From a virus: a stretch of 64,000 nucleotides of DNA. The stretch is taken from the IMG/VR virus record IMGVR_UViG_3300021962_000056, positions 1 through 64,000 of that record; one strand, given 5' to 3'. The notes under the pieces are model-generated. The model saw only the letters and a program-made list of their open reading frames with translations. It did no database searches and was not told the origin of the DNA. The number at the start of each line of letters is the position of its first letter. The first letter of the stretch is position 1. The position numbers and the translations under genes are program-made. Below are positions 1 through 64,000 of this stretch, piece by piece.

Positions 1-225
1 TTCGCTGGCTCTCTTGTCACGGTGAAGAAGGACGGACACAAGGACTGGTTCACAACGCTGACTTCGCTCCTCGCTGGAACGCTGTCGGCCAATTACCTCA
101 CCCCTGTGGTCGTTGACTTCTTCTCAATGAAAAACAGCAACACGCAGTACGCTGCGGCGTTCATCATGGGCTTCTTAGGACTCCACGGTGTCGAGTTCGT
201 CATAGATCGGTTCCGAAGGAAATGA
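1..225 (+). CDS. holin-like membrane protein (5' partial)
   Basis: Frame is open from base 1; hydrophobic segments and a basic C-terminus (DRFRRK); heads a cluster of membrane/lipoprotein genes. Confidence 0.55.
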   Translation, partial: FAGSLVTVKKDGHKDWFTTLTSLLAGTLSANYLTPVVVDFFSMKNSNTQYAAAFIMGFLGLHGVEFVIDRFRRK

Positions 226-581
226 AGCCCGAAACCATCATCAATGTCATCGCCAGCGGAGTCCTTGCCGCTGGCGTTTCTGCTTTCATGGTCATGCTCT
301 ATCGCACCGGAGGACTCGTCGAAAAGTTCCCCATGACCGGAAGCCTCGCGCTCCGCCTATCGCTCGCAGGAACAGCCGCAGGTTCACTCGGGAATTGCCT
401 CACGCTCTCAACCCCGAACGATTCCGAAATTCTGACCAACTGCGGTCTGGCCGGTATCTTCGTATGGGCCTGCATCTTCCACGCAAAACTCATAAAACAT
501 GGACCCACTTCTAAGCATCTCACAGGGACTGATGAAAGCAGCTCTGGACAAGGTTCTGGAGCAGAAGGACCAAACAAGTGA
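222..581 (+). CDS. multi-pass membrane protein (lysis region)
   Basis: 119 aa with about three hydrophobic helices; ATGA overlap with the upstream gene. Confidence 0.6.
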   Translation: MKPETIINVIASGVLAAGVSAFMVMLYRTGGLVEKFPMTGSLALRLSLAGTAAGSLGNCLTLSTPNDSEILTNCGLAGIFVWACIFHAKLIKHGPTSKHLTGTDESSSGQGSGAEGPNK

Positions 582-699
582 AGACGGAGCGAAAGACCAA
601 TCACTCGTTGCTCGCCTCAATTCTCGCATTGATGCTGCCGGGTTGCACCCCGACAAGGGTGGTGATGGTTCCTCCAGGGCAACCAGTCAGACTGGCTGA
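499..699 (+). CDS. small protein overlapping the lipoprotein gene (i-spanin-like position)
   Basis: Resembles 56601..56771 (KA.LD...EDG.....L..RI....L.PD.GG) and has the same overlap with a lipoprotein gene. Confidence 0.55.
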   Translation: MDPLLSISQGLMKAALDKVLEQKDQTSEDGAKDQSLVARLNSRIDAAGLHPDKGGDGSSRATSQTG

Positions 700-805
700 A
701 TCAGTCAAAGCCCACGTTTGGGCCAAAGACTCCGAAGGCAAAATCATCAAGAGCCGAAACCGCGTGACAATCCACGAAGGATGGTACGCACTTCCCAAGG
801 AATGA
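578..805 (+). CDS. lipoprotein, o-spanin-like
   Basis: Signal peptide with lipobox LMLPG-C; paralog of 56477..56704 (VV.VP.G.P..LAE...GWYALPK). Confidence 0.6.
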   Translation: MKTERKTNHSLLASILALMLPGCTPTRVVMVPPGQPVRLAESVKAHVWAKDSEGKIIKSRNRVTIHEGWYALPKE

Positions 806-960
806 AAAAGAACGTCCCAACGAACAAGTCGCTCTACAGCAAGATGAAGGCGGCGGCGAAAGCCAAGTTCGACGTTTATCCCAGCGCATACGCTAATGGC
901 TGGCTTGTTCGCGAGTACAAGCGGCGTGGCGGCAAATACAAGGTTGCCGATGTCAGGTAA
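802..960 (+). CDS. small basic phage protein (YPSAYANGWLVREYKRRGGKY)
   Basis: ATG at 802 overlaps the upstream stop; Lys/Arg-rich motif recognised from phage hypothetical proteins. Confidence 0.7.
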   Translation: MKKNVPTNKSLYSKMKAAAKAKFDVYPSAYANGWLVREYKRRGGKYKVADVR

Positions 961-1222
961 TAAGCCGCAGAGGGGAGGGCTTGGCCGATGGTTCGCCGAG
1001 AAATGGGTGGACATCAAAACCGGAAAGCCGTGCGGTCGTCAGGAGGGTGAGGAACGCGCCGGATATCCCGCCTGTAGGCCAACAAAGCGTATCAGCGAGA
1101 AGACTCCCAAGACTCTTGGCGAGATGAGCAGTGCGGAGAAGACTAGGTTCAAGCGCGAGAAAACCAGCTTCCAGAAGATCGGCTACCAGCATAGGATGCG
1201 GAAGAAGAAGGAAAAATTATGA
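950..1222 (+). CDS. small basic phage protein (RWFAEKWVD...CGR...YPACRP)
   Basis: ATG at 950; motif recognised from phage hypothetical proteins. Confidence 0.7.
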   Translation: MSGNKPQRGGLGRWFAEKWVDIKTGKPCGRQEGEERAGYPACRPTKRISEKTPKTLGEMSSAEKTRFKREKTSFQKIGYQHRMRKKKEKL

Positions 1223-1365
1223 GCAATAACGCACCGTACAAAGGTTCTCCGTCTGTATCCCGATCCGGCGGTAGCGGACCCTACAAACAGTCGCCGCCTC
1301 CCAAGCCTCCGGTAAGGCCGCAACCTAAGCCGGTTCCGAGCGGAAGCGGTCCGTATCGTAAGTGA
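1219..1365 (+). CDS. 48-aa Pro/Ser/Gly-rich basic microprotein (not in ORF track)
   Basis: MSNNAPYKGSPSVSRSGGSGPYKQSPPPKPPVRPQPKPVPSGSGPYRK; ATGA overlap upstream, ends just before a hairpin. Confidence 0.5.
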   Translation: MSNNAPYKGSPSVSRSGGSGPYKQSPPPKPPVRPQPKPVPSGSGPYRK

Positions 1366-1374
1366 TTTGAAACG

Positions 1375-1418
1375 AAAAGCCCCCGGCGGTAATCGAAACC
1401 ATCGGGGGCTAATTGTTT
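1375..1418. terminator. probable bidirectional intrinsic terminator
   Basis: AGCCCCCGG..TCGGGGGCT stem with AAAA on the left and a T-rich tail on the right, between convergent genes. Confidence 0.65.
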
Positions 1419-1430
1419 CGGCGTAGCGCG

Positions 1431-2630
1431 TCAGCGTCCTAACGATTTCATCACACTGGCAACGAAGTCTTCGCTCTTCGCAGAGTTTGTGCTTGCCGGT
1501 CGTGAGCCGCCGGTCGTCGCTTTCGAGGTAACTCCCGGCTCGCTGCCACGATACTTCGACAGTTCGGCTTGGAGACGCTTGTTCACCTCGACCTGAGCAT
1601 AGAGAAGCTCGCGGTATTTTGGCGCAGCAGCAGCCCAAAGAGCAGCCTTGGCGAGGTCTTCTTCGCTGTTCTCACCGTTGAAGATTTGCTGCGCGAGGTT
1701 CAGACGCTCGTTCAGCTCGCCATTCCATTCCTCATCGCCTTCACGCGGCTCAAAGATTTCAAGCGCGCGAGCATTCTCGCTGACCTTGGCCCAAGTCTTA
1801 CTGGCCGACTCCAATGCAGCCTTCGTACCCTCTTCGTTATCCTGCTGGTACTTCGAGATGATGGCGTCGTAATCGGACTTGGCTTCCGAAATCTCAGCGG
1901 AACGTTCGCCGTTAATCTCGTCGTACTTCACGATCAGCGCGCCGAGCTTTGCCTTCTTGGACGGAGAAAGACCCTCAACGATGTCGTCGATCTGCGAGTT
2001 GCGGTAATCGCTCTCGGGCGACTTGAGTAGGCCAACGAGCCGTTCGCCATCGCTGCCAACAAGACTTTTCACCGATTCAAATACGCCATTGATCTTGCCT
2101 TCGTACTTCTTGACGAACTCAGGATGACGTTCGACATCAAGAAGGCGGACACGCTCGGAAAGCGCATCACGCTCCTCCTGCAACGTCTTTAGCTGGGCTT
2201 CAAAGTTCGGATTGCTGGTTTTTCCAGCCTTCAATTCCTCAAGTTGTTTGGCCAACTGAGCCTTCTCTTCCTTGATCTTGCGAAACGCATCAGCGGCTTT
2301 AGTGGACTTGATCGTCTCGGGAATATCGGAATCAGCGTCCGTAGAAGTCGGAGCGGCCTCGGCTTCGGGCTGCTGCTTCTTCGTACCGAACATCCGCTCG
2401 ATGTCCATCTCAGCCTTGCTAAGTTTGGAGGCGTCTGCCGACTTCGTTTGCTTCGTAGGCTTCTGCTTCGCGGCTTTCGGCTCCTCAGTAACCTGCGATG
2501 CAACATTGGCCGACTCGTCAGCCGATGCGGCGTCATCAATGCCGTTAGCCTTGAAAGCATCGATGAACGAGCTTCCGAAGTCGGGAGGTTGCGCCGAGTT
2601 GACGAGAGGTGAGTTCAGTGGTTCTTCCAT
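1431..2630 (-). CDS. capsid scaffolding-like protein (module A)
   Basis: Acidic coiled coil downstream of the portal; paralog of 54828..56081 (E...KYE motif; C-terminal R.SEPG). Confidence 0.65.
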   Translation of the reverse strand: MEEPLNSPLVNSAQPPDFGSSFIDAFKANGIDDAASADESANVASQVTEEPKAAKQKPTKQTKSADASKLSKAEMDIERMFGTKKQQPEAEAAPTSTDADSDIPETIKSTKAADAFRKIKEEKAQLAKQLEELKAGKTSNPNFEAQLKTLQEERDALSERVRLLDVERHPEFVKKYEGKINGVFESVKSLVGSDGERLVGLLKSPESDYRNSQIDDIVEGLSPSKKAKLGALIVKYDEINGERSAEISEAKSDYDAIISKYQQDNEEGTKAALESASKTWAKVSENARALEIFEPREGDEEWNGELNERLNLAQQIFNGENSEEDLAKAALWAAAAPKYRELLYAQVEVNKRLQAELSKYRGSEPGVTSKATTGGSRPASTNSAKSEDFVASVMKSLGR

Positions 2631-2636
2631 AATCTA

Positions 2637-2960
2637 TTAGTATTGCTTATCGAATGTTGCTTCTGGTTCTTTCGCTGTTTCAGTTACTGCCAATTTACGA
2701 AGGTTTTCAAGACAATGCGCGTAGCCAGCGGTTACACCGGCTGCGAAAATGATGTCCGATTCCTTGCTTCCATGCGACGGCATTGGAACCGGCATTGACT
2801 CTGCAACGATGCGTAATGCCATGCGGAGGACAGGCATGTTCAGGATCTGCGCTAGTTCAGCCTGTTGGCCATCAGTCTGCCAATCGGACAGATTGATGTC
2901 AGGCAGATCCAGCAGGTTCTTCGGATTCTCCTTCTTCAAGCCTCTTAGCCAGTTGATCAT
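2637..2960 (-). CDS. small portal-scaffold linked protein
   Basis: Positional and weak sequence counterpart of 54568..54831. Confidence 0.55.
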   Translation of the reverse strand: MINWLRGLKKENPKNLLDLPDINLSDWQTDGQQAELAQILNMPVLRMALRIVAESMPVPMPSHGSKESDIIFAAGVTAGYAHCLENLRKLAVTETAKEPEATFDKQY

Positions 2961-4245
2961 ATTTTGTTTTCTTGTTTCGTTTCAGTTTGTGCCTTTGCGG
3001 AATCGGATCGAGAACATCGTCGAGTTTGATTGGATTCTCCTTGTTGACGACATCGCGATTAGGTCTGATGACCTTTGTAATCTCCAGCAAATCAGATAAC
3101 GGCAACTTGATGTACCCGCAGTCAACATCGTTGATGCCGTACGAAACGACGAATTGATTCTTCGCGGAATCGTAGAATGCGCCGCACGGGAAGACGACTG
3201 CTGGAAGTCCCGGCCACCAGTCTTGCTGGTTGGTTCCGGTGAGGATCGGCAACGTCGTCATGCGCACAATGCGGAACGGGGCTTTTGCCTCAAATGCGTA
3301 CGCCCCCATGTAGTAGCGACGCTTCTTGTTTATCCACGGCAAAGAGCTGTGGAAGAAGGTCCAATACAAGCCATCCACCAGAATCGGATTTGACCCGCCG
3401 CGAACCTCGCCAAATTTCCAGAGCGGATTGAACTCCTCGGTGACGTATTCGGCATCCTTCTCAAGACGTCCATTAAGGCGCACAACAACATGGGGATTGG
3501 CCGAATACACCATGTGTGGCGCATTGTCGTGGACGAAGTAGACCCAGTTCTTTTCATGGCCATCGTTAATCATGGCCTGCGCGTTGTTGTTTCCGTAGAC
3601 CGTATCAAAACGTCCCACGTTTAAAAACTGGCTGTCCAAGAGAAACATCGCCTGATGCGCGTACGACTTGAGCGGAACAAACGTGCAGCAGCTCAGGCCG
3701 TACTTGTCTCCAAACTTAACGACGCGAGGATCTTCGAACTGCTCGTTTGGATATTGAAAAGTAAGCTGAACCAAAGCCTTTTTTATGGCTCTCAAATCTT
3801 TGCTCAACTCAAAGACAACGATGTCGTTTTTCTCGACATAGACATCCTCATCTTTTTCGCGTTTATTGCGGCATCGGCGAGCAAAGAGAAGGATTTTTCC
3901 ACTAGGCTCCTCTCGCGTAATGGCTGGGTTGAAGTAGTATGTTCCAGCTTCTTTAGGGAGAATTATTTTCCCGACCTCCCAGTCAACTTGATGAGCTAGT
4001 TTGGGTACGTCGTTTTTTGCGTAGCTCATTAGAAACTCGGCTGCGAATTTGATTTCGTCGTACAGAGCAAGCCAGTGGTCGCGTTCCTCACGGACCTCGG
4101 TCAGATGCTCCTCATGCTCCTTTGTCCTGACATCTATTGTATTTTGTAAATTTTCGATCTGCATCAGAAGATCGGCATGCCCGTCACCTCCATTTGCGAA
4201 TCGCTTGAGAGCTTTTATGGATAGGCTTCGAATGATGTCTTTCAT
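2899..4245 (-). CDS. five-bladed beta-propeller glycoside hydrolase/phosphorylase-like protein (GH130-like) with N-terminal coiled coil
   Basis: Motifs FNPAI, EDPRV, EKNW, RGG, FFHS, VVFPCG, SYGIND. Confidence 0.7.
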   Translation of the reverse strand: MKDIIRSLSIKALKRFANGGDGHADLLMQIENLQNTIDVRTKEHEEHLTEVREERDHWLALYDEIKFAAEFLMSYAKNDVPKLAHQVDWEVGKIILPKEAGTYYFNPAITREEPSGKILLFARRCRNKREKDEDVYVEKNDIVVFELSKDLRAIKKALVQLTFQYPNEQFEDPRVVKFGDKYGLSCCTFVPLKSYAHQAMFLLDSQFLNVGRFDTVYGNNNAQAMINDGHEKNWVYFVHDNAPHMVYSANPHVVVRLNGRLEKDAEYVTEEFNPLWKFGEVRGGSNPILVDGLYWTFFHSSLPWINKKRRYYMGAYAFEAKAPFRIVRMTTLPILTGTNQQDWWPGLPAVVFPCGAFYDSAKNQFVVSYGINDVDCGYIKLPLSDLLEITKVIRPNRDVVNKENPIKLDDVLDPIPQRHKLKRNKKTKYDQLAKRLEEGESEEPAGSA

Positions 4246-4875
4246 TCACGCATACAAATTTGAATTCTCCTGAGTGGCCAGTCTTGGAAGAATTCCGTAG
4301 AAGTTCATCCTGGGCATTGAATCGACCAGCATTTGGATGTCGATTGGACACCAAACTTTTTGATTTGTCTCAAGCAATTTGCATGCGCCTTCGTAGTTTA
4401 CGAGGTAGCAGTGCGTACACATTCCGCGAACGAGCTTGTAAAGGTTGGACGCGATGTGTCCATGATCCTCAATCGGATCAGCGCAGCAGCTTCCAATGTA
4501 AACGACATGCCAGTCATTTGGGAGATGATCGAGATTTTCTGACAACTTATCCTTCCAGTCAGCACATGTGAACTCAACATCATCTTCTACAACCAAGAAG
4601 GTGCGATGATCAGTTGTTTTCGATTCAACCATCCACTTGATGGCCGACCAAATTGAAAAGTGACTCAATCCAGCAACGATGGTTTTTACTTTTATTTTTT
4701 CTTTTTCAGTCGAGTGATAGTAATCGGTGGATATTCCGCAGTTGTCTGATCTAAATCCGTAAATTGGAACTGCATCGATTCCAAAAGTCTTCATGTACCG
4801 GATGCAGCGTCTTTCCTTTTTGTTTTCAGGTTTTGAAACTATGAAGCAAGGTGTATTCTCAAGTTTTATTTTCAT
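4246..4875 (-). CDS. glycosyltransferase family 25-like
   Basis: LSH...W, LVVEDDV, LP.DW.VVYIG, THCYLV, PIDI. Confidence 0.75.
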   Translation of the reverse strand: MKIKLENTPCFIVSKPENKKERRCIRYMKTFGIDAVPIYGFRSDNCGISTDYYHSTEKEKIKVKTIVAGLSHFSIWSAIKWMVESKTTDHRTFLVVEDDVEFTCADWKDKLSENLDHLPNDWHVVYIGSCCADPIEDHGHIASNLYKLVRGMCTHCYLVNYEGACKLLETNQKVWCPIDIQMLVDSMPRMNFYGILPRLATQENSNLYA

Positions 4876-5462
4876 CGGTTCGGAAGGATGTAAATTATTC
4901 CCCGACGCGCTCCGGTAGATCGGCTTGGGTGGTTATAGTAAAAACTGTATCCGTATCTTTGTGTTTGTGTTTTTGCCCTGTAAATTGAGTCCAATTTCTG
5001 CTTGATGTATCCAAGGCAAATGTCGTGGCCTTTGTAACTGTCGTATCCGAGTTCCCCGGTTGGTTCCCTGCAATCGTGAATGGCGATTACCGGATGCAGA
5101 TCATAACGATTGATTGTCTCAAGCTCATCAAGCAGCGGAAGATAATCGTTCCAGTGAGCATCAAGAAAAAAAATTGTATCGTGTCCAACTCCGTGATGCG
5201 GAATGAACCAGTTCATGCAGGACTCGCTGCTTCCCTCAAACATTTCGACGTAGACATTCTCTCTCTTGAATCTTTCCTTGGCCTTCTCAACGCGATCATG
5301 GTCTAGCTCGCATGAAACGGTTTTGAGGAAGTTTTTTGCAAGCCAGATAGTTGTATCCCCTTTGTGAGTTCCAGTTTCAACGGCAGTTGTCAGCTCAAAG
5401 CGTTCTTTGAGATAAAGAAACTCCTGCTCGATAAATGTGTCCCCGTTGAAAGGTGAATCCAT
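4872..5462 (-). CDS. class I SAM-dependent methyltransferase-like
   Basis: VETGTHKGDT, SCELD, EGSS, FFLDAHW; start refined to ATG 5462. Confidence 0.65.
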   Translation of the reverse strand: MDSPFNGDTFIEQEFLYLKERFELTTAVETGTHKGDTTIWLAKNFLKTVSCELDHDRVEKAKERFKRENVYVEMFEGSSESCMNWFIPHHGVGHDTIFFLDAHWNDYLPLLDELETINRYDLHPVIAIHDCREPTGELGYDSYKGHDICLGYIKQKLDSIYRAKTQTQRYGYSFYYNHPSRSTGARRGIIYILPNR

Positions 5463-5466
5463 AATT

Positions 5467-6069
5467 TTAATCAGATAAATGGCAGTCTTCTTGGTCGGCA
5501 ACTCGCGGAAAAATCGTGAAGCACCTCAGATGTTGCCTACTTTTGAAGTACATCTGCAAATCGATTGGTGCGAAAATTTCCTCGTTAGTGTCGATCAGTG
5601 TTTTTAGTGCCTTTTTCCGCACGATGTAGCAGTGGGTGCAAAGAGCCATACCCTCGAACAAATTTGAATCAAACTCCCTGCCCATTCTTCCGCTCGCGCA
5701 ACATGAACCGGGATACAGGATATCCCAATCATGTGGCAACTTTGTCAGGGCGAGTTCAACGGTTTCTCTCCAGTGCGGACGAAAAATGATGTCGTCTTCC
5801 AGAATCATCACCATGTCTGGAGTGGACGGCTCAAAATCGAGAGCATTCCAAAGCATCCAGTGGGACATGCTGCATCCAACATGTTTTGCCCCGATGAGAT
5901 ATCCAGAGCCTGGGTTGTCCACTTCGTACGGAATGCTTGCCTTGAGTCCAGACCTTGCCCCATTCAGCCCATAGAAAATGCGGTAGTCCGTGATTCCAGC
6001 GGAATCAAGATTGGTTTGCAAACGCGGGATGCGGGAGCTGCCACGCATCGTGATAACAACCGTATGCAC
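5467..6069 (-). CDS. glycosyltransferase family 25-like
   Basis: GCSMSH..LW, ILEDDI, LPHDWDILY, THCYIV, PIDL; paralog of 4246..4875. Confidence 0.8.
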   Translation of the reverse strand: MHTVVITMRGSSRIPRLQTNLDSAGITDYRIFYGLNGARSGLKASIPYEVDNPGSGYLIGAKHVGCSMSHWMLWNALDFEPSTPDMVMILEDDIIFRPHWRETVELALTKLPHDWDILYPGSCCASGRMGREFDSNLFEGMALCTHCYIVRKKALKTLIDTNEEIFAPIDLQMYFKSRQHLRCFTIFPRVADQEDCHLSD

Positions 6070-6073
6070 GGGG

Positions 6074-6691
6074 TTATTTCAGTTTTCGATAAATGGCGAA
6101 GCAGCTTTCGTTCAGGTCAAAGCGAGAGATAAATTCGCAACGCTTGAGAACGAACTTCAACGCGGTTTGCGTCGATTCCCAGTTCACATCATCCATGATG
6201 ATGTATCCGCCAACCTTGAGCTTTGGAAGCCAGTTGACGACATCGCTCGTAGACGGCCATTCGGCGTGATTTGCGTCGATATGAACCATGTCCATATCTG
6301 GCAGGAATCGCGATGCATCCCAAGACGACATACGGCAGAATTGGATGTGGCGAACAACCTGAGCGCGAACGCAGTGGCGCACAAAAGCCTCGTAGTGGTT
6401 GTCCAAATCGAGTTTTGACCACCACTCTTGGTTCGCGCTCACCTCGTCATCGATGCAGTCTTCTTTCTTCCAAGAGTCGATAGCATAGACGGTTCCGCTT
6501 CCGTTCAACTTGCATGCTTGCGCGAGAGCGAGCGTTGACTTGCCTTCAAAGACGCCAATTTCAGCGATTCGTTGCGGCTTTGTTTCAAGAACAAGTTTGG
6601 CAATTTCCAAACCTTTTCTCGGGTCGCACCAGCCAGCCATCTGGCGGAAGTTTTCTAGGATGAACTGAGCTATTTTTTCTTCGTTTTCCAT
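6074..6691 (-). CDS. class I SAM-dependent methyltransferase (Methyltransf_24-like)
   Basis: EIGVFEGKST, AIDSW, VHIDANH, LKVGGYIIMDD. Confidence 0.8.
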   Translation of the reverse strand: MENEEKIAQFILENFRQMAGWCDPRKGLEIAKLVLETKPQRIAEIGVFEGKSTLALAQACKLNGSGTVYAIDSWKKEDCIDDEVSANQEWWSKLDLDNHYEAFVRHCVRAQVVRHIQFCRMSSWDASRFLPDMDMVHIDANHAEWPSTSDVVNWLPKLKVGGYIIMDDVNWESTQTALKFVLKRCEFISRFDLNESCFAIYRKLK

Positions 6692-6693
6692 AC

Positions 6694-8943
6694 TTATCCC
6701 TGACGCGCCAAGTTGGACTCGGCAGTTGCATTCGCTCGCTGAATATCAGCAGTTGTCTTTGCATTCCGGCGCGACAGATCAGCCATCGCCTTCGTGTTCT
6801 GACGCTGAATGTTGGCCATAGTCTCGGCGTTCTGGCGAGCGATTTTTGCCTGAACTTCAGCGTTGAGGACAGCGGTCTTCGGATCGACGCCCTGCTGAAT
6901 TGCCTGAGCCTGCTGCATCTGCATCTGGGCTTGCTGCTGTTCGGCCAACAAATCGCCAAGCTGCTGGATGGTGTCGGACAAAATCTGAAGCTGTTGGCGA
7001 TAGGCATCCGCCTGTTGGCGACGGGTCGGATCGGTCGATAGACGCAGCAGATGATCTTGAACATGCTGACCGATACCTTGAAGGAAGAGGACAATCTCCT
7101 GCGGATTGCCACCCTGCTGAAGCGACGCAGCAGCCTCGTTGGCAGCGGCTAGGTGCGTGTCGATGTGGACGATGTGATTCTGCGTGTCAGTGACGATTGC
7201 CATGTTCCCTTGGCGCAAGGACGAATGCTCCAGAACAGCCAGCGCGGTCTGATCTTGAACTCGCGAAGACTGGATCTGAGTCGGCAGATAACGATCCACC
7301 ATTTGTTGGCCAACCTGAGCGGCGATGTAGTCGCGCAACAAGCTGACTTTGCCACCCTCGGGCAGAGAGCCGAGTAGGCCAAGCAATGAGCCAAGAAGCT
7401 GCTGCTTCGCAAACTGAGAACCTTGGCCGACTGTGCGCGTCGCTTCCACGAAGTCGATATCAAGCATGGCTTGAACTGGAACGCCTCGTTCAGCGCAGCG
7501 ACGTTGGAATTCAATCGCGTCCTTATCCGACTTGGTAATCGGATTCAGGTTGGGATTGGAGGCTCGGTTGTACCGTTCTTCGAAGAAAGAATCGAGCTGG
7601 TTGTAATACCGACTCAGTTGGGTCTTACCGATGGCTGATTGCTGGGAGACAATCGCTTGGATTTCGGTGGCAGTGCGAGGGTTGCCAGACGGTTTGTTGA
7701 GCGATTGGCGATACTGAGAGAGATTGCCTTGAAGAACATTCTCAAGGTCCGCGTTGACCGCCATAGGAGCGTCCAGAACGCCAGCAATGTTCTGCTGAAT
7801 GACTTCGTAGTCTGGCGGGAGAATGGCATACGGTCCTTGTTGAACGACGCTGGTCTTGCTGAGAGCGTTCGGGTTGAGGGGGCGGAAGAGAATCTGGGTG
7901 CGAGCGAATGCGCTGTCCACCATCGAGCAGCGGAGACGGTTCTTCAGCTCCATCGCCTGAAGCATCTTGATTCCAAGACCCTTCACGCCGTGATGCTCGC
8001 CATCGCCACGGTCGTAGTACATCGGGTGGATGATCTGCTCCCACCGCTTGTACCGACGGAGCTTGCGATACATGAAGTCTTCACTGTCACGCTCATCGAT
8101 GATGGCATGGCTGATCTGACCATCGAACTCCTTGTAGAAGATGTGCGACATCAGCACTACCTCTGACCGCGCGCTGAACGTGATGTCGTTCGAGCGAAGC
8201 TGACGCTGGAAAAACTCCCAATCGTACTGAACACCGGAGCGATACGGCTCGGGCATGGCAGCGCGAATACGCTGGCGAACGTAGTCCACGTTCCAACCAG
8301 CAGCCCTTGCAGCTTCCTCGTCCTGAATCTTCTCAAACAGATCGTCAACGCCCATACGGGTGCGGACGCAGGCCACCTTCCAGTCGCTGACGTTTGATTT
8401 GGTGCCGTCTGGGACGAGAAGGTCGGTAGCCATGATGGCTTTGCATCGCCAGTTGGAACCGTCTTCGAAGATCAGCGGACCATCGCCAATGAGAACCATC
8501 TCTCGCTGCGAGAGCTGCATGATGTAGTCGAAGTCCTTGTCGAGCTTCTGGAGGCGGTCAAACTCTTCGGTGATGATCTTCGACCATTCCTCCCGCTTAT
8601 CCATGTCGTTGCCGTAAGCAGTACGGACATTCGCATAGGTCGGAACCTCGGCGAACACATCGTAGAAGGCAGACATGGCCAACGTCAGAAACGCCTCCGA
8701 CTCACGGAAGTTGACGTTGGTACGGAACGCTTGGTTGTTCCGGCGAAGTTCAGCGGGGTTGTACGGCGGATTGCCATCGACCAAGCCACGGAGCTTTGCG
8801 CGGGTGTTGTTACGAAGCTCGTCCGCAGAAATCAGCTTTTGGAAGATTTCGCGAGCCGATGCCGCGTCCGCAATCCGCGTCTCTGGAGGGGTTCCGTTTT
8901 CGTTGAGCGTCTCCAGCGGCAGTTGAGCTATGTTTCCGTACAT
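6694..8943 (-). CDS. portal protein (module A)
   Basis: 749 aa downstream of TerL; TATE motif and Gln-rich tail; paralog of 52298..54571 (GNPPY, TNVNF.E). Confidence 0.75.
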   Translation of the reverse strand: MYGNIAQLPLETLNENGTPPETRIADAASAREIFQKLISADELRNNTRAKLRGLVDGNPPYNPAELRRNNQAFRTNVNFRESEAFLTLAMSAFYDVFAEVPTYANVRTAYGNDMDKREEWSKIITEEFDRLQKLDKDFDYIMQLSQREMVLIGDGPLIFEDGSNWRCKAIMATDLLVPDGTKSNVSDWKVACVRTRMGVDDLFEKIQDEEAARAAGWNVDYVRQRIRAAMPEPYRSGVQYDWEFFQRQLRSNDITFSARSEVVLMSHIFYKEFDGQISHAIIDERDSEDFMYRKLRRYKRWEQIIHPMYYDRGDGEHHGVKGLGIKMLQAMELKNRLRCSMVDSAFARTQILFRPLNPNALSKTSVVQQGPYAILPPDYEVIQQNIAGVLDAPMAVNADLENVLQGNLSQYRQSLNKPSGNPRTATEIQAIVSQQSAIGKTQLSRYYNQLDSFFEERYNRASNPNLNPITKSDKDAIEFQRRCAERGVPVQAMLDIDFVEATRTVGQGSQFAKQQLLGSLLGLLGSLPEGGKVSLLRDYIAAQVGQQMVDRYLPTQIQSSRVQDQTALAVLEHSSLRQGNMAIVTDTQNHIVHIDTHLAAANEAAASLQQGGNPQEIVLFLQGIGQHVQDHLLRLSTDPTRRQQADAYRQQLQILSDTIQQLGDLLAEQQQAQMQMQQAQAIQQGVDPKTAVLNAEVQAKIARQNAETMANIQRQNTKAMADLSRRNAKTTADIQRANATAESNLARQG

Positions 8944-9563
8944 GGTCGTTTTTTCCAGCAGTGAGCCGGTAAGTTTTCGTTCTCTGTAGCGTCCGTGAAG
9001 CGGTGAAGTGTTTCAATGGGAAACCACACCATGCTTCTGATAAAGCAACCACAAAATTCACAGCTCTGAACCTGCTCATCGTATGGCGTACTGCCGTGCT
9101 GCGAGAAGGTTTTTACAGCTTCTTTGAGGACGCGAGCATTGCATCCGGTACATCCAAGTGGCTTGCGATTGAACCGGCAACCTGAGCAGATGTTTGCGCG
9201 GCGGTTGGCTTCTTCTTGGCTGACTTTGCCGCCTCCAACCGTCAGGCCATGAAGCAAACTCATGCTGAACCGGATAACGTCGCCAATCTGGAGCGACTTC
9301 CGGCCTGCTGGTTTTGGAATTTCAACGTCGTCGTAAGCGCAATCGGCACCATTTTTACAGATGTACTCCAGCATCAAGTCGTCCAAATTTGGCGGGACTT
9401 CAATGGCGTTGGCGGCGTAATGCCTCCTGACAAATTCGTGGAGTTGCGGCCATGATCCTGCGAAAACCTCGATTCCGGTTTCTGGAACGCGATAAATCCA
9501 ACCGCCTGGAAGCCCACGATGATCGTTTAACAGCTTGTATCCGGTATTTGATCCGTACGTCAT
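8928..9563 (-). CDS. Cys-rich (multiple CxxC) protein between TerL and portal
   Basis: CSGC, CTGC, CEFCGC, HCW; corresponds to two separate genes in module B. Confidence 0.7.
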   Translation of the reverse strand: MTYGSNTGYKLLNDHRGLPGGWIYRVPETGIEVFAGSWPQLHEFVRRHYAANAIEVPPNLDDLMLEYICKNGADCAYDDVEIPKPAGRKSLQIGDVIRFSMSLLHGLTVGGGKVSQEEANRRANICSGCRFNRKPLGCTGCNARVLKEAVKTFSQHGSTPYDEQVQSCEFCGCFIRSMVWFPIETLHRFTDATENENLPAHCWKKRPCTET

Positions 9564-11236
9564 AAATCGTCGTAGTAAATTGAATCGGCGTCTCGAACGA
9601 GCTTTTCCCAGACTTTATCCATCTTGGTTGCTCGCGGTTCAAGAACGGAAGTCTTTCGAACCAAATCAAGAAGGACAACAGCGGCATCGGCCAAGTCTGG
9701 CGATTTTCCGGTTCGTTGTTTCATCACGGTCTTGGATTCGACGGATATCTTCCGCTTTCCGTCATCGAACATGCGCGCGCAAAACTCTTGAAGCGTCTCG
9801 ATATCCATGCCCCCGATGCGCTCTTCGACGACCCACTTTCGCATTGAGAACCAGAGTTCAGTCACCTTGCGGTCGTAAGCCTCATTGCATGGCCGACTAT
9901 CCTCGTCACTGACCGGAATTGTCGATGGAGAGCCGCCGAACTCAACGCGATGAACAACTCCCCATTCGCGAGTCAGAATGTCCGCAAGACCGCCACCCTC
10001 ACCGCTTGAATCAAGGGCGAACTTGTCAGGCGGCACTCCCCGCTTGTTGCACTCTTCCTTGACTCGATTGGCTATCTGGTAGTGAACAGGCTCAGTTAGC
10101 TGTGCATTGGGCGAAATGTGGATGATATCGCCAAAAAGTATGCTAACTTTATCGTTAGCAGTGCCAACCTTGGCAAAGCGAAGGATACACCTGTCACCGC
10201 CGAATCCTGGGTCGAGAGCAGCCACAGTTTCGACGTTTGTACTAAACACCAACTTTTTTGTAGGTGTATGCGTATCAATGAGCGATTCGGACAGCACCGT
10301 CTTGACCATGCCGTCAGGACTCCAGAATCCGCGCGTGTACTTCCAGAAAGTAGGACTCTGCTCGCCCTCATGGCGCATCGCTGACAAGACCTGATCGTGG
10401 GTGATGAGGTATGGGTATTTTGTCCGACCCTCGCTGATGTTCGGACTCTTCATGCCGTCGAACCGTCGGCACATACCGCGTTCCGTCAGCCAATGTTGGT
10501 CTTCAATCGTGACGCTGCGCCATCCTTTGGCAGGAGTGCAGAATCGGCCATGAGGATCGAACTTGGATGCCGGATTGCCGATGACCAGCATCTTAAACTC
10601 GCGGCAACCCTTGCTGAGGTTGGTACATGCCTCGAATGCTGCTTCAGGGGTGTCCGTCGCTTCGTCGATGATGACCATCACCCGCTCGGCGTGAATACCC
10701 TGAATGTTGGCCACAGCCTTCGAAGTGTTGCCCTCGGCGACGGCAATGGCTGAAATCGAATGGCGGTCGTCACCTTTAATAGCCTGCAACGCCATCTTCG
10801 AATCGACCATGTTGCCGGGGAAACCGCGCGATTTCCGAACAAGATCCTGAAGATTAGCCCACATGCGCTTTCGGATCATCTTCGCGGTCGTCGATGTCAG
10901 GACAACCGTTGACTTGGCAGGGTTGGCCAGCCACCAGACTGTCGCGAAAAGCGTTGCGCCAAAGGTCTTTCCGCTCGCGCCGCACCCGGCCCACCCAACG
11001 TAGTCATGCTCGCAGAGGCTTTCGACTTGAGCTTCCAGCCACGGGTTCCAACTGAGCTTTGGCCATAGCATTTTCGTCGCATTCTGAAAATGTTCGAAAG
11101 TGCCTAATCCGCCCTCGTTTGGCTGAAGTCGGTTTCGGAATGCGTAAAGTTCCAGCTCTAGGTCAGGAATCTTGACCGGAGAACGAATTCCATACTTGTG
11201 CTGAATAAGTTGATGCTCAGACGCTTGCTCTGCCAT
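9560..11236 (-). CDS. terL: terminase large subunit (module A)
   Basis: Walker A GCGASGKT, Walker B VIIDEA, IGNP, nuclease LDPG..GD and SPDLAD; start refined to ATG 11236. Confidence 0.85.
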   Translation of the reverse strand: MAEQASEHQLIQHKYGIRSPVKIPDLELELYAFRNRLQPNEGGLGTFEHFQNATKMLWPKLSWNPWLEAQVESLCEHDYVGWAGCGASGKTFGATLFATVWWLANPAKSTVVLTSTTAKMIRKRMWANLQDLVRKSRGFPGNMVDSKMALQAIKGDDRHSISAIAVAEGNTSKAVANIQGIHAERVMVIIDEATDTPEAAFEACTNLSKGCREFKMLVIGNPASKFDPHGRFCTPAKGWRSVTIEDQHWLTERGMCRRFDGMKSPNISEGRTKYPYLITHDQVLSAMRHEGEQSPTFWKYTRGFWSPDGMVKTVLSESLIDTHTPTKKLVFSTNVETVAALDPGFGGDRCILRFAKVGTANDKVSILFGDIIHISPNAQLTEPVHYQIANRVKEECNKRGVPPDKFALDSSGEGGGLADILTREWGVVHRVEFGGSPSTIPVSDEDSRPCNEAYDRKVTELWFSMRKWVVEERIGGMDIETLQEFCARMFDDGKRKISVESKTVMKQRTGKSPDLADAAVVLLDLVRKTSVLEPRATKMDKVWEKLVRDADSIYYDDL

Positions 11237-11290
11237 AGTTTGGCCTTGCAATAGTTCTCGCTGGACTTGACGTTCTGCGAAAGGAAAATT

Positions 11291-12496
11291 ATGCCGTCGC
11301 AACTTGTTTCTTCATCCGGCTGCTGCCAGCCTTGCGACTCCGAGCCGGTAGTCGTGAATATTCCCGGCCCTCAAGGGGCCGCTGGAATCAACGGCACCAA
11401 TGGCACGAACGGAATCGATTCGTTCACCTACACGACAGCCCAGTTTTTTGTTCCCGGCCTTGGCTCAACGGTCGTTGTTCCAGTCGATAATTCCGATTTT
11501 CTTCCCGAATCGGTTGCTGGTCAGTTTTTTGTCTCGATTCAGGGTGTTGGTTACATGCAGGTTCTGGATGTAACTGGGCTTCTTGTAACGCTAAAAAATC
11601 CTGCTACTGGGGTTCTTGGAATTGCCAATGCGGTTCCAGGGACAGCGATTCCGTCCGGTTCGCTCATCACGCTTGCTGGAGCAGTTGGACCTCAGGGTGC
11701 TTCCGGTGCTTCCGGCGGCGCGCCAGTTGGAGCTTCTTACGTTTGCCGCACATCGGACGGAACGCTAACAAACGAAACTGCCCTCGACTCGCTGTCAGCC
11801 GGTTACATGAAGACCGCCGGTTCTGGCGGTGCTGGCGTCGTCTCGACGGTTGCGACGGTTCCTGTGGCCGACATCAGTGGCACGTTGCCGATTGCAAATG
11901 GCGGCACGAATGTCACGACCGTTCCAACCAATGGTCAGCTTCTGATCGGCAATGGAACCGGATACACGGTGGCCAGCTTGACCGCTGGTTCAAACGTCAC
12001 GATTACACCCGGTGTTGGTTCGATTACAATCGCAGCAACGACTGCCACGCCGTTCAACTACGTCACGTTCACTCGAAGGCTGACCGGAAACAATCTGATT
12101 GCTTCTGGAGACACCAAAAATCCGTTTAATTCAACTTCATTTCCATCAGGATCTTGGACAACGCTTGACCCTTCGGCAGGATTTACTGCTGCAACAGGTC
12201 GATTCACAGTTCCGTACACCGGATACTACAAAATTAACGTTCTGCTCAATTTGCTTGGTAGTGCTGGCGTTTCGAGTGTCATCGTTTTTCTTCGTAAGAA
12301 TGGTTCAAACATTTTGCAGAGCTTGGAATTTAACGCCACAAACGCTTCTCCTCAGAGCCTTGTTCCGGTTTCACTTTCGTACATCGACCAAGCTGCCGCC
12401 ACAACCGATTACTACGACATATTGGTTCAGGCTTCCAATTTTGGAGTCAACGTTGCAGCCGGAAGCTCATTCTCTGTTCAACGCATTCAGGCTTAA
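11291..12496 (+). CDS. tail fibre-like protein with a short collagen-like stretch and C1q-like C-terminus
   Basis: PGPQGAAGING; LPIANGGT; C-terminal GRFTVPYTGYY..N; AAGGA before ATG 11291. Confidence 0.65.
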   Translation: MPSQLVSSSGCCQPCDSEPVVVNIPGPQGAAGINGTNGTNGIDSFTYTTAQFFVPGLGSTVVVPVDNSDFLPESVAGQFFVSIQGVGYMQVLDVTGLLVTLKNPATGVLGIANAVPGTAIPSGSLITLAGAVGPQGASGASGGAPVGASYVCRTSDGTLTNETALDSLSAGYMKTAGSGGAGVVSTVATVPVADISGTLPIANGGTNVTTVPTNGQLLIGNGTGYTVASLTAGSNVTITPGVGSITIAATTATPFNYVTFTRRLTGNNLIASGDTKNPFNSTSFPSGSWTTLDPSAGFTAATGRFTVPYTGYYKINVLLNLLGSAGVSSVIVFLRKNGSNILQSLEFNATNASPQSLVPVSLSYIDQAAATTDYYDILVQASNFGVNVAAGSSFSVQRIQA

Positions 12497-12499
12497 ACC

Positions 12500-14350
12500 A
12501 TGAGCGAACGCGCACCACGGAGGTACACGGACGGATCTGTCACCTTTGAGGGTGGCATTGACTCCGGCGTTATGCCGTCTGAGGTGGACAAGAATCAGGT
12601 TGCGTTTGCCGTCAACGCCAACTTTCGCGAGGGCTTCATTTCTCCACGCCCCGGTTTCGTTCAGAAAGACTACGACATCTGTGTCACAGTCACTGCTGAC
12701 AATACCGAAATCACGGCTGACCAAACCAACGTAACCGCAGATGGGTGGTCAGAGGAATGCTACGGCCCTCAGGGACTAACCGGCACGTTCCAATGTGCGC
12801 TACCGTACATCTCGGATGATGGACGCACCTTCATCCTGATGCTGATCAGTGGTAAAGTGTGGCTTTACAACTGCGCTGAAAACAATGCCCAGAGCTTGTC
12901 GCTTTCTGCTGATTTGGAAAACCCTTCCAATCTGCTCGATGGTTGGATGGTTCAGGCGGAGAACTTTGTCGTCATTCAGGATGGATTCAGCAAGCCGCTG
13001 ATCTTCAACGGAACAAATCTGCGTCGCGCTGCTGATGACGAAATCAAGTGCGGCAGAGTGATGGCCTATGTCAACGGACGCATTTGGTATGCGCTTCCCG
13101 ATGGGTTTTCGTTCCGCGCCACAGACATTGTTTATGGAGATGGAACGCGAGCCAGTGTTCTCAAAGAAACCGAGAACACCTTCCTCAATGAGGGCGGCGA
13201 CTTTGCGGTTCCGTCGGATTCAGGAGGCATCACGGCAATGGCCGTCCCCGGCAATCCAGATACGTCGCTTGGCCAAGGACCGCTTCTCGTCTTCACCCCT
13301 CGCTACGTTTTCAGCGTTCAAGCTCCTGTAGACCGCGATGTCTGGAAGAACCTGAACTATCCGATTCAAGCCATCAGCCTGCTAACCAGTGGCGCACTTG
13401 GCGCACGGTCGGCTATTACCGTCAATGGCGACGTCTTCTACCGAGCTATCGACGGAATTCGCTCATTCATCATCGCTCGTCGCTCATTCAACGATTGGGG
13501 AAATACGCCTATCAGCGGTGAAATGACGCCGATTGTTGAGAATGATCAGTCGAATCTTTTGTGGGCCAGTTCTGCGGTTGTCTTCGATAATCGAGTGCTG
13601 ATGACGTCTCAGCCTCGCTTCAATTCCGAAGGTGTGATTCACAAGGCCATATCTGTCTTAGATATGGAGCTTGTCACATCGATGCGGAAGAAGGCTCCTC
13701 CAGCATGGTCTGGAATCTGGACTGGGTTGAATGTGTTACAGCTCGTCAAGACCGAGAACGCTTACGGGGACGCTTGCTTCGCCATTGCTCGCGGATCGGA
13801 CGGAACAATTCAAATTTGGGAAATCACCAAGTCAGACAAGTTCGACTCGAACGTTTCCGATCCTAAGAAAGAAATCGAGTGGCTGGTTCAAACTCGCGCT
13901 TACAATTTCGAACTTCCGTTCGGACTGAAGAAGCTCGATTCGGGCGACATCTTCATCGATTCCTTAAGCGGTTCGGCGGCGTTCAATGTTCAGTATCGCC
14001 CTGACCAATACCCCGGCTGGCTTGAGTGGACCGATTGGACTGAGTGCGCGATTGTCGATCAGTGTCTGACAGGGTTGTGTCCGATAACCAATTTTCAGCC
14101 TCAATACAGGCCGAAGATGCGGCTTCCGACTCCAAGCGATATCCCGTGCAATGAGTCGACCAGCACTCCGACTCGGAATTTGTACGAGGTTCAACTCAAC
14201 ATTGCGGTGTCTGGATATTGCCGCATCAAGAGTGTTCGAGTTCACGCTTACGACGTTCAAGAATCTCCTGTCGGTGAGTGCCGAACATACCAAGGATGCA
14301 AGGTCATTGATGCCTGCGACGTAAATCCGTTTACCTACACATCGGAATAG
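12500..14350 (+). CDS. tail tubular protein B / nozzle-like (module A)
   Basis: 616 aa, beta-rich; paralog of 47389..49428 (EGG.DSG, TENTFLNEGG.FAV, PVDRDVWK.L.YPIQ, WGNTPIS). Confidence 0.65.
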   Translation: MSERAPRRYTDGSVTFEGGIDSGVMPSEVDKNQVAFAVNANFREGFISPRPGFVQKDYDICVTVTADNTEITADQTNVTADGWSEECYGPQGLTGTFQCALPYISDDGRTFILMLISGKVWLYNCAENNAQSLSLSADLENPSNLLDGWMVQAENFVVIQDGFSKPLIFNGTNLRRAADDEIKCGRVMAYVNGRIWYALPDGFSFRATDIVYGDGTRASVLKETENTFLNEGGDFAVPSDSGGITAMAVPGNPDTSLGQGPLLVFTPRYVFSVQAPVDRDVWKNLNYPIQAISLLTSGALGARSAITVNGDVFYRAIDGIRSFIIARRSFNDWGNTPISGEMTPIVENDQSNLLWASSAVVFDNRVLMTSQPRFNSEGVIHKAISVLDMELVTSMRKKAPPAWSGIWTGLNVLQLVKTENAYGDACFAIARGSDGTIQIWEITKSDKFDSNVSDPKKEIEWLVQTRAYNFELPFGLKKLDSGDIFIDSLSGSAAFNVQYRPDQYPGWLEWTDWTECAIVDQCLTGLCPITNFQPQYRPKMRLPTPSDIPCNESTSTPTRNLYEVQLNIAVSGYCRIKSVRVHAYDVQESPVGECRTYQGCKVIDACDVNPFTYTSE

Positions 14351-14351
14351 T

Positions 14352-15155
14352 ATGCCAAACCTAACGCTCATCACGCTTACCGCGCCAAATCTGCCGCTGA
14401 CTTACTGCCCGTCCAACTACCAGCAGTTGGCCAACGACATCATCAACGGCACTCAGGCAAATTTTAACAGCTCGATTGGGAATTCGTTCTTCAACTACGG
14501 ACCGACAACCCCTTCGCTGAACAATCAGATTTACCCGTGGCTGGACGAGAACGGTGAATGGTGGGTTCGCGTCAATGGATACTGGGCTAGGAAAAACCCT
14601 GTTGCTGCCAACGGCTCCGAGCGTCGCATTTTTGTTGGCACCGCTGCTGATGTTCTCAGCTACGATGGTGGTGACGGCACGGCGACTTCAACAAATGTGA
14701 CTTCTGGTCCGATGTGGGTTGTTGATACCGCGTTTGAGGCGCGGTTCCCGGTTGGAGTCGGAGCCTTTGCGGCAAGCGGAACAGTGAATGTCACCGGCAC
14801 CTCGACGAACACATCTGTTGCCGGTGAGGACAAGCACACGCTGATAGTCGCTGAAACCCCGTTCAACGAACACACGCACGGTGTGGCTCAGTTGGCGATT
14901 CCGAATAACGACGATTACTACCTTGTTGGAAAATCTTGGACCGGACTTGGATCGTATCCGACCAAGATCATTCAGGGTGCTGCTGGAACTGGTGGTGGCG
15001 GCGCAGGTCCAAGCATCACGACCGGCGAAGTTGGAACGACCAACGCCGACAAGACTGGAAACGACAGCCAGAACGCCATTGGCCATAACAACCTGCCGCC
15101 GTTCTACGGTGTTTACTTCATCAAGCGCAGCAGCCGAGTCTACTACACCAAATGA
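14352..15155 (+). CDS. short tail fibre / collar-type protein
   Basis: RFPVGVG...GEDKHTL...HTH...HNNLPPFYGVYFIKR collar-type motifs. Confidence 0.65.
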   Translation: MPNLTLITLTAPNLPLTYCPSNYQQLANDIINGTQANFNSSIGNSFFNYGPTTPSLNNQIYPWLDENGEWWVRVNGYWARKNPVAANGSERRIFVGTAADVLSYDGGDGTATSTNVTSGPMWVVDTAFEARFPVGVGAFAASGTVNVTGTSTNTSVAGEDKHTLIVAETPFNEHTHGVAQLAIPNNDDYYLVGKSWTGLGSYPTKIIQGAAGTGGGGAGPSITTGEVGTTNADKTGNDSQNAIGHNNLPPFYGVYFIKRSSRVYYTK

Positions 15156-16123
15156 AGCTAATCGTTCAGGACATTCGCTCCACAATCGCTCGGGTCATCG
15201 GTGTATGTGTCGATGATGCGCGCGTTTATGATTACATCAATCAGGCGTGTCGAAGGCTTCTGCACAAGGGGTTGTGGGCTGGCGCGTACGGACGCTTCAC
15301 GATTCATACCGTCGGCGGCTGCATCACTTGGCCGCGTCAAATCGAAACCATCGAAGCTGTAGCCGATTGCTGCGGAGTCGGGACGGTTCGCAACCAATGG
15401 TTCGAATTTCAGGAGACTGGCTATGGACTGCTCAACGGGAATCAGGTGTGCATCGGCAAGCAGCTTATTGACCGTGGCACTGTGGTTTCTTACCGCGACA
15501 TGTCTGGCGGTCTTAACAGCTATCTTCGAGTCTACCCTGGTGACGCTTCGGACGTTGGCAAAACCATCACGTTGCAGGGCGTCGATCAGAACGGTCAGTG
15601 GATTCGAACGCAGTCGGGTTTAACATGGATTGACGGAGAAAAGCTGACGCTCGCTTTGCCGTACGTTCAATCGACCAAGAAGTTCACCGAACTGACCGGC
15701 GTCATCCGCGAGGCAACGAACACGGTTAGCCGATTGTACGAGTACAATGCGACGACCGCGCTGGAATCGGATCTGGCAGTTTACGACCCTGATGAAACTT
15801 TGCCGCAGTATCGTCGTAGCTACCTTGCTGACCGATGTAGCGACGAGGCTGACAAGCCGGTGACGGTCATGGCCAAGATGCGCCACATCAACGCTACGAG
15901 CGTCAACGACTACCTCATTCCTCCGTGTCCTGACGCCATCAAGCTGATGGTCATGGCGATTCGCAAAGAAGAGAACGATTTGATTCAGGAAGCAGTGGCC
16001 TACGAAGCCAAAGCGGTTCAAGCTGTGCAGGAGCAGACGATGCAGTACCTAGGCGATGCGGTTGCTACCATTCGCATGGTGGGCGTCGGATTGAACGGCG
16101 GAGGATTCTCCCAATGGTTTTGA
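15152..16123 (+). CDS. tail tubular protein A / adaptor-like (module A)
   Basis: IN.A..RL...G.W; paralog of 42176..43261 (GCITWPR...TIEA, NQW.EFQ, YRR.YL). Confidence 0.6.
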   Translation: MKLIVQDIRSTIARVIGVCVDDARVYDYINQACRRLLHKGLWAGAYGRFTIHTVGGCITWPRQIETIEAVADCCGVGTVRNQWFEFQETGYGLLNGNQVCIGKQLIDRGTVVSYRDMSGGLNSYLRVYPGDASDVGKTITLQGVDQNGQWIRTQSGLTWIDGEKLTLALPYVQSTKKFTELTGVIREATNTVSRLYEYNATTALESDLAVYDPDETLPQYRRSYLADRCSDEADKPVTVMAKMRHINATSVNDYLIPPCPDAIKLMVMAIRKEENDLIQEAVAYEAKAVQAVQEQTMQYLGDAVATIRMVGVGLNGGGFSQWF

Positions 16124-16680
16124 ACCTGAACATTGATTTTGCGCTGGAAGAAGCGACGCCGGAGAAACTTCGGCTGCTTCAGGCTGTCTTGGACGCGCAT
16201 GACATGGCGGCGCGGAACAATCAGAATGCGAGTTCTGGTGCTGCGGTAAACGCTTTCTTTGGAAGCGCGCAGCTTACCAATGGAATCGCTTCAGCCATCC
16301 TGACGCTTGGCGATGCTCACGGTCCGATTGGTCCTGCTCGATTCGTTTACGAGCGATTCAACGAGATGGCGTTGAAGTCGGCCATTGAGTCCGGCATGAA
16401 GATTCCCGGCTTCGGCAATTCGTTCTTCAAGGATCGAATCGATCCGGCGTGGAGTCACGTTCGCGAGGTTATTGAGGCTGACTTTCCGAATGCGAATGCC
16501 CGTATCAATCAGCTTCATGGGTGGATGAAGGAGGCTGGAAAAGATGTTTATCCGAATGCGGCTCTTTACACCGCAGTAATTTGCAGCGAACTAGGAATGA
16601 TTCCCGGTTCTGAAGCGGCCATCTTCATCTTGGCGAGGACCGCTGCGTGGACATCGATGTGCGTAAAAAATGAAAGGTAA
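16114..16680 (+). CDS. truncated citrate-synthase-fold protein
   Basis: G.AHGP, KIPGFGN, DP, YPNA, FILART.AW match the citrate synthase / citryl-CoA lyase C-terminal signature. Confidence 0.7.
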   Translation: MVLNLNIDFALEEATPEKLRLLQAVLDAHDMAARNNQNASSGAAVNAFFGSAQLTNGIASAILTLGDAHGPIGPARFVYERFNEMALKSAIESGMKIPGFGNSFFKDRIDPAWSHVREVIEADFPNANARINQLHGWMKEAGKDVYPNAALYTAVICSELGMIPGSEAAIFILARTAAWTSMCVKNER

Positions 16681-17215
16681 GCTCTTTCAAATCTGCGGAC
16701 TGCCCCGATTCGGATCGGCATTCATGTCGGTCCTTTTCTCGTTGGAGGCAGACTGCATTGGCTTACATGAGCAGGGTGCGACTGACCCGAACTGGAAACA
16801 GTCCATCGAGGAGTATCGGACGCGGTACAAGTACGTCGCCGATTGCTCTACTTACGGTTACCTTCCCAAAGCTGTCGTCAGCGACTCGGTGAAGGTGTAC
16901 GTCAAGAAGGATGCGGAAGCGTCGGCCAAGGAATGCACCGAGCGATTCGGATACGAGGTTCACTTGCCTTCGGTTCAGGCGTTGCGCGAATACGCTGATT
17001 CGTGGGCATCGCTTCATGGCGTGATGATCGTGGAGGAGAACGAGCTTTTTAAGTTGGATACTTTGCGTCGTGTGTGGGTTCATTGCTTCCAGAACGAGCG
17101 AGCATTCCCAGAGGAGAAGGCTGCGCGTCTGGTTACCATGAATATCCAACGTCACGAACCTGAGAAGGTGTTCTCGATTGAGAACGGCAATCGTCTTGTG
17201 AAGGAGGTTTTTTGA
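16670..17215 (+). CDS. sulfotransferase-like P-loop protein
   Basis: N-terminal ICGLPRFGSAF...LHE resembles the PAPS-binding GxPRSGT...HE motif. Confidence 0.45.
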   Translation: MKGKLFQICGLPRFGSAFMSVLFSLEADCIGLHEQGATDPNWKQSIEEYRTRYKYVADCSTYGYLPKAVVSDSVKVYVKKDAEASAKECTERFGYEVHLPSVQALREYADSWASLHGVMIVEENELFKLDTLRRVWVHCFQNERAFPEEKAARLVTMNIQRHEPEKVFSIENGNRLVKEVF

Positions 17216-17218
17216 TTT

Positions 17219-18031
17219 ATGGGAGCTATTCTAGGTGGTGCAGCAATCATCGGCGGAACGAGCTTGCTTGGTGGCTTACTGGGCAAGGGCAGCAAGCCGA
17301 AGATTCCAGAGCTTAAGCCAATCGATTTCGCGGCAGAGCAGCGACAAGCGATTCAGCAGAACATCGCATCGCTCGAACCTGCCACCGAATTGGCGCAGAA
17401 GACGACCGCCGCTGAACAGTCTCAGCTTGAGGCGCAGCTTCGCCGCGCGATTCCCGGTTATGACCAGCTCGTTCAGCAAGCCAGCAAAAACATTGGTGCT
17501 TCGCTAAGGGGCGAGCTTCCTGCGGATGTGCAGCAGCAGATTCAGCGTTCGACCGCTGGACGCGCGCTTGCTGGTGGATTTGGCGGCGGAACTGGATTTG
17601 GCCGTGCGCTGACCGCTCGCGACTTGGGTCTGACGAGTTTGCAGCTTCAGAATCAAGGTCTTGCTCAAGCTCAGAACTTCATCCAACAGCAGCGCGCATT
17701 CGGCATGACTCAACCGTTCTCGGTGAGCAGTATGTTTATTACACCGGCACAACGTGTCGGCGTGATGCAACAGCAGCAGCAGGCGCAGTACAATCGCAAC
17801 CTGCAAGCCGCCCAGGTGGCCGCAATGCCCGATCCTACGATGGCTGCAATCGGAAGCGCGATTTCTCAGGCCGGTGGATTCGCTGGCGGCGCGTACACGC
17901 AGCGCGGGTTGATGCAGCAGATGCCGGGAGGATATTCTTCCGGTTCGTACAATCCGCAGAACGACCCTGAGATTTACTCTTTCCCGAGAACAAACATCGG
18001 CGGACCAGCCGATTCCGCTAACTGGGGTTAA
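17219..18031 (+). CDS. internal virion / ejection protein (small)
   Basis: Gly/Ala/Gln-rich with hydrophobic N-terminus; paralog of 40984..41724 (IPGY, LRGELP.DV, ARDLG.TSL). Confidence 0.6.
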   Translation: MGAILGGAAIIGGTSLLGGLLGKGSKPKIPELKPIDFAAEQRQAIQQNIASLEPATELAQKTTAAEQSQLEAQLRRAIPGYDQLVQQASKNIGASLRGELPADVQQQIQRSTAGRALAGGFGGGTGFGRALTARDLGLTSLQLQNQGLAQAQNFIQQQRAFGMTQPFSVSSMFITPAQRVGVMQQQQQAQYNRNLQAAQVAAMPDPTMAAIGSAISQAGGFAGGAYTQRGLMQQMPGGYSSGSYNPQNDPEIYSFPRTNIGGPADSANWG

Positions 18032-18036
18032 AATTT

Positions 18037-19410
18037 ATGGCTGACGAAACTCTTCAAGCATTTCAGCTCGGTGCTTCGCTGTTCGACCGCGCGCAGACGC
18101 AGAAGCGGATGATGGAGCAGATGCAGATGCAGACTGCCGATCAGTTGATGCGTCAGCGTCAGTACGATCTTCAGAACAAGATCCAGTCGAATGCTTACGC
18201 TCAGGCGTTGGAGGAGCAGGCGAATCAGGCTGCTGAGTATGATACTTTTCAGACGTTCAATCAGCAAGTGGCCGATTTCTTGAACAACTCAACTGAAGGT
18301 GGAGCAATGCCAGCTCTTCCTCGGTTCAAATCAAAGCAGTTCAATCAGCAAGCAACTCAGATCATCAATGGATTGGAGCCGTATTCTGCCCGTGCAAAAC
18401 TCATCAAAGAGCAGGCAAAGCTAGCATCGTTCACTGATCAGCTTGAAGCAGCAAGAATAGCTGAGGCTAGAAAGTACAATGCCCTGACGCGCACTTCTGA
18501 CGGGAAATATGTCATTGATGACGGTCTGATTGCACAGAAGAAATCTGAAGAAGAACAGCTTGGCAGGGCATCAAAACTTGGAAGCATTGGAAAACTTGGA
18601 ACATCAACCGTACAGAGAATGATTGATGTTGGCCAAATTCCTCAAGAAATAGCACCGCAAGCTCTTCTTGCCGCTGAAAGTTTTGAAAAGTCAAAACAAG
18701 GTGCTGTTGCTAAAAATACCGACTTGTTCATTGAAGCTGCAAAAGCAAAGGCAAAAGCATCAGGACAAGAGCTTTCTCCAGCTAAAGAAGCTGAGTTGAG
18801 ACAGACATTTATCGGCGGCGGCGGACGGCTTAAACCGCTTGAAGCCAAGACAGCGACAAAGCTGGAGGATGAATTTGCTGTCATGGAGACGATTGATTCT
18901 CTTCAAGATGGAATCGCAGAATTTGAGTCTCGTTATCCCGGCAAGAAGTTCACCGACTTTCTTGGCGCGATACCCACAACTGAAATCAAGATTCGCTCTC
19001 TTGTTCAGACCGAGAAAGATCCAATGAAACAAGACGCTCTGGAGTTGTTGGCCGATTTCATGGGCGTTGTAAATCGCACCGCAAGAACTACGTCTGGGCT
19101 GAATGTTACTGAAAGCGAAGGTAAACGAATTGCTCAGGAAATCGGTGGATCGTTCGACAAGAATTCCCTCATCAAACTCGATCAGTTTAGAAAGCGGATT
19201 GAGCGGAGTGCGCGCGGGACGATTGGTCGAAACATCGACAAATCTCTTCCGTCGTTCTACGAACGCTGGTCTACGACACCATTTGGAACTAGAACCACCG
19301 CTGCATATTCCGTTCCTGCGGTTCCGTTTCAGTCAAATGCTCAGTCCACAGAGTCGATGAGTCTTCAGGATATGCAGCGGTTAATCCAAGAGCTGGAAGC
19401 GAAGCAATAA
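18037..19410 (+). CDS. internal virion / ejection protein (medium)
   Basis: Helical, Gln-rich N-terminus; second gene of the three-gene block after the tail genes. Confidence 0.5.
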   Translation: MADETLQAFQLGASLFDRAQTQKRMMEQMQMQTADQLMRQRQYDLQNKIQSNAYAQALEEQANQAAEYDTFQTFNQQVADFLNNSTEGGAMPALPRFKSKQFNQQATQIINGLEPYSARAKLIKEQAKLASFTDQLEAARIAEARKYNALTRTSDGKYVIDDGLIAQKKSEEEQLGRASKLGSIGKLGTSTVQRMIDVGQIPQEIAPQALLAAESFEKSKQGAVAKNTDLFIEAAKAKAKASGQELSPAKEAELRQTFIGGGGRLKPLEAKTATKLEDEFAVMETIDSLQDGIAEFESRYPGKKFTDFLGAIPTTEIKIRSLVQTEKDPMKQDALELLADFMGVVNRTARTTSGLNVTESEGKRIAQEIGGSFDKNSLIKLDQFRKRIERSARGTIGRNIDKSLPSFYERWSTTPFGTRTTAAYSVPAVPFQSNAQSTESMSLQDMQRLIQELEAKQ

Positions 19411-19413
19411 TTT

Positions 19414-21849
19414 ATGCCACTTTCACAACAAGAATCTGAGCTTCTTCAGAGCCTTAAAGCCGAAGTCGCTCGGAGAATGGCGTCAAGCAATGCCACTCCT
19501 GCTCAGCCTTCTATCCCTCAATTCGAAACCGCTGCCGCTGTCGGATCGACCGCTCAGTTGAATCGGGCTGTACAACAGTCGGCCACTGTTGGCGAGATGC
19601 GTCGTCGCGAGGAGCAGGGCCTTGTTTCCGCGCTTAATCCAGAGCAGATCAGGCAAGCGACGATGAGTGACGCTGCTCGGATGGGCGAGGCAATGCAGCA
19701 AGAGGAGGCTCGTCTTGCTGCTGCTGGCGCACCGTCAATGTTTGATGAAACTGCACCTACCAAGGAAGAAGTTTCTCAAGGTGTAAGATATGGTGCAGGC
19801 CCATTGCTTCAGACAATGGGTGTTCCGTTTCCCGTTGGCCAAGCCATCGGTGAAACAGGTTATCAGTTGATGTCTGGAGAAACTAGCCCTCGAAAGATTG
19901 CGGCAGCAGCGGCAAAAGAAGCTGTCACATCTTTAGGTGGTGGGGCTGCAAAAATTTTGCCAGGGCCAATTAGAAGGAATCTTTTTGAAACTGGACAAAC
20001 ACTTCTCAGTGCTGCCGCAAAAGTTCCAATTCAAGGAGCGATGCGAGGTTTGGCCGGTGAGGCTACAAGAGCTTCAGTTGCTGGAGAAGAATGGAAGTTT
20101 GATAACTTTCTTGATGCAGCAAGAGATTACGCCGTTGGAGAAACTGCGGGAAGTCTTGCTGGTAACTTGATCGGTGCTGGATATCGCAAGTACAAAGGAG
20201 GCGGAGATTTTCTCGGTGAGTTGAGTCGTCCGTTTTACGATCAGTTTCAGAGGAACATTGCTGATAAGGAAGGGGAGCTTGCTGGTAAGCTGGCTAGGGC
20301 ATATCGAGCAGATCCAGATCAAGTGAAAAACGTTCTTGCTCAGTCTTTCAAGCAGAACTCAACCAAGTCTGGACAAGAGTTTGCCGATGCGGCTGTTGCT
20401 GATGTCGAAAAAGTATTCGGAAAACTCGACGAAGAGACGACAAACGCTTTCAGCAAGTTGGCCAACGATTACGACAAGATGGAGTCGTTGACGCTTGGTG
20501 AAGCTGTTGGAGTTGTTAAAAACACTGCACAGAGTGTTTACGACAGGAAGAATGAGGCTTTTGGAAAAGAGTTTGACACTTTTCGGGCAGACCCTCGCGT
20601 TCAATCAAAAGATTACGACAAGTCGGTTGCCAGAGGCGGTGAACTTTACGGTCCAGTTAGCGGAAAAAGTCTGAACGACCTTTGGAAAGAACAGCAGGAT
20701 GCCGCAAAAGCAATCAAGTGGGGCGAACCTGTCAAAGCTGGCACTGGCGATCAATGGGCCGCTTACAACCAAGCGAAGGCAAAGTTTGAAGATGCTCTTG
20801 GTCAGTTTGAAAAAAGGTTTCCCAAAGATCCTCTCATCCAAAATTTCAGAGACTTGAAGGATCGGTACTCTGGATTCATGGAGGACTACAATACCACTTT
20901 TTCAAAAGGAATTCTTAAGGACATCGGAGAGCAAGGTGGATCTTGGTCTTCGATCATCAAAACTCTTGGAGGTTCTGACGGCCCTGCAAAACTTCAGCAG
21001 TTGAAGAAAATTCTAGCTGAAGACTATGACGGAATTAAATCAAAGATTGGAAACACGATCTACAACGATCTAAACAAAGGAGGTCAGATCAAGTTTCTGG
21101 ATAATCTTGAAAACGCGCTTTCAAAAGGATGGAACGGACTTCAAAAAGAAGTTCTTGATGAGTTCTTTCCAAACGTAACTAGAGATGGAATCAAGCAAGC
21201 GAGAGCAGCTTTTGAAGTGTCGTCGAAAAGTTTTGCTGAAGATTTCAGGAAGGCTTCACTAGGAAAAGGTGAAGGTGTAATTGCATCTCCAGATGTTGTT
21301 CTTGAGTTCCTGAATAACTCAAAAGAGAACGTGACGAAGGTTAAAAACGCACTGAGTGCAGAGACTTTGGCTGACACTCAGAATGCGTTGCTATCTCAGA
21401 TTGTCAGCGAAGCAAGTAAGAAAGGTCCTATCACAGCTAGGTCGTTCACTCAGTCGGCGGAGTCATGGCAGAACGCTTTAGATGGAGTTTTTGGTCCTTC
21501 TGGAAAAACCAAAATCGATGAAATAGCGAAGGCACTTGAAATAGGCGAAAAGAACAAGACGTCGCTTATTTCAAAGTTACTTCCTGGGGTTGCAGGTGCA
21601 ACTGCATTTGCAAAAGGAACGACGGCTGCTGGGCCGTTTTTTGGAATTGCTGGAAGCGAAAGAGCCTATCGCTGGACTGAAAAACTTCAGTCGAAGATTG
21701 TCGGTTATCTCTTGGACAATCCGAACTATCGCGCTGCTGTCATCAAGCCATTTGACCAGCTAACGAACGCCGAGACTCGCATGCTCGACAACGACATCCC
21801 GATGATCATCCGAAATCTGACCGTCAAAACCGTCATGTCTGGCGAATGA
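19414..21849 (+). CDS. internal virion / ejection protein (large)
   Basis: 811 aa, Ala/Gly-rich helical; third gene of the block. Confidence 0.5.
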   Translation: MPLSQQESELLQSLKAEVARRMASSNATPAQPSIPQFETAAAVGSTAQLNRAVQQSATVGEMRRREEQGLVSALNPEQIRQATMSDAARMGEAMQQEEARLAAAGAPSMFDETAPTKEEVSQGVRYGAGPLLQTMGVPFPVGQAIGETGYQLMSGETSPRKIAAAAAKEAVTSLGGGAAKILPGPIRRNLFETGQTLLSAAAKVPIQGAMRGLAGEATRASVAGEEWKFDNFLDAARDYAVGETAGSLAGNLIGAGYRKYKGGGDFLGELSRPFYDQFQRNIADKEGELAGKLARAYRADPDQVKNVLAQSFKQNSTKSGQEFADAAVADVEKVFGKLDEETTNAFSKLANDYDKMESLTLGEAVGVVKNTAQSVYDRKNEAFGKEFDTFRADPRVQSKDYDKSVARGGELYGPVSGKSLNDLWKEQQDAAKAIKWGEPVKAGTGDQWAAYNQAKAKFEDALGQFEKRFPKDPLIQNFRDLKDRYSGFMEDYNTTFSKGILKDIGEQGGSWSSIIKTLGGSDGPAKLQQLKKILAEDYDGIKSKIGNTIYNDLNKGGQIKFLDNLENALSKGWNGLQKEVLDEFFPNVTRDGIKQARAAFEVSSKSFAEDFRKASLGKGEGVIASPDVVLEFLNNSKENVTKVKNALSAETLADTQNALLSQIVSEASKKGPITARSFTQSAESWQNALDGVFGPSGKTKIDEIAKALEIGEKNKTSLISKLLPGVAGATAFAKGTTAAGPFFGIAGSERAYRWTEKLQSKIVGYLLDNPNYRAAVIKPFDQLTNAETRMLDNDIPMIIRNLTVKTVMSGE

Positions 21850-22133
21850 AAACCTCCCTCTCCAAGAAAGGTAATACTTGGCGTGGCCGAAATGTAACGC
21901 TCGACTCTCCTCGGAAGATCGAAGGCGTGACGCCGTATCCGAAAAAGAAGTCTGTCTTCGTGAAGAACGACAACGGCAGGGTAATTGTCCTTCATTTTGG
22001 TGACGTTCGATATTCCGATTTCACCAAGCACAAGAACCCGAAGCGTCGGGCCAATTTTCGCTCCCGTCACAACTGCGCGGAAGCGAAGGACAAAACAACG
22101 CCCAAATATTGGGCATGCAAAAACCTCTGGTAA
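21846..22133 (+). CDS. small basic protein (FGD...FRSRHNC...YWAC..LW)
   Basis: Paralog of 56235..56480. Confidence 0.7.
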   Translation: MKTSLSKKGNTWRGRNVTLDSPRKIEGVTPYPKKKSVFVKNDNGRVIVLHFGDVRYSDFTKHKNPKRRANFRSRHNCAEAKDKTTPKYWACKNLW

Positions 22134-22138
22134 CTATT

Positions 22139-22339
22139 ATGGACAAGATGCGACTTGGTGGTGGCGGACGTTTCGAGAAGCTGGTTGGCCAGCTTGAGAA
22201 GAAGGGCGTGAAAGATCCTGCGGCTTTGGCAAGCGCAATTGGACGCAAGCAGCTCGGCAAGGCGAAGTTCCAATCGCTTGCTGCGAAAGGTCGTCGCCGC
22301 GCGATGCGGGAGAAGGAGTCTAGCTCCTCTTACGCTTAA
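22139..22339 (+). CDS. small basic protein (DP.ALA..IGRK.LG)
   Basis: Paralog of 56078..56230. Confidence 0.7.
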   Translation: MDKMRLGGGGRFEKLVGQLEKKGVKDPAALASAIGRKQLGKAKFQSLAAKGRRRAMREKESSSSYA

Positions 22340-24128
22340 AGCCGTTCGACGGTTTCTTATCAACGACGAACTTCTCTGGCTCCGCATGAGTCCATGAGAT
22401 GGTTCCAACGCCGCGCTGGATGATGATCGAGCCGACCTTCTTGTCCTCCTTGTCTCTCAATCCAGCGCGGTCTGCCCTCTTGGCCATGCCGAGCATGAAG
22501 CGGCGAGGATGATTGAATCCAAGCTCTTTCATCACAATCACCTCTCTCGCCCAGTTGGTCAGGTCTGAGCTTCCGAATCCTGAGTAGGCCAAATCTGCCA
22601 CGCTCTCAGGTTTGTCGTCCTTTCCCTTCGGCTTCGGGAAGTGATGTACCAGCACCAGGACAACTCCCGTCTCCATCATAATCGGCTGGAGCAGATGTCG
22701 CGTGAAGTTGGCGCAGACCTCGATGTCCGCAGGATTGCCGCCCATGTAGGAGAGCAGCGGATCGATGTAGACGATATCCGCCTTCGTCTTCCGAACCAGC
22801 CTACGCAGCATCGTGGCGAAATCCGCACCCGTCCGCACCGTCTCGCGGAAGAATAGCATGCCAGCTTGGCGAAGACCTTCCTGCCATCCATGTTGGCCAA
22901 AGACCGACATTGCTGCGCCTTTGAGACTGTCGTGTTGATCGGCGATGTCGTTCTCAGCTTGGATGTACGCTATCTTGAGCGGTCGTACCGGCTGCACTCC
23001 GAACCAAGCCGCCCCTCTGGCCCAGCACAGACCCTGATAGAAAGCCATCGAGCTTTTGCCGCATCCGCTCTGCCCAACGAATAGAAGCGACGATCCGCGA
23101 CGTAGCCACCTGTCTCCGATCAGATTGTCAGGATCATTCTCAGGGTCGTAGTCGATGATGCTCTGGAGCGTGAACTCCTGAGGCATGTCCTGAGACTCCA
23201 GATAGTCCGTGAACGCTTCCCAATTCACCGACCCGACATTGATGGCCAACAGCTTCTGCTCCTTGCCATCGCGCATCACACCGGCCAAGCGGCTGAACCT
23301 GCTTGCGTTCTTGTTCTTCGGATCGATGCCGAGAGCCTCTAGCTGGCGATAGACGACATCTCTCCGCTCGCCCCACTCCTCCTTGTTCGCCGCATCGACT
23401 CGCACCCATCCATGCAGACTCTTGCCGCCGGAATCGATGACGACGGAAAGCGGCAGCTTTGACTCCTTGAGAATCGTCCACTGCTCGTCCTTCGTCTTCT
23501 CATCCATCTCGACAAGGACATGTCGGAATGATGCTACGCCGGAATCTGATCCGCTTTCATCGAGACATGGATTGACTCTGACATACGCGCCACGGCTATC
23601 AGGACTGTTCCACATGGAACTAATCGGCGGCGTGAAATGATGCTTTATCCAATCATCGCGCTTGAGGAATGTACCCTTGGAAGCTGGCCTACATCTGCCA
23701 TCCTCGTCGCTTACGATATCATTGCAGATACAGACAACCTCGTCCGGTTCGAAGCATGCCTTGAGAAAATCGATGGTTGAAAATCTGAATTCCGGTTGCG
23801 GAATTGCTTGAATCTTTTGCACGACGAACTTGCCGGTAGTCGAGACTGGCGTTCCACTCTGCGCCGACAGAAGCCAGCCCTTCGGCTTGTCGTGCGCCAC
23901 GTTCATCGCCTGATTCACCTTGTGGGCCAGTTCATTGGCATTCCACGGTGGAACGCATTTCTCGTTGTACTCGGCGAGCAGTGCTTCAGCCGATCCTCGC
24001 GACAGCTCAAAGCCATGCACCAGAGCGGTGGCTACTGCGAAGGTTGCGTTATGACCGCCCTGTCCGCTGATGGCACCGGGGGTGTTACGAAGCCATGCTC
24101 GCGCACGGTCGATATTTGAATTGCTCAT
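22320..24128 (-). CDS. primase-helicase fusion (PriCT-like + RepB-type primase + AAA_25/RepA-like ATPase)
   Basis: VLVEMD, DSGGKSLHGW, DP....SR.SRL.G; Walker A GQSGCGKS, YIDPL, VHH. Confidence 0.8.
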   Translation of the reverse strand: MSNSNIDRARAWLRNTPGAISGQGGHNATFAVATALVHGFELSRGSAEALLAEYNEKCVPPWNANELAHKVNQAMNVAHDKPKGWLLSAQSGTPVSTTGKFVVQKIQAIPQPEFRFSTIDFLKACFEPDEVVCICNDIVSDEDGRCRPASKGTFLKRDDWIKHHFTPPISSMWNSPDSRGAYVRVNPCLDESGSDSGVASFRHVLVEMDEKTKDEQWTILKESKLPLSVVIDSGGKSLHGWVRVDAANKEEWGERRDVVYRQLEALGIDPKNKNASRFSRLAGVMRDGKEQKLLAINVGSVNWEAFTDYLESQDMPQEFTLQSIIDYDPENDPDNLIGDRWLRRGSSLLFVGQSGCGKSSMAFYQGLCWARGAAWFGVQPVRPLKIAYIQAENDIADQHDSLKGAAMSVFGQHGWQEGLRQAGMLFFRETVRTGADFATMLRRLVRKTKADIVYIDPLLSYMGGNPADIEVCANFTRHLLQPIMMETGVVLVLVHHFPKPKGKDDKPESVADLAYSGFGSSDLTNWAREVIVMKELGFNHPRRFMLGMAKRADRAGLRDKEDKKVGSIIIQRGVGTISWTHAEPEKFVVDKKPSNGFKRKRS

Positions 24129-24349
24129 TGGATTCCAAGTTGTTTACGCGCTAGTTCTCCAGACTTGCCAAGATCGGTCTTGGCGATTTCCTGAAGAACA
24201 GAATTTGATTTCTCTAACTTTCTGAAAAGGAGAGCCAGCTCTTTGGGCGTCATCAGGTACTTGCTCCAATGCTGGATGGCTATGGAGCGAGACTGGAACT
24301 TCGCAAAGAGCTGCTCTTGTGCGGCGATGTAATGATCAGGGCTTCGCAT
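24125..24349 (-). CDS. hypothetical protein
   Basis: Tightly packed in the minus-strand operon with overlaps on both sides. Confidence 0.5.
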   Translation of the reverse strand: MRSPDHYIAAQEQLFAKFQSRSIAIQHWSKYLMTPKELALLFRKLEKSNSVLQEIAKTDLGKSGELARKQLGIQ

Positions 24350-24521
24350 CTATCAGCACGAACTTGGCCTTGAATTCGGCTTTGGTTCGAACGTAGAGCT
24401 TTCGCTTACCTTCCCGCATGTAAACCACGCCGGACCATTTAGTTTCTCCGATCCGTATTTCTACGTCGTCGGAGAGGAGTTCAACCTCCACCGAGCTGTT
24501 TCCTGAGTTCTTGTATTTCAT
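24336..24521 (-). CDS. small SH3-like protein (DUF1653-like)
   Basis: VVY......LYVR...EF..KF. Confidence 0.5.
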   Translation of the reverse strand: MKYKNSGNSSVEVELLSDDVEIRIGETKWSGVVYMREGKRKLYVRTKAEFKAKFVLIDAKP

Positions 24522-24687
24522 CTTCGGAAGCATCGTCGAGATGGCCCACCCCAGCCGACTGCCATCCGCTGTCCGCATTGCGTTTTGGCTTTGCCGGTCT
24601 GGTCATCCACCCGCGAAGAATCGCATAGTCGATGAGGCGCGGAGCTTCCTTCAAGAGTTGTTCTCTGGAGATTTCAGATGCTTTCAT
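24481..24687 (-). CDS. hypothetical protein
   Basis: MKASEISREQLL...LIDYAILRGWMTRP; shares a motif with 29921..30130. Confidence 0.5.
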   Translation of the reverse strand: MKASEISREQLLKEAPRLIDYAILRGWMTRPAKPKRNADSGWQSAGVGHLDDASEDEIQELRKQLGGG

Positions 24688-24886
24688 CGGAGCTGCTGTT
24701 TCGTTTGATGGCACGACCGCGACGGCTGTTGGAGCGTCGCATTCCGAGTTCGGTTTGGTCTTCGCTGGCGAATCCACGGCGGATAAGCCACTCCTTGTAC
24801 TTCTTGTCGATGTACGCGAAGTCGATACGCGGGGTTGATTCATCGGCATCGGCGATTCTTACTATCTTGCTCGTATTTAGACTCAT
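24674..24886 (-). CDS. hypothetical protein
   Basis: Packed in the operon. Confidence 0.45.
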   Translation of the reverse strand: MSLNTSKIVRIADADESTPRIDFAYIDKKYKEWLIRRGFASEDQTELGMRRSNSRRGRAIKRNSSSDESI

Positions 24887-25058
24887 AGGTTTTTAGTAGT
24901 GTTTTGTATGCTTTCTGTGTGTCGGTGCAGTCGATGCACAGGTCGAAGTCTCCACCAATCGTGCATCCGCAGCCAAGGGCTTTCGCTAGTTCCTTGGAAA
25001 TCCATCTGAAATCGACCAGCTCATTCTTGAGGTCTTCTATCTCCTCGCTGTCGCTCAT
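24840..25058 (-). CDS. small Cys-containing protein
   Basis: CGC...CIDC; start refined to ATG 25058. Confidence 0.45.
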   Translation of the reverse strand: MSDSEEIEDLKNELVDFRWISKELAKALGCGCTIGGDFDLCIDCTDTQKAYKTLLKTYESKYEQDSKNRRCR

Positions 25059-25170
25059 TTGATGACGAATAGGATGAAGTACGCGCTGGTGATGACGACG
25101 CCCATCGCGAACGCGGCGATGAGCATTTGCTTCAGCTCCTCCGGCGACGGTGGCCGATTCATCCTGCGGA

Positions 25171-25632
25171 TCATCTGCCGCCTCCTTGAGCGTAATGGAG
25201 AATGAGCAGGGCGTCACAGTTCTTAAGCGTTACGTCTAGGTGAGGATACAACTCTTGCGCCTTGGCCTTGAGCTTGCGCTTCCACTCCGAATAATCCTTA
25301 CACGATGCTTTCCCGCCTAAGCCTAGAGGAGCCTGCCACACTTTGGGAGCAACTCTGTGAAGAGCGTATCCGTAAGCATAGGCAGCAGCTTCAACTCGAC
25401 CGAGGTTTCTGTGAAGTACGGCCATCGACGAGCTTTTCGTCATGGGAGACACAAAGTTCGGAAGCTCCTCAATCCATAACTCTGAGTTGGCCACCTTGAG
25501 CTGATTGATCAGCGCGCAGATGTCCGGCAATGATTCCGGCATCTTGAACAGGACGATTCCGTCCGGTGTATTGACTGCGAATCCGCCTCCGACACCAGGA
25601 TCAACGGCTATGATTGATTTAGTTTTGTTCAT
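25171..25632 (-). CDS. RuvC-like Holliday junction resolvase
   Basis: IAVDPG..GG, WIEE, V.P..WQ, DALLI. Confidence 0.75.
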   Translation of the reverse strand: MNKTKSIIAVDPGVGGGFAVNTPDGIVLFKMPESLPDICALINQLKVANSELWIEELPNFVSPMTKSSSMAVLHRNLGRVEAAAYAYGYALHRVAPKVWQAPLGLGGKASCKDYSEWKRKLKAKAQELYPHLDVTLKNCDALLILHYAQGGGR

Positions 25633-25705
25633 GTTTGTAGACTGATAGATTTCTTCGACACTCATCTTGCAAAGCGTGAATGCTCGTTTTCTTGGGTAGT
25701 AGATG

Positions 25706-26530
25706 TCAGAGAGCGCATCCACCTTCGCACTCAAAGTTGAAGGCTGATTGACCGCGCTCTCCGTCGGTCAGTTGAACCTCTTTCAGCGGGCGACAGCTCT
25801 TGTGGATGTAGAGCTTGTCGTTGGAATGTTTTGAATTGCTTACAACAACTCCTTCAACTCGAAGGGCATCGTCGATTTCAACAGCTCTAGCCCATCCATC
25901 CGAATCTGATTCTCTAAGTTGTAACCATTCATGGTCTGACTTGTACGGACAGAATACACAGGCAGAACGCGGAACCTGATGCGGGATTCCAAACGCTTCT
26001 AACCACTTCACGCAATCCGCTCTGGTCATCATCTTGTCGCAGAGCGGGAACTCGGGTTCAGACCAGTGCGGACTATTGCCTTTGATGCGTGTGGCTCGAC
26101 CTGCTTCATCGAGGCTGATTCCAAAAAGCTGTGTCAGCTTGGTTTTGATGCGCTGACCTTTTTCAAGCCCTAGAAGCTCTCTGCGAATGAATCGTTCGAT
26201 TGGAAGAATCTTGTACTCACTTGTACATTGTCTTCGTGTTATTCCAAGAGGCTCTCCCTCTTTTTGGGCTGTGAAAGCTGGTATTGCTGTAAATCTTTGA
26301 CCAGTTGAATTGACTCCATGAATCAGGTCGTTTCCAAGAATTCCAGCAGACACAACATGGATGATTGGCCCACCCAGACTCTTGAGCCACTCCATGTGGG
26401 CGTAGACTGACTTTGGCTCTTCTCCAAGATCAGCAAAGATGGCGCAATCAATCGGCGCAATCTCGCCTTTGATAGCCATGAGGTAGAGCGTCGTGGATTG
26501 TACGCCACCTCCGAGGTTCAGGATTCTCAT
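25706..26530 (-). CDS. PAPS-reductase-like adenine nucleotide alpha-hydrolase family protein
   Basis: LNLGGGVQST, FADLG.E, RQCT..YKI.PI, GISLDE..R, SACVFCPY. Confidence 0.75.
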   Translation of the reverse strand: MRILNLGGGVQSTTLYLMAIKGEIAPIDCAIFADLGEEPKSVYAHMEWLKSLGGPIIHVVSAGILGNDLIHGVNSTGQRFTAIPAFTAQKEGEPLGITRRQCTSEYKILPIERFIRRELLGLEKGQRIKTKLTQLFGISLDEAGRATRIKGNSPHWSEPEFPLCDKMMTRADCVKWLEAFGIPHQVPRSACVFCPYKSDHEWLQLRESDSDGWARAVEIDDALRVEGVVVSNSKHSNDKLYIHKSCRPLKEVQLTDGERGQSAFNFECEGGCAL

Positions 26531-26706
26531 TTGCTGTAATCCCTTATTTCGCCGCGTTTCACCTTTGAAATCCATCCAAGGCTGACCGCGTAGTCTTCCT
26601 TGATCTGCCGGTATCGTTTGCCCGACTTGATATCCTGAAGAACCTCGGAAACAACCGCTTGGGGTATGTGTCCGTTCAATGGGACGTAATTGCTAATCGT
26701 TCTCAT
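26527..26706 (-). CDS. 59-aa HTH-like protein (not in ORF track)
   Basis: MRTISNYVP...SGKRYRQIKEDYAVSLGWISKVKRG; fills the gap, ATGA overlap. Confidence 0.55.
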   Translation of the reverse strand: MRTISNYVPLNGHIPQAVVSEVLQDIKSGKRYRQIKEDYAVSLGWISKVKRGEIRDYSK

Positions 26707-26707
26707 T

Positions 26708-27067
26708 TTAGTAGCAAAGGACCGTTATTTGTTCGGCAGCGATTCTAACTGCGCTCTTGGTTTCGCCGCCATCACTCCACTTCTCAACCTTCACTCGGCC
26801 TTTGACACGCACCAGCGCGCCATTGCCGACTTCCATGATCTTTTCGGCAACCTGCCCCCATGAAGACAGCTCGAATTCATCGTAATCTTCGTGAAATCTG
26901 CCGTCCGCATCCGTCCAATGGCGAGCGATTGAAATGACGCGGCGCACCATAAGCGCGCCTGTCTTGGTTTCGGTTTGACGGCTGATTCCTCGTAGTTCGC
27001 CGATCAGATAAACCACATTCTCTGTGGGCGTGGCTGTTTCGTTTGTTGTTGTAATTGATGCACTCAT
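26708..27067 (-). CDS. ssb: single-stranded DNA-binding protein
   Basis: N.V.LIG.L, W.D.DG, WG..AE, G..V.V.GR, W...G OB-fold pattern. Confidence 0.7.
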   Translation of the reverse strand: MSASITTTNETATPTENVVYLIGELRGISRQTETKTGALMVRRVISIARHWTDADGRFHEDYDEFELSSWGQVAEKIMEVGNGALVRVKGRVKVEKWSDGGETKSAVRIAAEQITVLCY

Positions 27068-28146
27068 TGAAATACGCAACCTAGTTCTCGGTAGCACTTC
27101 ATCCGCTTCTTCGCGTGGAACGCTCCGATGGGATGAAACTTGTCCGAAAAATCAACGATTGTCGCACAGTTTTTGGTTTCTGTTTTTCGCAATGCGCGAC
27201 TCGCCCTCTGAATCGTCTTCTGCGACGACCGACCGCCGCTCACCATGATGAGCAGTTCGACATTGGGCAGATCAAGTCCTTCGTCGGCCAAACTTGTGGC
27301 AATCATCGTTCGCAGGTTTCCAGCCTTGAATTCCTCCATGTAGGCGCGCCTGTCCTTCTTCCCAATCTTGGAATGAACGAGCCGAGAATTCGGAATCCAG
27401 CTCTCGTACTCTTCTCCCAGCGTGATGCGCGGGATGAGGATGAGCGTCTGCATGTCGAGGTGTTCCAGCGCGTAGTTGATGGCGTATTGGTTTCGCTCAC
27501 GGTTCTGGCAGATGCCGATGTCCACAAGTGATTCCCAAGCGCACATGCGCTTCAGCTCTTCGTCGGTTATCCGCATGTACTTCCTGCGCGTCGTGAAAAG
27601 CCGGTCGATGTTGTCGTCAATCTTCTGCTGAAGATTCAGGTCGGTTGCGTCGCTGATTTCGAGGTATGCGTCGGCCAATGAATCCCCGATGTCGCTGCGC
27701 TTGATTTCGTAGGTGCGGTTGAAGAACAGCATTCGCGTCACCGCATTCCGCTCATCATCGTCGCACCAGGGAGTCGCATCGAATCCGTACCTAAATCCTT
27801 TGCAGGACTCGATGATGCGACGCCATCCGACAGCAGGGCTGTGCTTCGCTTCGTCAACGATCAGCAGACCCATTCCGCTGAAATCGACTGACTCATGCGG
27901 ACATCGTATCTGAACCAAATCGTCAGGAATTCCAGCAACTCGAAGTGCGGTGCGCGCTTGCTGGCAAGTCTCGCGGGTAGGAGCGAGCCAACCGCATCCG
28001 AATTTGAAATCCCATCCGATTGATTCGTAATGCTTGATGATGCTCGCGGCAATCCATGTCTTGCCGCTTCCAGCCGGTGCGATAATCAGGCCGTCGCTAG
28101 TTTTGGCCCACTCTACTGCGTTCTTTTGGTAGTATCTCAGATTCAT
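27064..28146 (-). CDS. SF2 DNA helicase
   Basis: LRYYQ, PAGSGKT, VDEAKH, ATP, EGLDLP, IQR.SR.LR. Confidence 0.85.
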   Translation of the reverse strand: MNLRYYQKNAVEWAKTSDGLIIAPAGSGKTWIAASIIKHYESIGWDFKFGCGWLAPTRETCQQARTALRVAGIPDDLVQIRCPHESVDFSGMGLLIVDEAKHSPAVGWRRIIESCKGFRYGFDATPWCDDDERNAVTRMLFFNRTYEIKRSDIGDSLADAYLEISDATDLNLQQKIDDNIDRLFTTRRKYMRITDEELKRMCAWESLVDIGICQNRERNQYAINYALEHLDMQTLILIPRITLGEEYESWIPNSRLVHSKIGKKDRRAYMEEFKAGNLRTMIATSLADEGLDLPNVELLIMVSGGRSSQKTIQRASRALRKTETKNCATIVDFSDKFHPIGAFHAKKRMKCYRELGCVFQ

Positions 28147-28227
28147 AGTTTTAGGAAATTTGCCCCTCCGCCTACTGCTTCATAGCGAGCGAAGGGGATT
28201 GTGCCGCCCACACGGGAGGCTCCGCTA

Positions 28228-28419
28228 TCATTCGTTAGCTGCTGGCGGTAGGGAAGGTACGTTCGATTGCGTCGTGGCGTACTTTCCGTCCAGCAGCTTT
28301 CGCAACGCCTGAGTAGCGAGAAAGCCGATCTTCAATCCATTCTGCTCGCAGTATCTGCGAAGCTCTTCATGGAGTGCTGAGTCGATGGTGATTACGTTAG
28401 ATTTCTTCTTTGGTTTCAT
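28228..28419 (-). CDS. ribbon-helix-helix DNA-binding protein
   Basis: VITIDSALHEELRRYC...G.....L...ALR. Confidence 0.55.
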   Translation of the reverse strand: MKPKKKSNVITIDSALHEELRRYCEQNGLKIGFLATQALRKLLDGKYATTQSNVPSLPPAANE

Positions 28420-28637
28420 GGTTTCTCGCTTAGCTCTTTGATGATCTTGGTCCTAGCTCGACCCTTCGCTTTGACGATGAGTTGCAGGATGATGATGGGA
28501 TTCACGGTTGAAACGTGCTGCCAGTATGGTCTGGCTGCGTCGAGTTCCCGTGCGCGGTCGATGTCCACCACAAGCACTTCGCTGGTCATCTTGTGCTTGT
28601 AGACGAACGCGACTGACAGGTTTGAGGGCATGTTCAC
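28416..28637 (-). CDS. hypothetical protein (cassette array)
   Basis: GTG start inside the repeated junction. Confidence 0.5.
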   Translation of the reverse strand: MNMPSNLSVAFVYKHKMTSEVLVVDIDRARELDAARPYWQHVSTVNPIIILQLIVKAKGRARTKIIKELSEKP

Positions 28638-28852
28638 AGCTTGGCCTCCTTCTTGGCCTGTTTCCATTCACGCAAAGCGGAATCGACATCCATGCCACCC
28701 ATGTGGCTTCTGTTGAACATCATCCAAACCAGAATGCTGTCCCCAGCGTCCTCGATTCGTTCAATGCGCTTCTTCAACGCTTCGTTCTCTGCTCGCAGTT
28801 TGTCGCGTTCCTCAAATAGGTCGACGACCAGCTTGTTGTTGAAGTCACTCAC
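28634..28852 (-). CDS. coiled-coil protein, RI.R.E.AGD...W..AK(K)EAK family
   Basis: Shares a C-terminus with neighbouring ORFs; GTG start in the junction. Confidence 0.6.
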   Translation of the reverse strand: MSDFNNKLVVDLFEERDKLRAENEALKKRIERIEDAGDSILVWMMFNRSHMGGMDVDSALREWKQAKKEAKL

Positions 28853-29082
28853 GGCTTGGCCTCCTTGGCCTGTCTCCAGTTGATTCGCACCGTGACTGGT
28901 GTTTCTCGGCCTAGCCATGAGTCCAAGTCGTCTCCAGCCTTCTTTAGCTTCTTGATCCGGTCCTGCAGGTACTCGACCAGCTCTTTCAGCTCGTTCACAT
29001 CGGATTGAAGCTCGCGGATCTTTGTGGCCTGTGGGTCGATTGTAGTCACCGTATTCGACGTTGGTATTGTGTAGTCGCTCAT
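28849..29082 (-). CDS. coiled-coil protein, same family
   Basis: DRIKKLKKAGD...WRQAKEAKP. Confidence 0.6.
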   Translation of the reverse strand: MSDYTIPTSNTVTTIDPQATKIRELQSDVNELKELVEYLQDRIKKLKKAGDDLDSWLGRETPVTVRINWRQAKEAKP

Positions 29083-29270
29083 TTGCACTCCTTCCATTTG
29101 AATTGATTTTTACCCGCGCAATCGACCACCCACTCAGCGTGGCCTTTCCTCACGGCTTCTTCGCGCATCATGCTCTTGCCAAGCTGATCGCCCCACAGGA
29201 TTGCTAAGGACAGAAAACAACCTGCTACAAGTCCGTACATGCATTGTTCTAAAAGTGAAATTCTACTCAC
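29079..29270 (-). CDS. small membrane-anchored protein
   Basis: N-terminal hydrophobic helix, then EAV.KG.AEW....FKW. Confidence 0.55.
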   Translation of the reverse strand: MSRISLLEQCMYGLVAGCFLSLAILWGDQLGKSMMREEAVRKGHAEWVVDCAGKNQFKWKECK

Positions 29271-29473
29271 GGCTTGGCCTCCTGCTCACGCCACAACAAC
29301 AGATCCGCTCGCATAGCATCGTTCTCCTGCTCTAGTTGGGCGATGCGCATATGCTGCTCCGCTAGTCGCTCCGCTGCTTCAGCGACTGCCGCGTTGGCCG
29401 CGCCATCGTCGGATTGAATATCCTGAGACAATATCCGCATGGCTGCGATTAGTGTTTCGGTTGAGGTTTTCAC
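29267..29473 (-). CDS. coiled-coil protein ending WREQEAKP
   Basis: GTG start in the junction; related C-terminus. Confidence 0.55.
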   Translation of the reverse strand: MKTSTETLIAAMRILSQDIQSDDGAANAAVAEAAERLAEQHMRIAQLEQENDAMRADLLLWREQEAKP

Positions 29474-29739
29474 GGCTTGGCTTCCTTGGCTTTGTTCCAT
29501 TGCTTGATTGCTTCGTATTCTTCATCGTCGTTATTTGCGTTCAGTATCGCATCCCCCGCCTCCTCCAGCCGACGAATCCGATCAGTCAGATTGAGGGTGT
29601 GAATATTCAGTTTACTGAACATCTCATTGGCCGCGTTGAGTTCGCGTTCGAGTTGGCGGCAGAAGTCGGCATCACAAACCTGATACATTGATTCATGCGG
29701 AAAGAATGCTTCGAGATTCGCCCTCGGTGTATCGCTCAC
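29470..29739 (-). CDS. coiled-coil protein, same family
   Basis: MSDTPR...CRQLEREL...DRIRRLEEAGD...WNKAKEAKP. Confidence 0.6.
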   Translation of the reverse strand: MSDTPRANLEAFFPHESMYQVCDADFCRQLERELNAANEMFSKLNIHTLNLTDRIRRLEEAGDAILNANNDDEEYEAIKQWNKAKEAKP

Positions 29740-29924
29740 GGCTCGTCCTCCACTTTCACCATCGGAACAAAGTCCAGCGTGTTCTCTTCGTTGATTGCAA
29801 TTCCCCAGCCGTTGCGACGGCAGAAAAGCTCGGTTGCATTGTAGACCTCCATCATCGTCTTTTTAGGCAGATAGAGAGATAGAAGCCCTTGGAACGTGAT
29901 GCGGATTGTGTCTTCGTCGCTCAC
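29736..29924 (-). CDS. hypothetical protein
   Basis: GTGA overlaps at both ends. Confidence 0.5.
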   Translation of the reverse strand: MSDEDTIRITFQGLLSLYLPKKTMMEVYNATELFCRRNGWGIAINEENTLDFVPMVKVEDEP

Positions 29925-30130
29925 GGCCGTCCCTCCTTAATGATCGCCCAAACGGCTCGCTTCTTCACGCCGATAGCCTTCGCCACGTAGGCCAAGCTCT
30001 GACCTTCGTTCCACAATTTCCAGGCGCGTCTGGCATTGAATACCGGAACCGGTGCCCGTGCTGGCACCGCAACTGGATCGGGGAAACTGATCCACCCACG
30101 GGCGACTGCGTTTGAGATGAGTGCGTTCAC
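29921..30130 (-). CDS. HTH protein
   Basis: G.SLAYVAKAIGVKKRAVW. Confidence 0.6.
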   Translation of the reverse strand: MNALISNAVARGWISFPDPVAVPARAPVPVFNARRAWKLWNEGQSLAYVAKAIGVKKRAVWAIIKEGRP

Positions 30131-30354
30131 GATTTACCTCCATTGATTACGTTCCAGATTACACTGTGCGACCGTTTGAATTTCTTCGCTAACTCACGAT
30201 AGGTGTACGTCGGATTCTTGCGCTTGGCCTCGATGATCGCTTTGCATTCGGCATCGGTCATCTGTCTCCAGGTGCCGCTGGGTTGCTCTTCGATAATCGG
30301 AACCGGTGGCTGCTTCCCGATCACACGTTCGATGGCTTCACGGGAGAGTTTCAT
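30127..30354 (-). CDS. HTH protein
   Basis: TYRELAKKFKRSHSVIWNVING; start refined to ATG 30354. Confidence 0.6.
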   Translation of the reverse strand: MKLSREAIERVIGKQPPVPIIEEQPSGTWRQMTDAECKAIIEAKRKNPTYTYRELAKKFKRSHSVIWNVINGGKS

Positions 30355-31132
30355 CTTTGAGGATCCAGGTTGGGGATTGAATGATCTGGATGGAATCGCC
30401 GTTGTACCCAGGCCAGCTGTCGGTGTCTTCGCAGACCATCCACTGGCGGATCCACGACTGCCACGTGCTGGACCCCTTGTCCAAGGATTCGGTGTCCAGC
30501 TGGTACACAGCGACCGCGTAGGGCGCTTGGTCTTCGACGCAGATCCACTGCCATGCGCGTGTCTCGCCGGTGATGTCCCGGTACAGGTCACGGTAGTAGG
30601 CAGCCTGCACGTCATAGCGCAGCTGGCCAATCTGGCGCCGGAACCCGGCCTTGCTAGCATCGCGGCATTTCTTCAGGTCCACGATTACCGGGGTCGTGTT
30701 GGGCAACCAGTCGATCAGGCCCTTGCGTTCGCAGGACTCGAACTCACCGAACATCCCGACCTGCGCTTTGCCCGGTTCCGCAAACAGGCGTCCCGCAACC
30801 GGGTGTTCGCGAACGGCCTCGACCATGCGCTCGACGGTTTCGATTGCGTCCTGCTTGAACACGGTGACGCCTCGGGCCTCCTGCTCGTCTCTCCAGCTGC
30901 GTGCCTCCTTGGTCCGGTAGTCATCGAATGGCGACGTGGTCCAGAGGTACGGCGTGCCGAGGACTTTGTGATCCAGCAGGGAGCCGATAGCCATGGCCTC
31001 GGACGGTTCGCGCTCTTCCTCAAAGCCGACCATGGCGTGCGCCGGTGACCGCGAGAAGGCCTTAAGGCTGGAGATGTTAATCGCCGGGTGTTGGCGATAC
31101 GTGTGTACGTCGATGGGGTGGACTAACTTCAC
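30338..31132 (-). CDS. PD-(D/E)XK exonuclease VIII (RecE-like)
   Basis: S.LK....SPAH, G...D, KG.IDW, VDLK, YDVQAAYY, WPGY. Confidence 0.8.
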   Translation of the reverse strand: MKLVHPIDVHTYRQHPAINISSLKAFSRSPAHAMVGFEEEREPSEAMAIGSLLDHKVLGTPYLWTTSPFDDYRTKEARSWRDEQEARGVTVFKQDAIETVERMVEAVREHPVAGRLFAEPGKAQVGMFGEFESCERKGLIDWLPNTTPVIVDLKKCRDASKAGFRRQIGQLRYDVQAAYYRDLYRDITGETRAWQWICVEDQAPYAVAVYQLDTESLDKGSSTWQSWIRQWMVCEDTDSWPGYNGDSIQIIQSPTWILKDETLP

Positions 31133-32130
31133 AGCGCACCTCCAGCCTTCATCATTGCCCGACCAATGCCGCGCTTGTTGCGGATCACCCACTTCTTCAG
31201 GTCTTCAGTCAGATCATTCGCCGTCGGGTACGCCTCGGGCGTCGGCCACCAGTTCAGTTCGGTGGCGAGTTTCACCAGCTGCTCGTAGGTCGCACCAACC
31301 GAGGCCAGCGTGGACTCGACGGTTTCTTCAACCAACTCGGGCAGCGGTGCCGGGGTGGCAGGAGCCTCGACCGGTGCGGGCTCAGGCTCGGGAGCCGGCG
31401 CAGGTTCAGGTTCAGGCACAGGCACAGGCTCAGCGACCGCGATGGCTTCGGGCTCGACCTTCTTCTTGCGCGGCTTGGGCTCAGGCGGATTCGGGGTCAC
31501 GTCCACAACGGAACTGGTCACGGTGGTAGCGACAGACGGCTGCACGACCTGTTGGGCTACCTGAGTGTCGTGGATCTCTTCCGAGGTGTGCATACCCAGC
31601 GCGATCTCCGGCGCATAGGCGCGGCACCAGAACGCAGCTGCGCGGTACTGAAGCATCTGCTCCGGCATGGTCTTCCATTTACTGCCAGACTTGCCATACC
31701 AACCCTCGGCCTTGGCCATGGCGATGGTAACCAAGGCGCCGACCAGTTCGAGATTGCCCTCGCGCTCGACAGCGAAAGCGCGGCAGCCCCAGTCATCCGT
31801 CCCCTCTTTTCCGACCCAACGGAAACGCATCGGGGAGAACCGGCCACAGGAGTTGACGGTGGCGATCAGGAACGAGGCAGACCACGTGGGCTTGCCGTGG
31901 ATTGGAACCATCGACTGCATCACGGCCATGACAGAGGCGCCGATGCGCTGACTGAGTTCGAGCGCGATGATGCAGTTGCCGAGGTTGGCTTCGCCCCGAT
32001 ACGAATCAGGAACGAGCGTGCTAGACGCAAGGGCCTTCGCCATGCGTTGCACTGAGACGAACGCGTTCTCCGAAGAGAAGGCGCTCAGGGGTTGCGATTG
32101 CTGTGTTGTTGCGACTTGTAGGTTGCTCAT
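31129..32130 (-). CDS. RecT-like single-strand annealing protein
   Basis: LVP..YRG...NC..A, I.GKP, A.AEGW......WKTMPEQML.YRA..F..R; Pro/Glu linker; adjacent to the exonuclease. Confidence 0.75.
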   Translation of the reverse strand: MSNLQVATTQQSQPLSAFSSENAFVSVQRMAKALASSTLVPDSYRGEANLGNCIIALELSQRIGASVMAVMQSMVPIHGKPTWSASFLIATVNSCGRFSPMRFRWVGKEGTDDWGCRAFAVEREGNLELVGALVTIAMAKAEGWYGKSGSKWKTMPEQMLQYRAAAFWCRAYAPEIALGMHTSEEIHDTQVAQQVVQPSVATTVTSSVVDVTPNPPEPKPRKKKVEPEAIAVAEPVPVPEPEPAPAPEPEPAPVEAPATPAPLPELVEETVESTLASVGATYEQLVKLATELNWWPTPEAYPTANDLTEDLKKWVIRNKRGIGRAMMKAGGAL

Positions 32131-32168
32131 ACGTCAGTCACCGTATAGCAACTGACGTCACGTGTCTA
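32131..32168 (-). promoter_or_regulatory. sigma70-like promoter with overlapping inverted repeat
   Basis: TAGACA-N17-TACGGT-N9-ATG; inverted repeat ACGTCAGT (32131-38) / ACTGACGT (32151-58). Confidence 0.5.
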
Positions 32169-32174
32169 GCGTAA

Positions 32175-35100
32175 TCAGAACGAATTTTTCAGATTTGTTC
32201 GGGCATTTCTGCGAATGCGGTCTGCGTTCTTGTCGATGAAGTCCGCTGCTTCGGCAGGCGGGAGTGCCAGCAGACGCTTGGAATTCTGCTCAATGAACTT
32301 GCGATAACCCTGACCAACGGCCCGTTGGTAGGCGTATTTCTCTTCGCGGGTCATCTCGCGGCGAGTGCCGTTCTCGTTGACCTTCACGGTGATAGCAGGC
32401 GTCGGCATAAACACGCCACGACTGGCGAGTTTGCCGAGAGTGCCCCAAGCTAGATCATCTTCGCGCTCCTTGGCCCATCGACTCCACGGATACCGCTCAA
32501 CCTTAACCGGCTCACCCAGCACGTTCAGGATAGGCCCCGGCCCAATCTCGCGACGGCCGAACGGCACCTGCTGGAGGAAGTATTCGTATCCGAAGTTGCC
32601 AGCCTCAGTCTTAAAGATCGACGGATCAGACCACGCATCGACTTCTTTCAAGATGTTGGGAACCAAAGACCCTGCTAGGCGCGAAACGTAGCGCGGGAAT
32701 GACTTCTCGATGAACTCGTCGGTGTCGTACTTGTAGGCGTTGGCAAAGCCTAGAAGCTCGGTCAGACCAGAGATCGCAGTCGAATCCTTGACGATGAACA
32801 TTCCAGCTGCGGCGCCATCTAGGATTTTTTCAACGATGTTTTCCTGGGACCACTTATCCGGTGAGAACAACTGGCGATCTCGGAGTTCACCAATAGTTGC
32901 AAGCACACCACCGAAGCCCAGCTGGCGGTAGGACACGTAGGTATTGCCAAACCGAATGGAATACGGCTGCCGACCTTCCGCTAGCAGCTGTTTGCGCTTG
33001 TTTGGATCGAGGGACTTAAACGAACCGGTAATGTCGATGTTGCGATCCTCTTCCTTGTCATCATCACCGAGAAACAGAGCGCCAGCATAGATGCCAAGCG
33101 CAGTTCCAAATGCTGCCTTCGCCAAGAGAAGGTCGCGGCGCGACTCGGAAAACTTCAGACCGTATTCGCCTTCTGACCTTCCAGGTGCGGATTGGTAGTA
33201 CCGAATAAACGCAACTGGGAAAGCGAAGTTCAGAATTTCGTTTGCAGAGTTTGCTGCGAACCGCAGGAAGTTTGTTCCCGACAGGACCTTGTAAAGCGTC
33301 TTGCCCTGAGCCGCTTGATCGAGACCACGGTACAAACTCCCAAGGATTCCCTGAGGCGTTTCAGTAAACGTGGTCATCTCGCGAATATCTTTCGCGGTCA
33401 GCAAGATTTCGACGGGCAGTTTCTCTTGGATGATTTCGCGGGTGCGCTTGTTGACGAGTTCAGGACGGGTGCCTTCGGCGATGGCTCGCGCTCGCGCCGC
33501 AGCGACCGCCTCTTTCGACGGAGTGAGATATCGACGCGCAACCTCGGGGCCGTACAACTTGCGTAACGCGTATGCCTTGGCGGTTGAGTCAGACATCAGC
33601 GCAGTCATGTGATCAAGCGCGTTGATGAGTCGGCCAACGTACTTGAACTGACTGATTCCCTTGGCAAACAAATTGCGAGACTGACCTAGTCCTTCAAGTG
33701 CGCTTCCCGGCTGGTCAGGGTTGAAGTTGACAGAGCGGTAAAGCTCGCCACGCCAGAGCATGGGCCAGAAGTCGCGGATGCCTTCATCGAGACCCTTAAG
33801 CGCGGAGTAGGCTACAAAGCCGGCATCCTTCTTTGCCATGCCAGCAAACATGGCTGTGTTAAGAAATCCGTTCCACACGTTTGCCCAGTTGTCCACCTGC
33901 GTGCGAACGCCTGATAGCACGGCAGCGTACCAGTAATCGCGGAGTGCATCAGAGAACCGCACACCGCCTTCGCGGGCCATGAGGCGGAACATCTGCTGGA
34001 TGATCTCGTTGCGGTTGACTCCGCCTTGAGCCTGTGCCTTCTGGGCCAGGTCGGTGATCTTGCGGGCCGTGGCGCCGTTTAATTCAGCGACACCAAACTC
34101 AGGCGCCACTGCATCGCGGAACGCCTGTTCCCATAGCAGGAAGGTATCGGGACCATCCTGAATCGAGAAGCTGCCCGGGGTGGCTCTCGCAATGTTGGCG
34201 TACTTCAGGATGCGGGGGAGAGATCGGAAGAGCTTCTCGCGAACATCAGGTTTTACGTTCGGCAGCGGCACCTTCTTCTGGAACTCAGCCCGGAAGATTT
34301 GGTTCCGCTTCGTTTCCCAGGCTTTGGTCAGGAGGTTGGTGATCTCCGCAATGCCAGCAGGGCTCAGGTTGCGCAGGCGGGGGTCAGCCAGGATAACCTG
34401 AAGCATCTTCTGCCGCACGGAGCCCTGGGTATCCAGAGCCTGAGTAAGGATGTCCTGCCACTTGATCTCGATGGGAGGGCCGTCAGGCTCGCCGGGGACC
34501 TGCTTGATCTTGCGGAACTCGCGGGCGAACACGTTGTCCGCCTTCTTCATGGCCTCGCGAATCTGGTTTACCGCCTCGCGGCCAGATTCGGTAAGCCATT
34601 TCCGCACCTGCTCAGACTCAATCTTCGAGAACGGAATCAACTCATCCTGACGCTTGCGAATCAGGTTGCGAAGGATCATCGCCGGCTGCGCCCACCAGAA
34701 GCGTTCCTGGGCGAGCTTGCGAGCGGCCATCGCCTTAGCAGTGACAGCACCAAGCGACTTCGCTGACTCCGCCAGTCGCTTCTCAAGGTTCAACGCTCGC
34801 AGTAGTTCGACGTCGTTCTTGGCTCGAGCGATGTCCAACTGGTTGCGTTGGATGATTTCCCCAAGGATGTATTCCTTGAATGCGTTGTCGATGTCTTCAC
34901 CTAGCACGACCTGATAGGCGCGCTCCAAATTGCCATTGAAGAAATCAACCCACTTTCTTGCCTCGGATGCCCAGTTCTCATCGGTATCCTTGCTGATGTC
35001 TCCGAGGAATAGGCCGCGAGAAGGAACGCGCACATCCGGCGACGGCGGCTGCGGACGCTCAGGTGTGCCAGCAGGGATCTCCTGATTCGGGAAAGCCTTG

Positions 35101-38100
35101 ATGTGCTCCTCGAAGTTTGCAGCGGTCTCCGGCTCGTTCTGCAACTGGACGTGGGACTTGATGTAGTCCATGCCGGCATTGCGAGCGGCCACCCATGACT
35201 TCGTGGACTGATAGATGCGCAGCGCGATCTTCGAGGCTTGGAAAACGACGAAGTTCGACAACGCGGCGACGGCCTCGAAGGCCTTGCCCCGGGGATCGGT
35301 TGCGGCGATTACCTTCTGGAGGGCGGCCTCGACCCGGTCGGGGCGTTGATTGCGCTCAGCCTCAGCCTCAGCGGCCCGTTGTTTCCGCAGCTGGACTAGG
35401 CGACGGGCTGCTCGCTCTTCGGCATTTCTGAGAGTTTGCGAAGCAGCCGCAGCTGCTTGGCTTTCAGATCGCGCCTGTCCTGCTCCTCGAAGTTCAGCAC
35501 TTCGTCGAGCAAGCTGCTCAACTTGGTTTCCGTAACCAGCTTCGGCGAGGATGCGGCGATATTCTCCATCGGCAAGAAGCGTAGCAAAGTCGGGAGTGCC
35601 CGCAATAGCTTCCTCGGTAAGCTCGCCAGCCCGCAGGATTTCAAGAGCGTTGCGGGTTTCTCCGCGCCTATCTTGAAGTTCGTATAGCGTCTTGGCCCAA
35701 CTCCAGACGGTTTCCTGAACCTCCGCTGGAGTCCATTGGTCGCCGGTAAGCTCGGTAAGATACTCCGCAGTGGCGCGCACCTTTGCTGACATGGCAAGGT
35801 AACCAGTCCCTTTTCCGGGATCAGTACCTGCGGCGTTCAGGCTTCCGCTAAACATAGCCTGATCGACTAGGGCAAAGTTTGCCATCCACGCGTCGTTGGT
35901 CACCTCGTTGACCACACCACGCAGGTTCAACATGAACGAGTTGACCTTAGGTCCACTCAGAGTAACTGAGGTTGGATCTTCCGAACTAAGAGCGCGAACC
36001 GAGTTGTTGATCCACGCATCAAGAACGCTCTCTTCACCTTTGTTCCCCTGCACCGAACGACCCATTACCGAAACGATTGCGGCGCGATCAGTTGGGCGCC
36101 CAGCTAGGTTCCAGTTTTTCCAAACATTGAGTGCGTTTATCAGGTTGCTCTCAACGCTGGTTTGCGGGCTAAGACCTGCTAGCAACGCAGCAAATCGAGG
36201 AGCATCGACTCCAAAGACGTCGATAAGTGCTTCAGCCGATTTGCGATACCAACCCCGTTTAACTGCTCCACCAAGGGCAGCCGCAGCAAACTCAGAGACA
36301 GACGGCAGTTTGTTAAACAGATCAACAAACCGTTTCTTTGTATCCGACCGCAACTTGCGGCGTTCCTCTGGAATAAGGTGACGAGCTTTCTGCTTGTACC
36401 CGCTGAGTTTTCCGTCATCAACAATCTCTGAAGCTGAACGACCCAGAACAAGATCGGTTTCAAACTGATTCCGCACGGCCTCAAGATTAACCTTGGCAGC
36501 CTGTTTCTCGTTTAGGTTAGTGCGAATGTATTCGATTGCTGCGTCGATTGCTTGCGTGACCGCCCTGCCAGCCCGTAGCGCGTTTTGGGCGGTGATCAAC
36601 GCACCATTCCAGACGAGCGCAGGAATCCCAAGGACGGCATCGAATGTTCCGCCGGTATCAACTTTGAGGTTTTCCAGCTTGGCGATTGCTTTGTCTACCT
36701 TACCGACTGGAGCAGGTGTAGGCGCCGCCGCCGGAGCCTTCCGCCGCTTATCCAACTCCATGCTCAGGTAACCAGCAAACTCGCTGAAGGCATCAGTCGT
36801 GTCCTCGGCGCTTCCCATGGACTTCTGAACGCTGGCGATCTCAGCGGCATCTCTGGCTGTGATGTAACCGGCAGCAACGGCCTTTTTGACCATCGCACGC
36901 AGCTTGGCCGGAGATTCGAGATTCGTAATCGCGCCATCTACATCTTCGATGAATGCGGCGAGCTTCTCGTTGGGATCGGCTTGGGGTGCGGGGGTGGGCT
37001 TGGCCGGAGTGGGCGCCGGCGCGGGCGCAGGTGCAGGTGCCGGACGCTCCGCTGCGGCAATCGGCTGCGGTGCCAGCACGATAACAGCGGGCTTCTTCTG
37101 AGTTCCACCGGTGCTAGTGCGAGCCAATTCCTTAAGCTGGGCACGCACGGTCTTGCCATGTGCCCGAATCTTTTCGGGCGACATACCGGAGACCTCTACC
37201 GCCCAATCCATGAATTGCTGATCAGCCTCTGACGGTTTCTCCTGAGCAAGGATGTAAGCGGCTCGATCGAAGTCACTGCCTAACGTCGGCAGAAACACAT
37301 TGCTGCCAAAGTTGTACCGGGGAGTTGACCTCGCGAGTTCCTTCGGGAGCTTGGCAGAGTGGATTTGATCCGCAGGTGAAACGCCCTGAGCGGCAGCAGC
37401 AGGTCGCACACCTCGTTTCGCCGCCCGCATTTCAGCCTGTTTCTCTGCGGCTGACTTCCGGACTGCCGGCGCCATGTATCCTTCAGGAAGCGCCTGCGGA
37501 TATTGTTTCCGGAGAAAATCAATGCGCGCTTCTGGCAGCCGATCGAGTGTTTCAGCCTTCAGCTGCTTTCCGCTTTCGGCAGCACTACGAATCATCAACC
37601 AGTATTCCAGGTTTGAGTCTTCCTGAGAAAACTGAGCGCGAACCTCGGCCTCGGTGAGATCATTGGCCTTGGCGATTTCTTTGACCCGCTTGGTGTAGTA
37701 TTGCTTTTCGGTGAGTTCTTCGTCGGGCTTGATTGCAGGTGAAGGGGCAGGAGTCGGAGCAGGCGCAGGCGCCGGAGCAACCTCCGCCTTTACTTGCTGT
37801 ACTTCTTCCGGGGTGACTTCGGCTTCGGCCCCTCCGACTTCGGCAGGCCGCCCTCCTTGATCCATTTGTCGCAATCCCACTTCGACTGGGGGTTGCGGTT
37901 CTTCTCGGCGTAGCACGCCTTCATCTGGGCCTTGTTTTTGAACGGCACTGGGTGCGGGGGTTGTGGGTTGTGTTGCAGCCGGCTCGGTACCCAATCGGGC
38001 GCGATAGGCTGCAAGAGTGATAGCACCTTCCTCGCTGAGTGTGCCGGCATCTTCGGCCGTGATCAGTTCATCGAGTTCATCCTGCTCATCGGCGGTCAGG

Positions 38101-39545
38101 CCGGTCTCGGTATCGACAGGTGCGGCGGGTGCGGGGGCAGGCGCAGGGGCAGGAGCCTTCCCGACAACCGGAGCCGGAATGCCCATCTTCTGGTGCATCA
38201 ACGTTAGCTCCGCAAGCTCATCTGGATTGATCGTGCCAGCGTCGGCTTTTAGTCGCAGCTGGTCCAAACGGATAACATCAACTTCAGGCGCGGGTTTGGG
38301 CTTAGGCGTCGGCGTCTGTGTAACAACCTCATTCTGGCCAGTAACCCCAGTCTCCTGGGACATCTTGAGAACATCTTCGGCAGTAATCTCGGCTTCACCC
38401 TCTTGCTGCGTATCTTCAATCCCGGCCACGGTGGCGTTAGCACGCGGCAATGGGTTTGCGGGATCGCCTCCCAACGATTCAGCCGCAGCATCACCCAAGT
38501 TGGCATTTCGGCGTGAACCAACCAGACCACCAACAGCACCTCCAGATATGGATCCAATGAATCCGGCCTGTGCAACACCATCAAGCCACCCTCGTTCGGG
38601 ATCATACACCGCAGCGGCAGCAATGTTTCCTCCAAGCTGCTCAGCCGATTCTTGGACACCTTCAGTTGCCAGCGCCTCGACAGCGCCACGGACACGTTCA
38701 GCACCCGTGACTCCAAGGAACTTTCTTTGGAACTTGGCAGACTTGGGAACCAACCTCTCGGCAAGCCGTGCTCCAATGCCTCCGATTTCGCCAGTAGCAA
38801 AGCGTTGAACAACTTTAGGTGCTGCTCCCAGCAATCCCTCGGTGACAGCTCCAATGGGTGCGGTTGTAACAAACGCCCCATATTTCATCTGTTCGCGGCG
38901 ATCTTGAAGATCCGCAGCGACATCATACTGCTGGTTGGCTAGAGCCTGAGCAATACGACGGTTGATCGTAGTGTCAGCCTCATCAAGCGCCGATTCACCT
39001 GCTTGCAGTCCGTATGCGATACCTCCGGTTAGAGCACCAGCCGGACCAGCGATTGCCGCAGCTGGAAGGACAGAGACCGTGCTTCCGATGCCACCCATGA
39101 TTTGAGCGGGTACGGACTCTCGCACGCCGGGTAGGCCTGGGTAGGTTTCCTGCCCGAACTCTTGGACAGCTTGACCGGCCTTAAAAATCGGGCTTTGAGT
39201 GGCTGAGCGTTGTTGTTGCTCGAATGGGGTCTCCGTAAACGGATCGCCAGCCTCAAAGGTTCTGGCAAATGCTTTCGCGGTTTGGCCCAGTCCTTCGAGC
39301 GCCCCACGCGGCAACTCGGAAAGAGTGTTGAGCGCAGTCTCGACTGTGCCGTACTGCCCAAGTTGAAACTTGGCTTTCTCTTCGCGCTCAGTCTCTGCTG
39401 CTAGCTCTTCCTGCCGCTGCTCTATCAAACTTTTTCGGATCGCTTGATAGTTATCGCGGACGTACTGCTGGGCCTGCTCCTCTGAAACATCGTCCGGGAA
39501 TGCAACGGCGCCCAAATCACGTCCAAAGTCGATCTCGATTGCCAT
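32175..39545 (-). CDS. giant internal virion / polyvalent protein with a central HhH-GPD-like domain
   Basis: 2456 aa; last gene of the ejection block; Pro-Ala linkers; C-terminal G.QPYSI..G..Y.SY motif seen in large podovirus internal proteins. Confidence 0.7.
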   Translation of the reverse strand: MAIEIDFGRDLGAVAFPDDVSEEQAQQYVRDNYQAIRKSLIEQRQEELAAETEREEKAKFQLGQYGTVETALNTLSELPRGALEGLGQTAKAFARTFEAGDPFTETPFEQQQRSATQSPIFKAGQAVQEFGQETYPGLPGVRESVPAQIMGGIGSTVSVLPAAAIAGPAGALTGGIAYGLQAGESALDEADTTINRRIAQALANQQYDVAADLQDRREQMKYGAFVTTAPIGAVTEGLLGAAPKVVQRFATGEIGGIGARLAERLVPKSAKFQRKFLGVTGAERVRGAVEALATEGVQESAEQLGGNIAAAAVYDPERGWLDGVAQAGFIGSISGGAVGGLVGSRRNANLGDAAAESLGGDPANPLPRANATVAGIEDTQQEGEAEITAEDVLKMSQETGVTGQNEVVTQTPTPKPKPAPEVDVIRLDQLRLKADAGTINPDELAELTLMHQKMGIPAPVVGKAPAPAPAPAPAAPVDTETGLTADEQDELDELITAEDAGTLSEEGAITLAAYRARLGTEPAATQPTTPAPSAVQKQGPDEGVLRREEPQPPVEVGLRQMDQGGRPAEVGGAEAEVTPEEVQQVKAEVAPAPAPAPTPAPSPAIKPDEELTEKQYYTKRVKEIAKANDLTEAEVRAQFSQEDSNLEYWLMIRSAAESGKQLKAETLDRLPEARIDFLRKQYPQALPEGYMAPAVRKSAAEKQAEMRAAKRGVRPAAAAQGVSPADQIHSAKLPKELARSTPRYNFGSNVFLPTLGSDFDRAAYILAQEKPSEADQQFMDWAVEVSGMSPEKIRAHGKTVRAQLKELARTSTGGTQKKPAVIVLAPQPIAAAERPAPAPAPAPAPTPAKPTPAPQADPNEKLAAFIEDVDGAITNLESPAKLRAMVKKAVAAGYITARDAAEIASVQKSMGSAEDTTDAFSEFAGYLSMELDKRRKAPAAAPTPAPVGKVDKAIAKLENLKVDTGGTFDAVLGIPALVWNGALITAQNALRAGRAVTQAIDAAIEYIRTNLNEKQAAKVNLEAVRNQFETDLVLGRSASEIVDDGKLSGYKQKARHLIPEERRKLRSDTKKRFVDLFNKLPSVSEFAAAALGGAVKRGWYRKSAEALIDVFGVDAPRFAALLAGLSPQTSVESNLINALNVWKNWNLAGRPTDRAAIVSVMGRSVQGNKGEESVLDAWINNSVRALSSEDPTSVTLSGPKVNSFMLNLRGVVNEVTNDAWMANFALVDQAMFSGSLNAAGTDPGKGTGYLAMSAKVRATAEYLTELTGDQWTPAEVQETVWSWAKTLYELQDRRGETRNALEILRAGELTEEAIAGTPDFATLLADGEYRRILAEAGYGNQVEQLARRSAELRGAGQARSESQAAAAASQTLRNAEERAARRLVQLRKQRAAEAEAERNQRPDRVEAALQKVIAATDPRGKAFEAVAALSNFVVFQASKIALRIYQSTKSWVAARNAGMDYIKSHVQLQNEPETAANFEEHIKAFPNQEIPAGTPERPQPPSPDVRVPSRGLFLGDISKDTDENWASEARKWVDFFNGNLERAYQVVLGEDIDNAFKEYILGEIIQRNQLDIARAKNDVELLRALNLEKRLAESAKSLGAVTAKAMAARKLAQERFWWAQPAMILRNLIRKRQDELIPFSKIESEQVRKWLTESGREAVNQIREAMKKADNVFAREFRKIKQVPGEPDGPPIEIKWQDILTQALDTQGSVRQKMLQVILADPRLRNLSPAGIAEITNLLTKAWETKRNQIFRAEFQKKVPLPNVKPDVREKLFRSLPRILKYANIARATPGSFSIQDGPDTFLLWEQAFRDAVAPEFGVAELNGATARKITDLAQKAQAQGGVNRNEIIQQMFRLMAREGGVRFSDALRDYWYAAVLSGVRTQVDNWANVWNGFLNTAMFAGMAKKDAGFVAYSALKGLDEGIRDFWPMLWRGELYRSVNFNPDQPGSALEGLGQSRNLFAKGISQFKYVGRLINALDHMTALMSDSTAKAYALRKLYGPEVARRYLTPSKEAVAAARARAIAEGTRPELVNKRTREIIQEKLPVEILLTAKDIREMTTFTETPQGILGSLYRGLDQAAQGKTLYKVLSGTNFLRFAANSANEILNFAFPVAFIRYYQSAPGRSEGEYGLKFSESRRDLLLAKAAFGTALGIYAGALFLGDDDKEEDRNIDITGSFKSLDPNKRKQLLAEGRQPYSIRFGNTYVSYRQLGFGGVLATIGELRDRQLFSPDKWSQENIVEKILDGAAAGMFIVKDSTAISGLTELLGFANAYKYDTDEFIEKSFPRYVSRLAGSLVPNILKEVDAWSDPSIFKTEAGNFGYEYFLQQVPFGRREIGPGPILNVLGEPVKVERYPWSRWAKEREDDLAWGTLGKLASRGVFMPTPAITVKVNENGTRREMTREEKYAYQRAVGQGYRKFIEQNSKRLLALPPAEAADFIDKNADRIRRNARTNLKNSF
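37790..37948 (-). CDS. 52-aa basic protein overprinted in an alternative frame of the giant gene
   Basis: GTG start; (M)PFKNKAQMKACYA...KWDCDKW resembles stand-alone MPFKSKAQ-type phage microproteins. Confidence 0.6.
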   Translation of the reverse strand: MPFKNKAQMKACYAEKNRNPQSKWDCDKWIKEGGLPKSEGPKPKSPRKKYSK

Positions 39546-39551
39546 GGTAGG

Positions 39552-40979
39552 TTAAAGTTCCACGGGCGCACGGCCACGCGGCAAACTCAGAATTGCGTCA
39601 AACTGTTCTTGAGACAATCCCAATGGCAAGGAGTTGGTTCCAGCTGGTGTTGGAACTCCGGCCTGATTTAGAGCTTGCCGCAACTGAAGGCCAAGAACTG
39701 CGGGGTCAACACCCCTAGACTGAGCCTCAATCATTGCCTGTCGGAGTTCTTCTGGATCCAGTTCAGAAAGCGACTCGCTTGAATTTGTGGTCGCAGGCTG
39801 AAGCGAATTCACCGCCATTCTTGGTGCAGCAACCATAGGAGCGTTGGTGGATGCTGTCCCCGGTCCGCGTGAGGTTATCGGCGGCACGTTTCGGAGGGCG
39901 CTGCTAGGTATAATACGACGGGCGCGTGAAGCTGCTTCTGCGCGGTTTTTTGGAGCAGGTTCAGAAGAAGTGATGCCTAGTGCTTCCCTTCGATCCTTGC
40001 GTTTCACTTCTAACTGCGCTTTTGCTTCGTCGATCGTGTATCCGTAGCTTTCGCCAAAGTATCCCGTCTGATCCTTGCGTACCTTGACGTTCCCTTGATC
40101 GTCTTCGTAGACGTTGACATCTACGTTTTTGCCGCGACTAGCAAGACGCTTGAGTTCCTTTTCTGCTTCGTCGATGTCGCCGAATGGATCGGGCTCTTTA
40201 TCGGGAGACGCAAGGCGTTTGGCTTGTTCCTCGAGGGCCATTTCTGGCGTGAGGTAAAGTTCAACCTCCTCACCGCTGGGACGCGTATATTTTATACTCC
40301 CCGCCTTCTCCGCCTTCTTAGGCGTAGGCGTAGGAGCAATCCACTGTCTCCCACCGAACGACATTCGTTGGCCACCACCCATGGGCGCGCCTAGACGGGT
40401 GGGCGCAGCAGTGACAGGGACATTGCCAGAGAAAATGTCAGGAGTAGAAATGTCTTCGATTTGGTTTCTGACTTCGTCTGGAAGTTCGCGGTCCTGCTCT
40501 TGATCGGCAGGGATAAACCCGCGCCGGATCATGGCCGCAGTAAGATCCTTCTCCTGGGCCATTCGCTTTGCTGTCCCGCGAAGGCGCCCAGTCTGATAGG
40601 CTGGACTGCCAATGACCTCCGGTGACAACGGCGCCTGAGTTCCATACAGAGCGCCAAGCTCTCCCTCTGCGCCGGCTATTTGTTCCTCTTGTAATCGACG
40701 ATCCCGCTTCAACGCAGAGGCCGCGTAATCAGGTTCACCGTTTGCTAGCACCAGATCCTGACCAAACTGTCCCGCTGCTGCATCGAGACGAGCTTTGATT
40801 CGCTCATCGAGTGCAGCCCTTCGTTCGATACCCAGCTGGTTGTAATAGTCCTGCCGGATCCGCGCCTCTTCCTGGCGCTGCGCCATCGCCTCCTCACGCG
40901 CCTGGCGCTGATTCGCCAGCTGCACGCCTTGAAGGTACGACTGCCCGATGTTTTCGAGTCCTGAGAAGGGGTTTGCCAT
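39552..40979 (-). CDS. internal virion / ejection protein (medium, module B)
   Basis: MANPFSGL..IG..Y..G; positional counterpart of 18037..19410. Confidence 0.5.
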   Translation of the reverse strand: MANPFSGLENIGQSYLQGVQLANQRQAREEAMAQRQEEARIRQDYYNQLGIERRAALDERIKARLDAAAGQFGQDLVLANGEPDYAASALKRDRRLQEEQIAGAEGELGALYGTQAPLSPEVIGSPAYQTGRLRGTAKRMAQEKDLTAAMIRRGFIPADQEQDRELPDEVRNQIEDISTPDIFSGNVPVTAAPTRLGAPMGGGQRMSFGGRQWIAPTPTPKKAEKAGSIKYTRPSGEEVELYLTPEMALEEQAKRLASPDKEPDPFGDIDEAEKELKRLASRGKNVDVNVYEDDQGNVKVRKDQTGYFGESYGYTIDEAKAQLEVKRKDRREALGITSSEPAPKNRAEAASRARRIIPSSALRNVPPITSRGPGTASTNAPMVAAPRMAVNSLQPATTNSSESLSELDPEELRQAMIEAQSRGVDPAVLGLQLRQALNQAGVPTPAGTNSLPLGLSQEQFDAILSLPRGRAPVEL

Positions 40980-40983
40980 AAAA

Positions 40984-41724
40984 TTAGCCTCCCATGAGTT
41001 TGCGTTGAGTGGAGACCAGATCGCTTTCGCCGCCGGTGCCGGCGCGACTCTGCGCTCCCAGCTGCGCGAATCCAAGATTGGTCAATCCAGATCCGAGTGA
41101 TCCAAACGCTTGACCGACCGCTCCAGTTGCACTCGGCATACCGGCAACACCAAGGAGCGCCTGCTGTTGTGCGCTGCGCTCGCCGCCGCGCAATGCGGCA
41201 ATCTGCTGTGGCGTAAACTCGTAGTTCGCCAACGGAGCCAGCGGTGTGGTTCCAAGGATGTTGGCGAACTGTTGGTTGCCGAGGTTTGCGAAGTCCAAGC
41301 TGGTTCGTCCGAGGTCTCGGGCAACGAGGTTTCTTCCAGCTGCGCTTCCGGCGTACCCACCCTGAAGAGCTTGGCCGGCTGCTCTGCGTTGAACCTGCGC
41401 CGCGACATCAGGCGGGAGTTCACCGCGAAGGAGTGCTAGCGCGTTCTGAGTGCGTTGCGCTTGGCCTTCTTGATAACCAGGAATCTGGATGCCAAGCGAC
41501 TCCAGCAGCTGGGCTCGGTTGAACGCGTTGCGCTCGGTCTCCATTTCTCGGGCGCGGGGAGCGTTGAGAGCGGACTCTCCCATTACCGCACCAACATCAA
41601 GCCCAGGAATGTTTGCAGCGTCACGGGCCTGCCGGCGCGCCGCGCTAGCGGACGACGCTGACAATGCTGCGCCTGTTCCAGACCCGACAAGCCCAACTCC
41701 TATTGCTGTTCCTACCCAAGACAT
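40984..41724 (-). CDS. internal virion / ejection protein (small, module B)
   Basis: Paralog of 17219..18031. Confidence 0.6.
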   Translation of the reverse strand: MSWVGTAIGVGLVGSGTGAALSASSASAARRQARDAANIPGLDVGAVMGESALNAPRAREMETERNAFNRAQLLESLGIQIPGYQEGQAQRTQNALALLRGELPPDVAAQVQRRAAGQALQGGYAGSAAGRNLVARDLGRTSLDFANLGNQQFANILGTTPLAPLANYEFTPQQIAALRGGERSAQQQALLGVAGMPSATGAVGQAFGSLGSGLTNLGFAQLGAQSRAGTGGESDLVSTQRKLMGG

Positions 41725-42176
41725 AGTAAGTATTTGTTATCCCTCACGTAAGTGAGGTCGTTGCGTATCTCTTCGTGATTTTTTTTGTTCAGCGGGTTGG
41801 GGTGAACAGTCACCCAAACCGTGTCCTCTTGAATCAAAATCGCCCTTCGCGTCTGCGGCAGGGTAATTCCGTACATCGGCGCCGTGTAGGTCACCAGTCC
41901 CTCGGTTTCGCTGATTACCGTCAGCTTGCCCTGAAGCAGAAAGAACGGGTGATCGAACTTATGGATCCGACTGGTGATGATTGATCCAGCTGGCGCAAAT
42001 ATTTCCCGCACGTACAACCCCTCTGGATAAGTATGGTTGAGCGGGCACTCGATCTGCGGCTTGTCCGAGACAAACGCTTCCCAACGATCCAGTCGATCGT
42101 CGAGCGGAACGTCTGCGTCGGTCAGAAATTCCAACCACGTCACCGGCTGCACTACAACTGGAAGCTCTTCGGTCAT
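41712..42176 (-). CDS. cupin-like protein
   Basis: H....GLY.RE...PAG......HK..H...L..G...V; W.TVH. Confidence 0.65.
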   Translation of the reverse strand: MTEELPVVVQPVTWLEFLTDADVPLDDRLDRWEAFVSDKPQIECPLNHTYPEGLYVREIFAPAGSIITSRIHKFDHPFFLLQGKLTVISETEGLVTYTAPMYGITLPQTRRAILIQEDTVWVTVHPNPLNKKNHEEIRNDLTYVRDNKYLLCLG

Positions 42177-43261
42177 CAGATGAAGCCACCAAAGATGAAC
42201 TGGGTCTTGGCCGATCCGAACGGCTGCACGTTAATCACGCTGCGCTCGTTCGGGCTGTAGGCTTCGAGTTCATTGCGCAGACTGCGAAGCGCCAGCTGGA
42301 TCTCACGTTCAGCCTCGGTGTACTGATTCCGGTCCTCCTTCTGGATGGCCTTCATCATGTGCTTGATCGCCTGGAGATTGCCGATGAACAGCCAATCGGA
42401 GTCAACGATGGCCGGGATGAACTCCAGACGCACGATCGCCTCGACTACCGTGTTGGTACATTCCTCATCTGGAGGCACGCACCCGTCGCCGTGGTCGATG
42501 CAGTCGTTCTGAGCTTCCGCGTTGCACCCGGAGGTTCCGCCGCAAACCTCGGGCATCCCGATCAGGTACGTGCGACGGTACTCAGGGTTTTCTTCGCTGG
42601 GACCCCAGAGTGCGACTTCCGTGGTCACAGTACCGTTGTAGGTCGAAATGCGCAGCCTTCCCTGCGTCAACGGCTTCTGGGCGCCGGTGAGTCCAGGCTT
42701 CTTGAACTGCTTCGTTGTCTGGACAAACGGAGTGATGTTTGGGTTTGGCAGAGTGACGTATTCACCCCAGACATACTCTCCGGAAACCGTATCGTAGGTG
42801 CGAATGGCTTCATTGGTAATCGGATCAATCCCTTGAAGCAGGACACGTTTGCCGGCATCAGCTGCTAGCTCTGGTGCCACCTGAAAATAGCAGGTCTCGA
42901 TCGAATCCCGATACTGCGTGACCATACCGCGATCCAGCAGCTGTTCCTGCTCGCATCCCTCACGGCCGCATCCGGTGCGCGGTGCGCGTTCATCCGTCTG
43001 GAACTCGTACCACTGGTTCTGGATCGGGATGTTGTACCCGCAGAGGTTCATCGCCTCGATCGTCTTGACCTCGCGAGGCCAAGTGATGCAGCCGGCAGTG
43101 ACGCAGATGCGCAACTTCTTGTATGTGCCCCACCACTTGCCCATGTCGGCAAGCCGCGCCTGAGCCTCGTTGAGCAGCTGGACGAAACGCTCGTCACAGG
43201 TGGCCAGTCCGACTGCCTGCGCGATCGTGGAGTTCTTGGCCTGTGCGAGGGTTTTTCTCAT
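42176..43261 (-). CDS. tail tubular protein A / adaptor-like (module B)
   Basis: Paralog of 15152..16123. Confidence 0.6.
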   Translation of the reverse strand: MRKTLAQAKNSTIAQAVGLATCDERFVQLLNEAQARLADMGKWWGTYKKLRICVTAGCITWPREVKTIEAMNLCGYNIPIQNQWYEFQTDERAPRTGCGREGCEQEQLLDRGMVTQYRDSIETCYFQVAPELAADAGKRVLLQGIDPITNEAIRTYDTVSGEYVWGEYVTLPNPNITPFVQTTKQFKKPGLTGAQKPLTQGRLRISTYNGTVTTEVALWGPSEENPEYRRTYLIGMPEVCGGTSGCNAEAQNDCIDHGDGCVPPDEECTNTVVEAIVRLEFIPAIVDSDWLFIGNLQAIKHMMKAIQKEDRNQYTEAEREIQLALRSLRNELEAYSPNERSVINVQPFGSAKTQFIFGGFI

Positions 43262-44250
43262 GGCGGGGTGTAGAGGGGGTTGAGCGCGGTCGCGTAGACT
43301 TTCATCTGATAATCAGTGGCTGAGCTTGCAGGTCCAAGCGCCGGAGTCATAAACGGAAAGATAATCCCGTTTTGCCAAATCGGATAAACGTGAATTTGAT
43401 CAAAGTCAGCCGTGTACTTGAACGCTGGCATATCGGCAGCAGGCCCGTCCGCTAGCAAGTTCAAGCAGTCAACTTCTTGACCCGAATACCAGGTTAATGT
43501 CGCGTTTGGAATCGTGCTCGCATCTGTAAATGTCTGTGTTCCTACGGCAATCCTTTGCAAAACCACCCGGACCATGAACGGCATGATTTTCGATCCGGTC
43601 AATGGATTCACGAATCCATGAGTGAAATTTTCTGGCGCAGCAGAAACCGATGGAATAACTCGCAATGTAGACTCATACGTCAAAAACTGACGTAAACTCT
43701 GCCGCGTCAGGTCCCGCTTCTGCGTGATCAGCTGGAAATTTACCCCGTCGTACAAGACGGACACAACCTGACCAATCAGGATGTCGTTTGCGGAAAGGGC
43801 GGTCGTGCCATCCTTCGTGATCGTCTTGGCACCGCGTCCATCCACATTCAGCGTGCAAGCGCCAGCATTGGTGTGGTTTGCGAGGAAGGTGTAAATCTGA
43901 CCAGTCCGGTAGGCCGAAGCAGCATTGGGGTAAGCCGGCGAATTGGTGACCGCATAGTTTCCACCTGCACCTGTTGCCGTGCCCGCAAACACCACTTCGC
44001 TGCTGGATCGAATCCACGCCAGATCGGTGGGATTTCCAGACCACTTCATCACGTCGATCGGTCGATCAGACGAATCGGTACGCAGCCAATAGAGTGCAGT
44101 GTTTCCGGGTGCGGTTTGCGATGTCACCCATTCCGCGCCGGTATTCAGGTTTCCAATCAGCGCGGCCGCGTAAGCGTCCAGGCGATCCTGTTCGCTCGCG
44201 TAGCATTGGGGAGGGGGAAGCTCTCCAGCTGTGATGTCAATCGTTGGCAT
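43258..44250 (-). CDS. tail fibre-like protein
   Basis: N-terminus resembles 14352..15155; TN.GA.TLNVDG.GAK.I...YDG.NFQL fibre motif. Confidence 0.6.
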   Translation of the reverse strand: MPTIDITAGELPPPQCYASEQDRLDAYAAALIGNLNTGAEWVTSQTAPGNTALYWLRTDSSDRPIDVMKWSGNPTDLAWIRSSSEVVFAGTATGAGGNYAVTNSPAYPNAASAYRTGQIYTFLANHTNAGACTLNVDGRGAKTITKDGTTALSANDILIGQVVSVLYDGVNFQLITQKRDLTRQSLRQFLTYESTLRVIPSVSAAPENFTHGFVNPLTGSKIMPFMVRVVLQRIAVGTQTFTDASTIPNATLTWYSGQEVDCLNLLADGPAADMPAFKYTADFDQIHVYPIWQNGIIFPFMTPALGPASSATDYQMKVYATALNPLYTPP

Positions 44251-44252
44251 GG

Positions 44253-47200
44253 CTAGATTCGGTAGCTGTAATCGTCTGGCTTACACGGGCCGGGGTCGCA
44301 TTGAAGATCGAGACACCCTCCCGGGCAATCGAAATAGAAAAATTGATCCAGCGGCGCAACGCACCGGTCTGGCCGTCCAGCCAGGAACGATGCTCCAAAC
44401 CGTCCGCCGTTGTTGCGGACAAGATCTTGCCCGCTCAAACGACGAACAGTGTTGCACGTGATCTGGACGTTGCTGACGTACCGGAAAAAGCTGCCGGTTG
44501 CCGATGTAAACGCCACGTCTGGGCCGACATTCGCGCAGGTGAAGGTGGTTGGAGTAGGCGTTCCAGTGACGATGTTTTCGTCGTTGAAGCTGGTGTTGAT
44601 GAAACCCTCGGTCGTCACGTGATCCCCGATGGACAGGTGATGCGCCTTGTTCGTGGTGAACGTCGCGACGTTTGATGTCCGCTGGTAGGCGATGGGCAGC
44701 ATTTCCCAGGGGAATTTCACCGGGAGGTTGATGCCAACGAAGCCTCCGCTGGAAGAAACGATGGCGCCGGGATTGGTAACCGTGAACTGATTTGCAGCTG
44801 GTACGGTAAGAACCGTGAAAACGCCATTGAATGTTCCGTCAGCAACTCCAACCACGGAAACCTCCATTCCAACCTGAAGCTCATGCGCTGACACCGTTGT
44901 AAATGTCGAGATACCGCTGCCGTCTCTCGATGCGCCATCCGGAGACGCCGACGGGGGGTTGATCGGAATCTGGTAGTCCGTCGGGTAGTACCATTTGCTG
45001 CGATCGACGTCGTGATTCAGGACGATAAACGCAGCATCGAGCGGATCGAAAGCCGTCTGGTAATACCAAGTTCCCGGCCCTTGAAGTAACACGTCATTGT
45101 TTTCAACAACCATGTCGCGGTGTGCTGAAATCAATGTGGAATACGGATTCGGATTCGCTGTCAACGGCCCGATCAACTCATACCAATCCTGCACGTTTAA
45201 CGCTATGAACGCACAAATATCCAACGCTGAGTTGTTGTGGATGCGCGTTCCAAAGTGCTGGTACGAATCAACGTAGAAACAGGTTCCAGTAAACCCGTCG
45301 AAATTGTTGTAGCGGACCTCGGCGTTTAACGTCTCTCGAACGGTGATAGCATGAACCGGGCTCTGTTGGTTGACCTTGTTTGGTCCGCCGCGAACCTCGT
45401 TGTACTCGAAGGTGCAATCCTTCGCCAGGATCCGCTGGCTGCGAAGCATTTCGACGCTTCCGTCGAGGTACAAACCGGGAATGATGTTGGGTCCAGGTGC
45501 GTTCACTGTGAACTTGAACGCGTCCGGAACGCTTAACACCGTCGAATTTACGTAAAGATTTACGTTCGCAGCAACTGGTGGGAATGCGTTTGGAAGGGCT
45601 TGGGCAACAGTAAAATTAAAATCGTCTACAATCGAGGCAACCGTCCAAGTTCCATTGAATGAAGGATCAGTGAGAATGCCTTGAATTTTGACCGTTGATC
45701 CAACATTGGCGAAATGCCTTCCGTAGGTGGTGTACGTCGCTACGCCAGCATTACGTTGAACGACTTGAACTGCCGTCATCGTCACCGGCACCACGTCCCC
45801 AACCCGCAGCGTGTGCTTCATGACGCAGGTGTACGTCGCCACGCCAGCGGATCTGGAAACCACGTTGATCGGGTTCACAAGGCTCGAAAAGCCGCCGATC
45901 GCGCACTGGGTGTTGGCCTCTGCGTTGCCGGGATAGAGAACGCTTTGAATCGAGTTTCGGCCTTGGTATCCGAACTTGTTGTTGATGATCCGCGCACCTG
46001 GCGTCTTGTTGTCCACCGTCATCGGTAGGAACGAGAGGGCGATGAACGTCTCAGCGTCTGCGATACCAACGCCGAAATCGTAAAACTGGTTGTCGCGGAA
46101 CACCGCGTTTTCACCGCGATGATTGATTCCTGCGACCGTGTAGGACGAGTTGACTCCTGCGGTCGTTTGAGCGGTGGCAAGAACGTCAGGGTAGTAGGTC
46201 GGAGAGTAGACGCGGCCGTTTTGAGCAGGCAGTGTTATCGGAGCGGTAACGCGAGAACAATAAAACTCCTGACCGCCAGGAAGGAATCCAGCCACGGTTT
46301 TTGTGCCATTGAAGGCTGGGTCTGTCATCCCGGTAATGACAACGCTATCACCGATCGTGAAACCAAAGTTCCAGTCTGGATGCTTTGTGTAAATGTCAGC
46401 AAAACCGTTGTTTCTACCGCCAATGATTACAGCACGAATATCGCGCTGGAAAGTGGACTGGGTTATGTTCTGAACATTTCCATACCCAGTGAATGACCCA
46501 TCTGCAACACCGCCTGTTTTTACGTTTACAATGTACTGATTGATTTCGCTTACATTGGTGTATGGAGGCGGGACTATTGGCGGAGAATACGATGGAGTTG
46601 CCACCGCAGTTATGAAATGCGGGTATGCGGTCGTGTACGTGTTTACTCCAGCGGTCCTTGAAACGGATGAAATCGCGATATCTGCAACCGAGTTGTTCGT
46701 GTAGTTGCCGTCGAACGTGATGCCTTGAATCAGCGTGTTCTTGCAATTCGTCGCATCCACAGGGCGGCCCGGATATGCTCCAGCACCTCCAACCGCGCCG
46801 CTGCCGGCATAATTGCCCAGCGTCTTGATCATCTGGATGTTGAATCCATAGGTATCGAGTCGCTTGGTTGACGTATGGTTTGCGAACTTCAGCGTCGTTT
46901 GCCCGATGCCTTTTCCGACAAACTCGACGTTGTCGATCGCAAGTCCGTAGCCGAGAACCAACGAAGATGTGTATCCGCCGCCGATTAGGTTGATCCAGCC
47001 GTTCTCTGCTGCCAGCGGAGTGTTTGCTCCTGGCATCAACACCTGAAATGAAGTTGGGCTGTAAATCGCAGTTACCTGAAATCCAAATTGGCCTGGACCG
47101 AGATTGCTCGGCAATGTTGTTGCCGGGTCGATGTAAACCACCGAAATGCCGTACAACGTGATTTTTTCTCCAAGAACAAGACCGTGCGGGGTAGCAGTTG

Positions 47201-47387
47201 TAAAGGTTGTGTAGCCACCAGTCCTCTGGCTCTGAGTGATCTTCGCCCCCGGACTCGACCCCAGTAGAAACGTGCCTGCCGGGAAATCGCATCGACCAGC
47301 TGTGAGCAAGCATTCGTTGATCGCCCACGCGCTGTTTCGTAGCCCGCAGGGATCCGCTCCGTAATCAACTGGGTTTGAAGAGGGCAT
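44253..47387 (-). CDS. tailspike: pectate-lyase-like beta-helix interrupted by repeated FCCH-like beta modules
   Basis: DYGA.P.G....AI, FPAGTF, G.G...T.LK, ITFDGN; repeated R..G..T.TT...H....G..V...G....FNG. Confidence 0.65.
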   Translation of the reverse strand: MPSSNPVDYGADPCGLRNSAWAINECLLTAGRCDFPAGTFLLGSSPGAKITQSQRTGGYTTFTTATPHGLVLGEKITLYGISVVYIDPATTLPSNLGPGQFGFQVTAIYSPTSFQVLMPGANTPLAAENGWINLIGGGYTSSLVLGYGLAIDNVEFVGKGIGQTTLKFANHTSTKRLDTYGFNIQMIKTLGNYAGSGAVGGAGAYPGRPVDATNCKNTLIQGITFDGNYTNNSVADIAISSVSRTAGVNTYTTAYPHFITAVATPSYSPPIVPPPYTNVSEINQYIVNVKTGGVADGSFTGYGNVQNITQSTFQRDIRAVIIGGRNNGFADIYTKHPDWNFGFTIGDSVVITGMTDPAFNGTKTVAGFLPGGQEFYCSRVTAPITLPAQNGRVYSPTYYPDVLATAQTTAGVNSSYTVAGINHRGENAVFRDNQFYDFGVGIADAETFIALSFLPMTVDNKTPGARIINNKFGYQGRNSIQSVLYPGNAEANTQCAIGGFSSLVNPINVVSRSAGVATYTCVMKHTLRVGDVVPVTMTAVQVVQRNAGVATYTTYGRHFANVGSTVKIQGILTDPSFNGTWTVASIVDDFNFTVAQALPNAFPPVAANVNLYVNSTVLSVPDAFKFTVNAPGPNIIPGLYLDGSVEMLRSQRILAKDCTFEYNEVRGGPNKVNQQSPVHAITVRETLNAEVRYNNFDGFTGTCFYVDSYQHFGTRIHNNSALDICAFIALNVQDWYELIGPLTANPNPYSTLISAHRDMVVENNDVLLQGPGTWYYQTAFDPLDAAFIVLNHDVDRSKWYYPTDYQIPINPPSASPDGASRDGSGISTFTTVSAHELQVGMEVSVVGVADGTFNGVFTVLTVPAANQFTVTNPGAIVSSSGGFVGINLPVKFPWEMLPIAYQRTSNVATFTTNKAHHLSIGDHVTTEGFINTSFNDENIVTGTPTPTTFTCANVGPDVAFTSATGSFFRYVSNVQITCNTVRRLSGQDLVRNNGGRFGASFLAGRPDRCVAPLDQFFYFDCPGGCLDLQCDPGPCKPDDYSYRI

Positions 47388-47388
47388 A

Positions 47389-49428
47389 CTAGGCAGAGAG
47401 TAACGGGCAGGCCACTCGGCTGAGATCGCCGTATATGTCCTCCTGGAGACGTTGGGCAACCATGGCAATTCGCTTCAAGCGAAACCTGCCGGTGTTCACA
47501 TAACGCAGCTGGAATTCGTAGCCATCGCGAGTGAAACCGCCGGTCTGCACGTCGCACTTGTCGGGCGGTTGTGGCAGGGCAATGCGCGATCGGGCGGGCG
47601 GCTGGTAGTATTTGACCTCTTGGCAGTTGATTACCGCCGGCGGGCACGAAACCTCACCGGGCTCGCAGTTGCGGTACTTGGCGCAGTCTTTGATCTCGGC
47701 CCATGGATGCCAGCACTCGCCCTCGTTGGCCTTGAAGTAGACCTTGGCCTCGATGTTGCCCATGACCTGATCGTACCACTGTTCGGCGCTCATCAGGCGC
47801 TTCTTGTTGGCAGGCTCGGCAAACGTGAGTGAGCGTGTTTCAACGATCCACTCGATCGGCGAATCATCGAACCCATCGAAATCAAACTGGCCAGTACGGG
47901 TGATCTCGTAGAGGCCGATCTTTCCCTGATCCAATCCAAAGAGAAAACAACGGTCAGAATTCTGAACTCGAACCGTCAGCATTTGGAGAATGTCAGCGCC
48001 CGTCCAGACACCCTCCCAAGCAGGAGGGAGCTTGCGGCCCATTCCGGAAACCAAGTCGAAATCCATGACCACCAGCCCTCGATGCACAACACCGCGACCG
48101 TTCACCTTCTGCGGCTGGATGGTCATCAGCATCCGGTTGTCGAAGTTCACGGAGCTAGCAGCCTTCAGGTAAAACTCCGTGTCGTAGGCCAAGGCCCGCA
48201 CAACCTGCCGGCTGATAGGGGTGTTGCCCCATTCGGTGAAATCGCGCCTGGCGTAGATCAACGACCGAATGCCGTCCTGCGCACGAAATATCAGATCACC
48301 GTTCATGGGAACGATGGATTCGTGATTGAACGAACCAAAGTTCAGCAATGCGAATCGCTGGATCGGATAGCTGAGATCCTTCCAAACGTCGCGGTCCACT
48401 GGGGCTGCGAACGCGTAGGTCGCGGTCGGCGTGAATACCAGCAGGTCGCCATCTCCCAGCGACGTGTCCAAGTTGGCGCCAAACGCCAGTCCGGTGATCG
48501 GGCCATTGGAGACGGCGAAGGCACCGCCCTCATTGAGGAATGTGTTCTCGGTGAATCGAATGACGGAGTTGCGGCCGTAAGCTGGATCTCCATAGACCAA
48601 GTCGCCACCGTAGTATTCTGATCCACTGGCTACCCAGAGACGCCCCTTGCCGTAGGCCATCGGTCCTCCAACTGGAACTTCTTCACCAGTGGCGCGCCGA
48701 AACGTCGTTCCATCAAACAGGTACGGGGCATTCAGCTGGTCTTGAACAATCAGCCAGTTTTCCGCCTGTTGGAAGAATACGTGATCCGCGTTTGGGTTGT
48801 TGGCTTGCAACCAGTATCCAGTGAAACTCGGTCCCAGCAATGGTCCTGCATCAACGCCAGGGCTGTACGTTGTGAACGTCGTTGGCGTCGGCGTGTTTTG
48901 AATCACGAAGTCACCGAAAAAACCTTCAGGAAACGAAGCGCCAACGCGCTCAGGCAGCCGCACAACCATTCCCGGAAACAAACCATGTGGAACGGAGCAG
49001 GTGTAGGTTGCGATGTTGGCAACGCGCCCTCGAGTATCAACCGTGAATGTGCCACCTTGAGGTGTTTGGTCTGAGACGAGGAAATTATTTTCGATGTCGA
49101 TGCGGAACATTTTTCCGCTGATCGAAGCGAACAGATACGGCGTGCCATCATCGTTCACATAGGCGCCGCAGCCTTGGAAATACCCAGTCTTGAATGCGTC
49201 TTGAACGGCCGCGTTGTAGTAGCCTGAGTCGGTGACAACAGTCGGATCCGGGAACGTCAACCCTTTCAACCAGATCCCTGGCCGCGCCTTGGGAAAACCT
49301 CCACGGACAGTCGTGTTCACCGCCCAAGCCAGTTGGTTGGGTTGAATCAATGACGGAGAGAACCCGCTATCTACACCGCCTTCTGCGGTGAGCAGGCCGT
49401 CAACCAAACGATTCTTTTCGGCGACCAT
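47389..49428 (-). CDS. tail tubular protein B / nozzle-like (module B)
   Basis: Paralog of 12500..14350 with an extra FCCH-like insertion; start refined to ATG 49428. Confidence 0.65.
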   Translation of the reverse strand: MVAEKNRLVDGLLTAEGGVDSGFSPSLIQPNQLAWAVNTTVRGGFPKARPGIWLKGLTFPDPTVVTDSGYYNAAVQDAFKTGYFQGCGAYVNDDGTPYLFASISGKMFRIDIENNFLVSDQTPQGGTFTVDTRGRVANIATYTCSVPHGLFPGMVVRLPERVGASFPEGFFGDFVIQNTPTPTTFTTYSPGVDAGPLLGPSFTGYWLQANNPNADHVFFQQAENWLIVQDQLNAPYLFDGTTFRRATGEEVPVGGPMAYGKGRLWVASGSEYYGGDLVYGDPAYGRNSVIRFTENTFLNEGGAFAVSNGPITGLAFGANLDTSLGDGDLLVFTPTATYAFAAPVDRDVWKDLSYPIQRFALLNFGSFNHESIVPMNGDLIFRAQDGIRSLIYARRDFTEWGNTPISRQVVRALAYDTEFYLKAASSVNFDNRMLMTIQPQKVNGRGVVHRGLVVMDFDLVSGMGRKLPPAWEGVWTGADILQMLTVRVQNSDRCFLFGLDQGKIGLYEITRTGQFDFDGFDDSPIEWIVETRSLTFAEPANKKRLMSAEQWYDQVMGNIEAKVYFKANEGECWHPWAEIKDCAKYRNCEPGEVSCPPAVINCQEVKYYQPPARSRIALPQPPDKCDVQTGGFTRDGYEFQLRYVNTGRFRLKRIAMVAQRLQEDIYGDLSRVACPLLSA

Positions 49429-49471
49429 GACGCTTGAACCCATTGAAAGGCCATCGCAAGATTCCCGCAAG

Positions 49472-51244
49472 ATGAATGAAAGCCCCGATTACTTGTCCAT
49501 ACCGTGGCGTACAAAAGACCGCTTCTTGATCGAGGCTGAGATGGTGCGTCGTGGCGGGTACATTCACAACGCCGGCGTGAAGTACGGTCAGGGCAAGTAT
49601 TACCACTTCCGCGCTGCCATGACGGCGCTGTGGCCGCACTTCGACTGGCATGAATGGTCGGAGCTTCTGATCCAAGCATTCGTCGAGAACCAAGAGGTCG
49701 GCATCATGGGGCCGGGTTCATCTGGCAAGACGTACAACTCCGCAGCGTTTGGGCTGTGCTCGTTCTACATCTGGCCGAAGGGCACCTCGATCATCATGTC
49801 GTCAACGACGCGTGAGGGTCTCCAGCTGCGAATCTGGGGCTCGATCAAGGAGCTTCACAACAAAGCCAAGGAACGTCGCGAGTGGCTCCCGGGCCGCGTG
49901 ATTGAAAGCCGGTTCATCCTGACCAGTTCGGATGAAGATGCCGAAGCGCAGGACTTTCGAGACGGCATCATCGGTGTAGCGTGCAAGGTGGGCGGCACCT
50001 TTGTCGGCCTCTCGAACTACGTCGGATTGAAAAACGATCGCGTGATGTTGATCGCGGACGAAGCCTCGCTGATGGGGCGCGGTTTCTTGGATTCGGTGGC
50101 TAACCTTCGCAAGAACCCCGAGTTCAAGCTGATCGCGATGGGCAACCCCAAGGACCGCAATGATGCGCTTGGCGTAGTGTGCGAACCGCATCCGACATTC
50201 GGCGGCTGGGAGGGTCTCGAATACTTGGAGAAAACGCGCACCTGGAGAACGCGGGCGCCCGGTGGGTTGGCTGTCCAGCTGTGTGGATACGACACGCCGA
50301 ATGCGAAATTCCCCAAGGGCACGAATCCGTATCGAGGCATCATCACGCCTGAGCAGATTCAGGCGGACCTCGATTACTACGGCCGGGACTCGTTGCAGTT
50401 CTCGATGATGAACCTCGGTCTGTTGCCTCGGGACGGTGGCACCAGGCGCGTGGTTACGATGTCGCTGTGCGAGCAGAACCAGGCGTTTGACGATGTGGTG
50501 TGGGACCGCGCTGACAAGATCATCCGGATCATCGGCATCGACGCTGCGTACTCAGGCGTCGGCGGTGACCGATGCGTTATGACGGACCTCAAGTTTGGAC
50601 CAGATGCGTCCGGCCGCACGGTGCTAGCATTCGCAGAACCGCCCATCGTGATTCCGGTCACAGCCGTCAAAGCCCAGCAGGCCGAGGAGCAGATTGCCGA
50701 GTACGTGTTGCTCTACTGCAAGCAGCGCAACATCAACCCTGAGCAGGTGGGATTCGACTCCACTGGACGCGGTACGCTGATGTCGGCGTTCGCTCGCTTG
50801 TGGTCTCCGCAGGTGGTGCCAATCGAGTTCGGCGGCAAGCCGCTGGATCGCCCGGTGCGCCAGGGAGATCCTAAGACTGAGCGCGAGGCTTACGGCAAGA
50901 TGGTGACTGCACTCTGGTATTCGTCCCGCCTACTCATCGAGTCCAAGCAGTTGCGGAAACTGCCCCGTGAAGTCGCCGAGGAAGGTTCGATGCGCGAATG
51001 GGGTATCGCCCGTACTGGATTGATCGACGTGGAGCCGAAGCACAAGACCAAGGAACGCATGGGCCGATCGCCTGACTTGTGGGATTCGTTCGTGGTTGCG
51101 CTCGAAATGGCGCGCCGAAACGGTTTTGAGATTGCAGGCGGCCACGGTGTTGGTATTGTCAAGCGACAGACACCAAAGTGGCTGACGCGTATGTCTGACA
51201 AGCGCCGGTCAGTGGAGTCTCAACATTCATTAACTTACTCCTGA
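49472..51244 (+). CDS. terL: terminase large subunit (module B)
   Basis: GPGSSGKT, LIADEA, MGNP, IDAA...GGDRC, SPDLWD. Confidence 0.85.
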   Translation: MNESPDYLSIPWRTKDRFLIEAEMVRRGGYIHNAGVKYGQGKYYHFRAAMTALWPHFDWHEWSELLIQAFVENQEVGIMGPGSSGKTYNSAAFGLCSFYIWPKGTSIIMSSTTREGLQLRIWGSIKELHNKAKERREWLPGRVIESRFILTSSDEDAEAQDFRDGIIGVACKVGGTFVGLSNYVGLKNDRVMLIADEASLMGRGFLDSVANLRKNPEFKLIAMGNPKDRNDALGVVCEPHPTFGGWEGLEYLEKTRTWRTRAPGGLAVQLCGYDTPNAKFPKGTNPYRGIITPEQIQADLDYYGRDSLQFSMMNLGLLPRDGGTRRVVTMSLCEQNQAFDDVVWDRADKIIRIIGIDAAYSGVGGDRCVMTDLKFGPDASGRTVLAFAEPPIVIPVTAVKAQQAEEQIAEYVLLYCKQRNINPEQVGFDSTGRGTLMSAFARLWSPQVVPIEFGGKPLDRPVRQGDPKTEREAYGKMVTALWYSSRLLIESKQLRKLPREVAEEGSMREWGIARTGLIDVEPKHKTKERMGRSPDLWDSFVVALEMARRNGFEIAGGHGVGIVKRQTPKWLTRMSDKRRSVESQHSLTYS

Positions 51245-51245
51245 T

Positions 51246-51656
51246 ATGGCCTCATTCAATCAAGTCATCCTGATCGGAAACCTTACCAAAGACCCCGAAG
51301 TCAAAACGCTGCCCAAGGGAAGCACCGTTTGTGGTTTCAGTCTGGCAGCCAATCGCCGCTGGAAGAGCGAGTCCGGTGAGGACAAGGAGGAGGTCTTCTT
51401 TGCCAACTGCAAAGCGTTCGGGAAGTCTGCTGACTCGATTGGTAAGTACGTCAAGAAGGGTGATCCGCTGATGGTTACCGGCCGCCTGACCACTGAGAAG
51501 TGGACCGCCAAGGACGGTCAGGAAAAGTCTTCGACCCGCATCGTGGTCGAGCAGTTCCAGTTTCTGAAGAGTCGGGATGCTTCAGCACCCGCAGCTAAGC
51601 CTGCCGCTGCCGCTCCCAAGCCTGATCTGGACGATTCAGACGATCTTCCGTTTTAA
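51246..51656 (+). CDS. ssb: single-stranded DNA-binding protein
   Basis: NQVILIGNLTKDPE...KKG....V.GRL; acidic tail DDLPF. Confidence 0.95.
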   Translation: MASFNQVILIGNLTKDPEVKTLPKGSTVCGFSLAANRRWKSESGEDKEEVFFANCKAFGKSADSIGKYVKKGDPLMVTGRLTTEKWTAKDGQEKSSTRIVVEQFQFLKSRDASAPAAKPAAAAPKPDLDDSDDLPF

Positions 51657-51665
51657 TGCTGCCGT

Positions 51666-51941
51666 ATGAGCAACATGAATCTGACTTCGTTCCCCAACGG
51701 TGGATGGCAGTATTACCAGCCCGAAACCAAGTGGAATAAACCCAACCCGATGAACGATGATTTCTACGAAACAGCCAGAATCATCGCGCAGCATCGGGCC
51801 GCCAACGGTCTGCCAGCTTCACTCGAGAAGGCCCAACTGGACCTAGAGAACTACACCAAGGCCCGCTTTCCGTCCACGTACTCAACACCAGGATCCAATG
51901 TACAACCAAGGGTTTCAGGCTGTCGCACGTGCGGTCGCTAA
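51666..51941 (+). CDS. hypothetical protein, matches the N-terminal half of 8928..9563
   Basis: P.GW.Y..PET, H.AAN; ends CRTCGR. Confidence 0.65.
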   Translation: MSNMNLTSFPNGGWQYYQPETKWNKPNPMNDDFYETARIIAQHRAANGLPASLEKAQLDLENYTKARFPSTYSTPGSNVQPRVSGCRTCGR

Positions 51942-52290
51942 ATTGCGCCAGACGGCTCAAGGAGCGCGCATCCTGGCCGAATGGCTTGGTGATGGTGGAA
52001 CACCTGTCGATCGCCGTCAGGCGCAGGATCGCATTGATACCTGCAACCGCTGTATTCACAACAAACCCACGGATGCACGGTCGGTTACCAAGACTGTGGC
52101 CGAGGCTATTCTTGAGCAGGAACAGGCGCGCAATGACATGGCGATGTTTCTGCAAGGGGAGGGGCTTGCTGGCACCTGCGAAGTCTGCGGGTGCTATCTC
52201 AAGTTGAAGGCTTGGGTCCCTCTTTCGTATCTTGGCAAGACCGAAATGCCCGATAATTGCTGGATTTCGCACGAACGGAAAGCAATCTGA
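51898..52290 (+). CDS. Cys-rich protein, matches the C-terminal half of 8928..9563
   Basis: GG..V....A..R...C..C..N, CE.CGC......W.P, P..CW. Confidence 0.7.
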   Translation: MYNQGFQAVARAVAKLRQTAQGARILAEWLGDGGTPVDRRQAQDRIDTCNRCIHNKPTDARSVTKTVAEAILEQEQARNDMAMFLQGEGLAGTCEVCGCYLKLKAWVPLSYLGKTEMPDNCWISHERKAI

Positions 52291-52297
52291 CACCGAT

Positions 52298-54571
52298 ATG
52301 AGCTTCAAGGAACCCAGCAGAGTCTGGAACGTCGTTAGCGCCATGCTCGAAGCGGAACAGCCGCGCTCCCGCAACCGAGCGCGCATCAACTCCTGCTTCA
52401 ACGGCAACCCTCCATACACCCAGGAGGAAGCACGCGACAACCGCATCCAGACGAACGTCAACTTCCTGGAAGGCACCCGGATCATCCATGCCTCTCGCCA
52501 GCAGTTCACGAACGCCTTCTTGAAGCCGCAGAATTACTTCTCGGTTGGTCTCGACATCGGACCCCGCGACAAGCGCACCCAGTGGGGCAACATCATCACG
52601 AAGCAGCTGAACCGCGTGATGAAGCGGTCTCCGAAATACTCTACGGTCTTGGAGTCTCAGTTTGCGGCCACGGTGCTTCACGGCATCGGGCCAGTCACTT
52701 GGCTTCGTGATCGCGACTGGTGCCCATCGGCTCGCGGCACTGAGGACATCTTGGTCCCGACCAACACGTTGACTACGATGGAGAACCTGTCGCACTTCGC
52801 GATCTACACGTCCTTTACGGCTCAGGACCTGATCCGTATGACCCGTGGTGAGAACGTGGACCCCGGCTGGAATCTGACGCTGGTGAACCAGCTGCTGGCA
52901 GCGATGATCGAACGCGAGGCTACCAGCCTCCAGGTCAACGACTGGTCTGGCCAATACTTCCCTGAGAAGATTGAGGAAGATTTCAAGGAGAACTCCGGCT
53001 ACTGGGGTTCCGACGCGACACCGGTGCTGCGTTGCTACGACTTCTACTTCCTGGACACGACCAGTGACGACCCCTCCTGGCGCCGCCGTATCATCGTTGA
53101 CCAGTACAACAGCGGCATCGGCAATATGCAGACCGCTGGACAGTGGCTCTTCGATGCGGGAGATCGGTGTTACGGCCGCGACATCTTTGAACTGATGCAC
53201 GTCCAGTTTGCCGACGGCGCTGTAGTGCCTCCGTTCCGGTGGCATTCCGTGCGGTCACTCGGATACCTGCTGTACTCTGTCTGCCATCTCCAGAATCGGA
53301 TGCGCTGCAAATTCACCGACTCGGTGTTCGAGCAGATGCTGTGGCTCTTCCGCAACGTCGCGGACGGCGACATGGAGCGCATGGAGAAGATCGACCTGTT
53401 CAACATGGGCGTGATCCCCGAAGGACTCTCATGGGTTCCGCAGTCCGAACGTCACGTGCTGGACTACCCGATGCTCTCGGGCGCCATGGCCATGCACCGA
53501 CAGATCATGGCCGAGTCCAGTGCGGCCTACACGCAAGACGTGAACGACGGTTCATCGAAGGAACTCACAGCGACCGAGGTGATGGCCCGCGTGAACAACG
53601 CCAATGCGCTCATGGGCTCGATGCTCACCCGCGCCTACACTCAGCAGACCTTCCAGTACCGCGAGATCGCTCGCCGGTTCTGCACGATCGACCATCCCGA
53701 CTGCGTTCAGTTCCGTCGCAAGTGCGAAGCCGAAGGCGTCGATCCATCCGTGTTCAACAACCTCGACAGCTGGGACATCATGCCTGAGCGCGTCATGGGC
53801 TCCGGCAACAAGATGCTCGAGATCGCGCAGGCTGACCGACTCATGGCCATCCGGCCGTTGCTAGCACCGGATTCCCAAGCCGAGGTGGTTCATATGTACG
53901 TCGAGGCCAACACTGACGATCCCCTCCTGGCGAATCGTCTCGCACCGGTGGACAACAAACCCGTCTCGCCGGCCGTCGAGCGCGCTACGATGGCGTGGGG
54001 AACGCTCATCGACGGTCAGCCGGTGGTTATCGCGACTTCGATCAATCGGCCCGAGTACATCCAGACGCTTCTCCAGATGCTTGGTGGCGCTATCGGGCGC
54101 ATCGAGAAGGAGCAGAACGGTATGCCGACCATGGAACGCGTGCTTGGCTTGGCCAACGTCATTCAGCACATCCAGGAGCAGATGCAGTTGATCGCTCAGG
54201 ACCCCGGCCAGGAGCAGAACATGAAGCTCTACAACGACGGCATCGCTCAGGCCTCGAACTACATCAAGGGCTACGTGCAGCGTCTTCAGCAGCAAGCTCA
54301 GGCTCAGGCCGAAGCAGGCGCAGCTGGAAATGGAATGGATGCCGAGACCGCTGCGAAGATCCAGTCGATGCTCATCACCGCGCAGTCCAAGGCTCAGATC
54401 GCTGCCGCGAACTCCGAGCAGAAGCGCGTCCAGAAGCAGGTGGCATTCGAGCAAGACCAACAGCGCAAGAACGCCAACACGATCGCCGAGGCTCAGCGCA
54501 AGGGCGCACTCACTCGGGCGGACATTGCCGCCATGGATCTCAAGACTCAGGCCGACATCCTTAACCAATGA
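52298..54571 (+). CDS. portal protein (module B)
   Basis: Paralog of 6694..8943; TATE motif; Gln-rich tail. Confidence 0.75.
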   Translation: MSFKEPSRVWNVVSAMLEAEQPRSRNRARINSCFNGNPPYTQEEARDNRIQTNVNFLEGTRIIHASRQQFTNAFLKPQNYFSVGLDIGPRDKRTQWGNIITKQLNRVMKRSPKYSTVLESQFAATVLHGIGPVTWLRDRDWCPSARGTEDILVPTNTLTTMENLSHFAIYTSFTAQDLIRMTRGENVDPGWNLTLVNQLLAAMIEREATSLQVNDWSGQYFPEKIEEDFKENSGYWGSDATPVLRCYDFYFLDTTSDDPSWRRRIIVDQYNSGIGNMQTAGQWLFDAGDRCYGRDIFELMHVQFADGAVVPPFRWHSVRSLGYLLYSVCHLQNRMRCKFTDSVFEQMLWLFRNVADGDMERMEKIDLFNMGVIPEGLSWVPQSERHVLDYPMLSGAMAMHRQIMAESSAAYTQDVNDGSSKELTATEVMARVNNANALMGSMLTRAYTQQTFQYREIARRFCTIDHPDCVQFRRKCEAEGVDPSVFNNLDSWDIMPERVMGSGNKMLEIAQADRLMAIRPLLAPDSQAEVVHMYVEANTDDPLLANRLAPVDNKPVSPAVERATMAWGTLIDGQPVVIATSINRPEYIQTLLQMLGGAIGRIEKEQNGMPTMERVLGLANVIQHIQEQMQLIAQDPGQEQNMKLYNDGIAQASNYIKGYVQRLQQQAQAQAEAGAAGNGMDAETAAKIQSMLITAQSKAQIAAANSEQKRVQKQVAFEQDQQRKNANTIAEAQRKGALTRADIAAMDLKTQADILNQ

Positions 54572-54831
54572 TACAATCCCCCAAGCAAGAGTTTCAGCGC
54601 GACAAGCAGCGCCTCCAATCAGTCGAGCGAATGCTCGAAACGCCCGAACTCCAAGCCGCGCTCTTGGCGGCCTTCAATAATTTCTGCTGGAACCTTCCGC
54701 CCTCGGAGAACCCGCAGCATGGCTGGAATGCCAACTGCAAGCGCGCCGGTGCGCGTGCGTTCATCGAGGAACTGAATGGTCTGGTGGAAATGCGAAAAGA
54801 AAAAACGACTCTTAATCAGAACCTCGAATGA
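54568..54831 (+). CDS. small portal-scaffold linked protein
   Basis: ATGA overlaps at both ends; counterpart of 2637..2960. Confidence 0.6.
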   Translation: MIQSPKQEFQRDKQRLQSVERMLETPELQAALLAAFNNFCWNLPPSENPQHGWNANCKRAGARAFIEELNGLVEMRKEKTTLNQNLE

Positions 54832-56081
54832 ACCCGCTGCTATCACCAGATGCCCCAACCGAACGGGGCGCAGATTATTCCGAAGCATTTTCCGGCATCG
54901 ACGCTATCGAAGGGCAAGGTCTGGACAACCCGATGGGTTCAGCGATGCCTGCGCCTGTCGCTGCACCAACTCCCGCTCCCGCTCCTGAGCCGGCCCCAGT
55001 TGCTGCCACCACCACCCCGGCTGCCGAAGCTCCGAAGCCGAAGGTTGAAGACCTGTTCAACCTGGATCGGTTCACTCCGAAGAAGGAAGATCCCGCACCT
55101 GCTGCGAAGACGGAACCCGCCAAGCCGGAACCGACCTCGATCAAGCAGTTCCGCGAGCAGTACGAGATGACCAAGAAGGAGCGCGATGATTTCGCGGCCA
55201 AGGTCTCCGAACTCGAACGCGCCAAGTCCGAGGGCACTCGCAAGGAAGTCGAAGAAGCCACCAAGGCCCTGAAGGCTGAGATGGATTCGATCCGCAAAAA
55301 CGCCGAGGAACTGGACACTGAAGTCCGGTATCTCAACTACACGCGATCTGGCGAGTACAAGCAGAAGTACGAATCGCCGCTGCGTGAAGCGTGGCAGACG
55401 GCTCTCGGAGACATCGACGGTATCCGCGTCACTGATGAAGACGGCACCGAGCGCGATGCCAATCATCAAGACATCATGACTCTCTTGAACGTGCCGGTAG
55501 CCAAGGCTGCTATCATCGCCCAGGAGACGTTCGGCCCAGCTGCGCCCGAGATGATGGCCCACCGCCGTAAGATCCTTGAACTCACTCAGTCTCGAGACAA
55601 GTCCATCGCCGAGTGGAAAGAGAAGGGCGCCCAACGCGAGATCGAGAAGTCCAAGCTCGTTGAGACCCGCCAGTCCCGGTCACGCGAGTTGTTTGAGTCG
55701 CAGTTTGCCGACTACGAGAAGACCCACGCTCAGCTGTTCGGCCGAGAGGAAGGCGATGAAGATGGAAACCGTCTGCTGGATGAAAGTGATCGCCTGATCA
55801 AGATCGCTCTGAAGGGCGAAGGCGTCGATGCTGACATGGGCTACGACGACAAGGTGGACCTGATCACCAAGGCTCAGGCTCAGGTGGCGCTACGTGCGCG
55901 GGCCTACGGGCGCGAGCGCCTGCGGGTAATCCGGCTCCAGCAGAAGGTGGCCGAACTCGAGAAGAAGGTTGGCAAGGTCCGGTCGTCTGAACCCGGCCAA
56001 GGTGAAGGCACCTCGACCGCTACCCGGGTGGCACCGAAGAACGCGGAGGACGCGATCGACGAACTTCCGTCAGCGTACTAA
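54828..56081 (+). CDS. capsid scaffolding-like protein (module B)
   Basis: Acidic coiled coil with a Pro-rich N-terminal region; paralog of 1431..2630. Confidence 0.65.
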   Translation: MNPLLSPDAPTERGADYSEAFSGIDAIEGQGLDNPMGSAMPAPVAAPTPAPAPEPAPVAATTTPAAEAPKPKVEDLFNLDRFTPKKEDPAPAAKTEPAKPEPTSIKQFREQYEMTKKERDDFAAKVSELERAKSEGTRKEVEEATKALKAEMDSIRKNAEELDTEVRYLNYTRSGEYKQKYESPLREAWQTALGDIDGIRVTDEDGTERDANHQDIMTLLNVPVAKAAIIAQETFGPAAPEMMAHRRKILELTQSRDKSIAEWKEKGAQREIEKSKLVETRQSRSRELFESQFADYEKTHAQLFGREEGDEDGNRLLDESDRLIKIALKGEGVDADMGYDDKVDLITKAQAQVALRARAYGRERLRVIRLQQKVAELEKKVGKVRSSEPGQGEGTSTATRVAPKNAEDAIDELPSAY

Positions 56082-56230
56082 CGGGCGGCCTTGCGCCTAC
56101 CAGCAGCGGCTCGGCGTTGGAACTCTTCCGCGCCGAGCTTTTTTCTGCCTATGAATGCCGCGAGAGCGCGAGGATCGTCCGCACCTTGATTCTTCAGCTT
56201 GCGGACCAGTTTGGCGTATTTGGTTTGCAT
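56078..56230 (-). CDS. small basic protein
   Basis: Paralog of 22139..22339. Confidence 0.65.
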   Translation of the reverse strand: MQTKYAKLVRKLKNQGADDPRALAAFIGRKKLGAEEFQRRAAAGRRKAAR

Positions 56231-56234
56231 AGAG

Positions 56235-56480
56235 TCACCAGGCCCGACATGACCAATACTTGGCAGACAGCTTCGTTCCCGGGGTATCGCAACCATGCCG
56301 CGCACGGAAGCTCTTCCGGTTTTTCGCGATGTGCTTCTTGATCGGCATCTTGGGATCACCGAAGCGCACCAAGCGCACCTTGCCATCTTCCTTGGCCAGC
56401 ACGGCAGACTTCTTGGACGCACCCGGCGTAGCCTTGGGCTTGTTGTAGCCGGCGAACTTCTGGCCTCGGTAGGTGATCAT
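56235..56480 (-). CDS. small basic protein (RFGDP...FRARHGC...YWSCRAW)
   Basis: Paralog of 21846..22133. Confidence 0.7.
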   Translation of the reverse strand: MITYRGQKFAGYNKPKATPGASKKSAVLAKEDGKVRLVRFGDPKMPIKKHIAKNRKSFRARHGCDTPGTKLSAKYWSCRAW

Positions 56481-56704
56481 TTGGTCTTGGGCAGAGCGTA
56501 CCACCCAGCTGGAATCTTCACAGTCGAAGGGCCGACCAGCTTACCGTCGCGGTCAAACGCGTACACGCTAGCCCGCGTCGGCTCTGCTAGCATGATCGGA
56601 TCACCGGAAGGGACCAGGACCACCTTCGTCCGGCAGCCCAGGCAAATCGGCAATACGAGCAGCCAGATCGTTCTTGAGAGGTTTGGGTGCATTTCCATCT
56701 TCAA
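56477..56704 (-). CDS. lipoprotein, o-spanin-like
   Basis: Lipobox ICLG-C; paralog of 578..805; exact start uncertain. Confidence 0.6.
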   Translation of the reverse strand: MKMEMHPNLSRTIWLLVLPICLGCRTKVVLVPSGDPIMLAEPTRASVYAFDRDGKLVGPSTVKIPAGWYALPKTK

Positions 56705-56771
56705 CCGTTGGCGCAGGCGTTTCCCGGAGCCAGTCCAGGAACGCCTTCACCAGTTGGTAGATCCAGTTCAC
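56601..56771 (-). CDS. 56-aa protein overlapping the lipoprotein gene (not in ORF track)
   Basis: MNWIYQLVKAFLDWLRETPAPTVEDGNAPKPLKNDLAARIADLPGLPDEGGPGPFR; paralog of 499..699. Confidence 0.55.
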   Translation of the reverse strand: MNWIYQLVKAFLDWLRETPAPTVEDGNAPKPLKNDLAARIADLPGLPDEGGPGPFR

Positions 56772-56782
56772 TGGTTAGTCAC

Positions 56783-56977
56783 TCACGCAGCTGGAGCAGC
56801 AGGCGGAGTCGGAGGAGTCTTGCGATTCTTCCAGACAGACCAGCCAACACCCAAGACCGTGATAAAAGCGCCGGCAAGCTCGTTCGCCTGGTCAACGGTG
56901 ACGAGGCCCTTGGCGACAAGGAACCCGCCTCCGAATGAGAGGCCGTGGCGGACGATAGACTTGATTGAGTCGTTCAT
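56783..56977 (-). CDS. holin-like two-helix membrane protein
   Basis: IVRH.L.FGGG.LV.KG...WS...K pattern. Confidence 0.6.
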   Translation of the reverse strand: MNDSIKSIVRHGLSFGGGFLVAKGLVTVDQANELAGAFITVLGVGWSVWKNRKTPPTPPAAPAA

Positions 56978-57180
56978 TTCAGAGTCATCCTACCAATCAA
57001 CTGGGCCAGCACAACCAAAACCCCAAGGCCGCCAAACAGCTTCCATTGAAACTGCTTGAGGCCTTCGAGGGTGGCTTTGATTCCGTGGATGTCGGAGACC
57101 ATACCGGCGTCTTTGTCACCGATGATGGTCTCCAGTCTCACGATACGTACCTCAAGGTTGTGAAGGTTCTCCTCCGGCAT
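56974..57180 (-). CDS. small coiled-coil protein with a C-terminal TM helix
   Basis: RI.RLE...; hydrophobic C-terminus. Confidence 0.55.
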   Translation of the reverse strand: MPEENLHNLEVRIVRLETIIGDKDAGMVSDIHGIKATLEGLKQFQWKLFGGLGVLVVLAQLIGRMTLK

Positions 57181-57337
57181 TGGTGGGCGCGGTTTGGGAT
57201 GCTGCTAGCAGAATCTTGTCTTGAAGCGGGATTCCAACGCGACCGTTTTGGCTTCCGCCGGCACGGATGGCAATCTCGATCAGTTGGACGAGATTCTGGG
57301 CTTCGGTTTGGTTGATTGTCAGCGTGATTTCGTTCAT
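57152..57337 (-). CDS. hypothetical protein
   Basis: ITL.....EA..L..LI.IA.RAGG motif; follows the tail fibre genes. Confidence 0.55.
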   Translation of the reverse strand: MNEITLTINQTEAQNLVQLIEIAIRAGGSQNGRVGIPLQDKILLAASQTAPTNAGGEPSQP

Positions 57338-57359
57338 GCGGCGTCAGCGTATGTCAGCG

Positions 57360-57785
57360 TCAAGCAGCTGGCAACTCTGAGGAAGAGGTATCAACACCTC
57401 CGACAGGAGTTTCCGCATTGACGAGCGGCGGCTCCACCTGCGGCAGCATCGGAGGCACGATCATCACCGGAGTCACCCACGGCAGCGGCGGAGCGATGAT
57501 CGGAGGGTTGATCTGGTTCTCGATCTGCTGAGTGACGTTCGCTTCGATGGCGGTCTTGTCCACGCCATTGGCATAGCACCAGCCGAGAACCTGATCCTGC
57601 GTGAGCTGATCGTACGGCGTGAAGTTCTCAGTCGGCGGAGCGAACGACGCGCTGCCGTAGCAAGTGCCGCTGTACTGATCCTGCGAGCCGTTGCAACGCC
57701 AGTCGGCGGTGATGACGACATCGGTGAGCGAGCCTTCGGTCGGGCGGACAAGAAGGCGTTCGATGATCCAGTTGATGGTAATCAT
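57360..57785 (-). CDS. tail-fibre-associated protein
   Basis: W.I..L, DVV....W, FTPYDQLT.DQVLGW, INPP....PLPW. Confidence 0.6.
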   Translation of the reverse strand: MITINWIIERLLVRPTEGSLTDVVITADWRCNGSQDQYSGTCYGSASFAPPTENFTPYDQLTQDQVLGWCYANGVDKTAIEANVTQQIENQINPPIIAPPLPWVTPVMIVPPMLPQVEPPLVNAETPVGGVDTSSSELPAA

Positions 57786-57791
57786 GGGATA

Positions 57792-59570
57792 TTAGGCTTC
57801 CAGAGCGGCAACACGGGCGGTGAGTTCCTGAATGGCTTTCACCAGCACAGGAATGAGGTCTTGGCGAACGGACTTGTAGGGAGTTTCGCCTTCGGGGGCG
57901 TTGTCCTTCCACTCGTCGATAAGGTTCGGGAACACCTGCTCAAACTCCTGAGCGATGAAACCCCTGTCACCTTTGATGTTCTTACCCTTACCTTCCTTCC
58001 AATCGAACTTGCGAGGCTTGAGGGCGAGAATCGCACCGAGGCCAACGTCGATGTCTTGGACGTTTTCCTTCAGTCGAGCATCGGAGATGGCCGAGATGGT
58101 CGTGTTAGTGGCGTAGACGGTTCCGCCCATTCCAACGTAGAAACGGTACGCAGCAGCACCGGATGAATAAGCGTGAAAAGTTGTAGCAACGTTGTTTGAA
58201 GAACTTTGTGTCGCAAACACTTCTCCGTTAGCCTTAAGTTCATGACCAACTGTTCCAAGTGAACCAGCCGTAGACTTCGCCACCAACAGATTCCCACTCG
58301 CATCCAGCGTCATCGCTTGGGTGAAGGCTATTGTTCCAGTATTAGCGGCAGCGGTGTACCAAGCGTGCTGTCCTGTTGCGGACTGTTCGTAAAGAGTGGC
58401 TTCGTCGTTTACGATGTAAGTAAAGTTACCAGCCGCGCTTTCGTAGACATTACGTCCGATGCAGGTAGAACCAGCGCTTGCAGCGGACGAGAAGTAGGTT
58501 CCAACCGCGCCGATCTGCAACGCTCGCTGAGTATTGCGCCACGCACTCGGCGTAACCCCCACGCCCACGTTTTGCGAAGCATCAATCGTAAGCGCTTCCG
58601 TCAGATTCGTTCGGAAAACAATCGACGTCGAATTGGGTGTGCCGATGACAAACTTAGTTCCATCGGTAAACAACTGACCCTGATAGGTGCCATTGATCGC
58701 AAATGTCTGCTGTGCAGTTCCAGCCGCAGGACAATCAATTCGGAATTGTCCAATTGTTGAAACATTTGATCCATAAGCATACAGCTTCGAAGCCGGACTT
58801 CCCCCCACGCCCAGCCCCGTGCTGTTGAGGGTCATGGCGGTGCCAGCGAATCCGCCGACGTTCTGGAACGTAAATACCCCCGTGGAGTCGATTGCAAAGC
58901 GAGTAGAAGCAGCCGTTTCGTCACTAATGGTAAGCTGCCCAGACGAATTTGAATTTACGGCAAATCTTCGCCCAGATCCACCGCTTGAGTTTAATTGAAG
59001 CTGTGCGCTATTTCCGCTGGATGCTTGAATGAACACCATTCCGAATCCAGACGCACCTTCAACTTGAATTCGTCCGTTTGTAGATCCATTGACTTGAAGA
59101 TCGTAACTCGGACTCGCCGTCCCAATACCAACACCAGTAGTCGTAGTGGCAAGTCGATTCGTCCGCACCGTCAGATCGCCGGTGATGGTGGCGGAGGCGA
59201 GGGTGGCGGTGCCGTCCACATACAACGTATCAGTAGCCTTGTCGTATGTGAAATCTTTGTCGGTTGCTAGTACTCCGTTATCATTGAAGATAACTCGCTT
59301 GTTACCAGCTACGCCATTCGGAGCCGGCGGAGCGTACAGGAACTTCATCAACTGGTTGGTGATGATCGACTCGATGTCGCTCTCGGGCTGGCGAACGATC
59401 AGGTAGAACTCGTCCCACAGTTGTTGCGTGGTCAGGTTCGGGTTAAGCGGCGTTCCGACGTTTGCGTTGGCAAGCGCGGCGGCCATTGTTGACCGAACCT
59501 CGGACAACGAGTTGAGGTTCAGGACCTGCTGAGCATCCGACAGCAGGGTTTGAATTGCGGGGGTAGCCAT
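57792..59570 (-). CDS. tail fibre with C-terminal intramolecular chaperone (peptidase S74)
   Basis: VGIGT.SP repeats; SDARLKENV...L.P..F.W...GFIAQE...LVKAIQEL. Confidence 0.8.
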   Translation of the reverse strand: MATPAIQTLLSDAQQVLNLNSLSEVRSTMAAALANANVGTPLNPNLTTQQLWDEFYLIVRQPESDIESIITNQLMKFLYAPPAPNGVAGNKRVIFNDNGVLATDKDFTYDKATDTLYVDGTATLASATITGDLTVRTNRLATTTTGVGIGTASPSYDLQVNGSTNGRIQVEGASGFGMVFIQASSGNSAQLQLNSSGGSGRRFAVNSNSSGQLTISDETAASTRFAIDSTGVFTFQNVGGFAGTAMTLNSTGLGVGGSPASKLYAYGSNVSTIGQFRIDCPAAGTAQQTFAINGTYQGQLFTDGTKFVIGTPNSTSIVFRTNLTEALTIDASQNVGVGVTPSAWRNTQRALQIGAVGTYFSSAASAGSTCIGRNVYESAAGNFTYIVNDEATLYEQSATGQHAWYTAAANTGTIAFTQAMTLDASGNLLVAKSTAGSLGTVGHELKANGEVFATQSSSNNVATTFHAYSSGAAAYRFYVGMGGTVYATNTTISAISDARLKENVQDIDVGLGAILALKPRKFDWKEGKGKNIKGDRGFIAQEFEQVFPNLIDEWKDNAPEGETPYKSVRQDLIPVLVKAIQELTARVAALEA

Positions 59571-59573
59571 AGG

Positions 59574-59978
59574 TCAGACAAATTCAGCGAACGTGTAGGA
59601 GGGGGAGCCGGTGGCCGCAGCGACGCTGATTGCGCCGATGTATCCGTCCAGCATCAAAGGGTCAGAGTGCTTAGAACCAGGGTTGTGTGGCGCAAGCGCA
59701 ATGTGGTAATCCAAGGTGCTAGCCCCGGTTCCGAACTTCACATACAACTCTTCGTTCTTCTGGTTCTGGAGCGTGAATTTCTTCCGCGCCGGGTTGGCAG
59801 CAGATGTAGCGGTTACAGTCCGCAGCCCACCCAGGCTGGTCGTGGTTAGAGGGGCACCTGGCGAAGCGGCCTGAATCTGCTGAAGCAGCGTGATGATCAT
59901 CGTCTGCTGCAAGCCAGGCTCCATGCAGTCAAAGCAGCCACCGAGCGTGGCCAATTCTTGAGGCGTCAATGCAGGCAT
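59574..59978 (-). CDS. probable virion protein
   Basis: Downstream of the capsid gene; R....LQN....LYV.FG beta-rich domain. Confidence 0.5.
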   Translation of the reverse strand: MPALTPQELATLGGCFDCMEPGLQQTMIITLLQQIQAASPGAPLTTTSLGGLRTVTATSAANPARKKFTLQNQKNEELYVKFGTGASTLDYHIALAPHNPGSKHSDPLMLDGYIGAISVAAATGSPSYTFAEFV

Positions 59979-59979
59979 A

Positions 59980-60243
59980 TCAGGCTTCCTCCTCCATATC
60001 CATGGATTCACCCTCAGCAGTATCCTCTTCCATGTCCTGCTTACCGGTCTCACCAAGCGTGATGCCGTCGAATCCGATGATCTCAACGGTGCCACGCGGC
60101 GTAACGCGCCAATCAACCATGGCGGTGCCGGAGTCGCCTTCGAGCTTCAGTTCTTTGGGCGGAGTAAACTCGACCGTTTCGACTTCAGATTCCATGCGGC
60201 CCATGCCGTCCATTTTTCGCTTCCGCATCATTTGTCCGTACAT
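59980..60243 (-). CDS. small acidic protein
   Basis: AAGGA before ATG 60243. Confidence 0.5.
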   Translation of the reverse strand: MYGQMMRKRKMDGMGRMESEVETVEFTPPKELKLEGDSGTAMVDWRVTPRGTVEIIGFDGITLGETGKQDMEEDTAEGESMDMEEEA

Positions 60244-60310
60244 CGTAAAATCCTTTCCTTGGTGAGAGGCTGCCAGCATCCCGGACGCTCCGGGCGGCTG
60301 CCAGCACCTC

Positions 60311-60340
60311 AAAAGGGGACCCTCCCGAAGGAGAGTCCCC
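60311..60340 (-). terminator. intrinsic terminator after the capsid gene
   Basis: GGGGACUCUCC-UUCG-GGAGGGUCCCC-UUUU on the minus strand. Confidence 0.85.
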
Positions 60341-60353
60341 GTTGATTGATTGG

Positions 60354-61973
60354 TTAGATCGAGAACTCCAACGTAACGTTGGTGCAAGGCACAACCTCGG
60401 TGGTCGTACCGAACGCGCTGCTAGCCAGCTGGATGACGTTGCCAGAGACAACGCTCCAAGTACCAGCAGCGGAGCCGAACTCGGCATCCCAGACAGTCTG
60501 CAAGGCGACAACAAGAGCAGCCACGTTGGCGGCGTTGATAGCCGCGCTGGTGATGTAGTTGTCGTTGCACAGGATGCTCTCATTCGCGTTCAACACGAAG
60601 TTCGTTCCACCGGTGACCGGAGTCGCCGTGAACTGAATCGTCGGATTGCAGACAGCGTTCGTGGAGTTGTAGTCCTGGGCAGGATCGCCCGGATCAGCAG
60701 CGCAGCCAGCGATAATCACAGGGCAGGCACCATTGACCTTGTGGAAGATCGCTTCAAGCCATTCCGGATGCTCAGGCTTCACGGCCAACTGGAAGTCAGC
60801 GATGAACTTGCCCTTGTTTCCACGGCTGTTGTCGATCGGTCGGCCGGAGCAGTCCGCGCCCAAGTCGTTGGTCGCGAACTTCCAACGCCCACCGTAATCC
60901 CGAACCATGAACGGCATATTCGGGTTCACGGCCTCGGGGCGGAACGGCAACACACGCAGAGCGCGGGGGTTGTTGATGTAGCTGATCTGGTACTGAGCCC
61001 GATCGTAATCACCGTTGAATTCAGAACGGATGCCTTCGCTCGCGGCGACGTTCTTGTACGGCAGGACCAAGGTGTAGTTGCCCGGGGTCGCCGTCGCGTT
61101 AAAACGCAGCGGGAATTGCAGCACCTTCACCATGAAGTCGCCGACGAAGCCCATGAAACCGAACTTGTAGAACTCCTTGGCAGCGGGAGCGAACTCACCG
61201 AAGCGCCAGGAGTCAGTCAGCTGGCTGTTGGACTTGGCGAGGTAACGGAAGGTTTCCTTGTCGGTGTGCAGCTGGAGGCTGTCGTAACCTTCCTTACCGG
61301 CCTGGATAGCACCCAGGAAGTACTGGCGGGTCACGCGACTGCGGAGAATGTCCGGAGTCAACAAGCCCAAGCTAGCAGCCGTAACAGGCGCGCTGGCGCT
61401 GTCGAGAACGCGCAGGGTGGTGTAACCAGCGCCAACCCAGGAGAACGAAATCGCCGGGAGACCCGCCTTACAAGCAAAAGCGCCGCCGCTGATGCCGGTA
61501 GGGGTGTAACCAGACAATTCCATCGCCTTGCGCTGGAGGTAGTAGGTGGTGATCCAGTTCGTCGCAGGGCGAAGAACGTCGTCGATGATCTGACGGAAGT
61601 GCTCCTTGGCCTTCGTCTTCGTCATGATCTGGTCGAAGCACAGAATGTCCGAGCCCCACGCCTGCTTTTCAAGCGAGTAGGTGCTGCGGGTGTAGCCCCA
61701 ACCGATCTTGTTTTCGGACGGGTCGCACGGCTGACCAACGCAACTGTCGCCAGTCGAGTTTTCCCAGGCGCCAGTCACGTTCGGGAACACGCTGTTGAAG
61801 CGGTCGAAACGATGGGTGGTGCCGGAGTACGCGTCGAACGATCCGGTGTTGTAGTATCCGATCAATCCGTCAAACGGACGGACATCTTTGAGAACTTCCT
61901 TGTCATACACAGGTTCCTGCGAGACGAGGAAGGAAGCGAACTGCTTACAGCTGATTACATTTCCACTGGCCAT
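60354..61973 (-). CDS. major capsid protein (probable), with a C-terminal accessory domain
   Basis: 539 aa with its own promoter, GGAG RBS and strong terminator; only candidate of suitable size; no diagnostic motif, so the call is contextual. Confidence 0.6.
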   Translation of the reverse strand: MASGNVISCKQFASFLVSQEPVYDKEVLKDVRPFDGLIGYYNTGSFDAYSGTTHRFDRFNSVFPNVTGAWENSTGDSCVGQPCDPSENKIGWGYTRSTYSLEKQAWGSDILCFDQIMTKTKAKEHFRQIIDDVLRPATNWITTYYLQRKAMELSGYTPTGISGGAFACKAGLPAISFSWVGAGYTTLRVLDSASAPVTAASLGLLTPDILRSRVTRQYFLGAIQAGKEGYDSLQLHTDKETFRYLAKSNSQLTDSWRFGEFAPAAKEFYKFGFMGFVGDFMVKVLQFPLRFNATATPGNYTLVLPYKNVAASEGIRSEFNGDYDRAQYQISYINNPRALRVLPFRPEAVNPNMPFMVRDYGGRWKFATNDLGADCSGRPIDNSRGNKGKFIADFQLAVKPEHPEWLEAIFHKVNGACPVIIAGCAADPGDPAQDYNSTNAVCNPTIQFTATPVTGGTNFVLNANESILCNDNYITSAAINAANVAALVVALQTVWDAEFGSAAGTWSVVSGNVIQLASSAFGTTTEVVPCTNVTLEFSI

Positions 61974-62207
61974 ATTGGCTCTCCTGCCCCGGGGGTTTTC
62001 TTCACCTACCCCTCCGAGACAACGAGGCAGATTGCAGGTCTGTTAAGACCATCAATCCAACCTCGGTGGCGAGCCCGAGCCGTGGAACCGGCGAACGCCC
62101 TTCGGCGCTCTTTGCCAACTGGAATAACGCGCCCAGTTCGCGCTTGGTTGACGAAACCAAGCTATGCGTCGTGGCGGAATGCTGCTAGCGCGCCTTCCGA
62201 GTGTCAA
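61974..62207 (-). promoter_or_regulatory. capsid-gene promoter and about 200-nt structured leader
   Basis: TTGACA (62207-62202)-N17-CAGCAT, followed by several hairpins. Confidence 0.55.
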
Positions 62208-62376
62208 CGGGTTTCTTGATCACCTCTGGAAGATCGTCTTCGCCCCGCAGGACATGATCCTCAATCGCAATGATCAACACCGCCGTCTTCGTGCGCCGGG
62301 ATCGAATTGCCTCATCTTCCAGCATCTGGGCGACCTCAATCGGCAGCCGGTAACTCACTCGAATTGTGTTACTCAT
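62185..62376 (-). CDS. ribbon-helix-helix regulator
   Basis: VSYRLP.EV..ML..EA....RTKT.VL..AI. Confidence 0.7.
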   Translation of the reverse strand: MSNTIRVSYRLPIEVAQMLEDEAIRSRRTKTAVLIIAIEDHVLRGEDDLPEVIKKPVDTRKAR

Positions 62377-62438
62377 GCCGGCGAGTGTGCAGCTTGTGCT
62401 TGACACGTCAAGCCGCAGAACGCAGCCTACGGCTCACG
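62377..62438. promoter_or_regulatory. divergent overlapping promoters with a palindromic operator candidate
   Basis: CTTGAC-AC-GTCAAG (62399-62412) supplies a -35 hexamer on each strand. Confidence 0.55.
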
Positions 62439-63803
62439 ATGGAACTCCGCCCCTACCAAAACCAGCTTGCTCAGGACATCCGTTCTGCATTCGGGTCCGG
62501 CGCCAAGCGGCCGCTGGCGGTCAGCCCCACTGGATCCGGCAAGACGGTTCTCTTCAGCTACATCACCAGCCAGGTCCTCAAACGCGGATCCCGGGTGATC
62601 ATCGTGGCGCATCGGAAGGAAATCCTTGAGCAGATCAGCGCGACTTTGAAACGCGTCAACGTGCCGCACGGATTTATCCAGTCTGGTAAATTCATGGCTC
62701 AACAATCTGCCATGGTCGCCTCGATTCAGACCCTTGCGCGCCGGCTGGATACGGTCACTCCTCCAGACCTCGTTATCATCGACGAAGCGCATCACTCGGT
62801 CTCCAAGTCCTACGTCCAGATGTTCGCCGCATGGCCGAAAGCCAAGTTCATCGGCGTCACGGCCACCCCTGAACGACTCGATGGCAAGGGCCTCGGCGTC
62901 ATGTTCGACCGCATGGTCATGGGGCCGTCGGTCCAGTGGCTCATCGACAACGGATTCCTGGCCAAGCCGGTCTACTACGCACCTCGCGAAGCTGTGGATC
63001 TCAGCCAAGTCCACACGATCGCCGGCGACTTCGACCGCTCCGAGGCCGAGGAAGTCGTGAACACGCCGCGCATCACTGGCGATGCCGTCACCCATTACGT
63101 CCGGTTCTGCAATCGGCAGCGCGCAGTGGCGTTCTGCATCTCAGTGGCGCACGCGCAGCAGGTCGCCGATACGTTCAACTCCTGCGGGATTCCGGCTGCT
63201 AGCATCGACGGAACACTGGAACCCGAGGTTCGCAAGCAGCGCGTCGATGATCTCACAGCTGGTAAGATTCTTGTCCTGACCTCCTGCGAACTGATCTCCG
63301 AGGGCTTCGATCTGCCGACAGTCAACGCGGCGATTCTTCTCCGGCCTACGCAGTCGCTGTCAATGCACCTGCAACAGGTCGGGCGCGCTCTTCGGCCGTA
63401 CCCAGGCAAGACCCACGCGGTCATCCTTGATCACGTCGGGAACTGCCTGCGCCATGGGCTGGCTGAGCAGGAACGCGAGTGGGACCTCGAAGGCCGCGAG
63501 AAGCGCAAGGCCAAGTCACGCCCCGTTGAAACCAAGCAGTGCTCGAAGTGCTTCGCGATCTTCGCCGGAACCGCCTGCCCGCAGTGCGGATCCGCACGGG
63601 AGATCGCCCCTCGGGAGATCGAAGAAGTCGATGGCGAACTCCAGCGACTGTCCATCGAGGACATCCAAAAGAAACGAGATGAACGCCGCGAAGAAGGAAA
63701 GTGCAAAACCTTGGACGATTTTCGTTCCCTCGCCGCAAAACGTGGCTACAAACCGGGATGGGCTTACTTCCGCTGGAAGGCCCGCCAACGTACATCTCTA
63801 TGA
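62439..63803 (+). CDS. SF2 DEAD/DEAH helicase with C-terminal zinc ribbon
   Basis: LRPYQ, PTGSGKT, DEAH, TATP.R.DG, EGFD.P, QQVGR.LR, CxxC..CxxC. Confidence 0.9.
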   Translation: MELRPYQNQLAQDIRSAFGSGAKRPLAVSPTGSGKTVLFSYITSQVLKRGSRVIIVAHRKEILEQISATLKRVNVPHGFIQSGKFMAQQSAMVASIQTLARRLDTVTPPDLVIIDEAHHSVSKSYVQMFAAWPKAKFIGVTATPERLDGKGLGVMFDRMVMGPSVQWLIDNGFLAKPVYYAPREAVDLSQVHTIAGDFDRSEAEEVVNTPRITGDAVTHYVRFCNRQRAVAFCISVAHAQQVADTFNSCGIPAASIDGTLEPEVRKQRVDDLTAGKILVLTSCELISEGFDLPTVNAAILLRPTQSLSMHLQQVGRALRPYPGKTHAVILDHVGNCLRHGLAEQEREWDLEGREKRKAKSRPVETKQCSKCFAIFAGTACPQCGSAREIAPREIEEVDGELQRLSIEDIQKKRDERREEGKCKTLDDFRSLAAKRGYKPGWAYFRWKARQRTSL

Positions 63804-64000
63804 CCGAATCCGAACTCCAAGCCCTGATCCTCCGCGCAGCTGGATCGAAATCCCACGTCCGCGTCTTCCGCAACCAAGTCGGGGAGGGCTACGTCGGCAA
63901 GGCTCTCCGCGATCCTGAAGGCGTCTTCCTGCACGACGCCCGCCACGTTCGCATGGGATTATTCCCGGGCTCTGGTGACCTGATCGGCTGGCGCACGGTT
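63800..64000 (+). CDS. VRR-NUC-like nuclease (3' partial)
   Basis: MTESELQ..I.......FRN.VG...GL..GS.DLIGW. Confidence 0.7.
   Translation, partial: MTESELQALILRAAGSKSHVRVFRNQVGEGYVGKALRDPEGVFLHDARHVRMGLFPGSGDLIGWRTV

Follow-up and report, generated by a model that had tools for sequence, protein, structure and literature searches.

Whether a single phage genome can encode two complete virion-assembly gene sets is the question raised by the IMG/VR record IMGVR_UViG_3300021962_000056, a 92,531-bp linear contig rated 100% complete by CheckV, whose first 64,000 nucleotides constitute the window analysed here. An earlier note on this window described two diverged virion modules in mirror orientation, and proposed either a composite genome able to build two particle types or two related phages joined by recombination or mis-assembly, with two ancestral genomes as the favoured origin. 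Our results support the mis-joining of related phages, based on complete independent genomes and on a depth step, and speak against the composite genome. We consider, with a probability of about 0.9, that the record is a chimeric metagenome contig of two complete and separate phage genomes, generated by an assembly artefact; no two-particle phage, that is, no single phage with two portals and two terminases, is present here. The two genomes, X and Y, come from the same group of uncultured aquatic short-tailed phages, within which they are distant relatives; each encodes a podophage-type portal and an HK97 capsid.

Gene content of the two units

The contig divides cleanly into two units: X, formed by contig positions 76472..92531 followed by 1..28411 (45.6 kb including one copy of the repeat described below; GC 52.9%), and Y, at 29572..75310 (46.9 kb including one repeat copy; GC 58.4%). 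Each half carries its own full gene set, comprising TerL, portal, scaffold, capsid, fibre, helicase, primase, exonuclease and RecT-like genes. The part of X within the window (1..28411) includes lysis genes, scaffold, a glycan cassette, portal, TerL, tail genes, primase and SF2 helicase, the remainder of this unit (contig 76472-92531) being located outside the window. The part of Y within the window (29572..64000), which runs on to contig 75310, includes the exonuclease and RecT-like genes, tail genes (among them one coding for a 2456-aa protein), TerL, portal, scaffold, fibre, capsid, helicase and primase.

All-against-all BLASTP of every ORF of the 92.5-kb contig confirmed that the sequence truly contains two virion gene sets in mirror arrangement: TerL, portal, scaffold, capsid, fibre, several tail proteins, a lipoprotein and the SF2 helicase are duplicated in mirrored order, with 22-78% amino acid identity. 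The TerL of X (9560..11302, minus strand) matched the terminase large subunit family phrog_2 (E 1.8e-23), and that of Y (49388..51244, plus strand) is 29% identical to it (E 1e-62). Against GenBank phages, the former yielded distant matches only (22-24% identity) and the latter none, and no close isolate was found in that set. The portals of X (749 aa; 6694..8943, minus strand) and Y (52232..54571, plus strand) share 25% identity over 777 residues (E 2e-47), and the small proteins adjoining them (8928-9563, minus strand, and 51898-52290, plus strand) share 24%. A charged, helical protein of X (1431..2630, minus strand) pairs with 54828..56081 (plus strand) in Y, with 22% identity over 436 residues; their position and composition suggest that both are putative scaffold proteins.

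The major capsid protein of Y (539 aa; 60354..61973, minus strand) is 23% identical (E 1e-19) to a 416-aa protein encoded at contig 87947-89197 (plus strand); with the two ends of the contig connected, this gene lies 3.3-4.6 kb to the left of base 1, just where the earlier note had expected the missing capsid gene of the first module. A plus-strand ORF overlapping the Y capsid gene (60342-62219) is probably spurious. Portal, capsid and most tail proteins gave no Pfam or PHROG matches; the ESM Atlas provided no more than leads (Phage_capsid_3 and SU10_portal), which were subsequently confirmed by the folds. The AlphaFold model of the X portal (pLDDT 72) matched the podophage portals of Pan3, SU10, Carin1 and T7 in Foldseek (E 4e-10 to 1e-8), and the model of the X capsid protein displayed the HK97 capsid fold (9d82_A, E 3.6e-10; N4 capsid 9e99), with PDB matches to phages B2, N4 and Pan3; both models are of moderate confidence (pLDDT 70-72).

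Among the tail genes, a conserved protein of X (12500..14350, plus strand), with no family match, is 41% identical to its Y partner (47389..49470, minus strand; E 2e-111), and the motifs TENTFLNEGG and PVDRDVWK were verified within this pair. As previously noticed, these two motifs, as well as GNPPY and ARDLG.TSL, occur once per module and thus twice in the contig. Further pairs correspond to a Cys-rich protein (15152-16123, plus strand, and 42176-43261, minus strand; 32% identity) and to an unnamed protein (17219-18031, plus strand, and 40984-41724, minus strand; 38% identity). The claimed duplication of a "tail tube B" and an "ejection trio" found no confirmation in these searches, no BLAST, PHROG, Pfam or PDB match linking the modules for these proteins; sequence searches of the tail and ejection proteins in PHROG, Pfam and PDB gave almost no matches, and the names "tail tube A/B" and "ejection trio" are positional guesses.

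The fibre of Y (57792-59570, minus strand) displays 45-51% amino acid identity, depending on the BLAST run, to that of X (contig 90421-92058, plus strand), which matches tail-fibre PHROGs. Its small neighbour (57360-57785, minus strand) is the most conserved of the shared proteins, with 75-78% identity to contig 92060-92428 (plus strand), the others being 22-51% identical; in this region the DNA itself matches at 81% in inverted orientation (57474-58170 and contig 92368-91677). The lipoprotein gene of X (533..799, plus strand; lipobox LPGC) has its counterpart at 56486-56749 (minus strand), and tblastx placed the conserved frame on these strands; the longer ORFs opposite to them (601-1017, minus strand, and 56295-57059, plus strand) merely read these genes in antisense. 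Replication and recombination genes are doubled as well. The SF2 helicases of X (27064..28146, minus strand) and Y (62307..63803, plus strand) both match phrog_16 (E 3e-41 and 3e-102, respectively), with 22% identity. In Y, an exonuclease VIII-like gene (30338-31192, minus strand) lies beside a RecT-like gene (31129-32130, minus strand), and this region (30338..32130) matches phrog_412 (E 5.5e-65). Their X counterparts (contig 78248-79872, minus strand), which match phrog_412 and phrog_561, share 32% and 27% identity with them, respectively.

The repeat at the joins

Both joins between X and Y fall inside a direct repeat of 1,160 bp, designated R1, which consists of a shared array of small genes, with copies at 28412-29571 (plus strand) and at contig 75311-76471. 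The copies are 95.9% identical over 1161 nt, with exact runs of 336, 118, 116 and 92 bp, so that both joins lie in shared sequence with a 336-bp exact core, as expected of a contig made of two genomes. R1 is the sole long DNA repeat in direct orientation and delimits units of 45.6 kb and 46.9 kb; self-BLASTN of the contig revealed no repeats other than this 1.16-kb stretch (96% identity) and one of 0.7 kb (81%). No terminal repeats were found in the 92,531-bp contig, which IMG/VR classes as linear. Both ends of the contig belong to X and would adjoin each other but for what is probably a short gap, since the small gene truncated there has about 17 more codons in relatives.

The composition of the halves changes with the unit. 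Besides the difference in GC content, GGATCC occurs 0 times in X and 24 in Y, GCTAGC 1 and 29, and CTCGAG 0 and 7, whereas GCATGC is found 10 times in X and once in Y; CCWGG sites number 16 and 89, respectively. The same biases were observed across 2.1 Mb of contigs of the X lineage (type A) and 2.0 Mb of the Y lineage (type B), and this opposite, lineage-wide avoidance of palindromes indicates that the halves have had long separate histories.

Since two circular sequences with a common stretch would appear as a figure of eight in the graph of a short-read assembler, and both X and Y carry the near-identical R1 array in this sample, the following path may be proposed: the assembler would have started in the strain-variable lysis region of X, walked to R1, taken the wrong exit into Y, completed a full circuit of Y back to R1, and then continued through the rest of X. 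The head-to-head arrangement of the virion modules would also be explained, because the genomes are joined through a direct repeat and the structural blocks, relative to R1 and the exonuclease and RecT-like genes, are oppositely oriented in the two lineages, these recombination genes having the same orientation relative to R1 in both. Independent contigs of each lineage show that the difference in block orientation is a real architectural one.

Independent relatives and depth

Complete genomes collinear with one half or the other were found in IMG/VR as independent records with direct terminal repeats. Three are of type A (45,490, 46,144 and 46,856 bp) and three of type B (45,656, 46,343 and 47,281 bp), all of them rated 100% complete by CheckV, and a fourth type-B record (46,806 bp) is rated 60% complete (six of the seven at 100%). 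Each contains exactly one TerL homolog, while the 92,531-bp record has two. The earlier note had suggested looking for other contigs with both TerL types; none appeared, each of the ten whole records examined having a single TerL. The TerL of X has 209 relatives in IMG/VR, with 93-96% identity, and that of Y has 111; the longest contigs among the 80 matches listed for each were 46.1 and 50.3 kb, so that for these 320 relatives no contig above 50.3 kb was present among the matches listed.

The paths followed by independent loci were examined around the join. Five type-A loci run from contig 82 to 77 kb, through the R1 site, and then from 28.4 to 15.8 kb, none of them entering the sequence from 29.6 kb onwards; four type-B loci run from 38 to 29.6 kb and then from 74.9 to 67 kb. 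Each half therefore closes on itself and none enters the other. Over 290 independent loci, about 99% of the aligned bases were confined to one half; in 289 of them the other half is represented by short shared segments only, none carries both halves, and the joined form did not recur in independent samples or records. The exception (L189) is an independent 19-kb mosaic contig with type-A helicase, primase and tail backbone, together with a Y-like exonuclease and RecT (77% nucleotide identity). It does not constitute a two-genome join, although it suggests that natural recombination may occur around the R1 site.

Depth was assessed in public 2018 runs as per-contig k-mer means of Logan contigs matching the window exactly, which differ from read depth. 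By this measure, run X2 displayed 156 on the X side of R1 and 50 on the Y side, and run X1 displayed 19.7 and 15.7, only a 1.25-fold difference; R1 itself was a depth peak in all runs. As the X:Y ratio differs between samples, X and Y are not one molecule. Both signs by which the earlier note would recognise a chimera, namely each half as an independent complete genome and a depth step at the join, were thus observed.

Alternative readings and known artefacts

Among the remaining explanations, the one that survives best, though improbable, is a real cointegrate, in which co-infection and homologous recombination at R1 would have produced one 92.5-kb molecule that was correctly assembled; such a molecule, driven by RecT and exonuclease, would be, with the same low likelihood, a replication or recombination intermediate and not a packaged genome. 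A single crossover at R1 yields the very same X-R1-Y-R1-X topology, and the sequence alone therefore cannot separate a cointegrate from a mis-join. The exonuclease VIII-like and RecT-like recombinases beside R1 in both phages are consistent with it, as are the resemblance of L189 to a natural mosaic at this site and the patchy presence of R1 pieces in both lineages, which argues for real exchange there. However, the X:Y depth ratios of the two runs (3.1:1 and 1.25:1) imply that X and Y exist mostly as separate molecules; no independent record has both halves, and the join sits at the sole place where an assembler cannot decide. No Logan contig bridges R1, an observation uninformative either way, since contigs built with k=31 end wherever a stretch is shared. 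If true, a cointegrate would be a direct snapshot of cassette movement between phage lineages.

Far less credible is a genuine 92.5-kb phage genome whose two virion-assembly modules build two kinds of particles. Both modules appear intact, with open frames and conserved motifs, but each half is repeatedly found as a complete 45-47 kb genome with a single TerL and terminal repeats, GC content and lineage-wide palindrome avoidance differ between the halves, and depth steps at the join. Moreover, the doubling extends to replication and recombination genes, consistent with two entire genomes rather than with an extra module, and 92 kb of DNA would not fit into a capsid made for about 46 kb. Two prophages side by side in inverted orientation in a bacterial chromosome are equally implausible: bacterial genomes can indeed harbour related prophages next to each other, but only phage-type or unassigned genes were found across most of the contig, with no host flanks seen, no tRNA in a scan of the window and no integrase among the matches of the general gene searches, the contig ends lie within X and nearly abut, and the relatives are free genomes with terminal repeats.

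An assembly chimera has precedents. Simulation studies of short-read viral metagenomes described inter-genome chimeric contigs (PMC4247695, PMC5610896), that is, contigs assembled from the reads of two or more related viral genomes, tied to short reads and closely related genomes (PMC4247695). The present record likewise derives from more than one related genome, here joined via a shared near-identical stretch; in contrast to the simulated chimeras, both genomes are complete and fully traversed, and the product resembles one orderly genome of double length, not a patchwork. Over-length IMG/VR contigs composed of the same genome repeated, with k-mer frequency above 1, were reported with CheckV (PMC8116208). 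The record resembles them as an IMG/VR contig of about twice the expected genome length and a probable assembly artefact, but its units are two different genomes, with proteins mostly 22-51% identical and only 1.16 kb repeated. It shows no repetition of a genome sequence, and the k-mer frequency check would therefore not flag it. A record of this kind, rated 100% complete and likely to pass repeat-based concatemer checks, could contaminate statistics on genome size, clustering and claims of novel architectures.

The biology left once the artefact is set aside is real but ordinary: two abundant lineages of uncultured aquatic podophages occur together, with opposite palindrome avoidance and rearranged layouts, yet with near-identical small-gene cassettes in common. 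The portal and capsid models match those of Pan3, SU10 and T7, and of B2, N4 and Pan3, respectively (both at E 4e-10), whereas sequence identity to Pan3, SU10, T7 and N4 is only 10-14%, and the gene order differs from that of these four phages, head and tail genes being here transcribed divergently.

Gene sets on either side of a direct repeat

The window makes up the first 64 kb of one contig of 92,531 bp, which is classed as a 'linear' virus in IMG/VR with a CheckV completeness of 100%; no terminal repeat was found at the ends of this contig. Self-BLASTN of the contig revealed one long direct repeat, R1, an array of small genes (28412-29571 and 75311-76471) whose copies are 95.9% identical, with exact runs of 336, 118, 116 and 92 bp. 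R1 cuts the contig into two phage genome units, X (76472-92531 plus 1-28411) and Y (29572-75310), of 45.6 kb and 46.9 kb, respectively, when one R1 copy is counted with each. Both units carry their own full set of TerL, portal, scaffold, capsid, fibre, SF2 helicase, primase, exonuclease VIII-like and RecT-like genes.

An earlier note had described virion genes duplicated in mirrored order, and all-against-all BLASTP of the contig's ORFs recovered such pairs for TerL (29% identity), portal (25%), a scaffold-like protein (22%), the small protein adjoining the portal (24%), a large tail protein (41%), a Cys-rich protein (32%), a tail-region protein of 250-270 aa (38%) and the SF2 helicase (22%). 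The four exact motifs quoted in that note were each found once per module; its 'tail tube B' and 'ejection trio' pairs received no confirmation in any search. Beyond the window, the pairing extends to a fibre and its small neighbour (57.4-59.6 kb (-) with contig 90.4-92.4 kb (+)). A podophage portal fold was obtained for the 749-aa protein by structure prediction. The capsid gene of the X module, which had been expected left of base 1, indeed sits at contig 87947-89197 (+), the contig ends being adjoining; its product displays an HK97 capsid protein fold in the predicted structure, and pairs with that of 60354-61973 (-) (E 1e-19). Its homology to this folded X protein identifies 60354-61973 (-) as the capsid gene of Y, and therefore the longer ORF overlapping it on the opposite strand, 60342-62219 (+), is probably spurious. 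Two other long ORFs resembling a conserved pair, 601-1017 (-) and 56295-57059 (+), are antisense readings of the real conserved genes opposite them, which encode lipoproteins (about 533-799 (+) and 56486-56749 (-), with lipobox LPGC and LPIC).

Judging from type-A contigs (the IMG/VR relatives of X), the two contig ends adjoin except for a short gap, located within a small gene of a lysis region that varies between strains. The window's first gene lacks its 5' end. The gene cut by the contig ends (contig 92428-92531 plus window 1-225; MIHIELTQEQ...) is homologous to 57152-57337 (-) of Y, and its versions in relatives have about 17 more codons, indicating that the assembly broke in the strain-variable lysis region of X.

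Independent genomes, composition and depth of the two halves

X-type TerL was found in 209 IMG/VR contigs (93-96% identical to that of X among the matches listed) and Y-type TerL in 111 (mostly 90-99% identical to that of Y among the matches listed), the longest listed contig with either type being 50.3 kb. Ten near-full-length IMG/VR records were searched whole for TerL; the search of viral collections for contigs with both types, proposed in the earlier note, gave exactly one homolog in 10/10 of them, and two in the present record. Direct terminal repeats were present in three type-A records (45,490, 46,144 and 46,856 bp) and in four type-B records, i.e., relatives of Y (45,656, 46,343, 46,806 and 47,281 bp). 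The layout at the R1 site was read from independent loci centred on X's helicase and Y's RecT: type-A loci directly join contig 82->77 kb to 28.4->15.8 kb, and type-B loci join 38->29.6 kb to 74.9->67 kb. Each half therefore closes on itself in independent genomes. When 290 loci were aligned, about 99% of the aligned bases were confined to one half; the small cross-hits came from a single small gene and from the segment at the fibre end that both halves share.

The halves also differ in GC content (52.9% in X, 58.4% in Y) and in the number of sites for GGATCC (0 and 24), GCTAGC (1 and 29), CTCGAG (0 and 7), GCATGC (10 and 1) and CCWGG (16 and 89), with composition switch points falling at R1. 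The same opposite biases extend over independent contigs totalling 2.1 Mb for type A and 2.0 Mb for type B: the density of GGATCC is 0.005 per kb in the former versus 0.265 in the latter; GGATCC, GCTAGC and CTCGAG are nearly absent and CCWGG is scarce in type A, and GCATGC and GAATTC are scarce in type B. Since they hold across independent contigs, these biases are lineage traits, each half following its own lineage, and the halves have separate histories. The opposite palindrome avoidance suggests differing restriction pressures or differing hosts.

Of the words sampled from 24.5-33.5 kb, 94-95% are present in two public runs, X1 and X2, whose Logan contigs are exact matches to the window for kilobases to either side of R1. 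The depth comparison called for in the earlier note was made as k-mer depth of Logan contigs, not read depth, and differed between the X and Y sides of R1 (156 vs 50 in X2; 19.7 vs 15.7 in X1), being highest over R1. An X:Y ratio that departs from 1 and varies between samples is incompatible with one molecule. No Logan contig bridging R1 was found in the runs examined, where k=31 contigs break at any shared stretch.

Origin of the joined contig

The earlier note had left the choice between a composite genome building two particle types and two phages joined by recombination or mis-assembly. With the independent genomes and the depth step, the observation in that note stands and its interpretation is supported in part: mis-assembly of two phage genomes is the right alternative, at a probability of roughly 0.9, and the dual-module phage is not a real feature. 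Two circles sharing a stretch that short reads cannot resolve would form a figure of eight in the assembly graph, and a walk through both loops would yield X-R1-Y-R1-X, the structure of the contig. R1 and the adjoining exonuclease and RecT genes are oriented alike in X and Y; relative to them, the block of structural genes (capsid, fibre, scaffold, portal, TerL, tail) runs in opposite directions in the two units. This difference between lineages is real, as independent contigs of each show the same layouts, and joining via R1 would set the two virion modules head to head. Simulation studies have described chimeric contigs of this kind (PMC4247695). The work on CheckV noted IMG/VR contigs of excessive length (PMC8116208); however, those consist of the same genome repeated and are caught by a k-mer check, which would not flag two differing units as in the present contig.

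A real X::Y cointegrate, produced by one crossover in R1 during co-infection by both phages, would have an identical sequence; it appears unlikely given the depth ratios, even with recombinases beside R1 in both phages and R1 cassettes patchy in both lineages (16/80 type-A and 7/50 type-B loci). A further point in its favour is locus L189 (IMGVR_UViG_3300042884_000669, a 19-kb contig, 113-7015), in which type-A helicase, primase and tail genes are coupled to exonuclease and RecT genes of Y type (77% nt) adjoining the cassette array; L189 would reflect either natural mosaicism or a further assembly chimera. A true dual-particle phage is extremely improbable, each unit having its own independent genomes.

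Cassettes, relatives and additional genes of X

The R1 array is 96% identical between phages whose other shared proteins are mostly 22-51% identical, and single R1 cassettes of 100-440 nt are scattered in both lineages at 73-96% identity (loci L163-L288). Such sharing suggests that cassettes are still being exchanged between the lineages, which perhaps have a host in common. Portal homologs 87% identical to that of X (P0134, P0140) were found in GenBank MAGs that carry the names Pirellula sp. and Actinomycetes bacterium; as phage contigs binned into unrelated MAGs, they provide no usable evidence on the host.

Between its portal and scaffold-side genes, X carries five extra genes (2899-6691 (-)): a GH130-like gene (Pfam E 4.5e-10), two glucosyltransferase-like genes, one with a methyltransferase-like match, and 4872-5501, for which family searches gave no match. 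The corresponding place in Y has no such block. In the X tail operon, a 188-aa ORF (16114-16680 (+)) matches the citrate synthase C-terminal domain (Pfam PF00285, E 2e-9, above the cut-off).

Follow-up and report, generated by a model that had tools for sequence, protein, structure and literature searches.

A conserved small gene probably embedded in the +1 frame of a giant virion gene of phages

Introduction

Embedded spanin genes are known from the Rz/Rz1 pair of phage lambda and the 18.5/18.7 pair of phage T7. Classical viral overprinting has been described for the genes of phiX174 and for the overlapping genes of RNA viruses, where the novel frame tends to be young and limited to few taxa.

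The locus described here lies in a 64,000-nt stretch of viral DNA (the window; positions 1 to 64,000 of IMG/VR record IMGVR_UViG_3300021962_000056). It resembles the Rz1-in-Rz layout in that a complete small ORF with its own start lies inside a larger same-strand phage gene, in the +1 register, and is missed by automatic gene callers. The embedded frame is under purifying selection, with dNN/dNS of 0.17-0.22 in three clades. In contrast to lambda Rz1 and T7 18.7, the small product is predicted to be soluble and basic and is encoded outside a lysis cassette. Furthermore, unlike Rz/Rz1, the small gene recurs in three unrelated host genes as well as free-standing, and it is the host frame that looks like the unconstrained reading. 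An identity as an o-spanin (Rz1) was rejected, as the polar N-terminus MPFKNKAQ has neither a hydrophobic signal nor a lipobox and the gene is located in the virion/head module.

With classical overprinting, the locus shares the use of one stretch of DNA for two predicted proteins and an asymmetric constraint between the two frames. It differs in that the embedded frame is widespread (464 protein clusters, from phages to giant-virus-like proteins), whereas the host linker looks the younger of the two.

Results

Position and composition of the nested ORF

The small ORF (37790-37948, minus strand) comprises 52 codons and a stop, running from a GTG at 37948-37946 to a TAA at 37792-37790. It lies entirely within a same-strand ORF of 2456 aa (32175-39545, minus strand), and its codons begin 1 nt downstream of the host codons, which places it in the +1 register. 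From stop to stop, the small frame extends over 37790-38050 (minus strand; 86 codons) and has an ATG at 38050. An earlier sequence-only reading of this DNA had proposed the alternative frame from GTG 37948, and the translation agrees with the one quoted there once the first V is taken as M. With a pI of 10.0 the product is basic, containing 15 Lys and Arg residues versus 5 Asp and Glu residues. A conserved core of residues 2-33 (37850-37945) is followed by a Lys/Pro-rich basic tail of residues 34-52 (37793-37849), which varies in length and sequence among clades and whose stop position is not conserved.

An open frame alone is no evidence for a gene at this locus, since 11 same-strand alternative-frame ORFs of at least 52 codons, the longest with 210 codons, occur within the giant. 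It is comparative evidence alone that sets the 52-codon ORF apart from the others.

The 2456-aa host protein is encoded in the virion-gene region, and its only family matches are DUF7178 and phrog_3842, both at about aa 1097-1286. Over the overlap (aa 533-585) the host frame is acidic (pI 4.3). This segment is located between an upstream Pro-Ala run (aa 464-474; 38124-38156) and a downstream Pro-Ala/Thr run (aa 590-601; 37743-37778), in agreement with the earlier description of the main frame as linker-like and flanked by Pro-Ala runs.

Recurrence in other viruses and host genes

A scan of IMG/VR with the back-translated peptide identified 230 stretches, and in 77 of the best 80, which were examined, the peptide was nested at a constant offset within a far longer ORF. 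Another scan, started from sequences of the stand-alone type, yielded 46 nested copies, 5 that are free-standing and 4 that form the N-terminus of a larger protein. The nested small gene is conserved in about 120 sampled viral contigs, which share the pattern MPFKNKAQ…C…W-x-C-x-x-W and the same frame offset.

Three mutually unrelated classes of host genes carry the nested peptide. The first consists of giants of about 2500 aa on GC-rich contigs of about 45 kb, which are kin of the window (L001-L028), and the second of giants of 1650-2800 aa on AT-rich contigs of about 60 kb (L031-L039), with GenBank members of up to 3859 aa. The third is an ORF of about 397 aa (L040-L080) situated downstream of TerL, between a portal gene (phrog_6547) and a 485-aa capsid-position structural gene (phrog_13704). 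Similarity between the ~397-aa host and the giant of the window is confined to the approximately 60 overlapped residues. The frame is kept open in related giants as well as in two unrelated host genes, with an ATG or GTG at the same codon; its loss from related giant genes had been named beforehand as an outcome that would count against a nested gene. Nested and free copies are consistently found in a head/virion-module context.

Among cultured phages, tblastn against GenBank gave matches to the peptide for one spring-water podovirus and 68 genomes of Flavobacterium phage Elemovirus, where the hosts are “structural” proteins of 3694 aa and 3859 aa. In the Elemovirus record NC_055853, the nested ORF occupies positions 52379-52504, within gp18; these phages grow on Flavobacterium sp. 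BAL314. The nested gene is not annotated in the GenBank records of these cultured relatives, as anticipated by the suggestion that standard gene callers would miss it. The absence of a conserved gene from annotations and protein families is explained by the fact that gene callers forbid fully embedded genes. A word-indexed search retrieved four called proteins from short metagenome contigs that match the peptide, and two of these start with Met exactly at the position of the GTG in the window.

The record of the window and each of five other viral records contain exactly one copy. Two of the single-copy records are estimated to be complete, and their sole copy is the nested one.

Selection on the two frames

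In the clade of ~397-aa hosts (28 genes), host codon position 3 has the highest entropy throughout the gene except over the nested ORF. There, host position-3 entropy is only 0.05-0.37 and the maximum shifts to host position 1, which is the wobble (third) position of the small frame. The same switch occurs in the clade of the window (17 sequences), with host position-3 entropies of 1.2-1.7 in the flanks versus 0.03-0.39 inside the nested ORF. When the giant was aligned over its full length (323 windows), aa 527-575 formed the only clear region where host position 3 was not the most variable.

Changes were partitioned between the frames by an OLGenie-style test with 2000 bootstrap resamples per clade. 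The dNN/dNS of the small frame was 0.18 in the clade of the window (95% CI 0.05-0.43), 0.17 in the AT-rich giants (95% CI 0.06-0.34) and 0.22 in the ~397-aa clade (95% CI 0.10-0.37), and it reached 1 in 0 of 2000 resamples in every clade. For the host frame over the overlap, dNN/dSN was 1.1-2.4 in the three clades, and no purifying selection on it was detected by this test. The dN/dS comparison by frame, which the sequence-only reading had put forward as a check, thus gives 0.17-0.22 for the small frame and 1.1-2.4 for the host frame. In addition, charge-reversing E/K swaps in the host linker correspond to silent Lys codons in the small frame. From the position switch, the dN ratios and the silent E/K swaps, it follows that purifying selection acts on the small frame, and that the overlapped host frame need only stay open.

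The opposite assignment would make the host-frame linker the selected reading, for example as a short acidic motif common to scaffold-like and internal virion proteins, and the small ORF incidental to it. We regard this as extremely unlikely even though the host-frame translation is recognisably alike across clades (A-[VI]-Q-[EK]-Q…L-R). Variation is concentrated at host position 1 and is lowest at host position 3, the host dNN/dSN is at least 1 versus a small-frame dNN/dNS of about 0.18, and host E/K swaps that reverse charge are silent in the small frame. Moreover, stop codons interrupt the host-like frame of free-standing homologs, and in L136, which is nearly identical to L141, a CAA-to-TAA nonsense change interrupts the host frame within the overlap while the small ORF is intact.

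That nucleotide conservation forms a sharp island within a rapidly evolving linker could also be expected of a nucleic-acid element, such as an RNA structure, a packaging site or a promoter. However, the island shows a 3-nt periodicity with the wobble at the third position of the small frame, and homology at the protein level is retained, down to about 40% identity, between genomes rich in GC and genomes rich in AT and also in free-standing genes. The predicted RNA fold of the region is no more stable than that of shuffled sequence (z = +1.04), and a reading as RNA structure was rejected for this reason. The probability that a nucleic-acid element rather than a coding frame accounts for the island is close to negligible.

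Start codon and expression

The GTG of the window (37946-37948) is aligned with the ATG of all more distant relatives, and GTG is used throughout the closest clade of the window. Fourteen distinct GTG-clade sequences and about 50 ATG sequences have their start at the same codon position. In the majority of loci, the start is preceded within 0-12 codons by an in-frame stop (at 11 codons in L003 and L014).

These features bear on the possibility that the small frame is reached by frameshifting. A +1 shift from the giant frame would give a truncated giant ending in the module, and a −1 shift from the small frame would enter the host frame and give a C-terminal giant fragment tagged with the module. 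Natural proteins that carry the module N-terminally fused to long proteins do exist, and the small frame of the window has no stop over the 34 codons that precede the GTG. Both routes are nevertheless disfavored by the upstream in-frame stops and the conserved start codon of the relatives. Of the 150 hits listed from the 464 clusters described below, nearly all have the module at residue 1, neither the tail nor the stop position is conserved, and no slippery heptamer was seen by eye in the tail of the ORF in the window. Frameshifting is therefore a very unlikely source of the small product.

No Shine-Dalgarno (SD) motif precedes the GTG of the window, and the members of its clade likewise use GTG without an SD motif. 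As such motifs are rare upstream of the genes in this window (approximately 3 of 26), the missing motif says little. In the nested copy of L024, AGGAGG is located 8 nt upstream of the ATG. The 30 nt before the GTG of the window (37949-37978) are C/A-rich and are predicted to be mostly unpaired. Given the unpaired leader and the rarity of SD motifs, the simplest mechanism would be internal initiation at the GTG on the mRNA of the giant gene, from an unstructured C/A-rich leader in an SD-poor genome.

The GTG start without an SD motif is also what could be expected of a relic, i.e. a small gene that the giant engulfed and whose expression has ceased in the GTG clade of the window, where its conservation would reflect nothing but recent common ancestry. 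A premature stop at small-frame codon 24 of the close relative L004 points in the same direction; the small gene may be dispensable, or the stop may be a contig error. Against this, host position-3 entropy in the flanks of the GTG clade (19 distinct sequences) is 1.2-1.7, which is near saturation, and the small-frame dNN/dNS is 0.18 (CI 0.05-0.43). Bacteria normally use GTG as one of their start codons, and few genes of this genome have an SD motif. Hence, we consider a relic improbable.

Stand-alone genes and the wider protein family

A profile built from 30 nested and free copies was searched against 1.84 billion representative proteins (E ≤ 1e-3; clusters at 50% identity) and matched 464 clusters with protein lengths of 41-918 aa. 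Among the 150 hits listed, the match begins at residue 1 in nearly all. All family hits named by their source are termed “hypothetical protein”. The peptide of the window conforms to the placement of the module at residue 1, its GTG being aligned with the ATG of the relatives. Positions invariant in the alignment are M1, P2, F3, K4, N5, K6, Q8, A11, C12, W24, C26 and W29. The family-wide invariants M1-P2-F3, Q8, C12, W24, C26 and W29, as well as the variable A14-W24 loop, are all present in the peptide of the window, with GTG replacing ATG.

Free-standing genes were found in L029, L089, L146, L156 and L158, and in three of these loci (L029, L089 and L156) the free copy adjoins TerL. In L029 and L030, the free-standing form has 125 aa and lies behind a GGGAGG site, and the host-like frame is full of stops. 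These copies bear out the statement, in the sequence-only reading, that small proteins of the MPFKSKAQ type occur as stand-alone phage genes. A lack of stand-alone homologs, which that reading had listed as counting against its proposal, was not what the searches returned.

In L019, the giant ORF ends at 5978 and has 44% identity to aa 1495-2445 (the C-terminal 950 aa) of the giant of the window, and the small gene is free-standing at 6001-6201, 23 nt past the stop of the homologous giant. Within a single giant-gene lineage, the small gene is thus either embedded near aa 530 or follows the 3' end of the giant as a free gene.

Several relatives carry the module fused to other domains. Among the 150 relatives, the fusion partners include phage tail lysozyme, YkuD, L-Ala-D-Glu peptidase, endolysin, tail-associated lysin, tape measure protein, virion structural protein and LigT/2'-5' RNA ligase. 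Individual partners are rare, mostly occurring in 1 of 150 each, and the chlorovirus basic adaptor domain (PBCV basic adaptor, PF08789) is fused in 8 of 150. This domain and the 2-cysteine adaptor domain (PF08793) were considered as candidates for the module itself and rejected, since both occur only as C-terminal fusions (8 and 1 of 150 relatives, respectively).

No family was recovered when the peptide of the window, the stop-to-stop frame of 86 codons and eight variants were searched against Pfam and PHROGs, and Pfam searches with ten stand-alone or fused relatives gave only the C-terminal partner domains. In PHROGs v4, phrog_1375 resembles the family in consisting of small phage proteins, and 4 of 150 relatives match it weakly (best E 1.1e-3). 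The peptide of the window had no match to phrog_1375 or other PHROGs at E ≤ 1. By language-model features, the nearest named cluster is Pfam DUF3008 (PF11450; score 0.87), which is a lead only. DUF3008, whose members come from both phages and bacteria, is similar in its small size and basic character, and presumably also in an N-terminal K-S-K-A-Q-like motif that resembles the peptide of the window. The DUF3008 HMM did not match the window peptide or the 8 nested variants (E ≤ 1 to E ≤ 10) or any of the 150 relatives at E ≤ 0.01, and PF11450 was found in none of the 120 homologs listed (of 192 found) when precomputed domains were inspected. Full-text literature searches for the motif, DUF3008 and Elemovirus proteomics returned nothing relevant; one paper inspected contains no mass spectrometry and does not treat elemo phages (PMC7077304).

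Discussion

The recurrence of the nested frame, the selection on it and its free-standing homologs support the earlier proposal of a real nested gene in a disordered linker. On this comparative evidence, 37790-37948 on the minus strand is very probably a protein-coding gene embedded in the +1 frame of a giant virion gene.

The AF2 model of the product (alignment A1; mean pLDDT 69) has helices at residues 6-18 and 26-33 connected by a loop, with pLDDT values of 76-81 over the first 30 residues. The conserved core is thus predicted as a helix-loop-helix, with P2, F3, K4, N5, K6, Q8, A11, C12, W24, C26 and W29 invariant, and the basic tail is predicted to be disordered (pLDDT 54-61). The product would be a 52-aa basic protein with an N-terminal two-helix hairpin bearing invariant pairs of Cys and Trp residues, followed by a disordered Lys/Pro tail. 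A fold search of BFVD retrieved nothing characterised, and its best hits were uncharacterised Harvfovirus and Terrestrivirus proteins (E 0.03-0.08).

The layout of L019 and the broad distribution of the family suggest that the small gene is an older portable unit, across which host genes may have grown or around which they may have fused. The acidic linker of the host would then be the secondary reading. The overlap is atypical in that the embedded frame is widespread and constrained, the host frame is effectively free, and the same cassette is present in three unrelated structural genes. This pattern suggests that giant virion genes grow by swallowing small neighboring genes.

The gene neighborhood and the fusion partners allow a guess at function, namely that the head and virion apparatus uses the hairpin as a docking or adaptor module, to which a basic and possibly DNA-binding tail is joined. 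We put this forward as a tentative possibility that falls short of even odds. Such a docking hairpin might link the basic tail, or a fused cargo such as a lysin or a tape-measure protein, with packaged DNA or a component of the virion. In phage T4, internal proteins carry an N-terminal capsid-targeting sequence of about 10 residues, which is cleaved off. As an analogy in working only, both systems place a short module at the extreme N-terminus of otherwise unrelated virion-associated proteins. The module described here differs in being a predicted hairpin of about 33 residues and has no sequence relation to the T4 targeting sequence.

A broader and more doubtful scenario combines these ideas. 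It would hold that an ancient portable gene has repeatedly been overgrown or fused by scaffold-position and giant virion genes (an “engulfed gene”, with the host linker as the overprint), and that its Cys/Trp hairpin is a general virion-docking tag, common to tailed phages and giant-virus-like proteins, through which enzymatic cargo or a basic tail enters the particle. If the docking tag is true, it would explain the fixed N-terminal placement of the module on lysins, tape-measure and other virion proteins.

Irrespective of function, a conserved gene is present in at least 100 uncultured phages and in cultured Flavobacterium phages, with no Pfam family and a weak link to PHROGs. The overlap also provides a clean genetic system, as single-base changes that are silent in one frame abolish the other.

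The small frame is broken in only one of 65 distinct sequences, contig L004, a close relative of the window whose peptide is 96% identical to that of the window. There (L004:6001-6072), the small frame stops prematurely at codon 24, while the 2536-codon frame of the larger gene is still open. The reverse case occurs in two nearly identical viral contigs, L136 and L141, which have 14 differences over 480 nt (L136:4357-4836 versus L141:4781-5260). In L136, a CAA-to-TAA change places a nonsense codon in the host frame (~400 aa) where the two frames overlap, without altering the nested small ORF relative to L141. This nonsense codon represents either a natural knockout of the host frame or a sequencing error.

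The conserved MPFK[NS]KAQ N-terminal module of the small protein also forms the N-terminus of larger proteins of 481-1292 aa in viral contigs of 100-180 kb (L095:5001-7040, L097:5001-8879, L096, and L099). Residues 135-300 of the 1292-aa L097 protein match phrog_11180, 727, and 3477, which are PHROGs of unknown function. In the protein relatives P0015 and P0257 and six more members of the module-family alignment (A2), the N-terminal module is joined to the PBCV-specific basic adaptor, a chlorovirus domain. The closest structural neighbors of the small protein in the BFVD fold database are Harvfovirus and Terrestrivirus proteins. The module family therefore seems to reach giant viruses of eukaryotes.

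The IMG/VR record containing the window is 92.5 kb, its relatives being contigs of ~45 kb, and it may consist of two related phages joined together. Comparison of the two virion modules (1-22300 versus 32175-57000) places the nested gene in the second alone, inside its giant gene. The small peptide had no match in the 811-aa counterpart gene (19414-21849) and a single match across the whole record. Adjoining the giant gene, and placed between both virion modules, is a replication module comprising minus-strand genes for a RecT-like annealing protein (31129-32130), a helicase (27064-28146), a PAPS-reductase-like protein (25706-26575), and a primase (22320-24128).

Shine-Dalgarno-like motifs precede about 3 of the 26 gene starts considered (26 large ORFs in the window), a scarcity which suggests a phage host with Shine-Dalgarno-independent initiation.
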